Both the position numbers and the translations under genes were made by a program. From Haliotis rufescens (Eukaryota), in the NCBI RefSeq assembly GCF_023055435.1, contig NW_025964372.1, forward strand, positions 46,438,001-46,502,000: a DNA stretch of 64,000 bases, read 5' to 3'. This document shows positions 1 to 64,000 of this stretch, one piece after another; within the stretch, counting starts at the first letter, position 1; each line of letters begins with the position of its first letter. A model generated the notes under the pieces. The model was not told the origin of the DNA. It was given only the letters and a program-made list of their open reading frames with translations, and did no database searches.

Positions 1-19
1 GGTGAGTGAGAGGTCTGGA

Positions 20-150
20 ACAACAGTCGGACATGGCAGTACAGCAATGCTATGCTGCCTCAAAAAGTCACGAGCAACATGGGGATGGGCATTATCCTGC
101 TGCAGTGTGACATTTGCACGAAGGGTAGAAGGTACGCCATTCAAACTGCC
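20..150 (-). mobile_element. Tc1 transposase fragment
   Basis: Minus strand reads LQQDNAHPHVARDFLRQHSIAVLPCP; the paralogue at ~25370-25600 continues VWDEIKRR. Confidence 0.7.
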
Positions 151-929
151 AGTTTGTTATTCCATGAGTTGTTATGCATTGATTTTCTGCAAAGCCATGG
201 ATTTTGTATAAGCATTGTTTACGGTTAAACAAAGGTGTTTCATAAGAAATCTCTGCTAAACGCAGGGGCCATTGTTCAGTTCTGACGCGTACATAAGCAT
301 TAGCTTATGAATCACTATCAAATAGTGATGATACCAGTATTCGCGAAAAGGTGAGCGTATCCTGCTCCCCCCTCCCCCCCCCCCCCCCCCCCGTGGCACA
401 GCTAGTTACAAATGCATGCAAAGGGAAGTCATTTGTTCACCTGAAAAACATGACTATCATAAAGCGTTTTGAAAGGCCTAGAATGGTGTCACCTTGATCC
501 ATAATCAATAAGTGGAAGTGAATTGGCTGTCTGACCGTTTTTGAAAGATTTCAGATCATAATTCCATGTTGGATTTAAGAGAGAGAATGAAATGGCTTCT
601 CAACGTGAGCGTGCGCAAGATGCTTAGAATGTTGTTCATGTTGCCAATCACTGGTTTGACTGGACCAGACTAGATTATTTACTGGCCGCCGTATTATAAC
701 TGGAATCATGCTGGTTGCGTGGTGAACAACAGTCCCTAATTCATCAAGGTAATTCAATTTAGACATGTCTTACATATCCTTAATGTAACTTTCCAAAAAG
801 AGGAACACAACATATTGACTATAAGCCAGCCCACGTGTCAAATAATTACATTGCAGTTAACAATAGAGTCTCACACACATGACTGAAGGATCCCACATTT
901 GAAAATCAAATTACACATTCGAAAAATCA

Positions 930-1175
930 GGTATTGATATCCGGCCGAATTCCTTCCTATGCACAAAACACCAGTAGGGACATCAGTGCCAGAGGCAGAA
1001 ACAACCCGAACAAAACGTGATGTGGGCGGCGGACGTCTTGGGCAGATTTCACATGCAGACTTTCAGCGTTGTTCGTCTTTACATTGTTGTTCGCTGGCTG
1101 TACACCCGTCTTGTTCTGAAATAGGAAACCGTTATTGCGGACATTGAGTGTGGCCGTGGTGGTGATGATAACACA
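930..1175 (-). pseudogene. Relic tandem duplicate of TM3-end/loop/TM4 directly behind gene A1
   Basis: Translates to IITTTATLNVRNNGFLFQ...VRRPHHVLFGLFLPLALMSLLVFCA*, homologous to the gene's own C-terminus; related relics at ~26655-26885, 12620-12690, 36880-36955, 46948-47023 and 58690-58905. Confidence 0.85.
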
Positions 1176-1203
1176 GTGGGGGATCGGACGTCGAAGTTCC
1201 TTC

Positions 1204-2331
1204 TTATACACAAAACACCAATACGGACATCAGTGCCAGAAGCAGGAAGACCCCGAAAAAAACGTGGTCTGCGCGGCGGACCTTTGACGCAGACTTCACA
1301 TACGGACGTTCAGTGATTTTCGTGTTTACTTTGTCATGTTCCGTCTGTACATCCGTCTTGGGTTGACATAAGACGCCGTTATTGCGGACGTTGAGTGTGG
1401 CCATAGTGGTGATGATAGCCAGGCAGCTCTGACAGAGGATGAGGGTCAGGTACACAGACAGTCGACAAACGTCTCCAGACTTGGGGATCGAGTCATTGAC
1501 GAAGTTCATGAACACTGCATAGGACACAAATATTGAGATGAGGTAGGACATCTTCTCTCCGGAGTCAGCTGGTAAGAGGAACACACAGGCGTTGAGCAGA
1601 GAGAGAAGAGCCATAGGAAAGATGATACTAACTATATAGAACATGCTCTTGCGTTTCAAAAAGAACTCAAACGATACCAGACTTGATATCTGTTTCATTT
1701 GGACGTCTACGTACTTGGCAAGTATGTCAACCAACTCCCATTCACTGTTCTCAATAAAGAAAGAAGGTAATCCCGTAATAATAGAACCGGTTCTGTCAAC
1801 TCCAAGATCGAAAGTATTTACAGGCGTGAACAGGATGCTACATCGCTGCTGATCAAACGGGTACCGAGTGATGTCTATTTGACAACTGGTCTTTAAACTC
1901 TCAAGGAATTGAAGTGATGCAATTCCATTACTGGATATCTTTGGAGATTGTTTTGAAGTCAAGGTAGCGCTGTCGATACCGTTAGGGATGGCAATGGTCG
2001 GTATCCATACAAAGTTCTCAGAGACGGTCACTTCCGTAATATTATCATAATCAGTTTTGTTCCAAGCCAGATTTTGGTCGAGCCACGTCATACGGAAACC
2101 AGCACTGAAAGTGAATATCTGCTCGGCAGCATTGAGATTGGAGATGGACATCAGCAACATACTTATGTTGACCTGTTTGTCATCGGAGAGATCAACACTG
2201 ATGCCATAAGCATCAGTTTCCCCTTGGAGATATGCCTTCAGTCTTCCTAATGTCGACTCAGTGCTATCACAGGTACTGGCGATTAATAATATGACGACTA
2301 AGTTAAGGATTTTAGCCGGCATGTAAAACAT
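1204..2331 (-). CDS. Intronless Cys-loop ligand-gated ion channel subunit (divergent nAChR-like, non-alpha), type A copy 1, 375 aa
   Basis: Hydrophobic signal peptide; WLDQNLAWNKTDYDNI; VWIP; Cys-loop CQIDITRYPFDQQRC (C-x13-C); ENSEWEL; TM1 FYIVSIIFPMALLSLLNACVFLLP; ADSGEK then TM2; TM3; short loop; C-terminal TM4; single uninterrupted ORF. Confidence 0.95.
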   Translation of the reverse strand: MFYMPAKILNLVVILLIASTCDSTESTLGRLKAYLQGETDAYGISVDLSDDKQVNISMLLMSISNLNAAEQIFTFSAGFRMTWLDQNLAWNKTDYDNITEVTVSENFVWIPTIAIPNGIDSATLTSKQSPKISSNGIASLQFLESLKTSCQIDITRYPFDQQRCSILFTPVNTFDLGVDRTGSIITGLPSFFIENSEWELVDILAKYVDVQMKQISSLVSFEFFLKRKSMFYIVSIIFPMALLSLLNACVFLLPADSGEKMSYLISIFVSYAVFMNFVNDSIPKSGDVCRLSVYLTLILCQSCLAIITTMATLNVRNNGVLCQPKTDVQTEHDKVNTKITERPYVKSASKVRRADHVFFGVFLLLALMSVLVFCV

Positions 2332-2510
2332 GATTTCAGTGTTCAGTGGTGATGTTCCAAATGACAGATATTGTGAGGCAGGTGTTTATCCATTGATAAG
2401 TTTGCTTAAATTATCACAATGAACCTTTGAACTGGAATACGAGTCAACACGATTAAGCAATCAATAATGGAAGGCGCCTTGCGCACACCCATTAGTGAAA
2501 ATGTAAGTGC

Positions 2511-2516
2511 TTTATA
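2511..2516 (-). promoter_or_regulatory. Candidate TATA box upstream of type A genes
   Basis: TATAAA on the minus strand ~180 bp upstream of the ATG, kept in all A-type upstream regions; the B-type homologous site reads TATGAA. Confidence 0.3.
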
Positions 2517-4432
2517 AACAGATTAATATTAATGATTCTATAGTAAAACTTGTCCCCACCTTCATTGGACAAAGCTGCAGTTACGCACAAATAATGGAGG
2601 TGTTAATGACAACAGATTGCCGTGGAAAAAATCTTTTATTAAATGCTCAGTAATCAGTGTTTCCAAAGCACCAATAATATACTTTTTAGTGACAAGTACT
2701 GTATGTTTCTTTGCTTTGTGCAATATGAGTAGACCGGAAACATTTAAATGCGTCATGTCCCTGAAATGTATGTGCAACGTAAATACGCATTAATGTATTG
2801 CCAACGAATTGATTAATGCCATTGCCTGAGAATATATGTGGCATGCACTTCAATTTGTGCAAAGGAATTACACAGACAACGCTTTTAAATGAACCTGGTG
2901 CGACACGGACGTTACTACACTTACATACGATTAAATTTGAAATTAAAGCTGGGGTTAATACAGAGTGAGTGAGTAAGTTAACATTTAACGTAACATCGGC
3001 TATATTTCAGCCATGTTATGACGAGAAGTTATTTATTAAGTATACATATATTAAGACTAAATAAAAAACCTGTCATCGATGGACAGTAAATAACTAGAAT
3101 ATCACAGATTTATACTTAAGACTAGCTTACAACCATAAAAAGATATCACTATATTCCACAATACAATATGAAAAAGGGCTGTAGATCGCCAGCAACTGAA
3201 GGTAGATCACCATACCAGGGAATACCAGGTATCATAACTATTTGATAGTGATTCATTAAGAAACGCTCAAGATATAGTCGGAATTTTTCAATCGAATCTG
3301 CTTTATGCAGAGATTTCTATTGGATATTGAAAGCGTTTTGTCGCTTTATTTACAGTACCTTTGCTACCTGCATGGATCACAGCAAGATTTACATCATGCC
3401 TTCAGCGGCTGGCGTTTGTACGTAATGTTACACACAATTGAAATTACAAATATTCTACGCTTATAGGAATAGTAAGCAAAATATTCTTATGACACGAACA
3501 AACGTTATCCCCTCAGGGGAACAATAATTTGACACTACTTCAACTCCCTTTGAGGAAATACCCACTTACAAACTCAGATAGAAATTCATCATACCAATTT
3601 TAAAGGTCTTTTATTTCATACAAAACATATGATCAAAAAAAAAATATCCTTTATGGATGAAACCTTTAAATAGTTATCACTTGTGATGGAAAAATCCAAC
3701 ACAGTTAAGCAGGACATGCTTGATAGGGTGGTTCTCTCATCTTGGGTTAATAATCAGTGTGGTTTTATAATCACAAGAGGTGTTAGAGATTTGTTGAGTG
3801 CTGCTTTTGCATAGTTCGTTGAGGAAGAATTTTTAGCCACAGTTTAACCAAGTATTTTCGCAATATCAGATTTATCCGTTAGTTGTACATCCTCATTCTT
3901 GAAATGGTGGATGCTGGAATTAGAACTCTTACCTTGTATTTTTCTGAATCATGTTCAGTACATTAGACATGGTATGTTTATTTTAGACATGAGTTTGCCA
4001 AGACGTTGGCGTTTATTTAGAATATAGGTAGAAATAAAAAAAATGACGGTATTAAAATTATGGATCATGGGGATGGCAACGGAAATCGTTTTCAGCCATT
4101 TTCCGTGCCTTCCTTGCTTGTTTGTTTGAAGTCATTGTGGTTTACGGATGTGTGGAATTGCAGAGGACTTTGGAATACATTCATCAGCAATTTTGCAAAG
4201 TTCATCAGAGAGTATTCGGACATGATCAGGATCGTAACGGTTGATAAACAAATCAGGTGTTTGAGGACAGTATTCCAAACAAAGGCCACTTTGTCTTCAT
4301 AAAGTTCCATCGTGATCATAGAGGAACACCAGATGGGGTCAACGTTTTTAGAAAGGATGGAAAGTGGTCACTCGAAAAGAGGTCATCGTGGACTCATCAC
4401 TCAAATTCATTCAACAGATTACAGTCTGTAAT

Positions 4433-5137
4433 GGTTGGTTGGTTTGCTGTTTAACGCCACACTCAGCAATATTCCAGCTATATGACGGCGGTCTGTAATA
4501 ATCGAGTCTAGACTAGACAATCCAGTGATTAATATCATGAGTGAGAGAGTTGGGTTTAAGTCTGCTTTTAACATTATTCCAGTTATATCACGGTGTGTCA
4601 GCATAATTTGGGAGGAAAGCCCAACGTGATGCAGGTCTCGGACGTTTACCACTTCGTTGAAAGCCACGAGCACTGGTATGGTGCTGACAAACCTAGAAAC
4701 ATAATCGGGGCGAACCGGGATTCCAACAATCATAGGTTTCTGGCGTGGCCAAGGGACGCACCTCTGCGCAGCGAACCGCGACGCATTAGACGACTGGGCT
4801 ACTCGTGCCCCGAGTAATATCATGAGCATTGACCCACGCACTTTGGTGAGGTGAGGTGAAATGGGGTTTAACGTCGCGTCCAAGATTATTGCACTTATAT
4901 AGCGACATTCATGTGCGTGTGTGTGTGTTTGTGTGGCTGCTTGTACTAGTCCCGACTGATGCCGATTTATAGTGCTAGCTCACTGAGATACCATGCCACA
5001 GTTTAACATGAATACCCCACTCAGACACAGGATCTTGACTCCAAGCCGACCAGTCCTTGTTTTCGCCCCTTAATGCCGAGCGCCAGACAGGGTACCAACA
5101 AGTACTATCTTTTCACGTCTTTTAGAACCAAGTCATA
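4433..5137 (-). mobile_element. Nested SINE cluster (family 3 host containing family 2 at ~4540-4813 and family 4 at ~4844-5125)
   Basis: Paralogous to the better-preserved nest at 50345-51153. Confidence 0.8.
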
Positions 5138-5669
5138 GAGTCCGTAATGGTCAAATCAAGAAAAGAGTATGTACCTGTACCAGGATGTAACTATGTTTTA
5201 GAGTTATCGTTCAAAGGGAAAAAGCATTGTTGGAAATATACGTTTCTGGACTCGTCCCCTTACTGCTGGTATGATCACTACCCCATAGTGGATTATGTCC
5301 ATTCTAATCCCCCATTATGATACAGACCTTAGGAAGCTGGTCATATAGTGCTTGAAGATCATTTGGCTGAATATACGAAGATGGAGGAGTACAATGTATA
5401 TAGAGAACACAAAGTAAAGACAATAATGTGTAATGTTATTCAGAAAGCAACGGCTTTGAGAGGAGTATCGAAAGGAACAGGACTGTAAATGACACCTTGC
5501 TCACCAACACTGAAGAACCCCCAGTGGCCTTAACCACTGGAGGTGAAAAGAAATGATTGAAATTAAACTGCCTGATGTCGATTTGATCGGTATTTTTCAA
5601 GTCGGTTTTTTGAAGACATACAGCTGATGGTTTAAAATCTTGTTGGAGTTGGAGATCATTTTAATTTTG

Positions 5670-5923
5670 TCTAAGGCGCCGCGATTCGCTGTGCAGAGTT
5701 GCGTGATTGCCAGAAACCTATGATTGTGGGTTCGAATCCCGGTTCGCCCCGATTATGTTTCTAGGTTTGTCAGCACCATGCCCGTGCTCGTGGGTTTCAC
5801 TGAAGTGGTAAACGACTTAGACCTGCATCACTTCGGGCTTTCCTCCCACATTAAACTGACATGTCGCGATATAACTGGAATAGTGTTAAAAGCGGGGTTA
5901 AACCCAACTCACTCACTCACTCA
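5670..5923 (+). mobile_element. tRNA-derived SINE family 2 (5' end deleted)
   Basis: B-box GGTTCGAATCC and (ACTC)n tail; complete paralogue at 51699-51975. Confidence 0.85.
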
Positions 5924-6463
5924 CCCATTGTATGATTTGACTTGAGAAACTCATGGCTGCTCAACTCGGGATATAGAGCAGGAGGTACGCCCACTCCCAA
6001 GGACCTGTTGTGTGGGAGTGACGTCCATCTCCAGGGGCTCAAACGGATTTATGAACCTCAACAGATGTTCAACAGGAGAAGGCACCGCCAAGTGTTGGAG
6101 TGTCCTGGCTTTTCTCCTCATCTGCTTTTTAGCCTTTTTTGATAAATGGGCTTCAGCCTGAAATATTTCTATTTCGGTTACAGGGTTTGGTTCTGGTTCT
6201 AAGTGGTGATAATTGATCAGACGATATTGATTGAAAGTTTTGTTTGGGTGGCAGATGTCGGTATCATTGGAGAGTTTTGAGAAGCCTGAATGGTGTCATT
6301 GATGGTAATTTGGTCATTCTTCAACCAAGAGATAGAAGAGAGATGGTATTGTATGGAGACCATAGTTACTTTGGTAACTGAAACTGGTGAAGAAGAGACG
6401 ACAGCTGAATAGCTTTTAGAAGGTGTTAGGGAGGAAATGAGTAACTGTTTTGCCACGGTGTAA

Positions 6464-6626
6464 GAGTGAGTGAGTATGGTTTTACGCCGCTTTTAGCAAT
6501 ATTCCAGCAATATCACGACGGGGGCCACCAGAAATGGGCTTCACACATTGTACCCATGTCGGGAATCGAACCCGGGTCCTCGGCGTGACGAGCGAACGCT
6601 TTGTCCACTAGGCTACCCGGCCGCCC
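6464..6626 (-). mobile_element. tRNA-derived SINE family 1 (~160 bp)
   Basis: A-box TAGCCTAGTGG, B-box GGTTCGATTCC, tail GCTGGAATATTGCTAAAAGCGGCGTAAAAC(ACTC)n; paralogues at 30476-30640 and 40544-40708. Confidence 0.9.
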
Positions 6627-6696
6627 TCTTCTGGCAGATAACTTCATCAAGGTTATTATATAATATTTTGATAAAAAAATAGTTTGATATGATATG

Positions 6697-6950
6697 CACA
6701 GGGCATGGAGTGACCAGCCGATTGATAGAATCGGGCCAATTCAACTACACATCGAGGTATAGTAAGGATCAAAGTAGTGTGTGGGGCAAAGGGGACAGCT
6801 GTTCCTGGCTCCAGTGCCCTTAACAACTAGAATCACGTTCTCCATCGACACAGGGGCGCAACCCACGGCAAACAGGTTGCCAAATTCGGTCGCCTCTTAC
6901 GACCAGCAATGGGGTGCTGAGAACACATTCTACCCCGGGGCCTCACGTGG
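6697..6950 (-). mobile_element. LINE 5'-UTR fragment
   Basis: Homologous to the 5' end of the LINE at 16610-16865 (CCCCGGGGTAGAATGTG...GTCGTAAGAGGCGAC); paralogues ~30735-30990, 40803-41058, 54712-54968. Confidence 0.65.
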
Positions 6951-7199
6951 GCTTTTTTTGCAGATATTCGTGCTGAGAAACATACATTCGATTTCACAAC
7001 TTTTCAGATGAACATGACATGAATACGAACATTAAACGTTCGGTAGTACAATGGGATGAAGTAGGTGAAGGTGTAACTACATGCCAGGTGCCTTGCAAAT
7101 CAGAATGAGGAATACTCACAGAAGACAAATATCAGATATTTAATCAGTCGGAAACTCAAGAGAATCTCTTTGATATAGCTTCGGAAATATTTAAGAACA

Positions 7200-8318
7200 C
7201 GCTGATCCGCTCTAAACTTGATTGTGGCTCCATTATCTATATTGTAAAACCAATTTAAAATCACTTAATACAATTCACCATCAAGGCCTGAGGCTTTGTA
7301 CTGGAGCCTTCAGATCTTCGCCAATTAATAGTTTGTATGTGGGAGCGGATGAACCATCCGTTAAACACCGTCGCATTAAAGAATCTTTGCAGTGTATCTA
7401 TACATTACGTCCTACTTGCTCGAATCCAGCATGTCACTGTGTTTTTCATCTGCGGCTAAAATAAATCTTGACAATATAGCCCCTACTCTTTTGTCTTCTT
7501 CACCATGGCATTTAGTAAAACCAGAGGTGGATCTAACATTAACTGAACTAAGGCATTTTGAAACAAATCAACTAATTTATCAACGAGAATATAATCAATA
7601 AAAAAGCTTTTACAATACCTACAAATACTTTCAGATGAATCAAAGGATGTTGACGCAGTTGCCAGCGCAACTGTCATTGGATCACGGGCTATATCATACC
7701 GGATAACAAAGGCCATATTCACAGGACTAAAATACATAAGAAAATAATCAAAGCATAAACAATTTACATATATTTTCCGACTCTCTTTCCTGTCTTCATG
7801 CAATTAAAAATCAGTCTTCCAAACATCGACTTTTAATCGAAATTCTTGAATGAAATAATTAATGTGCCACTGGCCAATACGGCATCGTTTATTTTCCCAT
7901 CACAAGGGATACGTATTTAAAATCTTCATCTATTAAGGGTCTTTATAATAGTATTAGTTCTCATTTGTTTATTGGGTTTTTAATGTATGTAAGAACACAT
8001 AATTCAAAGTACATTTATTCATACCTCAGTTTTAAACGTATTATATTTGTTTTATAGTCCCCACGGTCCCTAGAATGGTGCGTAACTTTAGTTGCTGGTG
8101 ATCTATAACCCATTTATATATTGTATTGTTGAATTCATTCTTTCAAATGCTCTCAGTTAGTTTTAAAATCAATCGAAACTGTGTTCCTCTAGTTATTATA
8201 CTTCCATCGCTAACAGGTTTCATTCAAGCTGAAAATATCTGTATTTTAAATGGCTACGTTCTCGTTACGACATAGCTAATATACTGCCGACGTGACGGTA
8301 AATTTCGACTCACTCACT
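7200..8318 (+). mobile_element. Decayed I/Nimb LINE 3' part (RT C-terminus, RNase H, 3' tail)
   Basis: LIRSKLD...IHHQGLRLCTGAFRSSPINSLY; RNase H-like DESK and IFSDSLS; ends in (ACTC)n; paralogues ~31250-32277, 41320-42345, 55228-56018. Confidence 0.8.
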
Positions 8319-8730
8319 TCCTCACTCTTTTTATAGAACTTATATTCTGGTAACAAATTGTCCTACGGCTACCTTATCGCAATACCTGTCTTCACCTTTA
8401 GAATAACAAAATATGCATAGCGATATGATTAGGCATTAAAATTGATGCTGTCTTCAACAAAGAGACTGAGTTCATAGGACAGGGGGTAAGTCATTCCTCA
8501 TTTTTAATACTTGTTACGTTTGTTGAAACAAAATGTTTCAACACAATCTGCTGTGAAATATCAGGTCATATCTAATCTTGACATCTGCTAAAATGTTGAC
8601 AATAAAGGAATTCGTCACGTAGCAAATTGTGAAGGTCTCAAATAGATAAAACTTATAAACCAAGCAGATGGCTCTTTTTATACTGCGCCCCTCCTACGTT
8701 TGGATTGCAGCTCAATCGCACCACAATATA

Positions 8731-9806
8731 TACTGAACAACAGTGACATTGAATAAGATTTAATGCAAAGTTATGTTTTTAACCAAGTCTGAAACAATTT
8801 CGGTTTGCAACAGATAAAAGACTCCTGTAAGTGTTCAAATGGTTTCATTTGCCATACTGACTTCAGAAAATGCGTGATTTCATAACAAAAACATGAAATA
8901 GCCGGCCAGGGGATGACGTTCACGTTGTTTTGTTGATGAGAATCCTGAACAAGTCGAGAAATATGAGGCCGGGCGTTGTCATGACACAATGATTGACGTA
9001 GCGTTCACCTCGACGTCGGTACACTCGAATCCGTCCATCGCTGTGGCTGAGGTGAAAACGAGACTCGTCAGTGAATAGAACTTGTCCCCACTGCATTGCC
9101 GTCTAGCGTAGACGCTGTCTGCACCACTGTAGACGTGCTTGACGGTGGTTTCCTGTCGAAATGGGACGTCTGGCAGGTCTTCTGGCGACAATCCCTGCAC
9201 ATCTGCGACGATGAGGTACAATTTGTGAAGATATTCGTCGAAGGCCAGGGATGCTTCTTTCACTCACTGTTGCTGGCTGGAATCGATTCCGTAGGTGTGT
9301 TGTTCGAATCCAGTTGTCTTGTCGATTATTGGTTACGCGTGGCCTCCTACTCCGAGGATGGTCTCTGACTGCATTCGTCTGTTGCCAACGTTGCCATAAA
9401 CACCAAATGGTGTTTCTGTGGACGTTAAATTCTCTTGCAACATCACGTTGACTCGATCCTGCTTCAAGCATACCAATGGCTCACAGACGCTCATTTTCGG
9501 ACAGGCGTGGCGTTTCGTAATGTTGAATAATTGCGTAATCTGGTTGTTTTTCTGAGTGGTTGTTGTCAGCACGATGCTTAATAATGCATATGGAATCCCG
9601 TTAACGCACATCTATTTATACTCATTCTTGGGTAGTGAAATGCATGGGGCTTGCATAAAAGTCAACTTTTGCATGGAATGCATGCTTTTCTGTAGCAGTT
9701 GCGTTTTTGTGACTTGATTCCATACATGTACAACAATATTGAAAACCAAACTTGTTTGAAAAATACACTAAAATATTGGTGTCACAGGAACTTTTGTTGT
9801 TGAGTA
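8731..9806 (-). mobile_element. Tc1 (DD34E) transposon relic with internal deletions
   Basis: HTH (MLEAGSSQRDVAREFNVHRNTI), VLFTDESRF, HDNARPH; termini TACTGAACAACA...TGTTGTTGAGTA flanked by TA. Confidence 0.88.
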
Positions 9807-10089
9807 TATAATATAGTGCAAAGGTGACACCTTAGAAAACATTAGGATGGGAAGGAATAGCATTGAAACTAAAAAAGCACACGGGATAACTCTACCGGCA
9901 GTGAAACTTAATTTCTTTGAAATGGTGATCATTTGTGATTTTAATAGGCTACAATTAATCTATCCCACATTGAATTACAAATAAAAGCAACAATACTCAT
10001 TCCATATCTGTAAGAAATCTCGACAAAAAGCAGAGTCGATTCTGACAAAATCCCGATCACATGTTAATAAATCACAATCAAATAGTTAA

Positions 10090-11819
10090 AGGGGCACTGA
10101 TCTAAAACAATTCCCCGGGACTGGTTGTTGCCTTTGTTATTGTTCTTTCCCGTGAGTACCCGGATGATATAGCAGAGACCTAGACTAGTTCGCAACCTGT
10201 GCTGCGCAATTTGTAGGCGCATTTGTCACTTTTATTGATAGTATAAGGGTGTATGGTCACATTGATCAACAAAATGAAATACAGTTTTGGAAACAATAAG
10301 GAAATGTAGGTATCGTTGTGGGTAGCATCGGTAACGGTGACGAAGTTTGATAAGTCACTTGCTTGGTAATTGTGCGATTTTCGTTTACACTATTTTGACT
10401 TGCTACACAAAGTAAATATTTCTCCTTAGCATTGCTTATTTTATCGTGTTTATATTTTTACAGTCAAAATGTGCAAAATTTTACACTTAGGAAATGTGTT
10501 TAACGCCTGAATATTCAGTTATTTTACAAACTGACTGAAAAATATGTCCATCTGTATTATTATGACAACGAATTCCAAACATTTTTATGTTTAATATCAT
10601 CACCAAGAGACTGAAAATGTTACGATGAAAAGTACATTTCTATATTGTTTGGCTTCTAATCCTACATAATAATCTATTGTGATGTTTTTAGGCCCTATTG
10701 ATCGTCTTAATCAATTTTGGTCAATCTGTTAAAGAAATGGACAGATTTTTCAGTTAAAATCACTGAAATATTCACACATTTTATAAACTGCCTGAGAAAA
10801 TCACATTTTACAACTTGACTATAATATATTTCAGGTGTTTTACATAGGTGTCAAGTCTCATAGGTCGGCTGAGAAAGCCCACGTGACAACTATTTTCATA
10901 ACGTCCACGGTTCCTAAAGAAAAATCCATTGAGTTAGATATCAATGAGCAATTAATCAACGTATTGTCGGTTAACCCTTTGAACAAAGTATGTTGTTTTC
11001 ACATCAGCACTTCACGCAAGGATATGAGGATATTCCCTTTGTTTTAGTAAACCTAGACATGTAAATACTCACTTTTGACACTATCCACTGTGCAAGATAA
11101 CAGCGATTAATCAATCAATCTATTTTCTGTTAATCCTTTGAGGACTACGAACGATCCGCTGATTTACAAAAAAAGTAAATCAACTGATCATTCATCTCTT
11201 GCTGGGGTGCCACGTGCATATTTACATAACACACATTTCACCTCACTTCAAACCTGGATTTAGATTGAATAATTACCCCAGACACTATAAATGCCAAATG
11301 GGAAGCTTCCTCGGGTATTCGGAGTGGTGCTACCACCAATTATACCTGTAATGAATTCATTAACTGAGCATCACGTGAATGACGACAAATACGCAAGTGT
11401 AGGGGTATACCAGAAAACGTGGATGACAACAAGGGAGTAGTAATGGTATTATCGACGCAATCCGAAATCCGAAAATGCTTTCACTGCATTGATACTTTTT
11501 TTAAACGATAACAATCAGGGTATTTCCAAATGACGACAACCGATGATCTCCGCCGTTCTTTTTGTCTGTTTGTTTAGGCTGCAGAAATTAATTAACATGC
11601 GCCCTTTGTCGAAATCTTTATAGATCACGGTTAACCAATCAGTGTTCAAAAATGGGTAAAACAAATATTGCCTCCAAGTTTATTTAGCTGTCCTTGCAGA
11701 CGGTAGCCCAGTCTCTTGTCACGTTCAGTTGCGTTGCGTATCATCCGGGTGCTTACGGGGAAAAAACAATAACAAAGGCAACAACCAGTCCCGGGGTATT
11801 GCTTTAGATCTGTGCCCCT
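10090..11819. mobile_element. Non-autonomous TIR DNA transposon, Kolobok-like
   Basis: ~80-bp TIRs AGGGGCACTGATCTAAA...; flanked by TTAA on both sides; AG..CT termini; no coding capacity seen; absent at the paralogous site 57947. Confidence 0.85.
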
Positions 11820-12590
11820 TTAAAGTACAAGTGTTCGCAAAAAGGTAAGCGTGTCGCGCGCCCGCCACAAACACATGCAAGTCAAATCAACTGCTCACAA
11901 GAAAACACACAGGAACATGTTGCACAACACCATAAAGATAATTGCATCGGACATCATGTTTACTCATTGATTCGTCAAATTTGGAAATGTCCACATGTGA
12001 CGTGATACAAACAAGAAGTACAAATAACTTTATTTAAAAAACAGAAACAGACATGGAAGAAAAGAAAAGGGAATAGTTGTATAAATGCTAAATGAGCTAA
12101 ATTTGTAGTCCTCAGGTATTCTGTACTCATAGACCATCTAACGTAAACGTACATGAATCTCAAATTGGATAATCCAATAAATAGCCGGGATGTAGCTACA
12201 TTTATTTTCTCTTTTGATCACAAAGCCTACCGCTGGTACATGAAAATCCGAAAACCAAATGTTTGGCCAAGATAAAACTACAATCGTTTTGTGTGTGTTT
12301 TCATGTCATGGCGGATTTGATTATTTGCAGGTTGTAATGGTTTTGAATAGTGATGACAGTTCTGCTAATCAAACTTTCTAATTTCCCAAATCATTTTAAA
12401 CAACATAGTACTCACTGTAAGCACATGGTTCAGAAAGTCACATTGAAAGCAACAAGAGAGTCACACAAGCCTACACACATGCCACTGATCACAGAGTAAA
12501 TAATTACTGAAGGAATCGACGTGTCACATTAAATCACTGCAAATCCACGTTTGAAAAGCTTATCACAACGGAGGCATTCCCTAACACAGT

Positions 12591-12617
12591 GGGGGGGGGG
12601 GGGGGGGGGGGGGGGGG
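12591..12617. repeat. G27 homopolymer in the 3' flank of gene B1
   Basis: Directly visible; G8 at the paralogous site 36873-36880. Confidence 0.9.
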
Positions 12618-12710
12618 ATCGGACGTCGAGCTCCGGACGAGTTCCTTCTTATACCCCAAACACCAGCACGGACATCATGATCAGTGCCAGGGCTCCAGAC
12701 AAATGTCGCC

Positions 12711-13820
12711 TTATACACAAAACACCAGCAGGGACATCAGTACCAGAAGCAGGAAGACCCCGAACAAAACGTGGTCCGAGCGGCGGACCTTTGACGGACG
12801 TTCAGTGCTTTTCGTATTTACGTTGTCGTGTTCTGGCTGTACATCTGTCTTGGCCTGAAATAGGTGACCGTTATTGCGGACGTTGAGTGTGGCCATGGTG
12901 GTGATGATAGCCAGGCAGCTCTGACAGAGGATGAGGGTCAGGTACACAGACAGTCGACACACGTCTCCAGACTTGGGGATCGAGTCATTGACGAAGTTCA
13001 TGAACACTGCATAGGACACAAATATTGAGATGAGGTAGGACATCTTCTCTCCGGAGTCAGCTGGTAGGAGGAACACACAGGCGTTGAGCAGAGAGAGAAG
13101 AGCCATAGGAAAGATGATACTAACTATATAGAACATGCTCTTGCGTTTCAAAAAGAACTCAAACGATACCAGACTTGATATCTGTTTCATTTGGACGTCT
13201 ACATTCTTGGCAAGTATGTCAACCAACTCCCATTCACTGTTCTCAATAAAGAAAGTAGGTAATCTCGTAATAATAGAGCCAGTGATATCAACCCCAAGAT
13301 TAAGGTCATTTACAGGCGCGAACAGGATGCTACATCGCTGCTGATCAAACGGGTACCGAGTGATGTCTATTTGACAACTAGTCTTGAAACTGTCAGTGAT
13401 TACAAGTACTGCTCTTCCATCACTAGAAAGTTCTGGAGATTGTATTGAAATAGGTACAATGCTGTCAATCCCGTTTGGGACAACCACCAAAGGTATCCAC
13501 ACAAACTTCTCAGAGATAGTCACAAGTTCAATGTCATCATAATCAGTTTTGTTCCAAGCCAGACCCGTGTCGAACCACGTCATGACGACCTCCGCACTGA
13601 AAGCGAATGTCTGTTTGGCTGCATTGAGACTGGAGATGGACATTGGCAAAATACTTATGTTAACCTGTATCTTATCGGAGATGATACTGATGCCATCATT
13701 AGCATTTTCCCCTTGGAGATATATCTTCAGTCTTCTTAATGTCAACTGGGTTCTATTGGAGACACTAGCTCCTGATGAGATGAAGAGCAATGACAGTGTT
13801 ATCGCGGACATGAAAAACAT
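12711..13820 (-). CDS. Intronless Cys-loop channel subunit, type B copy 1, 369 aa
   Basis: Same Cys-loop and TM1-TM4; divergent N-terminal half. Start placed at MFFMSAITL (13820), homologous to the type A start; the ORF track extends in frame to 13868. Confidence 0.93.
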   Translation of the reverse strand: MFFMSAITLSLLFISSGASVSNRTQLTLRRLKIYLQGENANDGISIISDKIQVNISILPMSISSLNAAKQTFAFSAEVVMTWFDTGLAWNKTDYDDIELVTISEKFVWIPLVVVPNGIDSIVPISIQSPELSSDGRAVLVITDSFKTSCQIDITRYPFDQQRCSILFAPVNDLNLGVDITGSIITRLPTFFIENSEWELVDILAKNVDVQMKQISSLVSFEFFLKRKSMFYIVSIIFPMALLSLLNACVFLLPADSGEKMSYLISIFVSYAVFMNFVNDSIPKSGDVCRLSVYLTLILCQSCLAIITTMATLNVRNNGHLFQAKTDVQPEHDNVNTKSTERPSKVRRSDHVLFGVFLLLVLMSLLVFCV

Positions 13821-14409
13821 GATGTCAGTGTTCGGTGGTGATGTTCGCAATGACATGTGTTGATGCATAGGTGTTATTCCATTTCAGCTGTTGCTTAGGT
13901 TACTGCAGACAGTGACTATGATTGGATAATACATTGCCGCATGAGCTGGGATATGAGTGCACACGGATCCATTAATCAGGGAATTAAACACTAGGAGCAT
14001 TTGATCCCATTCCATCCAGGTAAATGCTTCATAAACAAGTGCCTATTTCTATTTCTGTTAACATACCTTCCCCCACCTTCTGTAAGCAGAGGGCTTTAAG
14101 TTTATATTGAATTATGCAGTTATGCACCAGTACTGGAATTGGTAATGTCATCGCTGTCACGGAAACAATCTCACTGTACTGATAAACTGAGTATTTGCAA
14201 AACATTGTTAATTGACGCTTTGCTCATAAGTGAGACGTATTATTTACATTTCCACTTCCTGCAATATGAAGCAAACTACGAAAATGTGTGATCTATTCAA
14301 TGCAAACATAAAAGGCAGGTGAACCTGAAAGTACATTAATGTTATGAGTGCTAATAGAATTGAATATCGATTGAGAGAAGGTGCCATCGACAGATATTTG
14401 ATATCATCA

Positions 14410-14856
14410 TACAATGGGTTGGTTTCTCGGCAGGATAAACCAACGGATAAAAACGATGCCCGCTTTAGTCCGCAGGGATTACTTTCAGTGTTTACAAACA
14501 AACATGGCGTCACCCTTGGCAGTCGGCGATCGGGTCAGAATTGACAATCGCGGATGCAGACACATTACTGGAATAATGATCACAGTTCATTTGACAAGTC
14601 CTTCTTTGTTCTGATCAATGGGACTGATTATGAAGGACGACTTGAACGGCATCGTTTAAGTTACATACCATCTCCAATCCCACGTCCGATAATGTCTATC
14701 TCCGAGCAGACTAATTCATGGTTTCGTTCAGTTGTAAATGAAGATATTTATTAAATCATAGAGACGAATGAAACGAAAAACACTGCCAACAAGACTTTGT
14801 ACACCATGAACCTTGTGGATTAATTTCTGTCCTATCAAACTGAAAATAGGCCTATT
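14410..14856 (+). mobile_element. Crypton-like (tyrosine recombinase transposon) 5' relic
   Basis: Reads WFRSVVNEDIY*IIETNETKNTANKTLYTMNLVD*FLSYQTENRPIE, resembling the N-terminus of Crypton/DUF3504-associated proteins; the non-coding head recurs at ~24080-24250 and ~60640-60690. Confidence 0.5.
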
Positions 14857-16865
14857 GAGTGAGTGGGTTTAATCAAAGTCACGACGGCAATATTTCAGCC
14901 ATAATGTAACTTGAACAAGTTGAACAATATTTATAAAAACTATCGATGAAAGACCGTATAACAGCTAGTTGTCGAACATTAACATGTTATATTCATTATT
15001 GGGATACGAAAGGATATAAAATGGGGCTATTGATCACCAGCAACAAGGTTAAGGTCACCATACTAGGGACCAAGGGGACTTACATTTGTACGGTACCTCT
15101 GCTACCTGCATTGTTCCCCTGTAGGATTTACATCTTTCCCTTAGTTACCGGTGATTGTTGCAAGTTTAGGCAGAGATTAAAAATCAACAAATATTCTGCA
15201 TTTAAAATTGAGGTAGATATAAGTATACTTTGAAAGAGGTGGTCTCACACACCCTATCAAGGGACAATGATTTTTGACATGTTGCCAAGAAGGAGAAGAC
15301 AAAAGCCTGAAAGGAGAAAAAATATCTAATCAATGGTGGCTGCTGTAATGTGGGGTTTAATCCGTATGCCTGGTGGTGGGACCAACTTAGGCTTATTGTG
15401 AAAAGGTTATTCATAAAGCGGTTGAAAACACAGTTTGTATTCAGCATTTGATGGATTAGAATGTAATTTAGTAATGCATTGTAGCCATTATTTGATACGG
15501 CGTTGCTTCAATGAAGGCTCATCAGCTTCTACATATAGGCTGTTCACAGGAGATGTTCGGAATGTGTCAAGACACAGAAGTAGGCCCTGATGCTGAATCG
15601 AAACTAACTTTTGTAAATTGCTCTTACAGGCTCCACCATAAACGATGGAGCCATAATCTAATTTAGAGCGGATCAGAGACCTATACAAGCGGAGGAGGGT
15701 CGTCTGATCACCTCCCCACTTTGTATTGGCAACAACTTTCAACAAATCTAGAGCCTTCAGGCTTCTCGTTTTAAGATAATTAATATTCGACTTAAACGTC
15801 AAATGGTGATCGAAAATGAGACCCAGGAATTTGTCCCCTTTAACAACCTTGATAAGAGTGCCATGTTAAAAAGGTTCTGGATCTTTGTGGTGCTTGTATT
15901 TCCTAAAACATGAATACGATTGTTTTAGCTTTTGAAAACTTAAAACAATTTTTAGATTTTGTTGAGACAAAGCTGCAGCTGTCTCTCGATGGTATACATA
16001 TTTTTGAGCTGTTTAGTCATTTGTGTGGAGAGACAATGACTGGCACAGAAACGAGATGTTTGACAGCCAACAGCGTAGCTTATTGAGATGCTGATTTGCT
16101 TTCAATCAAGATACAGCCATGTGTCCTTTTCATTGTCCCAACATATCCAGCAATACCATAAATAGTTTTAGAAAGCGCAACTGCATTCAATTTCAAAGTT
16201 CCATCATCAGACGAAGAGATGACCAAAAATCGAGACCAAAATTCAGACATGTTTCTTGTAACAGAGTCATCATCAGATCAACTGTCATTTTAAGTTCGTT
16301 TGAGTTTTTGTTGGTGGAATCATGGTAAGTTTATAACAGTTCGCCATACCACCCACCAAGGAGTATCATAAAGACAATGCTTTGTGCTAGTGTGTCTCCA
16401 ACCAAAGATACTGGGATGGTATACTGAAGCAGAAATATTAAGACCAATCGATCCACCAGATTGGCCTGTAGGCCACCGCCTTCTGGGCATATTTTTACTC
16501 TCTGCATTTCTTCATTTACAGCCAACAGTTCCTGAAATACAAGTAACTGTTTGACCAAGACACAAATTATAAACAATTCAATGTAACTTTGTGAAAAATG
16601 AAATAGAATGCACAGGGCTTTGCATAACCAGCCGACTGATAGAATCCGGCCCATTCTACCACCCGTGTAGGTGAAGTCAAGGTCAATGTGGTGTATTGGG
16701 CAAAGGAACACTATTCCTGGAACCAGTGCTCTCAACCACCGGACTACCTTCCTCCATTGACACAGGGGCGCAACCCACGGCAAACAGGTTGCCCAATTCA
16801 GTCCCCTCCTACGACAAGCAATGGGGTTCTGAGGACACATTCTACCCCGGGTCCCCGGGTCCACA
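14857..16865 (-). mobile_element. Internally deleted I/Nimb LINE retaining both termini
   Basis: 5' UTR (16865-16325), ORF1 start (~16323), jump to RT C-terminus (KALDLLKVVANTKWGGDQTTLLRLYRSLIRSKLDYG), then 3' UTR and ACTC tail at 14857. Confidence 0.75.
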
Positions 16866-17169
16866 CGGGGAAAAAGCGATTAGCGCTACCCAGCACTCAC
16901 CACGTGGACGTTGCTCTTCGTGAGTGCCTGGTGTCACAGACTTGTTGAGTGCTGTTTTTGCTGCAGCATTGGCCATTATGTTTCCAGTTATGCACATATA
17001 GTCAGTAACGAACAAAAGGCGATGTCGTACGTATTGGCCAGTTGAAAGATCATTATATCGTTCTAAAATATGTAAAATAATTGGATGAGCCTAGACGACT
17101 GGGCCACCCGTGCCCCACAAGCTCATGACACAGCAACAGCATTATCAGCATAATAATGCAATAATGCAA

Positions 17170-17865
17170 TTATAGTCCCAATAACAAAACCTGCCGGGAT
17201 CATACATATCCCGCAAATTACCGACCTATATCGTTGACCAGTTGCGTTTGCAAAATCATTGAATGAATGGTAAACAACAGATTAGTATGGTATTTGGAAA
17301 CCAACAATCTTATTACCAATATTCAATGTGGTTTCCGGAAAAACAGAAGTACAATTGATCATTTAGTACGATTTGAATGCTTTGGTAAAAATGCTGTAGT
17401 TAATAAACAACACATAGTATCAATATTCTTTGATCTGGAGAAAGCATACGATACTACCTGGAAGCATGACATTTTACATGATTTACATGATTTTGGTTTG
17501 AGAGGTCGTTTACCTCATTTTATATCACAATTTTTACCCTACAGGCAATTTCAAGTCTGTGTGGGTTCAAACCTGTCTGACCATTACAATCAGGATCAGG
17601 TTGTCCCACAAGGCAGTAACTTGTCTGTCACACTTTTCAGTATCAAGATAAATAGTCTTTGAAAAGTTTTAAGCGATTCAATAGATGGATCGCTGTTTGT
17701 GGATGATTTTAATATTTCTTGTCGGGGTAAAAACATGCATGCAATTGAGAAACAACTGCAATTGTGTCTGAACAAAATACATAAATGGTCGCTTGCCAAT
17801 GGCTTCAAATTCTCCAAAGATAAACTCATTGTATATATTTCGGCAGAAAATATAGACTGCATAAG
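17170..17865 (+). mobile_element. I/Nimb LINE reverse transcriptase core fragment
   Basis: YRPISLTS, QCGFRKNRSTIDHL, FFDLEKAYDTTW, VPQGSNLS, LFVDDF, with stops. Confidence 0.92.
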
Positions 17866-18546
17866 GTGAGTGAGTGAGTGTGTTCATGTAGCAGTGTTGT
17901 ATATATGCATATTTTCTGTATTTTATATATTTGTATACATATAATGTTTTGTAATGAAATGGTGTTTTAAGCTTTTATTATGTTGAATTAATTTAAATAA
18001 ACCTGTATGGCTGCTGTATTTAACAGCTCTGCATAACGACTTGATCTTTGCGTGGAGTTTTCTTTTATTTTAACTTCTACTGGTTGTGGGGTAGAGTAGG
18101 TAGCTTGGGTCGGTCCTTTGTTTAGTACAGCTTGCGCCTGATTGGCCTTGTTTCAAATACTAACACCCAGCATTTAACCAGCACCCCAGCCACTACACCT
18201 TGCCATGTGGACAACAACATGTAGTATTTTCATCTGAGACCGTCCAAATAGATGCAGGAACCATAAGTCCTGTCAATTGCGTTGGTGAACACAGTTCCCG
18301 CCCCAGTTTCACCTACAGGGGCGATTGTTTGTTCTGATAATAAATCCTCACGACAAATAACGACCTGTGTTATTCATAAACACCCCGGTTACATTCATTG
18401 AGGATGCCAAGTCTGAGAACATACGGGTGTATCCATATATGTCCATTTGACAATGGACTAGTTTCCGGAACTGACTGATCACTTACTCTGTGACGTAATA
18501 TATTAATTCGCACATTCCAGGAAAACTAGCAATGTTTGTGGGAGAT

Positions 18547-18812
18547 GAGTGAGTGAGTAGAGTTGGGTTCAACGCCGCTTTTAACAGTATTCCAGTTATA
18601 TCATGGCGTGACAGCTTAATGTGGGAGGAAAGTGATGCAGATGTTTACCACTTTGGTGAAATCCACGAGCACGGGTATGGTGCTGACAAACCTAGAAACA
18701 TAATTGGTGCGAACCAGGATTCGAACCCACAATCATAGGTTTCTGGCGTGCCCAAGGGACGCAACTCTGCACAGTGAATGGCGGCTCCTCAGAAGACTGG
18801 GCCACCCGTGCC
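18547..18812 (-). mobile_element. SINE family 2
   Basis: Homologous to 51699-51975. Confidence 0.85.
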
Positions 18813-18868
18813 ACCTTATGGGAGATGTGAATGCTTTTTTCAAAGGTAAAAGTGACATTATATGGTAA

Positions 18869-19020
18869 AGAGGTTATCACGCCCGTGTATTTTGGGATGG
18901 TAAATATCCTGTATTAGGAATAAATACTATGTATTTAGCTCGGCAAGGATCGCTAAATACAATTCTAATGCCTAATACAGGATATTTACCATCGCAAAAC
19001 ACACTCGCGTGATAACCCCT
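18869..19020. repeat. ~150-bp palindromic MITE-like hairpin
   Basis: AGAGGTTATCACGCCCGTGTATTTTGGGATGGTAAATATCCTGTATTAGG pairs with CCTAATACAGGATATTTACCATCGCAAAACACACTCGCGTGATAACCCCT; inner stem GTATTTAGC/GCTAAATAC. Confidence 0.85.
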
Positions 19021-19184
19021 TGGTCTAAGCACTTTGATGACAATAGTGGATATAATGCAGTAATATGTTAAGAAAGTTTAATGAAAGTAATGAAGATCTG
19101 CCAACAATTTGAAGAAAATTGGGAGTTAATAGTTAATATATTGCAAATGTTAATCATCGAAAAGGTCATGTCATATACAATCCT

Positions 19185-19332
19185 GGGGTAGCCTAGAGGT
19201 TAACGCGTTCGCTCTACACGGGCCCGGGCTTCGTTTCCCCACAAGGGTACAATATTGAAGCTCATTTCTGGTGTCGCCCGCCGTGATAATGCTGAAATGT
19301 TGCTGAAAGCAGCATAAAACCTTACTCACTCA
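19185..19332 (+). mobile_element. SINE family 1 (diverged)
   Basis: GGGGTAGCCTAGAGG head and ACTCACTC tail. Confidence 0.8.
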
Positions 19333-19768
19333 ATACACGATCGCTGATGCAGACTTGGAAGTTCAGGGCGATCATATAACCATCGGAACTTTCTTGAACT
19401 ATCTTTCTCATGTTCCATCCTGTTATCTCGTGTTTGTGATTACCCACAATGCATTAACAAAATATGCTTGACACCGTAAGGATTTGAGAAAAATGTGACG
19501 TAATTTACAAGTACATAAAAGTTGCAATGTTGCTTTTTCTCCCCACCTATTGACTGAGCTAATCTGCCGCAAAAATAGATGCAATTTAAAGCCCATCGGG
19601 ACATGCGGAATTATATAGTATCATTGAACACATTTAACCGTGTCTTGGGTATATTCTTAGATGCAAGACATATGTAAAATCAAAAATTATTTCTGAGGGA
19701 TTCTTTGACGAAGAACTTGAAATCATACGCGCATTAGAAAGGTTTGTCGTATTTTCGCACATAACAGT

Positions 19769-19881
19769 GGCTTCGATTCCCGACATGGGTACAATGTGTA
19801 AAGCCCATTTCTGGTGTCCCCCGCTGTGATACTGCTGGAATATTGCTAAAAGCGGCGTAAAACCATACTCACTCACTCACT
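19769..19881 (+). mobile_element. SINE family 1 (5'-truncated)
   Basis: Runs from the B-box to the (ACTC)n tail. Confidence 0.85.
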
Positions 19882-20206
19882 TCCACGATTTGTAGACACT
19901 TAGTATACAGTTAGTGACGCATGTCCTTTTTTAGTCAGGTAATGAGATGAGTCATTTATCTCTAATGAACGTGATATATAGAAACATGTGACGCACTGAT
20001 GGAACGTAGCTGATTATGATTGTCTGTGGGGATGCCAGTTAACTTGAAACATTATACACCCCGCCTAACACGCCTGAAATTCTACTTGGCCTCAAGCTGG
20101 AAACCGACCCGGACTAGCGAGGCAGTGCAAGTTGTATCCCTGGTCTGTACATTAACTGCAGATTCCCTCGCTTATTGTTTGTTTCGGTCTTATGCTATCT
20201 GTGTAT

Positions 20207-20379
20207 GGGGCGCTGGGGTAGCCTAGTATATAGTTGAAGCGTTCGCTCGTTACGCCGAAGGTCTGGGTTCGATTCCCCACATCGGCCCATTTGTAAAGCT
20301 TATTTCTTTTGTACCCGGCAGTGATATTGCTGAATTATTGCTAAAAGCGTCGTAAACCATACTCACTCAGTCACTCACT
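20207..20379 (+). mobile_element. SINE family 1
   Basis: A and B boxes plus tail. Confidence 0.85.
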
Positions 20380-20934
20380 TACTACCCGTGTATGATACTA
20401 AGTATTCCGGACACATCAGCAGCCTCTCAACAGAATGAGTGACTGAGTGAATAAGTTGGTTTTGGTGAAAGTAAAACGACGTAAAGGTCCTTGATGTCAC
20501 CACATTAGACAAATTCAGGATTCTAACAGACAATCTCAGGTTTCTGGCACGCTTTAGCGTCGCCAATCAAATTTGTCACCAAAGAGATATGTTTTGCATG
20601 TTATGGGGATGGGTAGGAACAAGGTTTTAGCAGACATTAAAAGCATGCGTCCAATATTGTGTTGTGCTTTTACCAATGATATTGTCTCGTGGGTGTTACT
20701 GCATGTGAAAAGTTGTTTTGAGTGTGTACACTGCCCGTAATAACGCAATATGAGCATGATTGCAATTGAGTCAGTCAAAAAAGACACTAACCACCCGTCT
20801 AGATTAGTATTTAGATGGTCTGACCTCAGCTGGCCTAAAATCAATGCCTAAAGAAATGCCACCTCTTCAAAGAGATTCAATTTCTTAGGCTTGCCGATTT
20901 GATGTTAAAAATTAACTGACTCACTCAATTGTTG

Positions 20935-21010
20935 AGGACATGTTATTTCGGCTGACGGTGTTCACACCCAGCTGGAGAAAATGGAGGCAGTAAAATGTTG
21001 GCCTACCGTA
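20935..21010 (+). mobile_element. Short Gypsy-type pol fragment
   Basis: GHVISADGVHTQLEKMEAVKCWPT resembles the LTR-retrotransposon RT C-terminal motif LGHxISxxGxxxDPxKxxAVxxWPxP. Confidence 0.55.
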
Positions 21011-21019
21011 GAGTTCGGG

Positions 21020-21446
21020 TTACCTTGGCCAGCCCGGTCACCAGATTTGTCCCCGATTGAGCATCTGTGGGACAAGTTGGATCGACACGTTCGCAGAAGG
21101 AATCCACCGCCCCAAACACTTCCGGCGCTTCTTGATGTACTTCAGCATGAATGGCAGCACATCCAACAGCGTGTTATTGACAACTTGATTGCATTTATGG
21201 GTCGTCAGTGTCAAGCGGTGATTGATGCACGTGTTGGGCACAACCGAAACTGACATTTTCTGTACCCCTGTGACATTAACTGTATCGTGTACGTGTGTCT
21301 GTCTAGGTGACACGATTAATGTTTTGAACATTGTGTACATTAATCTTCAAACAGTGTTTCAGTTATGGTTTCTGTGTCCTATGTTGAAACAATCGCATTA
21401 TATTACATTTTGAAAGTCAGTGTCAAGTTTCTTTTTTTGAAGAGTA
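21020..21446 (+). mobile_element. Tc1 transposon 3' end (second family)
   Basis: LPWPARSPDLSPIEHLWDKLDR...VIDARVGH; terminus ...TTTTTTTGAAGAGTA followed by TA. Confidence 0.88.
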
Positions 21447-22002
21447 TATATTCTGGACAATGTTCCTCATTCTGTCATAAGAATCTATACCGAAACGTTG
21501 CCTTTACAGTATTAAAGAAGTTGTTATCCATAAATTGTGTCTACATTGTCATCTGTCAACTTCTGAGTAATGCCTATCAAACAAGGTTACTGCCAGTAAC
21601 AACAATCCCAAACGAAAAAGGACCCCTTGAATAGAGGGGTATTGCGTGACCTGCTTGGGAAATAAGAGCAGAAGACGCCACTTGGTACTAAGGAGTGAAG
21701 AAGACAACGACATATTTCTCATCCAATCATATTAATCAGGCTTTTGTTTTTCTCGGCCATCCAGAACAGAAAGGAACAAGAAGTCTGCACACAAACACTC
21801 GGAATGCCAGACGATGTCACATTTAATACTGTTATACTAAAGTTGCAGGCCGACAAAAATAGTACACTTGCTTATTTCAGTTGGTGCAGATTCAGGGGAT
21901 AGTTTATCTGGACGAAAAACATGACAATGACGAAGGACCCTATTGACATAAGCATTGCACACTATTGGTTGTGTCGAAGTTACTTATGACGCTGTTACGA
22001 GG

Positions 22003-22281
22003 TTGGTTGGTTGGTTGGTTGGTTGGTATGTTGTTTAACACCGCACTCAGCAATATTCCAGCTATATGAGGGCGGTCTGTGTAAATAATCCAGTCTGGAC
22101 CAAACAATCCAGTGATTATCATGAGCATCGATCCACGTAATTGGGATCGATGACATGCATCAACCGAGTCAGCGAGCCTGACCACCCTGTCCCGTTAGTC
22201 GCCTCTTACGACAAGCATAGTCGCCTTTTAAAGCAAGCATGGGTTGCTGAAGAGCTATTCGACCCCGGATCTTCACGGGTC
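22003..22281 (-). mobile_element. Family 3 short non-autonomous retroelement (no tRNA head)
   Basis: Head GACCCGTGAAGATCCGGGG...GTCGTAAGAGGCGACTAA; (AACC)n tail; TSD CTGTTA(C/G)GAGG; other copies at 53153-53395 (+), ~630-730 and ~26355-26460. Confidence 0.85.
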
Positions 22282-22759
22282 CTGTTAGGAGGTGACTATG
22301 AAATTGGAACGCAGTTTAACCCAGAAATCGGTAAGTACAGAACTCAATTACAGTAAATTCTAAATTAAAGAATTACAAAATTAGTAAATAAGCAGACAAC
22401 ATCAATTATAGAAATCGTATTCAAAGACATGGTTGACGAAGAAAAAATCAACACAATAAGTTAAAAAGGGGCAGCAACATTAAACAGTTTCTGTAATTAA
22501 TATCAGTTCACTCACACTTTCAAACATCTTAAAACAGCCTTGATCTGAGTTTTTGAATTCAGAATAGTGGGGAAGGAATTCAGTGCTTACAACTAGGTAT
22601 CTTATCCGCTCTTGCAACGTAGATTAGACAAACGTCTCTTGTCTCTCGAAGGGTTGGTAAAACGAGGCTTATTTTTCATAAGAATGATGTCTGATGTCTA
22701 CACTCTTCTGTCAACGATTCTGGAGTACCTGGTTACTGTTTGGTACAGAAGGATTCCAC

Positions 22760-23065
22760 ATGGTGGTGTAAAAAAGTCTCCCACAGCAGGAATGGCGTCA
22801 TCATCATTTGCATAATTCTTGTCATATTGTTCCTACTTCAAATGGAAATCTCACAGTGCCAAATTTGGTGAATATGGAGGATGTTCATCGACTTTAGAGC
22901 CACGGCTATGCATTGCAGCACTTGGCGGCATGTGAACAGTTGAATTGTCCTGGTGGACATACCATGAGTTTTCCATGACGTTTAGCCTTGATATTCACAG
23001 ACAGTTGCCATAGCAGCTTAGCGTAATATTGGCAGTCAATAGTCTGGCCTTTCGAGAAGTAGAAG
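22760..23065 (-). mobile_element. Mariner (DD34D) transposase C-terminal fragment
   Basis: KGQTI..QYYAKLL, HQDNSTVH, EHPPYSPNLAL*DFHL. Confidence 0.8.
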
Positions 23066-23094
23066 GGCAAGCTCTTTTTACATTTTAATCGGAA

Positions 23095-24350
23095 GAACTG
23101 ATATCTTCGATTGTTTAAAAGATATCAATAATGTTTTCAAGACATCAAATTACAATTAAAGATATCTTGAATTCATTTCTGATATCCAAAATACAGTAAC
23201 TGATATTTTAAAATGTTACTGTGATATCAACAAAATATTTCGTGATACCTCTAAATGTATTTATGATATAATTAATCAAGTACCACCCTGCACATAATGA
23301 TATTAGAAATAAATTCAAGATATCTTGAAATAAGTTATACATATCCTAAAATGCATTACAGATACCATTTACTCGTTTTAGATATATTTAATTCAATTTG
23401 AGATATCTTTAATTCAATTAAAGATATCATTATTTTTTAAGGTTATTGAACATTAAAATCAGATTAAAGATATTATCAATAATTGTGTTGATATCTTTAT
23501 ACCAATAGTTGATATATGTAATATAATTTAGGTAACATGAAGGAAAAGCAAAAGAATTAACCCGGCCGCAAAAAGTGAGGGAAATGATTAACAGATATCT
23601 TCAAATACTTCCGGCCTGGCTTCATATCCGTAAATTCTTATCGTTCCAAAATAGCGGCAAACCATGCCAAACTTGTACAAGAACTAGTATCAACAGCAAG
23701 TCAAGCAATTCGCAGAGGAATTGAGGGGAGTGACTATGACAGCAGTGATACATTTTAAAACACTTCTCCCTTGAAAGTACCAAGAGTACTTAACAGACGG
23801 AAGAATTTGAAACTTTCTATAAATATTAATCTATTAATAATGGCAACAATTGAATACATCAATAATTAATTATTGATATCTGTATTTAGTTTCAATATAT
23901 CAAGAACTGAATTACTGATATCATAACAAAACATGACTTTTTGATATCTTTAAATCACATTTTGTTATTAATCTAATTTAAGATATCAGCCATTCAAGAT
24001 ATCAGTAACAAGCTTCACCATAACCTTAATGTGTTTTGTGATATCTTATCATTTATTGAAGATATCTACAATTATCATATAATGGGTAGGTTTCTCGGCA
24101 GGATAAAGCCAATGGTTAAAAACGAAATCCGTTGGGGTCATATGCGGATAGAGGTGCAAATATCAAAGGTCAAGTAGGGACTACTTTCACTGTTTGAAAA
24201 CAAACATGGCGTCGCCCTTGTCATTCGGCGATCGAGTCAGAATTAACCATCGAGAATCTGGATAAACTACAGAGATAATTGCAATCATTATCAAAAGAAC
24301 GGTCTAATACAATTGTGTTCAATTCAATTCAAGATATCAGTAATTCCGTA
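23095..24350. repeat. Degenerate AT-rich array of GATATC-centred ~21-22-bp units, probably internal repeats of a non-autonomous DNA element
   Basis: Dozens of (A/T)GATAT(C/T) cores at near-regular spacing in ~23095-23520 and ~23870-24070. Confidence 0.7.
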
Positions 24351-24499
24351 ATAGATGTGACAACGGCTTGACATAAGGTAGTTCACAGGTAGAATGCTTC
24401 TGGAATCCCAGAAAATCGAACCCTATCTTGAAAGCTGGTGAAACAGGCGGTCACAAATCGCTCAAACCAATTCAGCTGGGTCTGTTTCAAACCGAAGTA

Positions 24500-24860
24500 A
24501 AATCACAAGAGATGATTGCTGAAACCTCATTGTCATTCCCAATTCATTCGTCAGAATATTCTCAACTCTCTCATGAGAGTTGTCTTCTGTGTTGGCTATG
24601 TGACGTGTGGTGAGTCATCGGTCATCCATAATCAGATCATGTACTTCATAAAAAAATTCCTCAGTGTCTTAAGGATCTTGGATCATCTTCGAAGCTCTCT
24701 TCCATTCCTGAAATCTGCTGCCCACCTCTTAACAGTGGCACAGGCATGAGCATCTTCTCCTAAAGTTGACAACCATGTCAGCATGGATGTCTGTTGGAGA
24801 TTGCTTTTTCAGTTTGAGATGAAAATTGTGATAGCCCCTTATTTTTATCACTTCCATCAA
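24500..24860 (-). mobile_element. Mariner transposase N-terminal (HTH) fragment
   Basis: SPTDIHADMV..TLGEDAHACATVKRWAADFRNGR...EDDPRS...VHDLIMDDR*LTTRHIAN...RVENILTNELGM. Confidence 0.8.
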
Positions 24861-26925
24861 CAGCGATGCCTCAGTTTAATGCCTCCAAAAATAGGCTATC
24901 TGGTTGTGTATTTGGCTCAAACATGGAGCGTATGGAACGTATTGAACGTATAACATAGAAATTGTGAAGGGTGCACCCCATACATCTTTCATATTTAGGC
25001 TCAGACATCTTCTGCAATCCTTTGCATATCCTGACAATGAAGCCCTTGAAATCAGCCAAATTATTAGTTCTACTACTACCTCAAGGATCTGAAAAATGTA
25101 TTTGTAGCTTTGGGAAACGTTCTGCGCAACATTCCGGCCACGTTATATGTATGCACGTTGTTTTTTGTCCTATATGTTTTACTCTTTATACAATTATTCC
25201 CCCATAGCCTTTCTTTGTTTGTATCGCGATTACTGCCCAGTGTCTGCTCTTTCCACAGATACCACACTGTTAAGGCTTTTGACATTGGTCTTGAAGCGTA
25301 AAGGGCTATTGATAAACAGTTACAAGTCACCAACATTACTTAAAGTTCCAAATGCCAACCAAACTAACCTTGCGTTACCGGCTGATTTTGGTCTTGGCGT
25401 TTGCGACGTTTTATTTCATCCCAGACAGGTTGCATGAGTGAGAGGTGAGTGAGTGAGAACAACAGGTGGACATGGCAGTACAGCAATGCTATGCTGCCTC
25501 AAAAAGTCACGAGCAACATGGGGATGGGCATTATCCTGCTGCAATGTGACATTTGCACAAAGGGTAGAAGGTACGCCATTCAAACTGCCAGTTTGTTATT
25601 CCATGAGTTGTTATGCATTGATTTTCTGCAAGCCATTGATTTTGCGTAAATAATTTTTACGGTTAAACAAAGGTGTTTCATAAGAAATCTCTGCTAAATG
25701 CAGGGACCATTGTTCAGTTCTGACGAGATCATGAGCATGTGCTTATGAATCACTATCAAATAATGATGATGCCAGGTATTCGCAAAAAGGTGAGCGTATC
25801 CTGCCCCGTCCATGGCACAGCTAGTCACAAATGCATGCAAAGGGAAGTCAATTGTTCACCTGGAAAACAGGGAACATGTGGAAAGCAAGATAGGGAATTG
25901 CATCTGACATCAATTTTGGCACCACACGACTATCATAAAGCGTTTTGAAAGCCTTGCCAAGGCCTAGAATGGTGTCACCTTGATCAAACAACATTTGAAG
26001 AGTCGTTGGACACACTTTGAAATCTTCATACACAGAGCATGCTTGATTGTACCTCAGACGTTGTCAAATGTAGACACAAAAGGGTGGAATGTCATAAAAG
26101 GAAATTTAACTTTCAATTCATCCCACTTAGACAGTATTTTGGACAGCTTTTTGTCACTCTGGATCTTTATGGATGTAACTAAACATGAAAGAGATGAGGC
26201 AGTTTCGCTGGTGTCCTTTGTTACCAGTGCATATGCGTAAATAAGTGGAAGTGAATTGGCTGTCTGACCGTTTTTGAAAGATCATATCCGATCATTATTC
26301 CATGTTTGATTTAAGAGACACAATGAAACGTGAGCGTGCCCCAGATGCTTAGAATGTTGTTCATGTTGTCAATCACTGGTTTGACTTGTCCAGACTAGAC
26401 TATTTACAGGACGTTTATAGTATAACTGGAATTATGCTGGTTGTGTGGTGAACAACAGTCCCTATTTCATCACGTCAATTCAATAATAAGGAATGCCGTA
26501 CATAGCTTTAATGTAACTTTCCAATAGAGGAACACAACATACTGACTATAAGCCCACGTGTCAAATAATAACATTGCAGTTAACAATAGAGTCTCACACA
26601 CATGACTGAAGAATCCCACATTTGAAAATCCAATTACACATTCAAAATTCAGGAATTGATATCCGGCCGAATTCCTTCCTATGCAACAAACAACACAGGG
26701 ACATCAGTGCCAGAAGCAGGAACAACCCGAAGAAAACGTGATGTGGGCGGCGGACGTCTGGGACAGACTTCACATGGAGACTTTCAGCGTTGTTCGTCTT
26801 AACATTGTCGTTCGCTGTACACCCGTCTGAAATAGGAAACCGTTATTGCGGACATTGAGTGTGGCCATGGTGGTGATGATAACACAGTGTGGGGTTCGGA
26901 CGTCGAGCTCCGGACGAGTTCCTTC

Positions 26926-28053
26926 TTACACACAAAACACCAGCAGGGACATCAGTGCCAGAAGCAGGAATACCCCGAACAAAACGTGGTCTGCGCGGCG
27001 GACCTTTGACGCAGACTTCACATACGAACGTTCAGTGATTTTCGTGTTTACGAGGTCGTGTTCTGGCTGTACAACTGTCTTGGTCTGAAATAGGTGACCG
27101 TTATTGCGGACGTTGAGTGTGGCCATGGTGGTGATGATAGCCAGGCAGCTCTGACAGAGGATGAGGGTCAGGTACACAGACAGTCCACACACGTCTCCAG
27201 ACTTGGGGATCGAGTCGTTGACGAAGTTCATGAACACTGCATAGGACACAAATATTGAGATGAGGTAGGACATCTTCTCTCCGGAGTCAGCTGGTAGGAG
27301 GAACACACAGGCGTTGAGCAGAGAGAGAAGAGCCATAGGAAAGATGATACTAACTATATAGAACATGCTCTTGCGTTTCAAAAAGAACTCAAACGATACC
27401 AGACTTGATATCTGTTTCATTTGGACGTCTACATTCTTGGCAAGTATGTCAACCAACTCCCATTCATTGTTCTCAATAAAGAAAGAAGGTAATCCTGTAA
27501 TAATAGAACCGGTGCTGGCAACTCCAAGATCGAAAGTATTTACAGGCGTGAACAGGATGCTACAACGCTGCTGATCAAACGGGTACCGAGTGATGTCTAT
27601 TTGACAACTGGTCTTTAAACTCTCAAGGAATTGAAGTGATGCAATTCCTTTACTGGATATCTTTGGAGATTGTTCTGAAGCCAAGGTAGCGCTGTCGATA
27701 CCGTTAGGGATAGCAATGGTCGGTATCCATACAAACTTCTCAGAGACGGTCACTTCCGTAATATTATCATAATCAGTTTTGTTCCAAGCCAGATTTGGGT
27801 CGAGCCACGTCATGCGGATACCAGCACTGAAAGTGAATATCTGCTCGGCAGCATTGAGATTGGAGATGGACATCAGCAACATACTTATGTTGACCTGTTT
27901 GTCATCGGAGAGATCAACACTGATGCCATAAGCATCAGTTTCCCCTTGGAGATATGCCTTCAGTCTTCCTAATGTCGACTCAGCGCTATCACATATACTG
28001 GCGATTGATACTATGACGACTAAGTTAAGGATTTTAGCCGGCATGTAAAACAT
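26926..28053 (-). CDS. Intronless Cys-loop channel subunit, type A copy 2, 375 aa
   Basis: Colinear paralogue of 1204-2331 with all motifs intact. Confidence 0.95.
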   Translation of the reverse strand: MFYMPAKILNLVVIVSIASICDSAESTLGRLKAYLQGETDAYGISVDLSDDKQVNISMLLMSISNLNAAEQIFTFSAGIRMTWLDPNLAWNKTDYDNITEVTVSEKFVWIPTIAIPNGIDSATLASEQSPKISSKGIASLQFLESLKTSCQIDITRYPFDQQRCSILFTPVNTFDLGVASTGSIITGLPSFFIENNEWELVDILAKNVDVQMKQISSLVSFEFFLKRKSMFYIVSIIFPMALLSLLNACVFLLPADSGEKMSYLISIFVSYAVFMNFVNDSIPKSGDVCGLSVYLTLILCQSCLAIITTMATLNVRNNGHLFQTKTVVQPEHDLVNTKITERSYVKSASKVRRADHVLFGVFLLLALMSLLVFCV

Positions 28054-31000
28054 GATTTCAGTGTTCAGTGGTGATGTTCAAAATGACAGATATTGTCAGG
28101 CAGGTGTTCTAATTTTGCTTAAATTGTGACAATGGACCTGTGAACTGGAATACGAGTCAACACGTATCACGCAATCAATAATGCTAGGCGCCTTGCGCAC
28201 ACCCATTAGGGAAAATGTAAGCGCTTTATAAACAGATTGATATTAATGATTCAATAGTAATAACTGTCCCCACCTTCATTGGACAAAGCAGTATCTCTTT
28301 ATAGCACCTACTGCAGTTACGTACAAATAATGGAGGTGGTAATGACAACAGAATGCTCAGTAATCAGTGTTTCCAAAGCGCCGTTAATATACTTTTAGTG
28401 ACAAGTACTGTATGTTTCTTTGCTTTCTGCAATATGAGTAGACCGGAAACATTTAAATGCGTCATGTCCCTGGAATGTATGTGCAACGTAAATACGCATT
28501 AATGTATTGCCAACGAATTGATTAATGCCATTGCCTGAGAATATATGTGGCATGCACTTCAATTTGTGCAAAGGAATTACACAGACAAAGCATTTAAATG
28601 AACCTGGTGCTGGCACGGACGTTACTACACTTACATACGATTAAATATGAAATTAAAGCTGGGGTTAATACAGAGTGAGTGAGTAAGTTAATATTTAACG
28701 TAACAGCGGCAATATTTCAGCTATATTATGACGAGAAGTTATTCATTAAGAATACATATATTAAGACTAAATAAAAACCTGTCATCGATGGACAGTAAAT
28801 AACTAGAATATCACAGATTAATACTTAAGACTAGCTTACAACCATAAAAAGATATCACTATATTCCACAATACAATATGAAAAAGGGCTGTAGATCGCCA
28901 GCAACTGAAGGTAGATCACCATACCCGGGGGGACTGGTTGCGAATACCAGGTATCATAACTATTTGTTAGTGATTCATTAAGAAACGCTCAAGATATAGT
29001 CGGAATTTTTCAATCCAATCTGCTTTATGCAGAGATTTCTATTGGATATTGAAAGCATTTTGTCGCTTTATTTACAGTACCTTTGCTACATGCATGGATT
29101 TACATCATGCCTTCAGCGGCTGGCGTTTGTATGTAATGTTACCCACAATTGAAATTACAAATATTCTACGCTTAAAGGAATAGTAAGCAAAATATTCTTA
29201 TGAGACGAACAAACGTTATCCTCTCAGGGGAACAATAATTTTACACTACTTCAACCCCCTTCGAGGAAATAGCCACTTACAAACTCAGATAGAAATTCAT
29301 TATACCAATTTTAAAGGTCTTTTATTTCTTACAAAACATATGATCAAAATGTATTATACAATTCTTTTTCCTTTAAAAAACAAATAATTAAAAGAGAACT
29401 AATATTTTTAAAAATATCCTTTGAAATAATTATCACTTGTGATGGAAAAATCCAACACAGTTAAGCAGGACATGCTTGATAGGGTGGTTCTCTCATCTTG
29501 GGTTAATGATCAGTGTTGTTTTACAATCACAAGAGGTGTTACAGATTTGTTGAGTGCTGCTTTTGCACAGTTCGTTGAGGAAGAATTTTTAGCCACAGTT
29601 TAACCAAGTTTTTTCGCAATATCAGATTTATCCGTTAGTGGTACATCCTCATTCTTGAAATGGTGGATGCTGGAATTGGAACTCTTACCTTGTATTTTTC
29701 TGAATCATGTTCCATACATTAGACATGGTAAGTATATTTTTAGACATCAGTTTGCCAAGACGTTGGCGTTTATTTACAATATAGGTAAAAATAAAAGAAA
29801 TGACGGTATTAAAATTATGGATCATGGGGATGGCAACGGAAATCGTGTTCAGCCATTTTCCGTGCCTTCCTTGCTTGTTTGTTTGTAGTCATTGTGGTTT
29901 GTGGATGTGTAGAATTGCAGAGGACTTTGGAATACATTCATCAGCAATTTTGCAAAGTTCATCAGAGAGTATTCGGACATGATCAGGAACGGTTGATAAA
30001 CAAATCAGGTGTTAATTTTGGTGTGTGGGAGTGACGTCCATCTCCAGGGGCTGAAACGGATTTATGAACCTCAACAGATGTTCAACAGGAGAAGGCACCG
30101 CCAAGTGTTGGAGTGTCCTGGCTTTTCTCCTCATCTGCTTTTTAGCCTGTTTTGATAAATGGGCTTCAGCCTGAAATATTTCTATTTCGGTTACAGGGTT
30201 TGGTTCTGGTTCTAAGTGGTGATATTTGATCAGAAGGTATTGATTGAAAGTTTTGTTTGGGTGGCAGATGTCGGTATCATTGGAGAGTTTTGAGAAGTCT
30301 GAATGGTGTCATTGATGGTAATTTGTCATTCTTCAACCAAGAGATAGAAGAGAGATGGTATTGTATGGAGACCATAGTTACTTTGGTTACTGAAACTGGT
30401 GAAGAAGAGACGACAGCTGAATAGCTTTTAGAAGGTGTTTGGGACGGAATGAGCAACTGTTTTGCCACGGTGTAAGAGTGAGTGAGTATGGTTTTACGCC
30501 GCTTTTAGCAATATTCCAGCAATATCACGACGGGGGACACCAGAAATGGGCTTCACACATTGTACCCATGTCGGGAATCGAACCCAGGTCCTCGGCGTGA
30601 TGAGCGAACGCTTTAACCACTAGGCTACCCGACCGCCCCCTTCTGGCAGAGAACTTCATCAAGATTATTATATAATATTCTGATAAAAAAATAGTTTGAT
30701 ATGATATGATATTTCGAAAGTATCAAGTATTCCATGCACAGGGCATGGAGTGACCAGCCGATTGATAGAATCGGGCCAATTCAACTACACATCGAGGTAT
30801 AGTAAGGATCAAAGTAGTGTGTGGGGCAAAGGGGACAGCTGTTCCTGGCTCCAGTGCCGGTAACAACTGGAATCACGTTCTCTATCGACACAGGGGCGCA
30901 ACCCACGGCAAACAGGTTGCCGAATTCGGTCGCCTCTTACGACCAGCAATGGGGTGCTGAGGACATATTCTACCCCGGGGCCTCACGTGGGCTTTTTTGC

Positions 31001-32687
31001 AGATATTCGTGCTGAGAAACATACATTTGATTTCTCAACTTTTCAGATGAACATGACATGAATACGAACATTAAACGTTCGGTAGTACAACGGGATGAAG
31101 TAGGTGAAGGTATAACTACATGCCAGGTAACCTTTACTGAGTGCCTTGCAAATCAGAATGAGGAATACTCACAGAAGACAAATATCAGATATTTAATCAG
31201 TCGGAAACTCAAGAGAATCTCTTTGATATAGCTTCGGAAACATTTAAGAACACGCTGATCCGCTCTAAACTTGATTGTGGCTCCATCATCTAAAGTGGGA
31301 CTTGTAAAACCAATTTAAAATCACTTAATACGATTCACCATCAAGGCCTGAGGCTTTGCCCTTGAGCCTTCAGATCTTCGCCAATTAATAGTTTGTATGT
31401 GGGAGCGGATGAACCATCCGTTAAACACCGTCGCATCAGATAATCTTTGCAGTATATCTATGAATTACGTTCTACTTGCTCGAATCCAGCATGTCACTGT
31501 GTTTTTCATCTGCGGCTAAAATAAATCTTGACAATATAGCCCCCACTCATCTGTTGTCTTCTCCACAATGGCATTTAGTAAACCAGAGGTGGATCTAACA
31601 TTAACTGAACTAAGGCATTTTGAAACAAATCAACTAATTTATCAACGAGAATATAATCAATAAAAAGCTTTTACAATACCTACAAATCTTTACATATAGA
31701 TCCAAGGATGTTGACAAACAATTTACATATATTTTCCGACTCTCTTTCCTGTCTTCATGCAATTAAAAATCAGTCTTCCAAACATCGACTTTTAATCGAA
31801 ATTCTTGAATGAAATAATTAATGTGCCACTGGCCAATACGGCATCATTGATTTTTCCATCACAAGGGATACGTATTTAAAATCTTCATCTATTAAGGGTC
31901 TTTATAACAGTATTAGTTCTCATTTGTTTATTGGGTTTTTAATGTATGTAGGAACACATAATTCAAAGTACATTTATTCATACCTCAGTTTTAAACGTAT
32001 TATATTTGTTTTATAGTCCCCACGGTCCCTAGAATGGTGCGTAACTTTAGTTGCTGGTGATCTATAACCCATTTATATATTGTATTGTTGAATTCATTCT
32101 TTCATATGCTCTCAGTTAGTTTAAAATCAATCGAAACTGTGTTCCTCTAGTTATTATACTTCCATCGCTAACAGGTTTCATTCAAGCTGAAAATATCTGT
32201 ATTTTAAATGGCTACGTTCTCGTTACGACATGGCTAAAATACTGCCGACGTGACGTTAAATTTCGACTCACTCACTTCCTCACTCTTTTTATAGAACTTA
32301 TATTCTGGTAACAAATTGTCCTACGGCTACCTTTTCGCAATACCTGTCTTCACCTTTAGAATAACAAAATATACATAGCGATATGATTAGGCATTAAAAT
32401 TGATGCTGTCTTCAACAAAGAGACTGTGTTCATAAGACAGGGGGTAAGTCATTCCTCATTTTAATACTTGTTAAGTTTGTTGAAACAAAATGTTTCAACA
32501 CAATCTGCTGTGAAATATCAGGTCATATCTAATCTTGACATCTGCTAAAATGTTGACAATAAAGGAATTCGTCACGTAGCAAATTGTGAAGGTCTCCAAT
32601 AGATAAAACTTATAAACCAAGCAGATGGCTCTTTTTATACTGCGCCCCTCCTACGTTTGGATTGCAGCTCAATCGCACCACAATATA

Positions 32688-33917
32688 TACTGAACAACAG
32701 TGACATTGAATAAGATTTAATGCAAAGTTATGTTTTTAACCAAGTCTGAAACAATTTCGGTTTGCAACAGATAAAAGACTCCTGTAAGTGTTCAAATGGT
32801 TTCATTTGCCATACTGACTTCAGAAAATGCGTGATTTCATAACAAAAACATGAACATGCCAAAATGTCAATTTACAAATCAATAGCTGTGCTGTGCTTTG
32901 GGATATCTGTCCATATCCGCTGTTCCTGGAGTGTCTGTGGAACACGTGGTTGACGTCGAAGGCGCCGATCCATCCCATCCGACATGTGCTCGGTTGGTGA
33001 GAGATCAGGGGAGCGAGCCGGCCAGGGGATGACGTTCACGTTGTTTTGTTGATGAGAATCCTGAACAAGTCGAGAAATATGAGGCCGGGCGTTGTCATGA
33101 CACAATGATTGACGTAGCGTTCACCTCGACGTCAGTACACTCGAATCCGTCCATCGCTGTGGCTGAGGTGAAAACGAGACTTGTCAGTGAATAGAACTTG
33201 TCCCCACTGCATTGCCGTCTAGCGTAGACGCTGTCTGCACCACTGTAGACGTGCTTGACGGTGGTTTCCTGTCGAAATGGGACGTCTGGCAGGTCTTCTG
33301 GCGACAATCCCTGCACATCTGCGACGACGACGTACAATTTGTGAAGATATTCGTCGAAGGCCAGGGCTGCTTCTTGCACTCACTGTTGCTGGCTGGAATC
33401 GATTTCGTAGGTGTGTTGTTCGAATCCAGTTGTCTTGTCGATTATTGGTTACGCGTGGCCTCCTACTCCGAGGATGGTCTCTGACTGCATTCGTCTGTTG
33501 CCATCGTTGCCATAAACACCAAATGGTGTTTCTGTGGACGTTACATTGTCTTGCAACATCACGTTGACTCGATCCTGCTTCAAGCATACCAATGGCTCGC
33601 AGACGCTCATTTTCGGACAGGCGTGGCGTTTCGTAATGTTGAATAATTGCGTAATCTGGTTGTTTTTCTGAGTGGTTGTTGTCAGCACGATGCTTAATAA
33701 TGCATATGGAATCCCGTTAACGCACATCTATTTATACCCATTCTTGGGTAGTGAAATGCATGGGGCTTGCATAAAAGTCAACTTTTGCATGGAATGCATG
33801 CTTTTCTGTAGCAGTTGCGTTTTTGTGACTTCCATACATGTACTACAATATTGAAAACCAAACTTGTTTGAAAAAACACTAAAATATTAGTGTCACAGGA
33901 ACTTTTGTTGTTGAGTA
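32688..33917 (-). mobile_element. Tc1 transposon relic (paralogous insertion)
   Basis: Same flanks as 8731-9806; retains WPARSPDLSPTEH. Confidence 0.88.
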
Positions 33918-34200
33918 TATAATATAGTGCAAAGGTGACACCTTAGAAAACATTAGGATGGGAGGGAACAGCAATGAAACTAAAAAAGCACACGGGATAA
34001 CTCTACCGGCAGTGAAACTTAATTTCTTTGAAATGGTGATCATTTGTGATTTATATGGGCTACAATTAATCTATCCCACATTGAATTACAAATAAAAGCA
34101 ACAATACTCATTCCATATCCGTAAGAAATCTCGCCAAAAAGCAGAGTCGATTCTGACAAAATCCCGATCACATGTTAATAAATCACAATCAAATAGTTAA

Positions 34201-36105
34201 AGGGGCACTGATCTAAAACAATACCCCGGGACTGGTTGTTGCCTTTGTTATTGTTCTTTCCCGTGAGTACCGCATGATATAGCAGAGACCTAGACTAGTT
34301 CGCAACCTGTGCTGCGCATTTGTCACTTTTATTGATAGTATAAGGGCGTATGGTCACATTGATCAACAAAATGAAATACAGTTTTGGAAATAATAAGGAA
34401 ATGTAGGTATCGTTGTGGGTAGCATCGGTAATGGTGACGAAGTTTTGATAAGTCACTTGCTTGGTAATTGTGCGATTTTCGTTTACACTACTTTGACTTG
34501 CTACACAAAGTAAATATTTCTCCTGAGCATTGCTTATTTTATTGTGTTTATATTTTTACAGTCAAAATGTGCAAAATTTTACACTTAGGAAATTTGTTAA
34601 ACGCCTGAATATTCAGTTATTTTACAAATTGACTGAAAAATATGTCCATCTGTATTATTATGACAACGAATTCCAAACATTTTAATGTTTAATATGATCA
34701 CCAAGAGACTGAAAAGTTACGATGAAAAATACATTTCTATATTGTTTGGCTTCTAATCCAACATAATAATATATTGTGATGTTTTTAGGCCCTATTGATC
34801 GTCTTAATTAATTTTGGTCAATCTGTTAAAGAAATGGACAGATTTTTCAGTCGAAATGACTTAAATATTCACACATTTTATAAATTGCCTGAGAGAATCA
34901 CATTTTGCAACTTGACTGTAATATACAAAGGAAAAGACTTGTGAAAACAACGTCTATCGCGCATCGAAGAATTTCCCAACCAAGACGTAGAGGAACAAGA
35001 ATGTACAAAGAAACGTTATCGATGTCACGTGTCTCTGTAACAATCAAATATTTTAAAATATATACATCGTTTCGGGATATTATAACCTGTGTTCGTTTCT
35101 GATCACTTAGATTGTTTCAGGTGTTTCACATAGGTGTCAAGTCTCATAGGTCGGCTTAGAAAGCCCACGTGACAACTATTTTCATAACGTCCACGGTTCC
35201 TAAAGAAAATTCCATTGAGTTAGATAACAATGAGCAATTAATCAACGTAGTGTCGGTTAACCCTTTGAACAAAGTATGTTGTTTTTACATCGGCACTTCA
35301 CGCAAGGATATGAGAATATTCCCTTTGTTTTAGTAAACCCAGACATGTAAATACTCACTTTTGACACTATCCACCGTGCAAGATAACAGTGGTTAATCAA
35401 TCAATGTATTTTCTGTTAATCCTTTGATGACTACGAACGATCCGCTGATTTACAAAAAAAGTAAATCAACTGATCATTCATCTCTTGCTGGGGTGCCACG
35501 TGCATATTTACATAACACACATTTCACCTCACTTCAAACCTGGATTTAGATTGAATAATTACCCCAGACACTATAAATGCCAAATGGGAAGCTTCCTCAG
35601 GTATTCGGAGTGATGCTACCACTAATTATACCTGTAATAAATTCATTAACTGAGCATCAAGTGAATGACGACAAATACGCAAGTGTAGGGTTATACCAGA
35701 AAACGTGGATGACAACAAGGGAGTAGTAATGGTATTATCGACGCAATCCGAAATCCGAAAATGCTTTCACTGCATTGATCCTTTTTTTAAACGATAACAA
35801 ATCAAGGGTGTTTCCAAATGGCGACAACCGATGATCTCCGCCGTTCTTTTTGTCTGTTTGTTTAGGCTGAAGAAATTAATAAACATGCGCCTTTGTCGAA
35901 ATCTTTATAGATCACAGTTAACCAATCAGTGTCCAAAATGGGTAAAACAAATATTGCCTCCAAGTTTATTTTGCTGTCCTTGCAGACGGTAGCCCAGTCT
36001 CTTGTCACGTTCAGTTGCGTTGCGTATCATCCGGGTGCTTACGGGGAAAAAACAATAACAAAGGCAACAACCAGTCCCGGGGAATTGCTTTAGATCAGTG
36101 CCCCT
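34201..36105. mobile_element. Kolobok-like TIR element (paralogous insertion)
   Basis: Same TIRs, TTAA and flanks; ~175 bp longer internally. Confidence 0.85.
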
Positions 36106-36973
36106 TTAAAGTACAAGTGTTCGCAAAAAGGTAAGCGTGTCGCGCGCCCGCCACAAACACATGCAAGTCAAATCAACTGTTCACAAGAAAACACACAGGA
36201 ACATGTTGCACAACACCATAAAGATAATTGCATCGGACATCATGTTTACTCATTGATGCGTCAAATTTGGAAATGTCCACATGTGACGTGATACAAACAA
36301 GAAGTACGAATAACTTTATTTAAAAAACAGAAACAGACATGGAAGAAAAGGGAATATTTGTATAAATGCTAAATGAGCTAAATTTGTAGTCCTCTGGTAT
36401 TCTGTACTCATAGACCATCTAACGTTAACGTACATGAATCTCAAATTGGATAATCCAATAAATAGCCAGGATGTAGCTACATTTATTTTCTCTTTTGATC
36501 ACAAAGCCTACCGCTGGTACATGAAAATCCGAAAACCAAATGTTTGGCCAAGATAAAATTACAATCGTTTTGTGTGTGTTTTCATGTCATGGCGGATTTG
36601 ATTATTTGCAGGTTATTAATGGTTTTGAATAGTGATGACAGTACTGCTAATCAAACTTTCTAATTTCCCAAATCATTTTAAACAACATAGTACTCACTGT
36701 AAGCACATGGTTCAGAAAGTCACATTGAAGGCAACAAGAGAGTCACACTAGCCTACACACATGCCACTGATCATAGAGTAAATAATTACTGAAGGAATCG
36801 ACGTGTCACATTAAATCACTGCAAATCCACGTTTGAAAAGCTTATCACAACGGAGGCATTCCCTAACACAGTGGGGGGGGATCGGACGTCGAGCTCCGGA
36901 CGAGTTCCTTCTTATACCCCAAACACCAGCACGGACATCATGATCAGTGCCAGGGCTCCAGACAAATGTCGCC

Positions 36974-38085
36974 TTATACACAAAACACCAGCAGGGACAT
37001 CAGTGCCAGAAGCAGGAAGACCCCGAACAAAACGTGGTCCGAGCGGCGGACCTTTGACGGACGTTCAGTGCTTTTGGGGTTTACGTTGTAGTGTTCTGGC
37101 TGTACATCTGTCTTGGTCTGAAATAGGTGACCGTTATTGCGGACGTTGAGTGTGGCCATGGTGGTGATGATAGCCAGGCAGCTCTGACAGAGGATGAGGG
37201 TCAGGTACACAGACAGTCGACAAACGTCTCCAGACTTGGGGATCGAGTCATTGACGAAGTTCATGAACACTGCATAGGACACAAATATTGAGATGAGGTA
37301 GGACATCTTCTCTCCGGAGTCAGCTGGTAGGAGGAACACACAGGCGTTGAGCAGAGAGAGAAGAGCCATAGGAAAGATGATACTAACTATATAGAACATG
37401 CTCTTGCGTTTCAAACATACTCAAACGATACCAGACTTGATATCTGTTTCATTTGGACGTCTACATTCTTGGCAAGTATGTCAACCAACTCCCATTCATT
37501 GTTCTCAATAAAGAAAGAAGGTAATCCTGTAATATTAGAACCGGTTCTGTCAACTCCAAGATCGAAAGTATTTACAGGCGTAAACAGGATGCTACATCGC
37601 TGCTGATCAAACGGGTACCGAGTGATGTCTATTTGACAACTGGTCTTGAAACTCTCAAGGAATTGAAGTGATGCAATTCCATTACTGGATATCTTTGGAG
37701 ATTGTTCTGAAGCCAAGGTAGCGCTGTCGATACCGTTAGGGATGGCAATGGTCGGTATCCATACAAACTTCTCAGAGATGGTCACTTCCGTAATATTATC
37801 ATAATCAGTTTTGTTCCAAGCCAGATTTGGGTCGAGCCACGTCATGCGGAAACCAGCACTGAAAGTGAATATCTGCTCGGCAGCATTGAGGTTGGAGATG
37901 GACATCAGCAACATACTTATGTTGACCTGTTTGTCATCGGAGAGATCAACACTGATGCCATAAGCATCAGTTTCCCCTTGGAGATATGCCTTCAGTCTTC
38001 CTAATGTCGACTCAGCGCTATCACATATACTGGCGATTGATACTATGACGACTAAGTTAAGGATTTTAGCCGGCATGTAAAACAT
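36974..38085 (-). pseudogene. Chimeric A(5')/B(3') Cys-loop gene with net -1 frameshift at the ECD/TM1 junction; encodes a 224-aa ECD-only ORF (37411-38085) plus a still-open TM1-TM4 frame (36974-37414)
   Basis: GAG TTC TTT TTG AAA of intact copies reads GAG TAT GTT TGA here. Length is 1112 nt versus 1113 expected. The C-terminus TERPSKVRRSDH and 3' flank are B-type. Confidence 0.9.
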
Positions 38086-41000
38086 GATATCAGTGTTCAG
38101 TGGTGATGTTCAAAATGACAGATATTGTCAGGCAGGTCTTTATCCATTTATAATTTTGCTTAAATTGTGACAATGGACCTGTGAACTGGAATACGAGTCA
38201 ACACGTATCACGCAATCAATAATGCTAGGCGCCTTGCGCACACCCATTAGTGAAAATGTAAGCGCTTTATAAACAGATTGATGTTAATGATTCAATAGTA
38301 ATACCTGTCCCCACCTTCATTGGACAAAGCAGTATCTCTGTATAGCACCTACTGCAGTTACGTACAAATAATGGAGGTGGTAATGACAACAGATTGCCGT
38401 GGAAAAAATCTTTTATTAAATGCTCAGTAATCAGTGTTTCCAAAGCACCATTAATATACTTTTTAGTGAAAAGTACTATATGTTTCTTTGCTTTCTGCAA
38501 TATGAGTAGACCGGAAACATTTAAATGCGTCATGTCCCTGAAATGTATGTGCAACGTAAATACGCATTAATGTATTGCCAACGAATTGATTAATGCCATT
38601 GCCTGAGAATATATGTGGCATGCACTTCAATTTGTGCAAAGGAATTACACAGACAACGCATTTAAATGAACCTGGTGCTGGCACGGACGTTACTACACTA
38701 ACATGCGATTAAATATGAAATTAAAGCTGGGGTTAATACAGAGTGAGTGAGTAAGTTAATATTTAACGTAACAGCGGCAATATTTCAGCTATATTATGAC
38801 GAGAAGTTATTCATTAAGAATACATATATTAAGACTAAATAAAAACCTGTCATCGATGGACAGTAAATAACTAGAATATCACAGATTAATACTTAAGACT
38901 AGCTTACAACCATAAAAAGATATCACTATATTCCACAATACAATATGAAAAAGGGCTGTAGATCGCCAGCAACTGAAGGTAGATCACCATACCCGGGGGG
39001 ACTGGTTGCGAATACCAGGTATCATAACTATTTGTTAGTGATTCATTAAGAAACGCTCAAGATATAGTCGGAATTTTTCAATCCAATCTGCTTTATGCAG
39101 AGATTTCTATTGGATATTGAAAGCATTTTGTCGCTTTATTTACAGTACCTTTGCTACATGCATGGATTTACATCATGCCTTCAGCGGCTGGCGTTTGTAT
39201 GTAATGTTACCCACAATTGAAATTACAAATATTCTAGGCTTAAAGGAATAGTAAGCAAAATATTCTTATGAGACGAACAAACGTTATCCTCTCAGGGGAA
39301 CAATAATTTTACACTACTTCAACCCCCTTCGAGGAAATAGCCACTTACAAACTCAGATAGAAATTCATTATACCAATTTTAAAGGTCTTTTATTTCTTAC
39401 AAAACATATGATCAAAATGTATTATACAATTCTTTTTCCTTTAAAAAACAAATAATTAAAAGAGAACTAATATTTTTAAAAATATCCTTTGAAATAATTA
39501 TCACTTGTGATGGAAAAATCCAACACAGTTAAGCAGGACATGCTTGATAGGGTGGTTCTCTCATCTTGGGTTAATGATCAGTGTTGTTTTACAATCACAA
39601 GAGGTGTTACAGATTTGTTGAGTGCTGCTTTTGCACAGTTCGTTGAGGAAGAATTTTTAGCCACAGTTTAACCAAGTTTTTTCGCAATATCAGATTTATC
39701 CGTTAGTGGTACATCCTCATTCTTGAAATGGTGGATGCTGGAATTGGAACTCTTACCTTGTATTTTTCTGAATCATGTTCCATACATTAGACATGGTAAG
39801 TATATTTTTAGACATCAGTTTGCCAAGACGTTGGCGTTTATTTACAATATAGGTAAAAATAAAAGAAATGACGGTATTAAAATTATGGATCATGGGGATG
39901 GCAACGGAAATCGTGTTCAGCCATTTTCCGTGCCTTCCTTGCTTGTTTGTTTGTAGTCATTGTGGTTTGTGGATGTGTAGAATTGCAGAGGACTTTGGAA
40001 TACATTCATCAGCAATTTTGCAAAGTTCATCAGAGAGTATTCGGACATGATCAGGAACGGTTGATAAACAAATCAGGTGTTAATTTTGGTGTGTGGGAGT
40101 GACGTCCATCTCCAGGGGCTGAAACGGATTTATGAACCTCAACAGATGTTCAACAGGAGAAGGCACCGCCAAGTGTTGGAGTGTCCTGGCTTTTCTCCTC
40201 ATCTGCTTTTTAGCCTGTTTTGATAAATGGGCTTCAGCCTGAAATATTTCTATTTCGGTTACAGGGTTTGGTTCTGGTTCTAAGTGGTGATATTTGATCA
40301 GAAGGTATTGATTGAAAGTTTTGTTTGGGTGGCAGATGTCGGTATCATTGGAGAGTTTTGAGAAGTCTGAATGGTGTCATTGATGGTAATTTGTCATTCT
40401 TCAACCAAGAGATAGAAGAGAGATGGTATTGTATGGAGACCATAGTTACTTTGGTTACTGAAACTGGTGAAGAAGAGACGACAGCTGAATAGCTTTTAGA
40501 AGGTGTTTGGGACGGAATGAGCAACTGTTTTGCCACGGTGTAAGAGTGAGTGAGTATGGTTTTACGCCGCTTTTAGCAATATTCCAGCAATATCACGACG
40601 GGGGACACCAGAAATGGGCTTCACACATTGTACCCATGTCGGGAATCGAACCCAGGTCCTCGGCGTGATGAGCGAACGCTTTAACCACTAGGCTACCCGA
40701 CCGCCCCCTTCTGGCAGAGAACTTCATCAAGATTATTATATAATATTCTGATAAAAAAATAGTTTGATATGATATGATATTTCGAAAGTATCAAGTATTC
40801 CATGCACAGGGCATGGAGTGACCAGCCGATTGATAGAATCGGGCCAATTCAACTACACATCGAGGTATAGTAAGGATCAAAGTAGTGTGTGGGGCAAAGG
40901 GGACAGCTGTTCCTGGCTCCAGTGCCGGTAACAACTGGAATCACGTTCTCTATCGACACAGGGGCGCAACCCACGGCAAACAGGTTGCCGAATTCGGTCG

Positions 41001-42755
41001 CCTCTTACGACCAGCAATGGGGTGCTGAGGACATATTCTACCCCGGGGCCTCACGTGGGCTTTTTTGCAGATATTCGTGCTGAGAAACATACATTTGATT
41101 TCTCAACTTTTCAGATGAACATGACATGAATACGAACATTAAACGTTCGGTAGTACAACGGGATGAAGTAGGTGAAGGTATAACTACATGCCAGGTAACC
41201 TTTACTGAGTGCCTTGCAAATCAGAATGAGGAATACTCACAGAAGACAAATATCAGATATTTAATCAGTCGGAAACTCAAGAGAATCTCTTTGATATAGC
41301 TTCGGAAACATTTAAGAACACGCTGATCCGCTCTAAACTTGATTGTGGCTCCATCATCTAAAGTGGGACTTGTAAAACCAATTTAAAATCACTTAATACG
41401 ATTCACCATCAAGGCCTGAGGCTTTGCCCTTGAGCCTTCAGATCTTCGCCAATTAATAGTTTGTATGTGGGAGCGGATGAACCATCCGTTAAACACCGTC
41501 GCATCAGATAATCTTTGCAGTATATCTATGAATTACGTTCTACTTGCTCGAATCCAGCATGTCACTGTGTTTTTCATCTGCGGCTAAAATAAATCTTGAC
41601 AATATAGCCCCCACTCATCTGTTGTCTTCTCCACAATGGCATTTAGTAAACCAGAGGTGGATCTAACATTAACTGAACTAAGGCATTTTGAAACAAATCA
41701 ACTAATTTATCAACGAGAATATAATCAATAAAAAGCTTTTACAATACCTACAAATCTTTACATATAGATCCAAGGATGTTGACAAACAATTTACATATAT
41801 TTTCCGACTCTCTTTCCTGTCTTCATGCAATTAAAAATCAGTCTTCCAAACATCGACTTTTAATCGAAATTCTTGAATGAAATAATTAATGTGCCACTGG
41901 CCAATACGGCATCATTGATTTTTCCATCACAAGGGATACGTATTTAAAATCTTCATCTATTAAGGGTCTTTATAACAGTATTAGTTCTCATTTGTTTATT
42001 GGGTTTTTAATGTATGTAGGAACACATAATTCAAAGTACATTTATTCATACCTCAGTTTTAAACGTATTATATTTGTTTTATAGTCCCCACGGTCCCTAG
42101 AATGGTGCGTAACTTTAGTTGCTGGTGATCTATAACCCATTTATATATTGTATTGTTGAATTCATTCTTTCATATGCTCTCAGTTAGTTTAAAATCAATC
42201 GAAACTGTGTTCCTCTAGTTATTATACTTCCATCGCTAACAGGTTTCATTCAAGCTGAAAATATCTGTATTTTAAATGGCTACGTTCTCGTTACGACATG
42301 GCTAAAATACTGCCGACGTGACGTTAAATTTCGACTCACTCACTTCCTCACTCTTTTTATAGAACTTATATTCTGGTAACAAATTGTCCTACGGCTACCT
42401 TTTCGCAATACCTGTCTTCACCTTTAGAATAACAAAATATACATAGCGATATGATTAGGCATTAAAATTGATGCTGTCTTCAACAAAGAGACTGTGTTCA
42501 TAAGACAGGGGGTAAGTCATTCCTCATTTTAATACTTGTTAAGTTTGTTGAAACAAAATGTTTCAACACAATCTGCTGTGAAATATCAGGTCATATCTAA
42601 TCTTGACATCTGCTAAAATGTTGACAATAAAGGAATTCGTCACGTAGCAAATTGTGAAGGTCTCCAATAGATAAAACTTATAAACCAAGCAGATGGCTCT
42701 TTTTATACTGCGCCCCTCCTACGTTTGGATTGCAGCTCAATCGCACCACAATATA

Positions 42756-43985
42756 TACTGAACAACAGTGACATTGAATAAGATTTAATGCAAAGTTATG
42801 TTTTTAACCAAGTCTGAAACAATTTCGGTTTGCAACAGATAAAAGACTCCTGTAAGTGTTCAAATGGTTTCATTTGCCATACTGACTTCAGAAAATGCGT
42901 GATTTCATAACAAAAACATGAACATGCCAAAATGTCAATTTACAAATCAATAGCTGTGCTGTGCTTTGGGATATCTGTCCATATCCGCTGTTCCTGGAGT
43001 GTCTGTGGAACACGTGGTTGACGTCGAAGGCGCCGATCCATCCCATCCGACATGTGCTCGGTTGGTGAGAGATCAGGGGAGCGAGCCGGCCAGGGGATGA
43101 CGTTCACGTTGTTTTGTTGATGAGAATCCTGAACAAGTCGAGAAATATGAGGCCGGGCGTTGTCATGACACAATGATTGACGTAGCGTTCACCTCGACGT
43201 CAGTACACTCGAATCCGTCCATCGCTGTGGCTGAGGTGAAAACGAGACTCGTCAGTGAATAGAACTTGTCCCCACTGCATTGCCGTCTAGCGTAGACGCT
43301 GTCTGCACCACTGTAGACGTGCTTGACGGTGGTTTCCTGTCGAAATGGGACGTCTGGCAGGTCTTCTGGCGACAATCCCTGCACATCTGCGACGACGACG
43401 TACAATTTGTGAAGATATTCGTCGAAGGCCAGGGATGCTTCTTGCACTCACTGTTGCTGGCTGGAATCGATTTCGTAGGTGTGTTGTTCGAATCCAGTTG
43501 TCTTGTCGATTATTGGTTACGCGTGGCCTCCTACTCCGAGGATGGTCTCTGACTGCATTCGTCTGTTGCCATCGTTGCCATAAACACCAAATGGTGTTTC
43601 TGTGGACGTTAAATTGTCTTGCAACATCACGTTGACTCGATCCTGCTTCAAGCATACCAATGGCTCGCAGACGCTCATTTTCGGACAGGCGTGGCGTTTC
43701 GTAATGTTGAATAATTGCGTAATCTGGTTGTTTTTCTGAGTGGTTGTTGTCAGCACGATGCTTAATAATGCATATGGAATCCCGTTAACGCACATCTATT
43801 TATACCCATTCTTGGGTAGTGAAATGCATGGGGCTTGCATAAAAGTCAACTTTTGCATGGAATGCATGCTTTTCTGTAGCAGTTGCGTTTTTGTGACTTC
43901 CATACATGTACTACAATATTGAAAACCAAACTTGTTTGAAAAAACACTAAAATATTAGTGTCACAGGAACTTTTGTTGTTGAGTA
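42756..43985 (-). mobile_element. Tc1 transposon relic (paralogous insertion)
   Basis: +10,068 copy of 32688-33917. Confidence 0.88.
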
Positions 43986-44268
43986 TATAATATAGTGCAA
44001 AGGTGACACCTTAGAAAACATTAGGATGGGAGGGAACAGCAATGAAACTAAAAAAGCACACGGGATAACTCTACCGGCAGTGAAACTTAATTTCTTTGAA
44101 ATGGTGATCATTTGTGATTTATATGGGCTACAATTAATCTATCCCACATTGAATTACAAATAAAAGCAACAATACTCATTCCATATCCGTAAGAAATCTC
44201 GCCAAAAAGCAGAGTCGATTCTGACAAAATCCCGATCACATGTTAATAAATCACAATCAAATAGTTAA

Positions 44269-46173
44269 AGGGGCACTGATCTAAAACAATACCCCGGGAC
44301 TGGTTGTTGCCTTTGTTATTGTTCTTTCCCGTGAGTACCGCATGATATAGCAGAGACCTAGACTAGTTCGCAACCTGTGCTGCGCATTTGTCACTTTTAT
44401 TGATAGTATAAGGGCGTATGGTCACATTGATCAACAAAATGAAATACAGTTTTGGAAATAATAAGGAAATGTAGGTATCGTTGTGGGTAGCATCGGTAAT
44501 GGTGACGAAGTTTTGATAAGTCACTTGCTTGGTAATTGTGCGATTTTCGTTTACACTACTTTGACTTGCTACACAAAGTAAATATTTCTCCTGAGCATTG
44601 CTTATTTTATTGTGTTTATATTTTTACAGTCAAAATGTGCAAAATTTTACACTTAGGAAATTTGTTAAACGCCTGAATATTCAGTTATTTTACAAATTGA
44701 CTGAAAAATATGTCCATCTGTATTATTATGACAACGAATTCAAAACATTTTAATGTTTAATATGATCACCAAGAGACTGAAAAGTTACGATGAAAAATAC
44801 ATTTCTATATTGTTTGGCTTCTAATCCAACATAATAATATATTGTGATGTTTTTAGGCCCTATTGATCGTCTTAATTAATTTTGGTCAATCTGTTAAAGA
44901 AATGGACAGATTTTTCAGTCGAAATGACTTAAATATTCACACATTTTATAAATTGCCTGAGAGAATCACATTTTGCAACTTGACTGTAATATACAATGGA
45001 AAAGACTTGTGAAAACAACGTCTATCGCGCATCGAAGAATTTCCCAACCAAGACGTAGAGGAACAAGAATGTACAAAGAAACGTTATCGATGTCACGTGT
45101 CTCTGTAACAATCAAATATTTTAAAATATATACATCGTTTCGGGATATTATAACCTGTGTTCGTTTCTGATCACTTAGATTGTTTCAGGTGTTTCACATA
45201 GGTGTCAAGTCTCATAGGTCGGCTTAGAAAGCCCACGTGACAACTATTTTCATAACGTCCACGGTTCCTAAAGAAAATTCCATTGAGTTAGATAACAATG
45301 AGCAATTAATCAACGTAGTGTCGGTTAACCCTTTGAACAAAGTATGTTGTTTTTACATCGGCACTTCACGCAAGGATATGAGAATATTCCCTTTGTTTTA
45401 GTAAACCCAGACATGTAAATACTCACTTTTGACACTATCCACCGTGCAAGATAACAGTGGTTAATCAATCAATGTATTTTCTGTTAATCCTTTGATGACT
45501 ACGAACGATCCGCTGATTTACAAAAAAAGTAAATCAACTGATCATTCATCTCTTGCTGGGGTGCCACGTGCATATTTACATAACACACATTTCACCTCAC
45601 TTCAAACCTGGATTTAGATTGAATAATTACCCCAGACACTATAAATGCCAAATGGGAAGCTTCCTCAGGTATTCGGAGTGATGCTACCACTAATTATACC
45701 TGTAATAAATTCATTAACTGAGCATCAAGTGAATGACGACAAATACGCAAGTGTAGGGTTATACCAGAAAACGTGGATGACAACAAGGGAGTAGTAATGG
45801 TATTATCGACGCAATCCGAAATCCGAAAATGCTTTCACTGCATTGATCCTTTTTTTAAACGATAACAAATCAAGGGTGTTTCCAAATGGCGACAACCGAT
45901 GATCTCCGCCGTTCTTTTTGTCTGTTTGTTTAGGCTGAAGAAATTAATAAACATGCGCCTTTGTCGAAATCTTTATAGATCACAGTTAACCAATCAGTGT
46001 CCAAAATGGGTAAAACAAATATTGCCTCCAAGTTTATTTTGCTGTCCTTGCAGACGGTAGCCCAGTCTCTTGTCACGTTCAGTTGCGTTGCGTATCATCC
46101 GGGTGCTTACGGGGAAAAAACAATAACAAAGGCAACAACCAGTCCCGGGGAATTGCTTTAGATCAGTGCCCCT
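44269..46173. mobile_element. Kolobok-like TIR element (paralogous insertion)
   Basis: +10,068 copy. Confidence 0.85.
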
Positions 46174-47041
46174 TTAAAGTACAAGTGTTCGCAAAAAGGT
46201 AAGCGTGTCGCGCGCCCGCCACAAACACATGCAAGTCAAATCAACTGTTCACAAGAAAACACACAGGAACATGTTGCACAACACCATAAAGATAATTGCA
46301 TCGGACATCATGTTTACTCATTGATGCGTCAAATTTGGAAATGTCCACATGTGACGTGATACAAACAAGAAGTACGAATAACTTTATTTAAAAAACAGAA
46401 ACAGACATGGAAGAAAAGGGAATATTTGTATAAATGCTAAATGAGCTAAATTTGTAGTCCTCTGGTATTCTGTACTCATAGACCATCTAACGTTAACGTA
46501 CATGAATCTCAAATTGGATAATCCAATAAATAGCCAGGATGTAGCTACATTTATTTTCTCTTTTGATCACAAAGCCTACCGCTGGTACATGAAAATCCGA
46601 AAACCAAATGTTTGGCAAAGATAAAATTACAATCGTTTTGTGTGTGTTTTCATGTCATGGCGGATTTGATTATTTGCAGGTTATTAATGGTTTTGAATAG
46701 TGATGACAGTACTGCTAATCAAACTTTCTAATTTCCCAAATCATTTTAAACAACATAGTACTCACTGTAAGCACATGGTTCAGAAAGTCACATTGAAGGC
46801 AACAAGAGAGTCACACTAGCCTACACACATGCCACTGATCATAGAGTAAATAATTACTGAAGGAATCGACGTGTCACATTAAATCACTGCAAATCCACGT
46901 TTGAAAAGCTTATCACAACGGAGGCATTCCCTAACACAGTGGGGGGGGATCGGACGTCGAGCTCCGGACGAGTTCCTTCTTATACCCCAAACACCAGCAC
47001 GGACATCATGATCAGTGCCAGGGCTCCAGACAAATGTCGCC

Positions 47042-48153
47042 TTATACACAAAACACCAGCAGGGACATCAGTGCCAGAAGCAGGAAGACCCCGAACAAAA
47101 CGTGGTCCGAGCGGCGGACCTTTGACGGACGTTCAGTGCTTTTGGGGTTTACGTTGTAGTGTTCTGGCTGTACATCTGTCTTGGTCTGAAATAGGTGACC
47201 GTTATTGCGGACGTTGAGTGTGGCCATGGTGGTGATGATAGCCAGGCAGCTCTGACAGAGGATGAGGGTCAGGTACACAGACAGTCGACAAACGTCTCCA
47301 GACTTGGGGATCGAGTCATTGACGAAGTTCATGAACACTGCATAGGACACAAATATTGAGATGAGGTAGGACATCTTCTCTCCGGAGTCAGCTGGTAGGA
47401 GGAACACACAGGCGTTGAGCAGAGAGAGAAGAGCCATAGGAAAGATGATACTAACTATATAGAACATGCTCTTGCGTTTCAAACATACTCAAACGATACC
47501 AGACTTGATATCTGTTTCATTTGGACGTCTACATTCTTGGCAAGTATGTCAACCAACTCCCATTCATTGTTCTCAATAAAGAAAGAAGGTAATCCTGTAA
47601 TATTAGAACCGGTTCTGTCAACTCCAAGATCGAAAGTATTTACAGGCGTAAACAGGATGCTACATCGCTGCTGATCAAACGGGTACCGAGTGATGTCTAT
47701 TTGACAACTGGTCTTGAAACTCTCAAGGAATTGAAGTGATGCAATTCCATTACTGGATATCTTTGGAGATTGTTCTGAAGCCAAGGTAGCGCTGTCGATA
47801 CCGTTAGGGATGGCAATGGTCGGTATCCATACAAACTTCTCAGAGATGGTCACTTCCGTAATATTATCATAATCAGTTTTGTTCCAAGCCAGATTTGGGT
47901 CGAGCCACGTCATGCGGAAACCAGCACTGAAAGTGAATATCTGCTCGGCAGCATTGAGGTTGGAGATGGACATCAGCAACATACTTATGTTGACCTGTTT
48001 GTCATCGGAGAGATCAACACTGATGCCATAAGCATCAGTTTCCCCTTGGAGATATGCCTTCAGTCTTCCTAATGTCGACTCAGCGCTATCACATATACTG
48101 GCGATTGATACTATGACGACTAAGTTAAGGATTTTAGCCGGCATGTAAAACAT
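47042..48153 (-). pseudogene. Second copy of the frameshifted A/B chimera (224-aa ECD ORF 47479-48153; TM frame 47042-47482)
   Basis: Identical translations to 36974-38085, offset exactly 10,068 bp. Confidence 0.9.
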
Positions 48154-50344
48154 GATATCAGTGTTCAGTGGTGATGTTCAAAATGACAGATATTGTCAGG
48201 CAGGTCTTTATCCATTTATAATTTTGCTTAAATTGTGACAATGGACCTGTGAACTGGAATACGAGTCAACACGTATCACGCAATCAATAATGCTAGGCGC
48301 CTTGCGCACACCCATTAGTGAAAATGTAAGCGCTTTATAAACAGATTGATGTTAATGATTCAATAGTAATACCTGTCCCCACCTTCATTGGACAAAGCAG
48401 TATCTCTGTATAGCACCTACTGCAGTTACGTACAAATAATGGAGGTGGTAATGACAACAGATTGCCGTGGAAAAAATCTTTTATTAAATGCTCAGTAATC
48501 AGTGTTTCCAAAGCACCATTAATATACTTTTTAGTGAAAAGTACTATATGTTTCTTTGCTTTCTGCAATATGAGTAGACCGGAAACATTTAAATGCGTCA
48601 TGTCCCTGAAATGTATGTGCAACGTAAATACGCATTAATGTATTGCCAACGAATTGATTAATGCCATTGCCTGAGAATATATGTGGCATGCACTTCAATG
48701 TGTGCAAAGGAATTACACAGACAACGCATTTAAATGAACCTGGTGCTGGCACGGACGTTACTACACTAACATGCGATTAAATATGAAATTAAAGCTGGGG
48801 TTAATACAGAGTGAGTGAGTAAGTTAATATTTAACGTAACAGCGGCAATATTTCAGCTATATTATGACGAGAAGTTATTCATTAAGAATACATATATTAA
48901 GACTAAATAAAAACCTGTCATCGATGGACAGTAAATAACTAGAATATCACAGATTAATACTTAAGACTAGCTTACAACCATAAAAAGATATCACTATATT
49001 CCACAATACAATATGAAAAAGGGCTGTAGATCGCCAGCAACTGAAGGTAGATCACCATACCAGGGGGGACTGGTCGCGAATACGTGGTATCATAACTATT
49101 TGTTAGTGATTCATTAAGAAACGCTCAAGATATAGTCGGAATTTTTCAATCCAATCTGCTTTATGCAGAGATTTCTATTGGATATTGAAAGCGTTTTGTC
49201 GCTTTATTTAGAGTACCTTTGCTACCTGCATGGATCCCAGCAGGATTTACATCATGCCTTCAGCGGCTGGCGTTTGTACGTAATGTTACCCACAATTGAA
49301 ATTACAAATATTCTACGCTTAAAGGAATAGTAAGCAAAATATTCTTATGACACGAACAAACGTTATCCCCTCAGGGGAACAATAATTTTACACTACTTCA
49401 ACCCCCTTCGAGGAAATAGCCACTTACAAACTCAGATAGAAATTCATTATACCAATTTTAAAGGTCTTTTATTTCATACAAAACATATGATCAAAATATA
49501 TTATACAATTCTTTTTCCTTTAAAAAACAAATAATTAAAAGAGAACTAATATTTTAAAAAATATCCTTTGAAATAATTATCATTTGTGATGGAAAAATCC
49601 AACATAGTTAAGCAGGACATGCTGATAGGGTTGTTCTCTCATCTTGGGTTAATGAGCAGTGTTGTTTTACAATCACAAGAGGTGTAACAGATTTGTTGAG
49701 TGCTGCTTTTGCATAGTTCGTTGAGGAAGAAATTTTAGCCACAGTTTAACCAAGTTTTTTCGCAATATCAGATTTATCCGTTAGTAGTACATCCTCATTC
49801 TTGAAATGGTGGATACTGGAATTGGAACTCTTACCTTGTATTTTTCTGAATCATGTTTCATTCATTAGACATGGTAAGTATATTTTTAGATATAAGTTTG
49901 CCAAGACGTTGGCGTTTATTTACAATATAGGTAAAAATAAAAAAATGACGGTATTAAATTAAAATTATGGATCATGGGGATGGCAACGGAAATCGTGTTC
50001 AGCCATTTTCTGTGCCTTCCTTGCTTGTTTGTTTGTAGTCATTGTGGTTTGTGGATGTGTGGAATTGCAGAGGAATTTGGAATACATTCATGAGCAATTT
50101 TGCAAAGTTCATCAGAGAGTATTCGGACATGATCAGGAACGGTTGATAAACAAATCAGGTGTTAATTTATTTGAGGACAGTATTCCAAACAAAGGCCACT
50201 TTGTCTTCATAAAGTTCCGTCTTGATCATAGAGGAACACCAGATGGGGTAAACGTTTTTAGAAAGGTTGGAAAGTGGTCACTCGAAAAGAGGTCATCGTC
50301 GACTCATCACTCAAATTCATTCAACAGATTACAGTCTGTAATGG

Positions 50345-51153
50345 TTGGTTGGTTTGCTGTTAAACGCAACACTCAGCAATATTAAAGCTATATGACGGCG
50401 GTGTGTAAATAATCGAGTCTGGACTAGACAGTCCAGTGATTAATATCATGAGCGAGTTGGATTAAACTCTGCTTTTAACATTATTCCAGTTATATCACGG
50501 TGTGCCAGCTTAATGTGGGAGGAAAGCCCGAAGTGATGCAGGTCTCGGACGTTTACCACTTCGTTGAAAGCCACGAGCACGGGTATGGTGCTGACAAACC
50601 TAGAAACATAATCGGAGCGAACCGGGATTCCAAGAATCATAGGTTTCTGGCGTGCCCAAGGGACGCACCTCTGCGCAGCGAACCGCGGCGCATTAGACAA
50701 CTGGGCTACGCGTGCCCCCGAGTAATATCATGAGCATTGACCCACGCAATTTGGTGAGGTGAGATGAAATGGGGTTTAACGTCGCGTCCAAGATTATTGC
50801 ACTTATATAGCGACGTGCATGTACGTGTGTGTGTGTTTGTGTGGCTGCTTGTACTAGTCCCGACTGATGCCGATTTATAGTGCTAGCTCACTGAGATAAC
50901 ATGCCACAGTTTAACATGAATACCCCACTCAGACACAGGATCTTGACTCCAAGCCGACCAGTCCTTGTTTTCGCCCCTTAATGCCGAGCGCCAGACAGGG
51001 TACCAACAAGTACTATCTTTTCACGTCTTTTAGAATGACGCGGTCGGGTATCGAACCCCGGACCTTCCGCTCTCCGGGCGGACGCTCTACCACTAGACCA
51101 CGGAGGCGGTCCCACGCAATTTGGATCCATGACATGCATCAACCAAGTCATAG
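50345..51153 (-). mobile_element. Nested SINEs: family 3 host with family 2 (50454-50722) and family 4 (50755-51110)
   Basis: TSDs AGTCTGTAATGG (host), TAATATCATGAGC (family 2) and CCCACGCAATTTGG (family 4). Confidence 0.9.
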
Positions 51154-51698
51154 AGTCTGTAATGGACAAATCAAGAAAAGAGTATGTACCTGTACCAGGA
51201 TGTAAATATGTTTTAGAGTTATCGTTCAAAGGGAAAAAGCATTGTTGGAAAGAAACGTTTCTGGACTCTTCCCCTTACTGCTGGTATGATCACTACCCCA
51301 TAGTGGATTATGTCCATTCTAATCCCCCATTATGATACAGACCTTAGGAAGCTGGTCATATAGTGCTGGAAGATTATTTTGCTGAATATACGAAGATGGA
51401 GGAGTATATAGAGAACACAAAGTAAAGACAATAATGTGTAATGTTATTCAGAAAGCAACGGCTTGGAGAGGAGTATCGAAAGGAACAGGACTGTAAATGA
51501 CACCTTGCTCACCAACACTGAAGAACCCCCAGTGGCCTTAACCACTGGAGGTGAAAAGAAATGATTGGAATTAAACTGCCTGATGTCGATTTGATCGGTA
51601 TTTTTCAGGTCGGTTTCTTGAAGACATAAAGCTGATGGTTCAAAATCTTGTTGGAGTTGGAGATCATTTTAATTGTGTTGGAATTCCATTGTATGATT

Positions 51699-51975
51699 GG
51701 GGGCACGGTTGGCCCAGTCGTCTAAAGCGTCGCGATTCGCTGTGCAGAGGTGCGTTATTGCCAAAAACCTATGATAGTGGGTTCGAATCCCGGTTCGCCC
51801 CGATTATGTTTCTAGGTTTGTCAGCACCATATCCGTGCTCGTGGGTTTCACCAAAGTGGTAAACGACTTAGACCTGCATCACTTCGGGCTTTCCTCCCAC
51901 ATTAAACTGACATGTCGCGATATAACTGGAATATTGTTAAAAGCGGGGTTAAACCCAACTCACTCACTCACTCAC
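51699..51975 (+). mobile_element. SINE family 2, full length
   Basis: tRNA-like head GGCCCAGTCGTCTAAAGCG...GGTTCGAATCC; TSD CCATTGTATGATT. Confidence 0.92.
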
Positions 51976-52505
51976 CCATTGTATGATTTGACTTGAGAAG
52001 CTCATGGCTGCTCAACTCGGGATATAGAGCAGGAGGTACGCCCACTCCCAAGGACTTGTTGTGTGGGAGTGACGTCCATCTCCAGGGGCTCAAACGGATT
52101 TATGAACCTCAACAGATGTTCAACAGGAGAAGGCACCGCCAAGTGTTGGAGTGTCCTGGCTTTTCTCCTCATCTGCTTTTTAGCCTGTTTTGATAAATGG
52201 GCTTCAGCCTGAAATATTTCTATTTCGGTTACAGAGTTTGGTTCTGGTTCTAAGTGGTGATATTTGATCAGACGGTATTGATTGAAAGTTTTGTTTGGGT
52301 GGCAGAAGTCGGTATCATTGTAGAGTTTTGAGAAGCCTGAATGGTGTCATTGATGGTAATTTGGTCATTCTTCAACCAAGAGATAGAAGATAGATGGTAT
52401 TGTATGGAGACCATAGTTACTTTGGTAACTGAAACTGGTGAAGAAGAGACGACAGCTGAATAGCTTTTTTGGGACGGAATGAGTAACTGTTTTGCCACGG
52501 TGTAA

Positions 52506-52668
52506 GAGTGAGTGAGTATGGTTTTACGCCGCTTTTAGAATTATTCCAGCAATATCACGGCGGGGGACACCAGAAATGGGCTTCACACATTGTACCCATG
52601 TCGGGAATCGAACCCGGGTCTTCGGCGTGACGAGTGAACGCTTTAACCACTAGGCTACCCGACCGACC
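52506..52668 (-). mobile_element. SINE family 1 with intact TSD
   Basis: TSD GCCACGGTGTAAGAG at 52494 and 52669. Confidence 0.92.
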
Positions 52669-53152
52669 GCCACGGTGTAAGAGATGTTGTTGGTATGCTT
52701 GGGTTTCAATATTTTGGTTTCCCGATCAAAAACAGGACAGGATTTTAATGAGGACAAGTGCTCTCCATTGTAGTTTGAAGCTAGAAGCACCTTGCCTTGT
52801 AAGTGCAAGTTTTGGACCCATGACCGAGTGTTTGACACTTGTAACATAAGACTGGATTTGGAACATAGACCTCAACTCCGATGTTAAAGTAACCTGCTTT
52901 TATTGACTTATGGACGTAAGACAAAAAGTGGAACGGTAAGTTTGGGTATTGATAATGGTTCCATCTTCTGATTTTTGGGTTAACCGCTCAACTGCGGTGA
53001 CACATAGAGTTTTTAGTTCTTCTATCTCTTCTTCTGTCATGTCTGACAGACAGCAATCTCGATCTCGAACGATTCCCCCACTACAGTTCAGTGTCTTGTG
53101 CACTGAGACAACAACCCGTGTACTTACAACAAGTGTATTAACAAACTGCTGA

Positions 53153-53395
53153 GACACGTGAAGATCCGGGGTAGAATAGGTATTCAGCAACCCATGCTTG
53201 CCGTAAAAGGCGCAACGTGATCTGGTGGTTAGGCTTGCTGACTTGGTTGATACATGTCATTGTATCCCAATTGCATTGATCGATACTCATGATGTCAATC
53301 ACTAGACTGTTTTGTCCAGACTCGATTATTTACAGACCGCCGTCATAAAGCTGGAATATTGCTTAGTGCGGCGTTTAACAACAAACAGACAAACA
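53153..53395 (+). mobile_element. Family 3 short retroelement
   Basis: Homologous to 22003-22281; inserted in a LINE ORF1 relic. Confidence 0.85.
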
Positions 53396-53824
53396 GATTG
53401 CTGTCTCCTTGCACATTGCATACTGCTTAATCCACCACGGGAAATGTTATATTTAACCTCACCACAGGCACTTTGCATATGCAAACGGGTTGAGTTTTAA
53501 AGAACTGTCACCTAGAGTTGAAATGACTTAGAACATTGCCCTAGATTATTTAATTATTGGAGATGATGAAGAAACTTTTATTAGCTTGAGATGAACCAGT
53601 GGGTGTTCTGTTAGCCATGGTATAAACATATTATTTCACATCCCTGCTCCCCATCCGCCATCGAGGGTCAACAAGGACGATGTTTCTCCAGAAATAAAGA
53701 CGTGAATAGATGTTGTTAATAGAAGGAGAATGTCAGGCTGGTTCGGACCATGGCATTTTCCTATAAAAACAAAGAAATCAGCGGTCTATAACCAGTTTGG
53801 CCCATGAGCCACCGCCTTCAGGCA

Positions 53825-54470
53825 GAGTGAGTGAGTGAGTTAAGATTTAACGTCACATCGGCAGTATTTTAGCCATATCGTGACGAATACAGTAATAATA
53901 CGTATATTTCGACAATATAAAAAGCTGTAAACGATGGACAGTACAATAACTAGAATATCAGAGTCGATTTAAAACTAGTTGAGAATATATAAAAGGTATA
54001 AGTATTAGTGAACAACACAATATAAAAATGAGCTAGAGCTCGTCAGTAACTAAAGGGAAATCACCATCCTAGGGACCATGAGGACTGACAGTACCTTTGA
54101 TTCCTGGTTGGACCCCGGCAGGATTTATATCATCCCTTTAGTCACTGGGGACAGTGTACCAATTAAGCCAAAGTTTAAAATGACGAATATTCTACGTTTA
54201 AAAACCTGGCATGCAGAAAAATACTTCGAATGATATGGGACTTACATACCCTCTTAGGGGGACAATAATTTTACGCTACTTCAACCCCCCTCGAGGGTAC
54301 AGCCACTAACAATCTGATTTATTAATTAGCACTACCAATTTAAAAAACAACAATACAGTAACTACATCAAAAATTAGAATAAGCTCTATTTCCTTTAAAA
54401 ACTTTACTTTACTAAAAAGGTCCTTCACAGTTTTTACACTGAAATATTTATCACTTGTGATGGAAAAATC
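53825..54470 (-). mobile_element. I/Nimb LINE 3' UTR fragment
   Basis: Tail TCGTCACGATATGGCTAAAATACTGCCGATGTGACGTTAAA...(ACTC)n; homologous to ~2962-3700. Confidence 0.8.
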
Positions 54471-54475
54471 TGTCA

Positions 54476-54641
54476 GAGTGAGTGAGTGAGTTTGATTTTA
54501 CGCCGCTTTTAGCAATATTCCAGCAATATCACGACAGGGGACACCAGAAATTGGCTTCACACATTGTAACCATGTCGGGAATCGAACGCAGGTCCTCGGC
54601 GTGATGAGCCAACGCTTTAACCACTAGGCTACCCGGCCGCC
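54476..54641 (-). mobile_element. SINE family 1
   Basis: A and B boxes plus tail. Confidence 0.9.
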
Positions 54642-56420
54642 TTCTTGTGGCAGAGAACTTCATCAAGGTTATTATATAATATTCTGATAAAAAAATAGTT
54701 TGATGTGATATGCACAGGGCATGGAGTGACCAGCCGATTGATAGAATCGGGCCAATTCAACTACACATCGAGGTATAGTAAGGATCAAAGTAGTGTGTGG
54801 GAGAAAGGGGACAGCTGTTCCTGGCTCCAGTGCCCGTAACAACTGGAATCACGTTCTCCATCGACACAGGGGCGCAACCCACGGCAAACAGGTTGCCGAA
54901 GTCGGTCGCCTCTTACGACCAGCAATGGGGTGCTGAGGACACATTCTACCCCGGGGCCTCACGTGGGCTTTTTTGCAGATATTCGTGCTGAGAAACATAC
55001 ATTCGATTTCTCAACTTTTCAGGTGAACATGACATGAATACGAACATTAAACGTTCGGTAGTACAATGGGATGAAGTAGGTGAAGGTACAACTACATGCC
55101 AGGTAACCTTTACTGAGTGCCTTGCAAATCAGAATGAGGAATACTCACAGAAGACAAATATCAGATATTTAATCAGTCAGAAACTCAAGAGAATCTCTTT
55201 GATATAGCTTCGGAAACATTTAAGAACACGCTGATCCGCTCTAAACTTGATTGTGGCTCCATCATCTAAAGCGGGACTTGTAAATCCAATTTAAAATCAC
55301 TTAATACAATTCACCATCAAGGCCTGAGGCTTTGTACTGGAGCCTTCAGATCTTCGCCAATTAATAGTTTGTATGTGGAAGCGGATGAACCATCCGTTAA
55401 ACACCGTCGCATTAAATAATCTTTGCATTGTATCTATAAATTATGTTCTACTTGCTCGAATCCAGCATGTCACTGTGTTTTTCATCTGCGGCTAAAATAC
55501 ATCTTGACAATATAGCCCCCACTCTTCTCCACCATGGCATTTAGTAAAACCAGAGGTGGATCTAACATTAACTGAACTAAGGCATTTTGAAACAAATCAA
55601 CTTATTTATCAACGAGAATATAATCAATAAAAAAGCTTTTACAATACCTACAAATCTTTTCAGATGGATCCAGGGATATTGACGCAGTTGCAAGTTCTCA
55701 TTTGTGGCATTTATTCATACCTCAGTTTTAAACGTATTATATTTGTTATATAGTCCCAACGGTCCCTAGAATGGTGCGTAACTTTAGTTGCTGGTGATCT
55801 ATAACCCATTTATATATTGTATTGTTGAATTCATTCTTTCAAATGCTCTCAGTTAGTTTTAAAATCAATTGAAACTGTGTTCCTCTAGTTATTATACTTC
55901 CATCGCTAACAGGTTTCATTCAAGCTGAAAATATCTGTATTTTAAATGGCTACGTTCTCGTTACGACATGGCTAAAATATTGCCCACGTGACGTTAAATT
56001 TCGACTCACTCACTCACTCTTTTTATAGGTAACAAATTGTCCTACGGTTACCTTTTCGCAATACCTGTCTTCACCTTTAGAATAACATAATATGCATAGC
56101 GGTATGATTAGGCATTAAAATTGATGCTGTCTTCAACAAAGAGGCTCTGACGACTAAGTTCATCAGACGGTAAGTAATTCCTCATTTTAATACTTGCTAG
56201 GTTTGTTGAAACAAAATGTTTCAACACAATCTGCTGTGAAATATCAGGTCACATCTGAACTCGACATCTGCTAAAATATTGACAATAAAGGAATTCGTCA
56301 CGTATCAAATTGTGAAGGTCTTAACTCAAATAGATAAAACTTATAAACCAAGCAGATGTCTCTTTTTATATACTGCGCCCCTCCTATGTTTGGTTTGCAG
56401 CTCAATCGTACCACAATACA

Positions 56421-57659
56421 TACTGAACAACAGTGACACTGAATAATATTTAATGCAAAGTAATGTATTTTACCAAGTCTGAAACAATTTCGGTTTGCAA
56501 CAGAAAAAGACTCCTGTAAGTGTTCAAATGGCTTCATGTGCCATACTGACTTCAGAAAATGCGTGATTTCATAACAAAAACATGAACATGCCAAAATGTC
56601 AATTTACAAATCAATAGCTGTGCTGTGCTGTGGGATATCTGTCCATATCTGCTGTTCCTTGAGTGTCTGTGGAACACGTGGTTGACGTCGAAGGCGCCGA
56701 TCCATCTCATCCGACATGTGCTCGGTTGGTGAAAGATCAGGGGATAGAGCCGGCCAGGGGATGACATTCACGTTGTTTTGTTGACGAGAATCCTGAACAA
56801 GTCGACCAATATGAGGCCGGCCGTTTCTATGATACAATGATTGACGTAACGTTCACCTCGACGCCGGTACACAGGAATCCGTCCATCGCTGTGGCTGAGG
56901 TGAAAACGAGACTCGTCAGTGAATAGAACTTGTCCCCACTGCATGGCCATCTAGCGTAGACGCTGTCTGCACCACTGTAGACGTGCTTGACGGTGGTTTC
57001 CTGTCGAAAAGGGATGTCTGGTGGGTCTTCTGGCGACACTCCCTGCACATCTGCGGCGACGACGTACAATTTGTGAAGATATTCGTCGAAGGCCAGGGAT
57101 GATTCTTGCACTCACTGTTGCTGGCTGGAATCGATTTCGCAGGTGTGCTTTTCGAATCCAGCTGTCTTGTCGACTATTGGTTACGCGTGGCCTGCCACTC
57201 CGAGGATGGCCTCAGACTGCATTCGTCTGTTGCCAACGTTGCCATAAACACCAAATGGTGTTTCTGTGGACGTTACATTGTCTTGCAACATCACGTTGAC
57301 TCGATCCTGCTTTAAGCATGCCAATGGCCTGCAGACGCTCATTTTCGGACAGGCGTGGCATTTCGTAGTGTTGAATAATTGCGTAATCTGGTTGTTTTTC
57401 TGAGTGGATGTTGTCAGCACGATGCTTAATAATGCATATGGAATCCCGTTAACGCACATCTATTTATACCCATTCTTGGGTACTGAAATGCATAGGGATT
57501 GCATAAAAGTCAACTTTTGCATTGAATGCATGCTTTTCTGTAGCAGTTGCGTTTTTGTGACTGGATTCCATACATGTACTACAATATTGAAAACGAAACT
57601 TTACTTATTTGACAAATACACTAAATTATTGGTGTCACAGGAACTTTTGTTGTTGAGTA
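56421..57659 (-). mobile_element. Tc1 transposon relic (paralogous insertion)
   Basis: WGQVLFTDESRF and WPALSPDLSPTEH; same flanks. Confidence 0.88.
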
Positions 57660-58936
57660 TATAATATAAAGCAAAGGTGACACCTTAGAAAACATTTGGA
57701 TGGGAGGGAATAGCATTGAAACTAAAAAAGCACACGGGATAACTCTACCGGCAGTGAAACTTTATTTCTTTGAAATGGTGATCATTTGCGATTGTAATAG
57801 GCTGCAATATATCTATCCCACATTGAATTACAAATAAAAGCAACAATACTCATTCCATATCCGTAAAAAATCTCGCCAAAAAGCAGAGTCGATTGTACGA
57901 CTCTGACAAAACTACGATCACATGTTTATCAATCAATATCAAATAGTTAAAGTTAGTACAAGTGTTCGCAAAAGGTAAGCGTGTCAAATCAACTGTTCAT
58001 AAGAAAACACACAGGAACATAAAGAGAATTGCATCGGGCATCATGTTTATTCATTGATGCATCAAATTTGGAAATGTCCACATGAGACGTGATACAAATA
58101 AGAAGTACGAATAAATTTATTTGAAAAACAGATAGAACCAAAAGACATAGAAGAAAGAAAAGAGAATATTTGTATAAATGCTAAACGAGCTAAAGTAGTA
58201 GTCCTCTGGTTTTCTGTACTCTGAAAACATAGACCATCTAACGTTAACGTACATGCATCTCAAATTGGATAATCCAATAAATAGCCGGGATAGTTGCATG
58301 TTTCTACATTTATTTTCTCTTTTGATCACAAAGCCTACAGCTGGTACAAGAAAATCCGAAAACCAAATGTTTGGCCAAGAAAACATTAATCATTTGTGTG
58401 TTTTTTTATGTCATGGCGGATTTGGTTATTTACAGGTTGTAATGGTTTTGAATATTGATGACAGTACTGCTAATCAAACTCTCTAATTTCCCAAATCATT
58501 TTAAACAACATAGTACTGACTGCAAGCAGATGGTTCAGAAAGTCACACTGAAGGCAACAAGGGAGTCACACCAGCCTACATACATACCACTGATCACAGA
58601 GTGAATAATTACTGAAGGAATCGACGTGTCACATTAATTCACTGCAAATCCACGTTTGAAAAACTTGTTACAAAGGAGATATTCCCTAACACAGTGGGAG
58701 GATCGGATGTCGAGTTCCTTCTTACACCCAAATCACCAGTAGGGACATCAGTGCCAGAAGCACGGACGTCTGGGGCAGACTTCACATGCAGACTTTCAGC
58801 GTTGTTCGTCTTTACATTGTCGTTCGCTGGCTGTACATCCGTCTTTTTCTGAAATAGGAAACCGTTATTTCGGACATTGAGTGTGGCCGTGGTGGTGATG
58901 ATAATACAGTGGGGGATCGGACGTCGAAGTTCTTTC

Positions 58937-60061
58937 TTATACACAAAACACCAGCAGGGACACCAGTGCCAGAAGCAGGAAGACCACGAACAAAACGTGG
59001 TCTGCGCGGCGGACCTTTGACGCAGACTTCACATACGGACGTTCAGTGATTTTCGTGTTTCCGAGGTCGTGTTCTGGCTGTACATCTGTCTTGTTCCGAT
59101 ATAGGTGAATATTATTGCGGACGTTTAGTGTGGCCATAGTGGTGATGATAGCCAGGCAGCTCTGACAGAGGATAAGGGTCAGGTACACAGACAGTCGACA
59201 CACGTTTCCAGACTTGGGGATCGAGTTGTTGACGAAGTTCATGAACACTGCATAGGACACAAATATTGAGATGAGGTAGGACATCTTCTCTCCGGAGTCA
59301 GCTGGTAGGAGGAACACACAGGCGTTGAGCAGAGAGAGAAGAGCCATAGGAAAGATGATACTCACTATATAGAACATGCTCTTGCGTTTCAAATAGAACT
59401 CAAACGATGCAAGACTTGATATCTGTTCCATTTCGAAGTCTACCACCTTGGTGTGTATGTCAACCAACTCCCATTCACTGTTCTCAATAAAGAAAGAAGG
59501 TAATCTCGTAATAATAGAACCGGTTCTGTCAACCCCAAGATCGAAAGTATTCACAGGCGTGAACAGGATGCTACATCGCTGCTGATCAAACGGGTACCGA
59601 GTGATGTCTATTTGACAACTGGTCTTGAAACTGTCAGTGATTATAAGTACAGCTCTTCCATCACTGGAAAGTTCTGGAGATTGTATTGAACCAGGTACAA
59701 TGCTGTCAATCCCGTTTGAGACAACCACCAAAGGTATCCACACAAACTTCTTAGAGATAGTCACATGTTCAATGTCATCATAATCAGTTTTGTTCCAAGC
59801 CAGACCAGTGTCGAACCACGTCATGATGACCCCCGCACTGGAAGTGAATGTCTGTTTGGCTGCATTGAGGCTGGAGATGGACATTGGCAAAATACTTATG
59901 TTAACCTGTATCTCATCGGAGATGATACTAATGCCATCATTAGCAGTTTCCCCTTGGAGATATGTCTTCAGTCTTCTTAATGTCATCTGGGTTCTATTGG
60001 AGACACTAGCTCCTGATAAGATGAAGAGCAGTGACAGTGTTATCGCGGACATGAAAAACAT
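58937..60061 (-). CDS. Intronless Cys-loop channel subunit, type B copy 2, 374 aa
   Basis: B-type N-terminus, Cys-loop, GEK, TM1-TM4; distinct loop C (HTKVVDFEMEQ). The ORF track extends upstream in frame to 60097. Confidence 0.93.
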   Translation of the reverse strand: MFFMSAITLSLLFILSGASVSNRTQMTLRRLKTYLQGETANDGISIISDEIQVNISILPMSISSLNAAKQTFTSSAGVIMTWFDTGLAWNKTDYDDIEHVTISKKFVWIPLVVVSNGIDSIVPGSIQSPELSSDGRAVLIITDSFKTSCQIDITRYPFDQQRCSILFTPVNTFDLGVDRTGSIITRLPSFFIENSEWELVDIHTKVVDFEMEQISSLASFEFYLKRKSMFYIVSIIFPMALLSLLNACVFLLPADSGEKMSYLISIFVSYAVFMNFVNNSIPKSGNVCRLSVYLTLILCQSCLAIITTMATLNVRNNIHLYRNKTDVQPEHDLGNTKITERPYVKSASKVRRADHVLFVVFLLLALVSLLVFCV

Positions 60062-61120
60062 GATGTCAGTGTTCGGTGGTGATGTTCGCAATGACATGTA
60101 TTGATATGCAGGTGTTATTCCATTTAGCTGTTGCTTAGGTTACTGCAGACAGTGATTATGATTGGATAGTACGCTGCCGCATGTGATTTGAGTGCACACG
60201 GATCCATTAATCAGGGAATTAAACGCCAGGAGCATTTGATCATCTAGGTAAATGCTTCATAAACAGATGCCTATTGCTATTTCTGTTAACATTCCTGCCC
60301 TCAACTTCTGTGAGCAGAGGGCTTTAAGTTTATATTGAATTATGCAGTTATGCACCAGTACTGGAAATGGTAATGTCATCGCTGTCAAGGAAACAATCTC
60401 GCTGTACTGATAAACTGAGTATTTGCAAAACATTGTTTATTGATGCTTTGCTCACAAGTCAGACGTATTATTTACATTTCCACTTCCTGCAATATGAAGT
60501 GAACCACGGAAATGTGTGATCTATTCAATGTTAAGATTAAAGGCAATTGAACCTGAAAGTACATTAATGTTATGAGTGCTCATAGAATTGAGAATCGATC
60601 GAGAGAAGGTGCCATCGGCTGATAATTTATATTATCACACCATGGGTGGGTTTCTCGGCAGGATAAATCGAACGGATAAAATCGATATCAGGATTGTCGC
60701 TTATTTTGTTTAAAAGCACTTCGTGCCTTGGCATTTGTAATTTTATCCTTATCTAAATTATGGACTGTAGGATCTTGGCGAAAATATTTTCTGCTTTCTT
60801 CATACACTTTCTGGCCTGTTTGAATTCAGTTGTGAACCATGCTTTACGAATGTGGGGATTTGCAGAGGATTTCGGAGTGGTTTGATCAGCAATATCATTC
60901 AGTAAGTCCGAAAACAACTGTCGGATCTGGAATATTCTTGCAAATGTCATGTTTTAAGTTGCCAATACACAGTACCTCATATAAGGACAAATTAGCCTTG
61001 GTAAAGTTCCACCTGGATGATGGTGGCTCATCCCTAGGGTTAACTGTTTTAAGAATAGTAGGTAAATGATCACTCCCGCAGAGGTCATCATGGACTGACC
61101 ATACAAATTCATTGTACAAG

Positions 61121-61173
61121 ATCGTCACGATATGGCTGAAATATTGCCGATGTGACGTAAAGCATAAACTCAC
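61121..61173 (+). mobile_element. Severely 5'-truncated LINE 3' tail (~55 bp)
   Basis: ATCGTCACGATATGGCTGAAATATTGCCGATGTGACGTAAAG...ACTCAC flanked by TSD TCATTGTACAAG. Confidence 0.8.
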
Positions 61174-61363
61174 TCATTGTACAAGTTTGAGTCTGTGAGT
61201 GACAGATCGAGGTCAAAATAAGTTCCAGTGGCTTGATGTAAATAAGGTCTGGAATCATCATTAAAGATACATAAGTTAATGTCAGAAAGAAAATCCTCAA
61301 TGATTTTTCCTTTAAATTTTAGCATCTGTACTCACCCACAGCAGGTTGGGTCTTTTCAGATCA

Positions 61364-61725
61364 ACCGGCTCCGTGGTCTAGATGTAGAGCGTCCGCCAGG
61401 AGAGCGGAAGGTCCGGGGCTCGATACCCGGCCGCGTCATACCAAAAGACGTTAAAAGATGGTACTTGTTGTTACCCTGTCTGGCGCTCGGCATTAAGGGG
61501 CTAAAACAAGGACTGGTCTGCTCGGAGTCAGTATCCTGTGTCTGAGTGGGGTATTCATGCTAAACTGCAGCATGGTATCTCGTTGGGCTAGCACTATAAA
61601 TCAGCATCAGTCCAGACTAGTACAAGCAGACACACACACACACTCACACATACATGCATGCCCGTCCCTATATAAGTGCAATAATCTTGGACGCGACGTT
61701 AAACCCCATTTCACCTCACCTCACC
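61364..61725 (+). mobile_element. SINE family 4 (tRNA head, Meta/MESC-like core)
   Basis: A and B boxes; CATACCAAAAGACGTTAAAAGATGGTACTTGTTG...GGCATTAAGG core; (TCACC)n tail; TSD TTCAGATCA. Confidence 0.88.
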
Positions 61726-62190
61726 GTTCAGATCATCCATGATAATGCAGGGCTTTGGAAGTTGATCATATGGATTTTGATGATCAGACTGTCAGAGGAA
61801 GGAGGGATATATAAGGAGCACAGCGTAAAAGCAATGTGCAGTCAGAAGAACAGGAACAGTTTGAGGATTTGTATTAAGAGTGACAGGGCTATGTATGATG
61901 CCCTGCAGAACCAAGATAGTTGTGCCTCCCGTTGCTTTATCTCCTGGAGGAGAAAGGAATGATAATCATCGTACTGTCTTAAAGTAAACCTATCTGTACT
62001 TTTGAGGTTGGTTTCTTGGAGATATAGTGCTGACGGCTGTAAATCTTGTATCAACAATGGGATCTCATTGAAATTATGTCAAAGTCCTCTGCAATTCCAT
62101 TGCATTAGATTGGGCAATTGAGTCATGGTGGCTCAATTTGAGATCTTTCACGTGAATGTGAGGAGGAGCTACTCCTCCGCCTGTCCTGTG

Positions 62191-62478
62191 TGTGAGTGAG
62201 TGAGTGAGTGAGTTGGGTTTAACGCCGCTTTTAACAGTATTCCAGTTATATCGCGGCGTGTCAGCTTAATGTGGGCGGAAAGCCCGAAGTGATTCAGGTC
62301 TCAGACGTTCATCACTTCGGTAAAACCCACGAGCACGGGTATGGTGCTGACAAACCTAGAAACATAATCGGGGCGAACCTGGATTCGAACCCACAATGGT
62401 AGGTTTCTGGCGTGCCCAAGGGACGCAACTCTGTACAGCGAATCGCGGCGCCTTAGACGACTGGGCCACCTGTGCCCC
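62191..62478 (-). mobile_element. SINE family 2, full length
   Basis: TSD CCTGTCCTGTG. Confidence 0.9.
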
Positions 62479-63614
62479 CCTGTCCTGTGAGGACAGAATG
62501 ACCTCCATATCCAGAGGTCCAAACATGTTCTGTAGAGGAACCTCTGAAGATGTAGGGACGGTTGGTGTTTGTTTTCTATTTAATTTTTCTACTTTCTTTT
62601 CTTGTCAAAGGAACGGTCACATTTTTTTATTCTCTTTGCTACACGGGGCAGAACCTTGATGAGGCAGGATGTGGGCCATGAGAGTTAAAGTAGTTGAAAT
62701 CATTTTCACAGTCAGAGTTTTCGAGGGTGCCACCACAACGATGGCATACCACAGAGTTGTTACGAGACTTTGATCCATGACCGCACTGTTGGCATTTGTA
62801 ACATCGGAGTTGAATGGGGACATACACCTCCACTCCGATATTGAAATAACCTGCTTAAATTGATTGCGGAAGCGATGTACGCACAAAGGTCAAGAGATGA
62901 GTGTTTGTATTTGTGATGACATCATCTTTCTCGACAGTGATACGTTTTACTGTGGTGACAGTCTGTTCCTCAAACACTGCAGCAATGTCCTCTTTCGACA
63001 TGTTGGACAAGCAACCAGTCCGGTCGCGAACGATAGCTCCACAATAATTTTATGTTCTGTGCACAGACACAGCAACCTAAATATTGGCAAATGTTTTGAT
63101 AGACAAAAGATTGAGACATCAACCAAAAGTGAGCCACTACGGAGACGGGTGACAGTTTTCACCTCCCCACAAACTCCAGAAACTGCTTTAGAGATAGCAA
63201 ACGTGCTCTGTTTGATAGGTAGTTGATCACTAGCCTCAATAACCAGGAATCTAGCCCAAGAATCAATGCTTGGAGAATTAGTTCAAGTTGAGTGATCTAT
63301 ATCCTCAATACGTCTCTTCTTTTCATTCCGAGATGAACCAGATTGTTGTAGTGACATGATGAAATAACATTATTCCGCACCCCTGCTCCCCAGCCACTAC
63401 CGAGTGACAACAAGGATGGTGTCAAATTGCATCCGATATCCAGGATCCTGACACAAGGGATACAGGGATGTTGTACTCCAGGGAATATGATGCGAGCAGC
63501 TGTATTTGTCTTATTTCCATCAGTGTCTTGTGTTCTGGGGAATTCTGTCCCATTTTAGGCCTTCGTGTTCGACACCTGTCCATACGCTCAATAAATTGAC
63601 TGTTGCTTTGCATG

Positions 63615-63969
63615 AGGTGAGGTGAGGTGAGGTGAAATTGCGTTTAACGTCGCGTCCAAGATTATTGCACTTATATAGCGACGTGCATGTACGTGTGTGT
63701 GTGTGTGTGGCTGCTTGTACTAGTCCGGACTGATGCCGATTTATAGTGCTAGCTCACTGAGATACCATGCCACAGTTTAACATGAATACCCCACTCAGAC
63801 ACAGTATACTGACTCCGAGCCGACCAGTCCTTGTTTTAGCCACTTAATGCCGAGCGCCAGACAGGTTAACAACAAGTACCATCTTTTAACGTCTTTTGGT
63901 ATGACGCGGCCGGGGATCGAACCCCGGACCTTCCGCTCTCCGGGCGGACGCTCTACCACGGAGGCGGTC
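63615..63969 (-). mobile_element. SINE family 4
   Basis: TSD TGCTTTGCATGAG. Confidence 0.9.
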
Positions 63970-64000
63970 TGCTTTGCATGAGCAATGGGACAGAATTCCT

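Follow-up and report, generated by a model that had tools for sequence, protein, structure and literature searches.

Intronless tandem expansions of genes resembling nicotinic acetylcholine receptors (nAChRs) are known in molluscs, gastropods included, from Jiao et al. 2019 (PMC6896357), and the MolluscaGenes preprint (2026, PMC13174522) describes phylum-wide clades of molluscan intronless nAChR-like genes and already puts forward a chemosensory hypothesis for gastropods. Published analogues are the cephalopod chemotactile receptors (CRs) and the orphan receptor Alpo4 (PMC11526382, PMC10338036). The former are given as intronless in the accessible part of PMC13174522 (citing van Giesen 2020), and Alpo4, a related receptor, showed no response to acetylcholine (ACh) or 5-HT and never gave currents despite wide screening (PMC10338036). 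Here we describe a stretch of 64,000 nt from Haliotis rufescens (the window), which holds six Cys-loop receptor copies, all on the minus strand, four of them intact (369-375 aa) and two broken (Table 1).

Array layout and family assignment

An earlier sequence-only reading had proposed six same-strand single-exon receptor copies in a gastropod; open reading frames (ORFs) together with Pfam searches confirmed the coding part of all six, and the source is indeed an abalone. In each intact copy the signal peptide through M4 is read in one frame, and therefore no intron interrupts the coding part, although the UTRs may contain some. The full array runs beyond the window, with 14 loci on the same strand over ~160 kb, six of them inside the window, and open frames are intact at 12 of the 14. 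A search of the window against Rfam gave no matches, and neither AATAAA nor ATTAAA was found within 1.2 kb downstream of A1, an absence that is not significant with ~1-2 occurrences expected by chance.

Each of the six copies matched the Pfam domains Neur_chan_LBD (E 1e-27 to 1e-30) and Neur_chan_memb (~1e-11), far beyond chance. Both domains, the C-x13-C Cys-loop, the four transmembrane helices (M1-M4 in the AF2 model) and the fold are those of the pentameric ligand-gated ion channel (pLGIC) superfamily. Comparison of the AF2 model of A1 with solved structures (Foldseek, VIA) gave Z 26.8 to the muscle nAChR and 26.5 to alpha7, and the nearest solved sequences were 5-HT3A (4e-37) and nAChR alpha6, beta4, alpha4 and alpha7; a search of the ESM Atlas returned generic nAChR clusters only. 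The long M3-M4 intracellular loop is gone, being ~35 aa in the window copies, and the very short loop that had been claimed together with a Cys-loop and GEK is thus present, as are the other two. RefSeq already annotates the window genes, under the automatic names nAChR beta-4-like, alpha-6-like and delta-like.

The two broken copies share one lesion, a net 1-base loss inside a small complex change that is no homopolymer slip. Ending ahead of M1, their 224-aa ORF still encodes the signal peptide and a complete extracellular domain (ECD), and its product might conceivably be a secreted protein of the AChBP kind. A3 also carries a 15-base in-frame deletion of B type in its intracellular domain (ICD), and the 10,068-bp units of A3 and A4 are ~99.9-100% identical across ~9 kb (offset identity). 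Copy B2 is a mosaic, with an A-like segment from loop B to loop F.

Table 1. Receptor copies, relic fragments and duplication unit in the window.
Feature	Position	Strand	Description	Evidence or identity
Copy A1	1204..2331	-	intact single-exon Cys-loop receptor gene, 375 aa	ORF; Pfam LBD 1.8e-30, TM 5.5e-11; AF2 pLGIC fold, pLDDT 76
Copy B1	12711..13820	-	intact, 369 aa from probable MFFMS start at 13820; ORF reaches 13868	78% identity to A1
Copy A2	26926..28053	-	intact, 375 aa	94% identity to A1
Copy A3	36974..38085	-	broken, 224-aa + 146-aa ORFs; net 1-base loss at codon 223 (pre-M1)	
Copy A4	47042..48153	-	broken as A3, 224-aa + 146-aa ORFs; within near-identical 10,068-bp tandem unit	
Copy B2	58937..60061	-	intact, 374 aa from probable MFFMS start at 60061; ORF reaches 60097	
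Relic receptor C-terminus (aligns aa 306-374)	963..1169	-	directly downstream of A1	tblastn 64% identity, E 4e-20
Relic C-terminal fragment	26723..26880	-	downstream of A2	tblastn
Relic C-terminal fragment	58762..58902	-	downstream of B2; ORF 58639-58944	tblastn
Tandem repeat, ~10,068-bp duplication unit (gene + Tc1/mariner remnant)	26925..50168	.	copy starts 26925, 36973, 47041	self-BLAST 98.9% over 13.2 kb

Binding site, pore and mosaic divergence

Binding-site residues were read from alignments to fish alpha7 and to 5-HT3A. All five positions of the aromatic box (alpha7 W55, Y93, W149, Y188 and Y195) are non-aromatic in 12/12 intact paralogues: the loop D Trp55 position is Gly (Glu in B1), the loop A Tyr93 position is Pro (Ser in B2), the loop B Trp149 position is Val (in LFTPVN), and loop C, three residues shorter, is without Tyr188, the Cys-Cys pair and Tyr195. 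Positions that align with the pocket are occupied by Gly, Pro, Val, Met, Ser, Thr, Arg and similar residues, the alignment of loop C being uncertain. Judged by these residues, the ACh site of nicotinic receptors, with its aromatic box and vicinal Cys pair, is absent from the 12 intact paralogues. The previous statements that every aromatic-cage position is lost, and those on single residues of loops A, B, C and D, were upheld by both alignments, and the proposal of intronless, tandem nAChR derivatives lacking the ACh site is supported. The pore carries the cation-selective motif, GEK with Glu at -1' in all copies and Asp at 20' (Asn in B2). Val at 9' and Asn at 16', as found in the paralogues, are unusual, and the gating behaviour is therefore not predictable from sequence.

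The level of divergence between paralogues differs between the domains, with dN ~0-0.02 and dS 0.02-0.18 in M1-M3, against dS 0.3-0.55 and omega 0.4-0.65 in the ECD, and tracts of identity end at sharp mosaic boundaries. By region, omega was 1.16 for loop E, 0.91 for loop C, 0.11 for the Cys-loop and 0.09 for M1-M3, values that carry the caveat that gene conversion distorts dS. Gene conversion keeps M1-M3 almost identical across the paralogues, with loops C and E at dN/dS near 1, a value that neutral drift of a defunct pocket fits as well as diversifying selection. Per-site selection models are unsuitable here because pervasive gene conversion invalidates a single tree.

Relatives, transcription and candidate roles

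The H. rufescens genome holds at least 109 similar uninterrupted genes in ~20 further clusters, and the ACh site was also missing in all 14 genes sampled from those clusters. The array family itself is specific to Haliotis: its members in four species are 65-94% identical, and nothing else in its gastropod-only clade exceeds 43% identity to it. In a tree that included canonical alpha7, alpha10-like and delta subunits, the family forms a single group (support 100) nested in this gastropod-only clade (support 100) and separate from those subunits; 1:1 orthology to canonical non-alpha subunits, which had been named as an outcome speaking against an orphan family, was not seen. The 9' Val/16' Asn signature of M2 and the short ICD are common only to the divergent gastropod clade and are absent from canonical subunits. 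The array subtypes have orthologues in H. cracherodii and form deeper groups with H. rubra and H. asinina, and in loops C and E taken together, clear orthologue pairs are 95-100% identical, against 39-68% between subtypes. The active expansion suggested earlier is borne out by the three 10-kb tandem units, by paralogue pairs at 94-98% identity and by five A-type copies in the H. rufescens array against one found for H. cracherodii.

These comparisons bear on whether the genes encode accessory structural subunits, which, as beta3 or alpha5 do in vertebrates, would join canonical alpha subunits in ACh-gated heteromers and contribute no binding face. Such a role would agree with the RefSeq names (beta-4-like, delta-like, alpha-6-like), with the missing Cys-Cys pair, as in non-alpha subunits, and with loops C and E, whose omega close to 1 would suit an unused pocket. 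We consider it unlikely, however, since the M2 signature and short ICD, exclusive to the divergent gastropod clade, argue for assembly among themselves, residues of the principal and complementary faces are both lost, and the subtype-specific loops are retained across species.

Among sequencing runs recorded as RNA, none was found to hold the gene. In four runs of guessed RNA type (80% likeness), four contigs of 177-257 bases at depth 2-9 fell on coding sequence, most of them on the M1-M3 block common to all paralogues, and the same four runs gave essentially no contigs on the unique flanks 801-1200 and 2401-2800. Short low-depth contigs on coding sequence are a faint hint of transcription. 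In the literature, we found nothing specific on abalone expression of the array genes. With RNA support thus negligible, a frameshift in two of the six window copies and relic C-terminal fragments adjoining three genes, one might take the array for a set of retrogene copies in decay, of no present function. This appears very improbable, as full open frames stand at 12/14 loci, dN is ~0 in the transmembrane domain, omega is 0.11 in the Cys-loop, and orthologous subtypes are kept in four Haliotis species.

On the observed anatomy, ACh-site loss, cation motif, conversion mosaic, conservation of subtypes across Haliotis and position in the tree, we conclude that the array genes probably encode subunits of pentameric, cation-selective ligand-gated channels, nicotinic-derived and no longer ACh-binding, which have grown by birth and death with a uniform pore and diversified predicted pockets. 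Weighing against this conclusion are the broken state of two of the six window copies, an RNA support made up of short low-depth contigs, the omega values of loops C and E, which neutral drift would fit equally well, the unusual 9' Val and 16' Asn, and the lack of currents from the related Alpo4. The family would have its origin among intronless, short-loop receptors that form a clade found throughout gastropods, and would have grown by tandem duplication of ~10-kb units, copies being lost to frameshifts, while gene conversion left hardly any difference between paralogues in the pore module (M1-M3). Given so uniform a pore, any of the subunits could co-assemble and gate alike. The ECD differs by subtype, most of all in the interface loops C and E, and would thereby offer several pockets, each with small aliphatic or polar side chains and its own non-cholinergic ligand specificity. 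Assembly as pentamers, channel function and ligand gating at the remodelled pocket are in this scheme what we infer.

For channels of this kind, two candidate roles appear comparably likely. Environment-facing chemosensation is possible, and is put forward tentatively. The other, to be held with some doubt, is the reception of an endogenous non-ACh transmitter or modulator (amine, amino acid, betaine or peptide) in neurons, muscle or other internal tissue. pLGICs have repeatedly changed transmitter, expanded molluscan nAChR-like genes show, in the accessible portion of Jiao et al. (PMC6896357), developmental, immune and stress expression that is not specifically sensory, and the array pocket is small aliphatic/polar, against the aromatic hydrophobic one of octopus CRT1 (bioRxiv 10.1101/2025.03.03.641191). 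On the other hand, 14 fast-diverging paralogues in a single genus exceed the usual need of an endogenous transmitter system, and the intracellular loop of ~35 aa presumably lacks the segment that synaptic nAChRs use for clustering.

More speculatively, the gastropod-wide intronless short-loop clade (9' Val, 16' Asn; at least 100 genes in abalone) might be a candidate superfamily of ionotropic chemoreceptors, independent of cephalopod CRs, in which a uniform pore is combined with shuffled binding loops for food, conspecific or larval-settlement cues, and of which the array would be one genus-specific branch. Should a sensory role be borne out, neurotransmitter receptors would have become chemoreceptors independently in abalone, a second instance beside that of cephalopods, and the genes would be candidates for the receptors behind abalone feeding and larval settlement, in a group both farmed and endangered. 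With a pore homogenised through gene conversion and binding loops that diverge and are swapped, the array would offer a clear natural example of modular evolution, in which a multisubunit family diversifies its specificity with the ability to assemble retained.

Comparison with known receptor systems

The best sequence and fold matches, vertebrate alpha7 nAChR and 5-HT3A, have the Cys-loop, the GEK ring and the four-helix transmembrane domain in common with the array; in contrast, the array genes have lost the aromatic box, have a shorter loop C, are intronless, carry 9' Val in place of Leu and 16' Asn, and have an intracellular loop of ~35 aa instead of >100. Alpo4 (Alvinella pompejana, PDB 8bx5, PMC10338036) is likewise a lophotrochozoan nAChR-like orphan without the Cys-Cys pair, with a fold similar to the array model (Z 22.8, 20% identity), but it keeps the key aromatic residues and an intracellular domain of ~105 residues, and is an isolated gene, whereas the array genes, with ~35 aa and no such aromatics, form a tandem family.

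The cephalopod CRs (CR518/CRT1 and CRB1; PDB 9e6b, 8eiz) resemble the array in being nAChR-derived, expanded and devoid of the ACh residues. They are cation channels with a diversifying binding pocket, a likeness that for the array is predicted from sequence, and theirs is a family with known sensory expression and ligands. Aromatic, hydrophobic residues (Y58, W122, F124, F192) line the pocket of CRT1, as opposed to aliphatic/polar ones in the array (bioRxiv 10.1101/2025.03.03.641191; loop C alignment uncertain), so that the hydrophobic aromatic orthosteric pocket of CR type, a binder of poorly soluble ligands, is lacking from the array. No CR chain was among the best 60 PDB sequence matches, and structure-based identity was 23% to CRT1 and 19% to CRB1, against 21-25% to vertebrate nAChRs. 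By these two measures the array is no closer to cephalopod CRs than to vertebrate nAChRs and no specific kinship was found, and the parallel drawn in the sequence-only reading would be overstated if taken as one of descent.

With the molluscan expansions of the Jiao 2019 type the array shares uninterrupted single-exon coding sequences, tandem arrangement and paralogues that cluster by lineage, and differs in that the Haliotis subfamily has so far been described only by automatic RefSeq names. Gene conversion restricted to the pore and the mosaic ECD are features of the array not found in the accessible text of PMC6896357 or PMC13174522. The array is real, but the novelty first attributed to the family was overstated, in view of ~20 or more similar clusters, the RefSeq annotation, and a phenomenon and chemosensory idea already published in the accessible parts of these two sources. 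The array is an annotated, uncharacterised branch of a known molluscan expansion.

Receptor copies, binding site and pore

The sequence-only reading had described six same-strand, single-exon Cys-loop receptor copies (A1, B1, A2, A3, A4 and B2; A, B and C denote subtypes of this Haliotis family). This was borne out by an ORF scan of the window and by Pfam, in which all six copies matched Neur_chan_LBD (E 1e-27 to 1e-30) and Neur_chan_memb (E about 1e-11). Four of the six are intact (369-375 aa); in each of these a single ORF covers the signal peptide, the Cys-loop, M1-M3, a loop of about 35 residues and M4, and the coding sequence therefore consists of one exon. A3 and A4 share a net loss of one base at codon 223, immediately before M1, as part of a small complex change and not in a homopolymer run; their 224-aa ORFs keep the signal peptide and the whole extracellular domain (ECD), end just before M1, and could encode a secreted AChBP-like protein or simply be pseudogenes. 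Six-frame searching of the complete genome revealed that the array runs past the window: it comprises 14 loci, of which 12 are intact, all lying on the same strand and spanning about 160 kb. That it is a decaying gene array appears very improbable.

Receptor copies and other features of the window
Feature	Position	Strand	Remark
A1	1204-2331	minus	intact ORF
B1	12711-13820	minus	intact ORF
A2	26926-28053	minus	intact ORF
A3	36974-38085	minus	frameshifted
A4	47042-48153	minus	frameshifted
B2	58937-60061	minus	intact ORF
ECD-only ORF, A3	37411-38085	minus	224 aa
ECD-only ORF, A4	47479-48153	minus	224 aa
C-terminal relic, A1	963-1169	minus	matches about residues 306-374
C-terminal relic, A2	26723-26880	minus	matches about residues 306-374
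C-terminal relic, B2	58762-58902	minus	matches about residues 306-374
122-aa conserved ORF	9103-9471	minus	HTH_Tnp_Tc3_2, HTH_23, below Pfam cut-offs
122-aa conserved ORF	33219-33587	minus	same
122-aa conserved ORF	43287-43655	minus	same
ORF near RVT_1 fragment	15488-15802	minus	no Pfam match
Reverse-transcriptase fragment	17267-17662	plus	RVT_1, 6.6e-16; retroelement remnant between B1 and A2
Very high-copy repeat	about 4400-5200		no Rfam match
Very high-copy repeat	about 5600-6000		no Rfam match
tRNA-Asp call	54566-54638	minus	ARAGORN; unusual anticodon ATC

The high-copy repeat was found on tens of thousands of contigs in all four runs, with a summed depth of at least 1e5 and many strand-switch joints. 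The tRNA-Asp call had no Rfam confirmation at the gathering score, which makes it probably a tRNA-derived repeat or pseudogene.

The best solved sequence matches were 5-HT3A (4e-37) and nAChR alpha6, beta4, alpha4 and alpha7, and the AlphaFold model (pLDDT 76) takes the pLGIC fold, with Z of 26.8 against the muscle nAChR and 26.5 against alpha7. Alignment with a fish alpha7 and 5-HT3A upheld the predicted loss of the ACh site: the alpha7 Trp55 position is Gly (Glu in B1), Tyr93 is Pro (Ser in B2), Trp149 is Val, the Asp of WxPD is replaced by Thr or Leu, and loop C, three residues shorter, is devoid of Tyr188, the Cys-Cys pair and Tyr195. The pore retains the cation-type GEK ring, with Asp (Asn in B2) at 20'; M2 carries Asn at 16' and Val at 9', the gate position occupied by Leu in nearly all pLGICs.

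Duplication, gene conversion and selection

Active expansion, also claimed earlier, is supported by recent H. rufescens duplicates (A0/A1/A2/A3/A4, B0/B1, C9/C12 and C10/C11; A0, B0 and C7-C12 are further paralogues) and by three copies of a 10,068-bp unit within the window, the A3 and A4 units being about 99.9-100% identical across about 9 kb. The 122-aa ORFs, with weak matches to the Tc1/mariner transposase HTH, lie inside these units and were co-duplicated with the receptor genes. In an ECD-only tree the subtypes are older than the Haliotis species split: A, C8, C9/C12, C10/C11 and C7 each pair with a H. cracherodii protein, and H. rubra and H. asinina proteins are united in deeper groups.

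Comparison of different subtypes gives a dS of 0.3-0.55 for the ECD but of only 0.02-0.18 for M1-M3, with dN there at about 0-0.02. In sliding windows, identity of A to B1 is 64-87% over codons 1-180 and then 93-100% across loop C and M1-M3, while 97-98% between A1 and B2 is confined to codons 151-180, and 97-99% between C7 and C10 to codons 61-105. A 15-base deletion in the M3-M4 intracellular loop (ICD), typical of B-type copies, is present in A3 and A4, and the relic fragments (end of M3, ICD and M4) lie directly downstream of the A1, A2 and B2 stop codons, as though the present C-terminal module, on insertion, had pushed an older 3' end aside. The sharp mosaic tracts, the B-type deletion and the relics together show frequent gene conversion or unequal exchange, by which the pore module is homogenised and ECD segments are shuffled.

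Regional dN/dS, for which a value of about 1 fits diversifying selection and relaxation alike and in which dS is distorted by conversion, was 1.16 for loop E, 0.91 for loop C, 0.44 for the non-loop ECD, 0.11 for the Cys-loop and 0.09 for M1-M3. Loops C and E are 95-100% identical, like the scaffold, in clear orthologue pairs of H. rufescens and H. cracherodii; between subtypes they are 39-68% identical against 70-77% for the scaffold, and in H. rubra-H. asinina pairs they diverge at about 1.45 times the scaffold rate, as calculated from the counts. On these figures the pocket loops appear subtype-specific and somewhat constrained.

Relatives and further clusters

In the protein databases the closest matches are RefSeq models: H. 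cracherodii at 94%, and H. rufescens, H. rubra and H. asinina at 65-80%. RefSeq calls them "neuronal acetylcholine receptor subunit beta-4-like", "alpha-6-like" or "delta-like". The proteins of the window share their 54.2-Mb contig with named H. rufescens proteins, and in the 75-sequence tree described below, ORFs from other H. rufescens contigs have zero branch length to proteins named for this species. An exhaustive HMMER search gave 9,085 relatives, of which just two representatives exceed 50% identity, the next best reaching at most 43%; those with names are gastropod (Gigantopelta, Bulinus, Physella, Aplysia, Candidula, Lymnaea and other Haliotis arrays). In a 75-sequence tree the family is monophyletic (support 100) with a long stem, is enclosed by a gastropod-only clade (support 100), and stands apart from alpha7, alpha10-like, delta and beta-like reference subunits, and is thus no set of 1:1 non-alpha orthologues; such orthology to canonical subunits, named beforehand as an outcome against the reading, was not seen in this tree. 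Val or Met at 9' and Asn at 16' also occur in the named Gigantopelta, Aplysia, Lymnaea, Physella, Bulinus and Candidula relatives, and this signature may mark the gastropod clade.

The same genome-wide search found nAChR-like, mostly uninterrupted frames for at least 109 of 369 candidates, spread over some 20 additional tandem clusters. The 14 ORFs sampled from these clusters and checked for architecture are all 360-400 aa long, lack the aromatic box and have a short intracellular loop and Val or Met at 9' (16' is Asn in 11 and Val in three), so that the window array, instead of being a singular locus, forms a branch within a large superfamily. On the same chromosome we also noted an intronless nAChR-like ORF pair at 46317937-46323081, about 90 kb from the array, and a cluster of about eight such ORFs at 40.50-40.61 Mb, 6 Mb away, both with 29-35% identity to A1.

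Proposed function and comparison with known receptors

Most likely the products would be cation-channel subunits co-assembling among themselves, the shared pore module, maintained through conversion, keeping the paralogues compatible, and the varied subunit interfaces would provide pockets that accept ligands other than cholinergic ones. Anchoring at synapses would be disfavoured by the shortness of the intracellular loop. A chemosensory role is put forward tentatively; gating by an endogenous ligand other than ACh is nearly as likely, and a role as accessory subunits is unlikely. Among sequencing runs on record as RNA, none was found containing the gene; in four contig sets whose RNA type was guessed, the coding sequence matched only contigs of 177-257 bases at depth 2-9, mostly on the M1-M3 block common to the paralogues, and the unique flanks gave essentially no contigs.

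Aligned by structure, the family is 23% identical to octopus CRT1 and 19% identical to squid CRB1, both cephalopod chemotactile receptors (CRs), against 21-25% for vertebrate nAChRs; CR chains were absent from the 60 best PDB sequence matches. By these two indirect comparisons, of structure and of PDB sequences, the abalone family shows no special closeness to cephalopod CRs. These receptors (PMC11526382; bioRxiv 10.1101/2025.03.03.641191) and the orphan nAChR-like Alpo4 of Alvinella pompejana (PMC10338036) are its functional analogues. In the counts of Jiao et al. (PMC6896357) each mollusc has 11-120 intronless genes, and the expansion is smaller in gastropods. A preprint of 2026 (PMC13174522) distinguishes 15 molluscan clades, including divergent ones with substituted ligand-binding residues, extends a CR-like clade to gastropods and explicitly raises the idea of an ionotropic chemosensory role there. 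Set beside these expansions and analogues, the abalone family is an addition to an already known type, and the most interesting trait specific to it is the concerted evolution restricted to the pore.

What the first reader, a model, noticed from the sequence alone, without database searches (positions are those of the whole stretch)
37411..38085. Frameshift at the ECD/TM1 boundary yields a predicted secreted AChBP-like binding protein, present in two copies
Seen: TTC TTT TTG became TAT GTT TGA, a one-base deletion plus at least two substitutions rather than a simple homopolymer slip. The stop falls at the end of beta10 (...SLVSFEYV*). The 224-aa product keeps the signal peptide, Cys-loop and whole ligand-binding domain but no TM segment, and sits behind an intact A-type upstream region. 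The same lesion is at 47479-48153. Established: molluscan AChBPs are secreted ECD-only pentamers of about this size, and genes without downstream introns avoid exon-junction-dependent NMD. Inference: this may be the birth of a soluble decoy or ligand-carrier protein, or a dominant-negative subunit, rather than a dead pseudogene. It may equally be a recent neutral loss.
Basis: partly seen in the sequence, partly recalled or inferred. Interest (0 to 1): 0.78.

Follow-up and report, generated by a model that had tools for sequence, protein, structure and literature searches.

The report
Young frameshifted abalone channel gene, duplicated
One recently broken copy of an abalone nicotinic-receptor-like channel gene has been doubled by a tandem duplication; it could in principle encode a secreted binding domain, but nothing yet shows it is more than a newborn pseudogene.

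Summary
Both ORFs (37411-38085, 47479-48153, minus strand) encode an identical 224-aa signal-peptide plus Cys-loop ligand-binding domain, ended by the same lesion: one base lost and two changed within five bases.

The two copies are one event. They lie in a 10,068-base tandem duplication with 18 mismatches in 10,729 bases and none within 2,082 bases around the gene.

The gene is a recombinant. It has an A-type promoter and binding half, and a B-type pore half and 3' flank. The lesion sits inside the 248-base crossover interval. The out-of-frame pore ORF and the upstream region are untouched, so the loss is very recent.

"AChBP-like" is architecture only:
- All five acetylcholine-box aromatics and the vicinal cysteines are absent.
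- The nearest relatives by sequence and by fold are channel subunits.
- No ECD-only relative was found.

Independent support is lacking. Contigs of three DNA runs read the intact version at the lesion, but collapsed contigs cannot show absence. Transcription is unproven.

Best reading: a nascent pseudogene (about 0.7). A newborn secreted protein is not excluded (about 0.08).

The scan has noted this receptor family on other DNA of this genome, including another cluster with a broken copy.

The parts
37411..38085 (-). g4 head: 224-aa ORF (signal peptide-like N-terminus, Cys-loop, whole ligand-binding domain) ending in TGA
   Evidence: (PF02931 E 7.2e-30)
37411..37422 (-). The lesion and new stop. 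Compared with all 12 other local paralogues, one base is lost and two are changed within five bases (cds 666-670). TGA lies at 37411-37413.
36974..37414 (-). g4 tail: pore half (M1-M4), 146 codons still open but now out of frame. It is B-type (g2/L004-like).
   Evidence: (PF02932 E 2.8e-12)
47479..48153 (-). g5 head: second copy of the same 224-aa ORF, identical in sequence
47042..47482 (-). g5 tail: second copy of the out-of-frame pore ORF
28416..38483 (.). First 10,068-base unit of the tandem duplication: A-type upstream region, A-B spacer with a Tc1/mariner-like remnant, and the recombinant gene g4
   Evidence: (18 mismatches between 28416-39144 and the stretch 10,068 further on)
38484..48551 (.). 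Second 10,068-base unit, carrying g5. The repeat runs on to about 49212.
37251..37498 (-). Crossover interval (cds 588-835). The gene is A-type up to cds 587 and B-type from cds 836. The lesion lies inside this interval.
34000..36973 (-). 3' flank of g4. It is B-type: 95-96% identical to the 3' flank of g2 (9889-12710), with no match to the flanks of g1 or g3.
38086..40500 (-). Upstream region of g4. It is A-type: 97.9% to that of g3 and 92-98% to that of g1, with no match to those of g2 or g6.
37324..37685 (-). The 362-base GT..AG 'intron' that the public gene model P0019 uses to step over the lesion. It removes the Cys-loop and M1.
   Evidence: One contig of run X17 crosses the donor unspliced.
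26926..28053 (-). g3, the nearest intact A-type paralogue (375 aa). Its ECD is 98.3% identical to that of g4.
12711..13868 (-). g2, an intact B-type paralogue (385 aa). Its pore half is 98.4% identical to that of g4.

Best explanation
g4 (36974-38085) and g5 (47042-48153) are one young recombinant gene present twice. An A-type promoter and ligand-binding half are joined to a B-type (g2-like) pore half and 3' flank. This is the product expected from unequal crossing-over between neighbouring A and B genes in a tandem array whose mid-gene region is nearly identical in all copies.

Inside the 248-base interval where the join must lie, a clustered lesion shifts the frame. One base is lost and two are changed within five bases. 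The result is TGA two codons before the pre-M1 LKRK. The lesion arose once. The 10,068-base unit carrying it was then doubled by a further unequal exchange.

Nothing else in the gene is damaged, which is what a very recent loss looks like. Most likely it is a nascent pseudogene, a redundant by-product of array recombination. If it is transcribed, the mRNA would encode a 224-aa orphan extracellular domain with a signal peptide.

Shown here: the lesion, the duplication, the mosaic structure, the intact flanks and the missing acetylcholine site. Inferred: the neutral loss, the order of events, and any link between the recombination and the lesion.
For: - Lesion and ORFs.
- One event, not two: 18 mismatches in 10,729 bases at offset 10,068, none between 36550 and 38631. 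The lesion 23-mer occurs at only 2 places in the 1.33-Gb genome.
- Youth: the 146-codon pore ORF is open and identical in M1-M3 to intact paralogues. Only 4 point changes are private to the gene: 1 synonymous, plus I184N, D>Y and T>P.
- Mosaic: A-type at all informative sites up to cds 587 and B-type from 836. The 3' flank is g2-like at 95-96%. The upstream region is g3/g1-like at 92-98%.
- No sign of a new selective regime: pN/pS of g4 against intact A-types is 0.48-0.77 in the ECD and 0.31-0.42 in the tail. Intact pairs give 0.46-0.72 and 0.06-0.32.
- No conserved ECD-only relative: 21 of 21 hits to the 224-aa query carry both Pfam domains. The exact ORF is not in the 15-billion-protein collection.
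- No acetylcholine site: at the alpha7 positions of the loop A Tyr, loop B Trp, loop C Tyr-x-Cys-Cys and second Tyr, and loop D Trp, the family has Pro, Val, Met-x-Gln-Ile, a gap, and Gly.
- Context in print: intronless tandem nAChR-like expansions with LBD-only models and degenerated copies are described in molluscs (PMC6896357, passages and Table 1 read). Abalone already have dedicated AChBP and ACCBP genes (PMC3423370, passages read, citing Huang et al. 2009, which I did not see).
Against: - Broken copies are rare in this family here. Of 109 scored matches, only 4 rows have internal stops, and 2 of those are this gene's two copies. A neutral wreck is therefore not the default state.
- The stop falls exactly where an AChBP-type product would end. 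About 10-15 of 375 codons would do this, so roughly a 3-4% coincidence for a random stop (my estimate).
- Promoter, signal peptide, sequons and Cys-loop are all intact, and the private I184N change creates a further N-I-T sequon.
- One 172-base contig of run X17, labelled 'RNA?' as a guess, is identical to g4. Every one of the 12 other local paralogues differs from it by at least 4 bases. This may mean the gene is transcribed.
- A single-exon gene escapes exon-junction-dependent NMD (established knowledge).
- None of these points shows function.
Confidence: 0.7

Rival explanations
1. Newborn functional secreted protein. The truncated gene is expressed and its 224-aa product is secreted as a soluble, probably pentameric, binding protein for an unknown ligand. 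This would be the same route that presumably gave AChBP. The doubling of the unit would then reflect dosage selection.
For: - The ORF keeps the N-terminal signal-like segment, four N-x-S/T sequons, the Cys-loop and all ten strands.
- The upstream region is intact.
- There is a possible transcript fragment.
- The gene is present twice.
- Secreted ECD-only relatives of this superfamily exist in molluscs, abalone included (PMC3423370, passages read).
Against: - The two copies are one event.
- No time has passed for selection to act.
- No ECD-only homologue was found.
- The acetylcholine box is absent.
- The Cys-loop keeps the receptor-type Y-P-F-D tip that faces the membrane domain in channels. 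From recall, isolated receptor ECDs with this loop express and dissolve poorly.
- The lesion was not seen in three other DNA runs, though that test is weak.
Confidence: 0.08
2. Dominant-negative or assembly-modulating fragment. The ECD-only chain is made but stays in the ER, joins full-length A/B subunits through its assembly interfaces, and lowers the number of working channels.
For: - The ECD is 96% identical to that of g3, so it would fit the same interfaces.
- Partial-duplicate subunits that modulate receptors are known for human alpha7. A CHRNA7-FAM7A chain appears among the PDB hits. Its negative action is recalled, not tested.
Against: No expression data exist. More than 100 paralogues dilute any effect. 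Such an allele would more likely be mildly harmful than kept.
Confidence: 0.05
3. Assembly artefact. Either the lesion, or the second copy of the unit, does not exist in the animal.
For: - The lesion is seen only in this assembly.
- In X1, X7 (same organism label) and X11 (another label), the only contig across it reads the intact version: 49.4 of 49.4, 163.8 of 163.8 and 37.7 of 37.7 depth.
- The best share of sampled words in any run is 0.84.
- Near-identical 10-kb tandem units are hard to assemble.
Against: - A one-base loss plus two substitutions is not a typical consensus error.
- Other alleles private to g4 are present in X1 and X7 (37535: 0 other letters of depth 25 and 69.7), so the gene itself is real.
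- The contig test cannot show absence, because the intact 24-mer has 5 copies against 2 for the lesion.
- A published red abalone reference of the same size and piece count was built from 50.8-fold HiFi reads with N50 15.8 kb, longer than the unit. It reports 1.37% heterozygosity, far above the 0.1-0.2% between the units, so two haplotypes laid in tandem are unlikely (PMC9709998, passages read). I did not establish that G000 is that assembly.
Confidence: 0.08
4. The gene still makes a channel subunit, either by splicing around the lesion as in the public model P0019, or by ribosomal frameshifting or reinitiation.
For: - A GT..AG pair bounds a 362-base segment whose removal restores the frame, and the public annotation uses it for both copies.
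- An ATG in the pore frame lies about a dozen bases after the stop.
Against: - The spliced product lacks the Cys-loop, loops B, C and F, and M1, so it cannot be a working subunit.
- The same GT and AG exist in intact single-exon paralogues.
- No such joint appeared, and the X17 contig crosses the donor unspliced.
- There is no slippery heptamer at GTT TGA AAC.
Confidence: 0.02

Closest known systems
Molluscan acetylcholine-binding proteins (AChBP) and the related ACCBP of pearl oyster and abalone
   Same: The predicted product has the same architecture: a signal peptide plus one Cys-loop-receptor extracellular domain of about 200-225 residues ending after strand beta10, with no membrane segment.
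   Different: - It is not a relative of AChBP beyond the superfamily. The best sequence and fold matches are nAChR and 5-HT3A subunits, and no AChBP is among the 60 and 42 rows shown.
- It lacks the aromatic box and the loop C vicinal cysteines.
- It keeps a receptor-type Cys-loop.
- It is days old in evolutionary terms and has no known orthologue, expression or secretion.
Expanded intronless, tandemly arrayed nAChR-like genes of molluscs (Jiao et al. 2019, PMC6896357)
   Same: Single-exon genes with PF02931 plus PF02932, in tandem arrays, lineage-specific, with a divergent binding site. That paper's Table 1 lists LBD-only models (4-34 per lophotrochozoan genome) and mentions degenerated array members. 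The parent family here has at least 105 loci in this genome.
   Different: Here the origin of one LBD-only form can be read base by base: an A/B recombinant with a clustered frameshift at the ECD/M1 border, then doubled. The paper does not cover Haliotis in the passages I read, and its supplements were not seen.
Human CHRFAM7A (dup-alpha7), a partial duplicate of a Cys-loop subunit gene
   Same: It is a young, lineage-specific, structurally incomplete duplicate of a receptor subunit gene produced by segmental duplication and recombination. It is discussed as a modulator rather than a channel (recalled; a chain of it is among the PDB hits).
   Different: dup-alpha7 keeps the pore domain and lacks part of the ECD. 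The abalone gene keeps the ECD and loses the pore domain.
Cephalopod chemotactile receptors (nAChR-like sensory channels)
   Same: They are nicotinic-like subunits that have lost the acetylcholine site, are expanded in a mollusc lineage, and are candidate or proven chemosensors. I saw search listings and abstracts only. Earlier scan notes propose this for the abalone arrays.
   Different: Those are full-length channels. Nothing here tests a sensory role, and the finding concerns a truncated copy.

Membership tests
Cys-loop (pentameric) ligand-gated ion channel subunit | Neur_chan_LBD domain with the C-x13-C Cys-loop | tested here: met
   PF02931 E 7.2e-30 for the 224-aa ORF. CQIDITRYPFDQQRC is present. 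The fold matches nAChR and 5-HT3A ECDs at TM-score 0.70-0.75.
Cys-loop (pentameric) ligand-gated ion channel subunit | Four-helix pore domain in the same reading frame as the ECD | tested here: not met
   PF02932 is matched only by the separate 146-codon ORF in another frame. Intact paralogues g1, g2, g3 and g6 have both domains in one ORF.
AChBP (secreted acetylcholine-binding protein) | ORF of signal peptide plus ECD only, with no membrane segment | tested here: met
   The 224-aa ORF ends two residues before pre-M1. The signal peptide is inferred from the hydrophobic N-terminus; no predictor was run.
AChBP (secreted acetylcholine-binding protein) | Aromatic box (loop A Tyr, loop B Trp, two loop C Tyr, loop D Trp) and loop C vicinal Cys-Cys | tested here: not met
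   Aligned with alpha7-type proteins P0040 and P0056, the positions read Pro, Val, Met, gap and Gly, and Cys-Cys reads Gln-Ile. Which residues make up the box is recalled.
AChBP (secreted acetylcholine-binding protein) | Closest relatives are AChBPs, or an ECD-only gene conserved in other species | tested here: not met
   21 of 21 relatives carry both domains, and the nearest is a 375-aa H. cracherodii subunit at 94%. No AChBP is among the 60 best PDB sequences. The contig of organism B reads the intact junction (weak).
AChBP (secreted acetylcholine-binding protein) | Secreted, soluble homopentamer that binds ligand | not testable with these tools
   This needs expression, secretion and oligomer assays.
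Young (unitary-type) pseudogene in a tandem array | Disabling lesion relative to intact close paralogues | tested here: met
   The frameshift and TGA are private to g4/g5 among 13 local sequences.
Young (unitary-type) pseudogene in a tandem array | Relaxed constraint after the lesion | tested here: inconclusive
   There are only 4 private point changes, and pN/pS lies within the range of intact pairs.
Young (unitary-type) pseudogene in a tandem array | No or little expression | tested here: inconclusive
   No listed holder is on record as RNA. One 172-base g4-identical contig lies in a run guessed to be RNA.

The most novel reading that the evidence does not exclude
A Cys-loop receptor gene has been caught at the moment it becomes a secreted binding protein. 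Array recombination created an A-head/B-tail gene, and the repair scar at the join cut it exactly at the ECD/M1 border. The resulting soluble orphan ECD is expressed from an intact promoter and is already being amplified. This would be a live example of the route by which AChBP-type proteins arise from channels.
Probability: 0.08. Interest if true: 0.7.

Novelty: new member of a known kind. Interest (0 to 1): 0.25.

Why it matters
If the truncated gene proved to be expressed, secreted and kept in the population, it would show step by step how a soluble binding protein is born from an ion-channel gene. That question has only been inferred backwards from AChBP.

As it stands, the practical value is smaller. 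The two public gene models for these loci (246 aa, "alpha-10-like") are artefacts that splice around a frameshift. These loci are better annotated as one duplicated, very young disabled gene.

The locus also gives a clean example of how unequal crossing-over between alternating A and B genes builds chimeric copies in these arrays.

Tried and rejected
Steps that led nowhere, and ideas I rejected:

- Recoding. I read the site for a -1 slippery heptamer or a homopolymer. GTT TGA AAC has neither, so I rejected recoding.
- Splicing as in P0019. The GT..AG pair exists, but no joint was seen. The one possible RNA contig is unspliced at the donor. The product would lack the Cys-loop and M1. Rejected.
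- Independent DNA evidence for the lesion. Read laying showed only the intact version. I do not count this as absence, because the runs are collapsed contigs and the intact junction has 5 genomic copies against 2.
- Metagenome scans. The lesion 23-mer gave 0 matches and the intact 24-mer used as a control also gave 0. The collection holds no abalone copy, so this is uninformative.
- Exact look-ups. The 224-aa, 221-aa and 146-aa ORFs are not in the collection.
- Other species' loci.
- Selection tests. Counts are too small.
- Deriving the lesion from the g6-type junction (TTC TAT TTG) by conversion. No simpler path exists, so I rejected it by inspection.
- Lesion as a recombination scar. This is kept only as an inference. 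The crossover interval covers 248 of 1,112 bases, so chance alone gives 22%.
- Supplements. I did not ask for the supplements of PMC6896357, which may list LBD-only genes.

Full report
WHAT IS THERE

The window is G000:C594:46438001-46502000 of a 1.33-Gb, 615-piece genome. The nearest named proteins are from Haliotis. A 375-aa H. cracherodii protein is 95% identical to g3, and several H. rufescens models lie on a contig of 54,236,743 bases, which is the length of the window's contig.

The window holds six single-exon, minus-strand genes of one Cys-loop receptor family:
- g1: 1204-2331
- g2: 12711-13868
- g3: 26926-28053
- g4: 36974-38085
- g5: 47042-48153
- g6: 58937-60097

Four of them are intact, at 375-386 aa, with PF02931 plus PF02932. 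They belong to a 14-gene cluster on this contig and to a family with 109 scored matches out of 369 candidates in the genome. Only 4 of those rows have internal stops, and two of the four are g4 and g5.

THE OBSERVATION

ORFs of 224 aa lie at 37411-38085 and 47479-48153.

At the junction, 4 of 6 copies read GAG TTC T(T/A)T TTG AAA CGC, and g4 and g5 read GAG TAT GTT TGA AAC GC. This is one base lost and two changed within five bases. Among 13 distinct local paralogue sequences these three positions are private to g4/g5.

The product keeps:
- the hydrophobic N-terminus shared with intact paralogues;
- the C-x13-C loop;
- the whole PF02931 match (E 7.2e-30).

Aligned with alpha7-type subunits, it ends two residues before the pre-M1 LKRK. 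In an AlphaFold model (mean pLDDT 75.6, pTM 0.70) the last strand is residues 218-223.

Behind the stop, 146 codons of pore domain remain open in the other frame (PF02932, E 2.8e-12).

TWO COPIES ARE ONE EVENT

The stretch 28416-39144 matches the stretch 10,068 bases further on with 18 mismatches. Twelve lie up to 38632 and six lie in the last 150 bases. None lies between 36550 and 38631. The g4 and g5 coding sequences are identical. The lesion 23-mer occurs only at these two places in the genome. The second copy therefore adds no independent support for retention.

WHAT THE GENE IS

g4 is a recombinant.
- At sites that tell A-type genes (g1, g3, L003) from B-type genes (g2, L004), it is A-type at all informative sites up to cds 587 and B-type from cds 836 on.
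- ECD identity is 98.3% to g3 and 79.2% to g2. Tail identity is 98.4% to g2, 98.8% to L004 and 96.5% to g3.
- Its 3' flank (34000-36973) matches that of g2 at 95-96% and does not match those of g1 or g3.
- Its upstream 2.4 kb matches those of g3 (97.9%) and g1 (92-98%) and not those of g2 or g6.

This is the product expected from unequal exchange between neighbouring A and B genes in the mid-gene region that all copies share.

The lesion (cds 666-670) lies inside the 248-base interval in which the exchange must have happened. By chance that would occur 22% of the time (248 of 1,112 bases). A link between the recombination and the clustered lesion is therefore only an inference.

HOW OLD

Apart from the lesion, only four point changes are private to the gene:
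- one synonymous change;
- I184N, which makes an N-I-T sequon;
- D>Y and T>P, both in the M3-M4 loop.

pN/pS of g4 against intact A-type genes is 0.48-0.77 for the ECD and 0.31-0.42 for the tail. Intact pairs give 0.46-0.72 and 0.06-0.32. The counts are too small to detect any change of regime. The gene looks as it would the day after the mutation.

IS IT AChBP-LIKE

Only in architecture.
- The five aromatic-box positions, as they stand in alpha7-type proteins P0040 and P0056, read Pro, Val, Met, gap and Gly. The loop C Cys-Cys reads Gln-Ile. Which residues form the box is recalled.
- By sequence, the best of 219 PDB matches are 5-HT3A and nAChR subunits (E about 1e-18), and no AChBP is among the 60 shown.
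- By fold, the best matches are nAChR beta2, Torpedo and 5-HT3A ECDs (TM-score 0.70-0.75), and no AChBP is among the 42 rows listed out of at least 500 matches.
- A search with the 224-aa product found 21 proteins. All 21 carry both Pfam domains, and the only one under 290 aa is the public model of this same gene.
- Abalone already have AChBP and ACCBP genes, according to PMC3423370 (passages read), which cites Huang et al. 2009 (not seen).
- The Cys-loop keeps the receptor-type Y-P-F-D tip. From recall, isolated receptor ECDs with such loops are poorly soluble.

INDEPENDENT DATA

No listed holder of the stretch is on record as RNA.

I laid contigs of two DNA runs with the genome's organism label (X1, X7), one with another label (X11) and one guessed to be RNA (X17) on 36400-38800.
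- In X1, X7 and X11 the single contig across the lesion (37355-37498) reads the intact version: 49.4 of 49.4, 163.8 of 163.8 and 37.7 of 37.7 depth.
- I do not read this as absence. These are collapsed contigs, and the intact junction 24-mer has five genomic copies against two for the lesion. The flanks are identical in g1-g3.
- The g4-private allele at 37535 is present in X1 and X7 (0 other letters of depth 25 and 69.7) and is replaced by the ancestral letter in X11. So the g4-type gene exists in other individuals.
- X17 holds one 172-base contig (37557-37728, depth 4.3) identical to g4. Each of the 12 other local paralogues differs from it by at least 4 bases. If X17 is RNA, the gene is transcribed at a low level. 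The contig does not reach the lesion.

Metagenome scans found neither the lesion nor the intact control.

THE PUBLIC ANNOTATION

P0019 (246 aa, "alpha-10-like", two accession numbers for one sequence) is the model of g4 and g5. It removes cds 401-762 (window 37324-37685, GT..AG, 362 bases) and so steps over the frameshift, at the cost of the Cys-loop and M1. No such joint appeared, and the X17 contig crosses the donor unspliced. I sent no joined sequence to any search. A script joined the two pieces once to confirm that they give P0019.

ARTEFACT?

The lesion is not of the kind that consensus errors make. A published red abalone assembly of the same size (616 scaffolds, 1.33 Gb) used 50.8-fold HiFi reads with N50 15.8 kb and reports 1.37% heterozygosity (PMC9709998, passages read).

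If G000 is of that kind, reads span the 10-kb unit. The 0.1-0.2% difference between the units is also far below the difference expected between haplotypes. I did not establish which assembly G000 is. I leave 0.08 for an artefact.

VERDICT

The most likely reading is a very young disabled gene. It is a redundant A/B recombinant that lost its frame at or soon after its birth and was then doubled with its 10-kb unit (0.7).

A newborn secreted orphan ECD (0.08) or a dominant-negative fragment (0.05) is not excluded. In their favour:
- broken copies are rare in this family here;
- the stop falls in the roughly 3-4% of the gene where a complete, TM-free ECD results;
- all expression signals are intact.

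Molluscan nAChR-like expansions with LBD-only models and degenerate array members are in print (PMC6896357, passages and Table 1 read). Earlier notes of this scan describe the same orphan family elsewhere in this genome, including a cluster with one broken gene. The finding is therefore a new member of a known kind.

Noticed in passing
window 36974-38085 and 47042-48153, with flanks 34000-40500: g4/g5 are A-head/B-tail recombinants. They have an A-type promoter and ECD, and a g2-like pore half and 3' flank. The array order is A B A (A/B) (A/B) B, and with the two genes to the left of the window it is A B A B A ..., so the recombinant sits where a B gene is expected.
   Followed up: yes
window 37324-37685 (and 47392-47753): The public 246-aa gene models for both copies use a 362-base GT..AG 'intron' that only serves to bypass the frameshift. 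The same sites exist unused in intact single-exon paralogues.
   Followed up: yes
all six genes, pore halves (e.g. 12711-13150, 36974-37414): The pore half is far more alike between A and B genes (94-99%) than the ECD (79-80%). Whether it reflects gene conversion or constraint was not separated.
   Followed up: partly
window 9103-9471, 33219-33587, 43287-43655 (minus strand): Each A-B spacer carries a 122-aa ORF with weak matches to Tc3-type transposase HTH domains (PF01498, E 2.5e-6, below the Pfam cut-off). This is a Tc1/mariner-like remnant copied along with the unit.
   Followed up: partly
window 17267-17662 (+): A reverse-transcriptase fragment (PF00078, E 6.6e-16) lies in the B-A spacer between g2 and g3. 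It is a retroelement remnant.
   Followed up: partly
window 38668-38800: Contig depth rises from about 30 to 1,800-7,600 in X1 and to 5,000-21,000 in X7. This points to a high-copy repeat about 600 bases upstream of g4, present upstream of g3 and g5 too.
   Followed up: no
window 36468 and 37223: At both places all three DNA runs (X1, X7, X11) read another letter than the assembly in every contig laid (A>G and A>C). At 37223 the contig depth is several-fold that of contigs nearby, so that contig is probably shared with paralogues. 36468 may be an allele private to the assembled units.
   Followed up: no
G000:C79:31898669-31899625 and G000:C445:47467077-47467673: These are the only other family matches with an internal stop among the 109 scored (one TAA, one TGA). 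They were not examined for where the stop falls relative to the ECD/M1 border.
   Followed up: no
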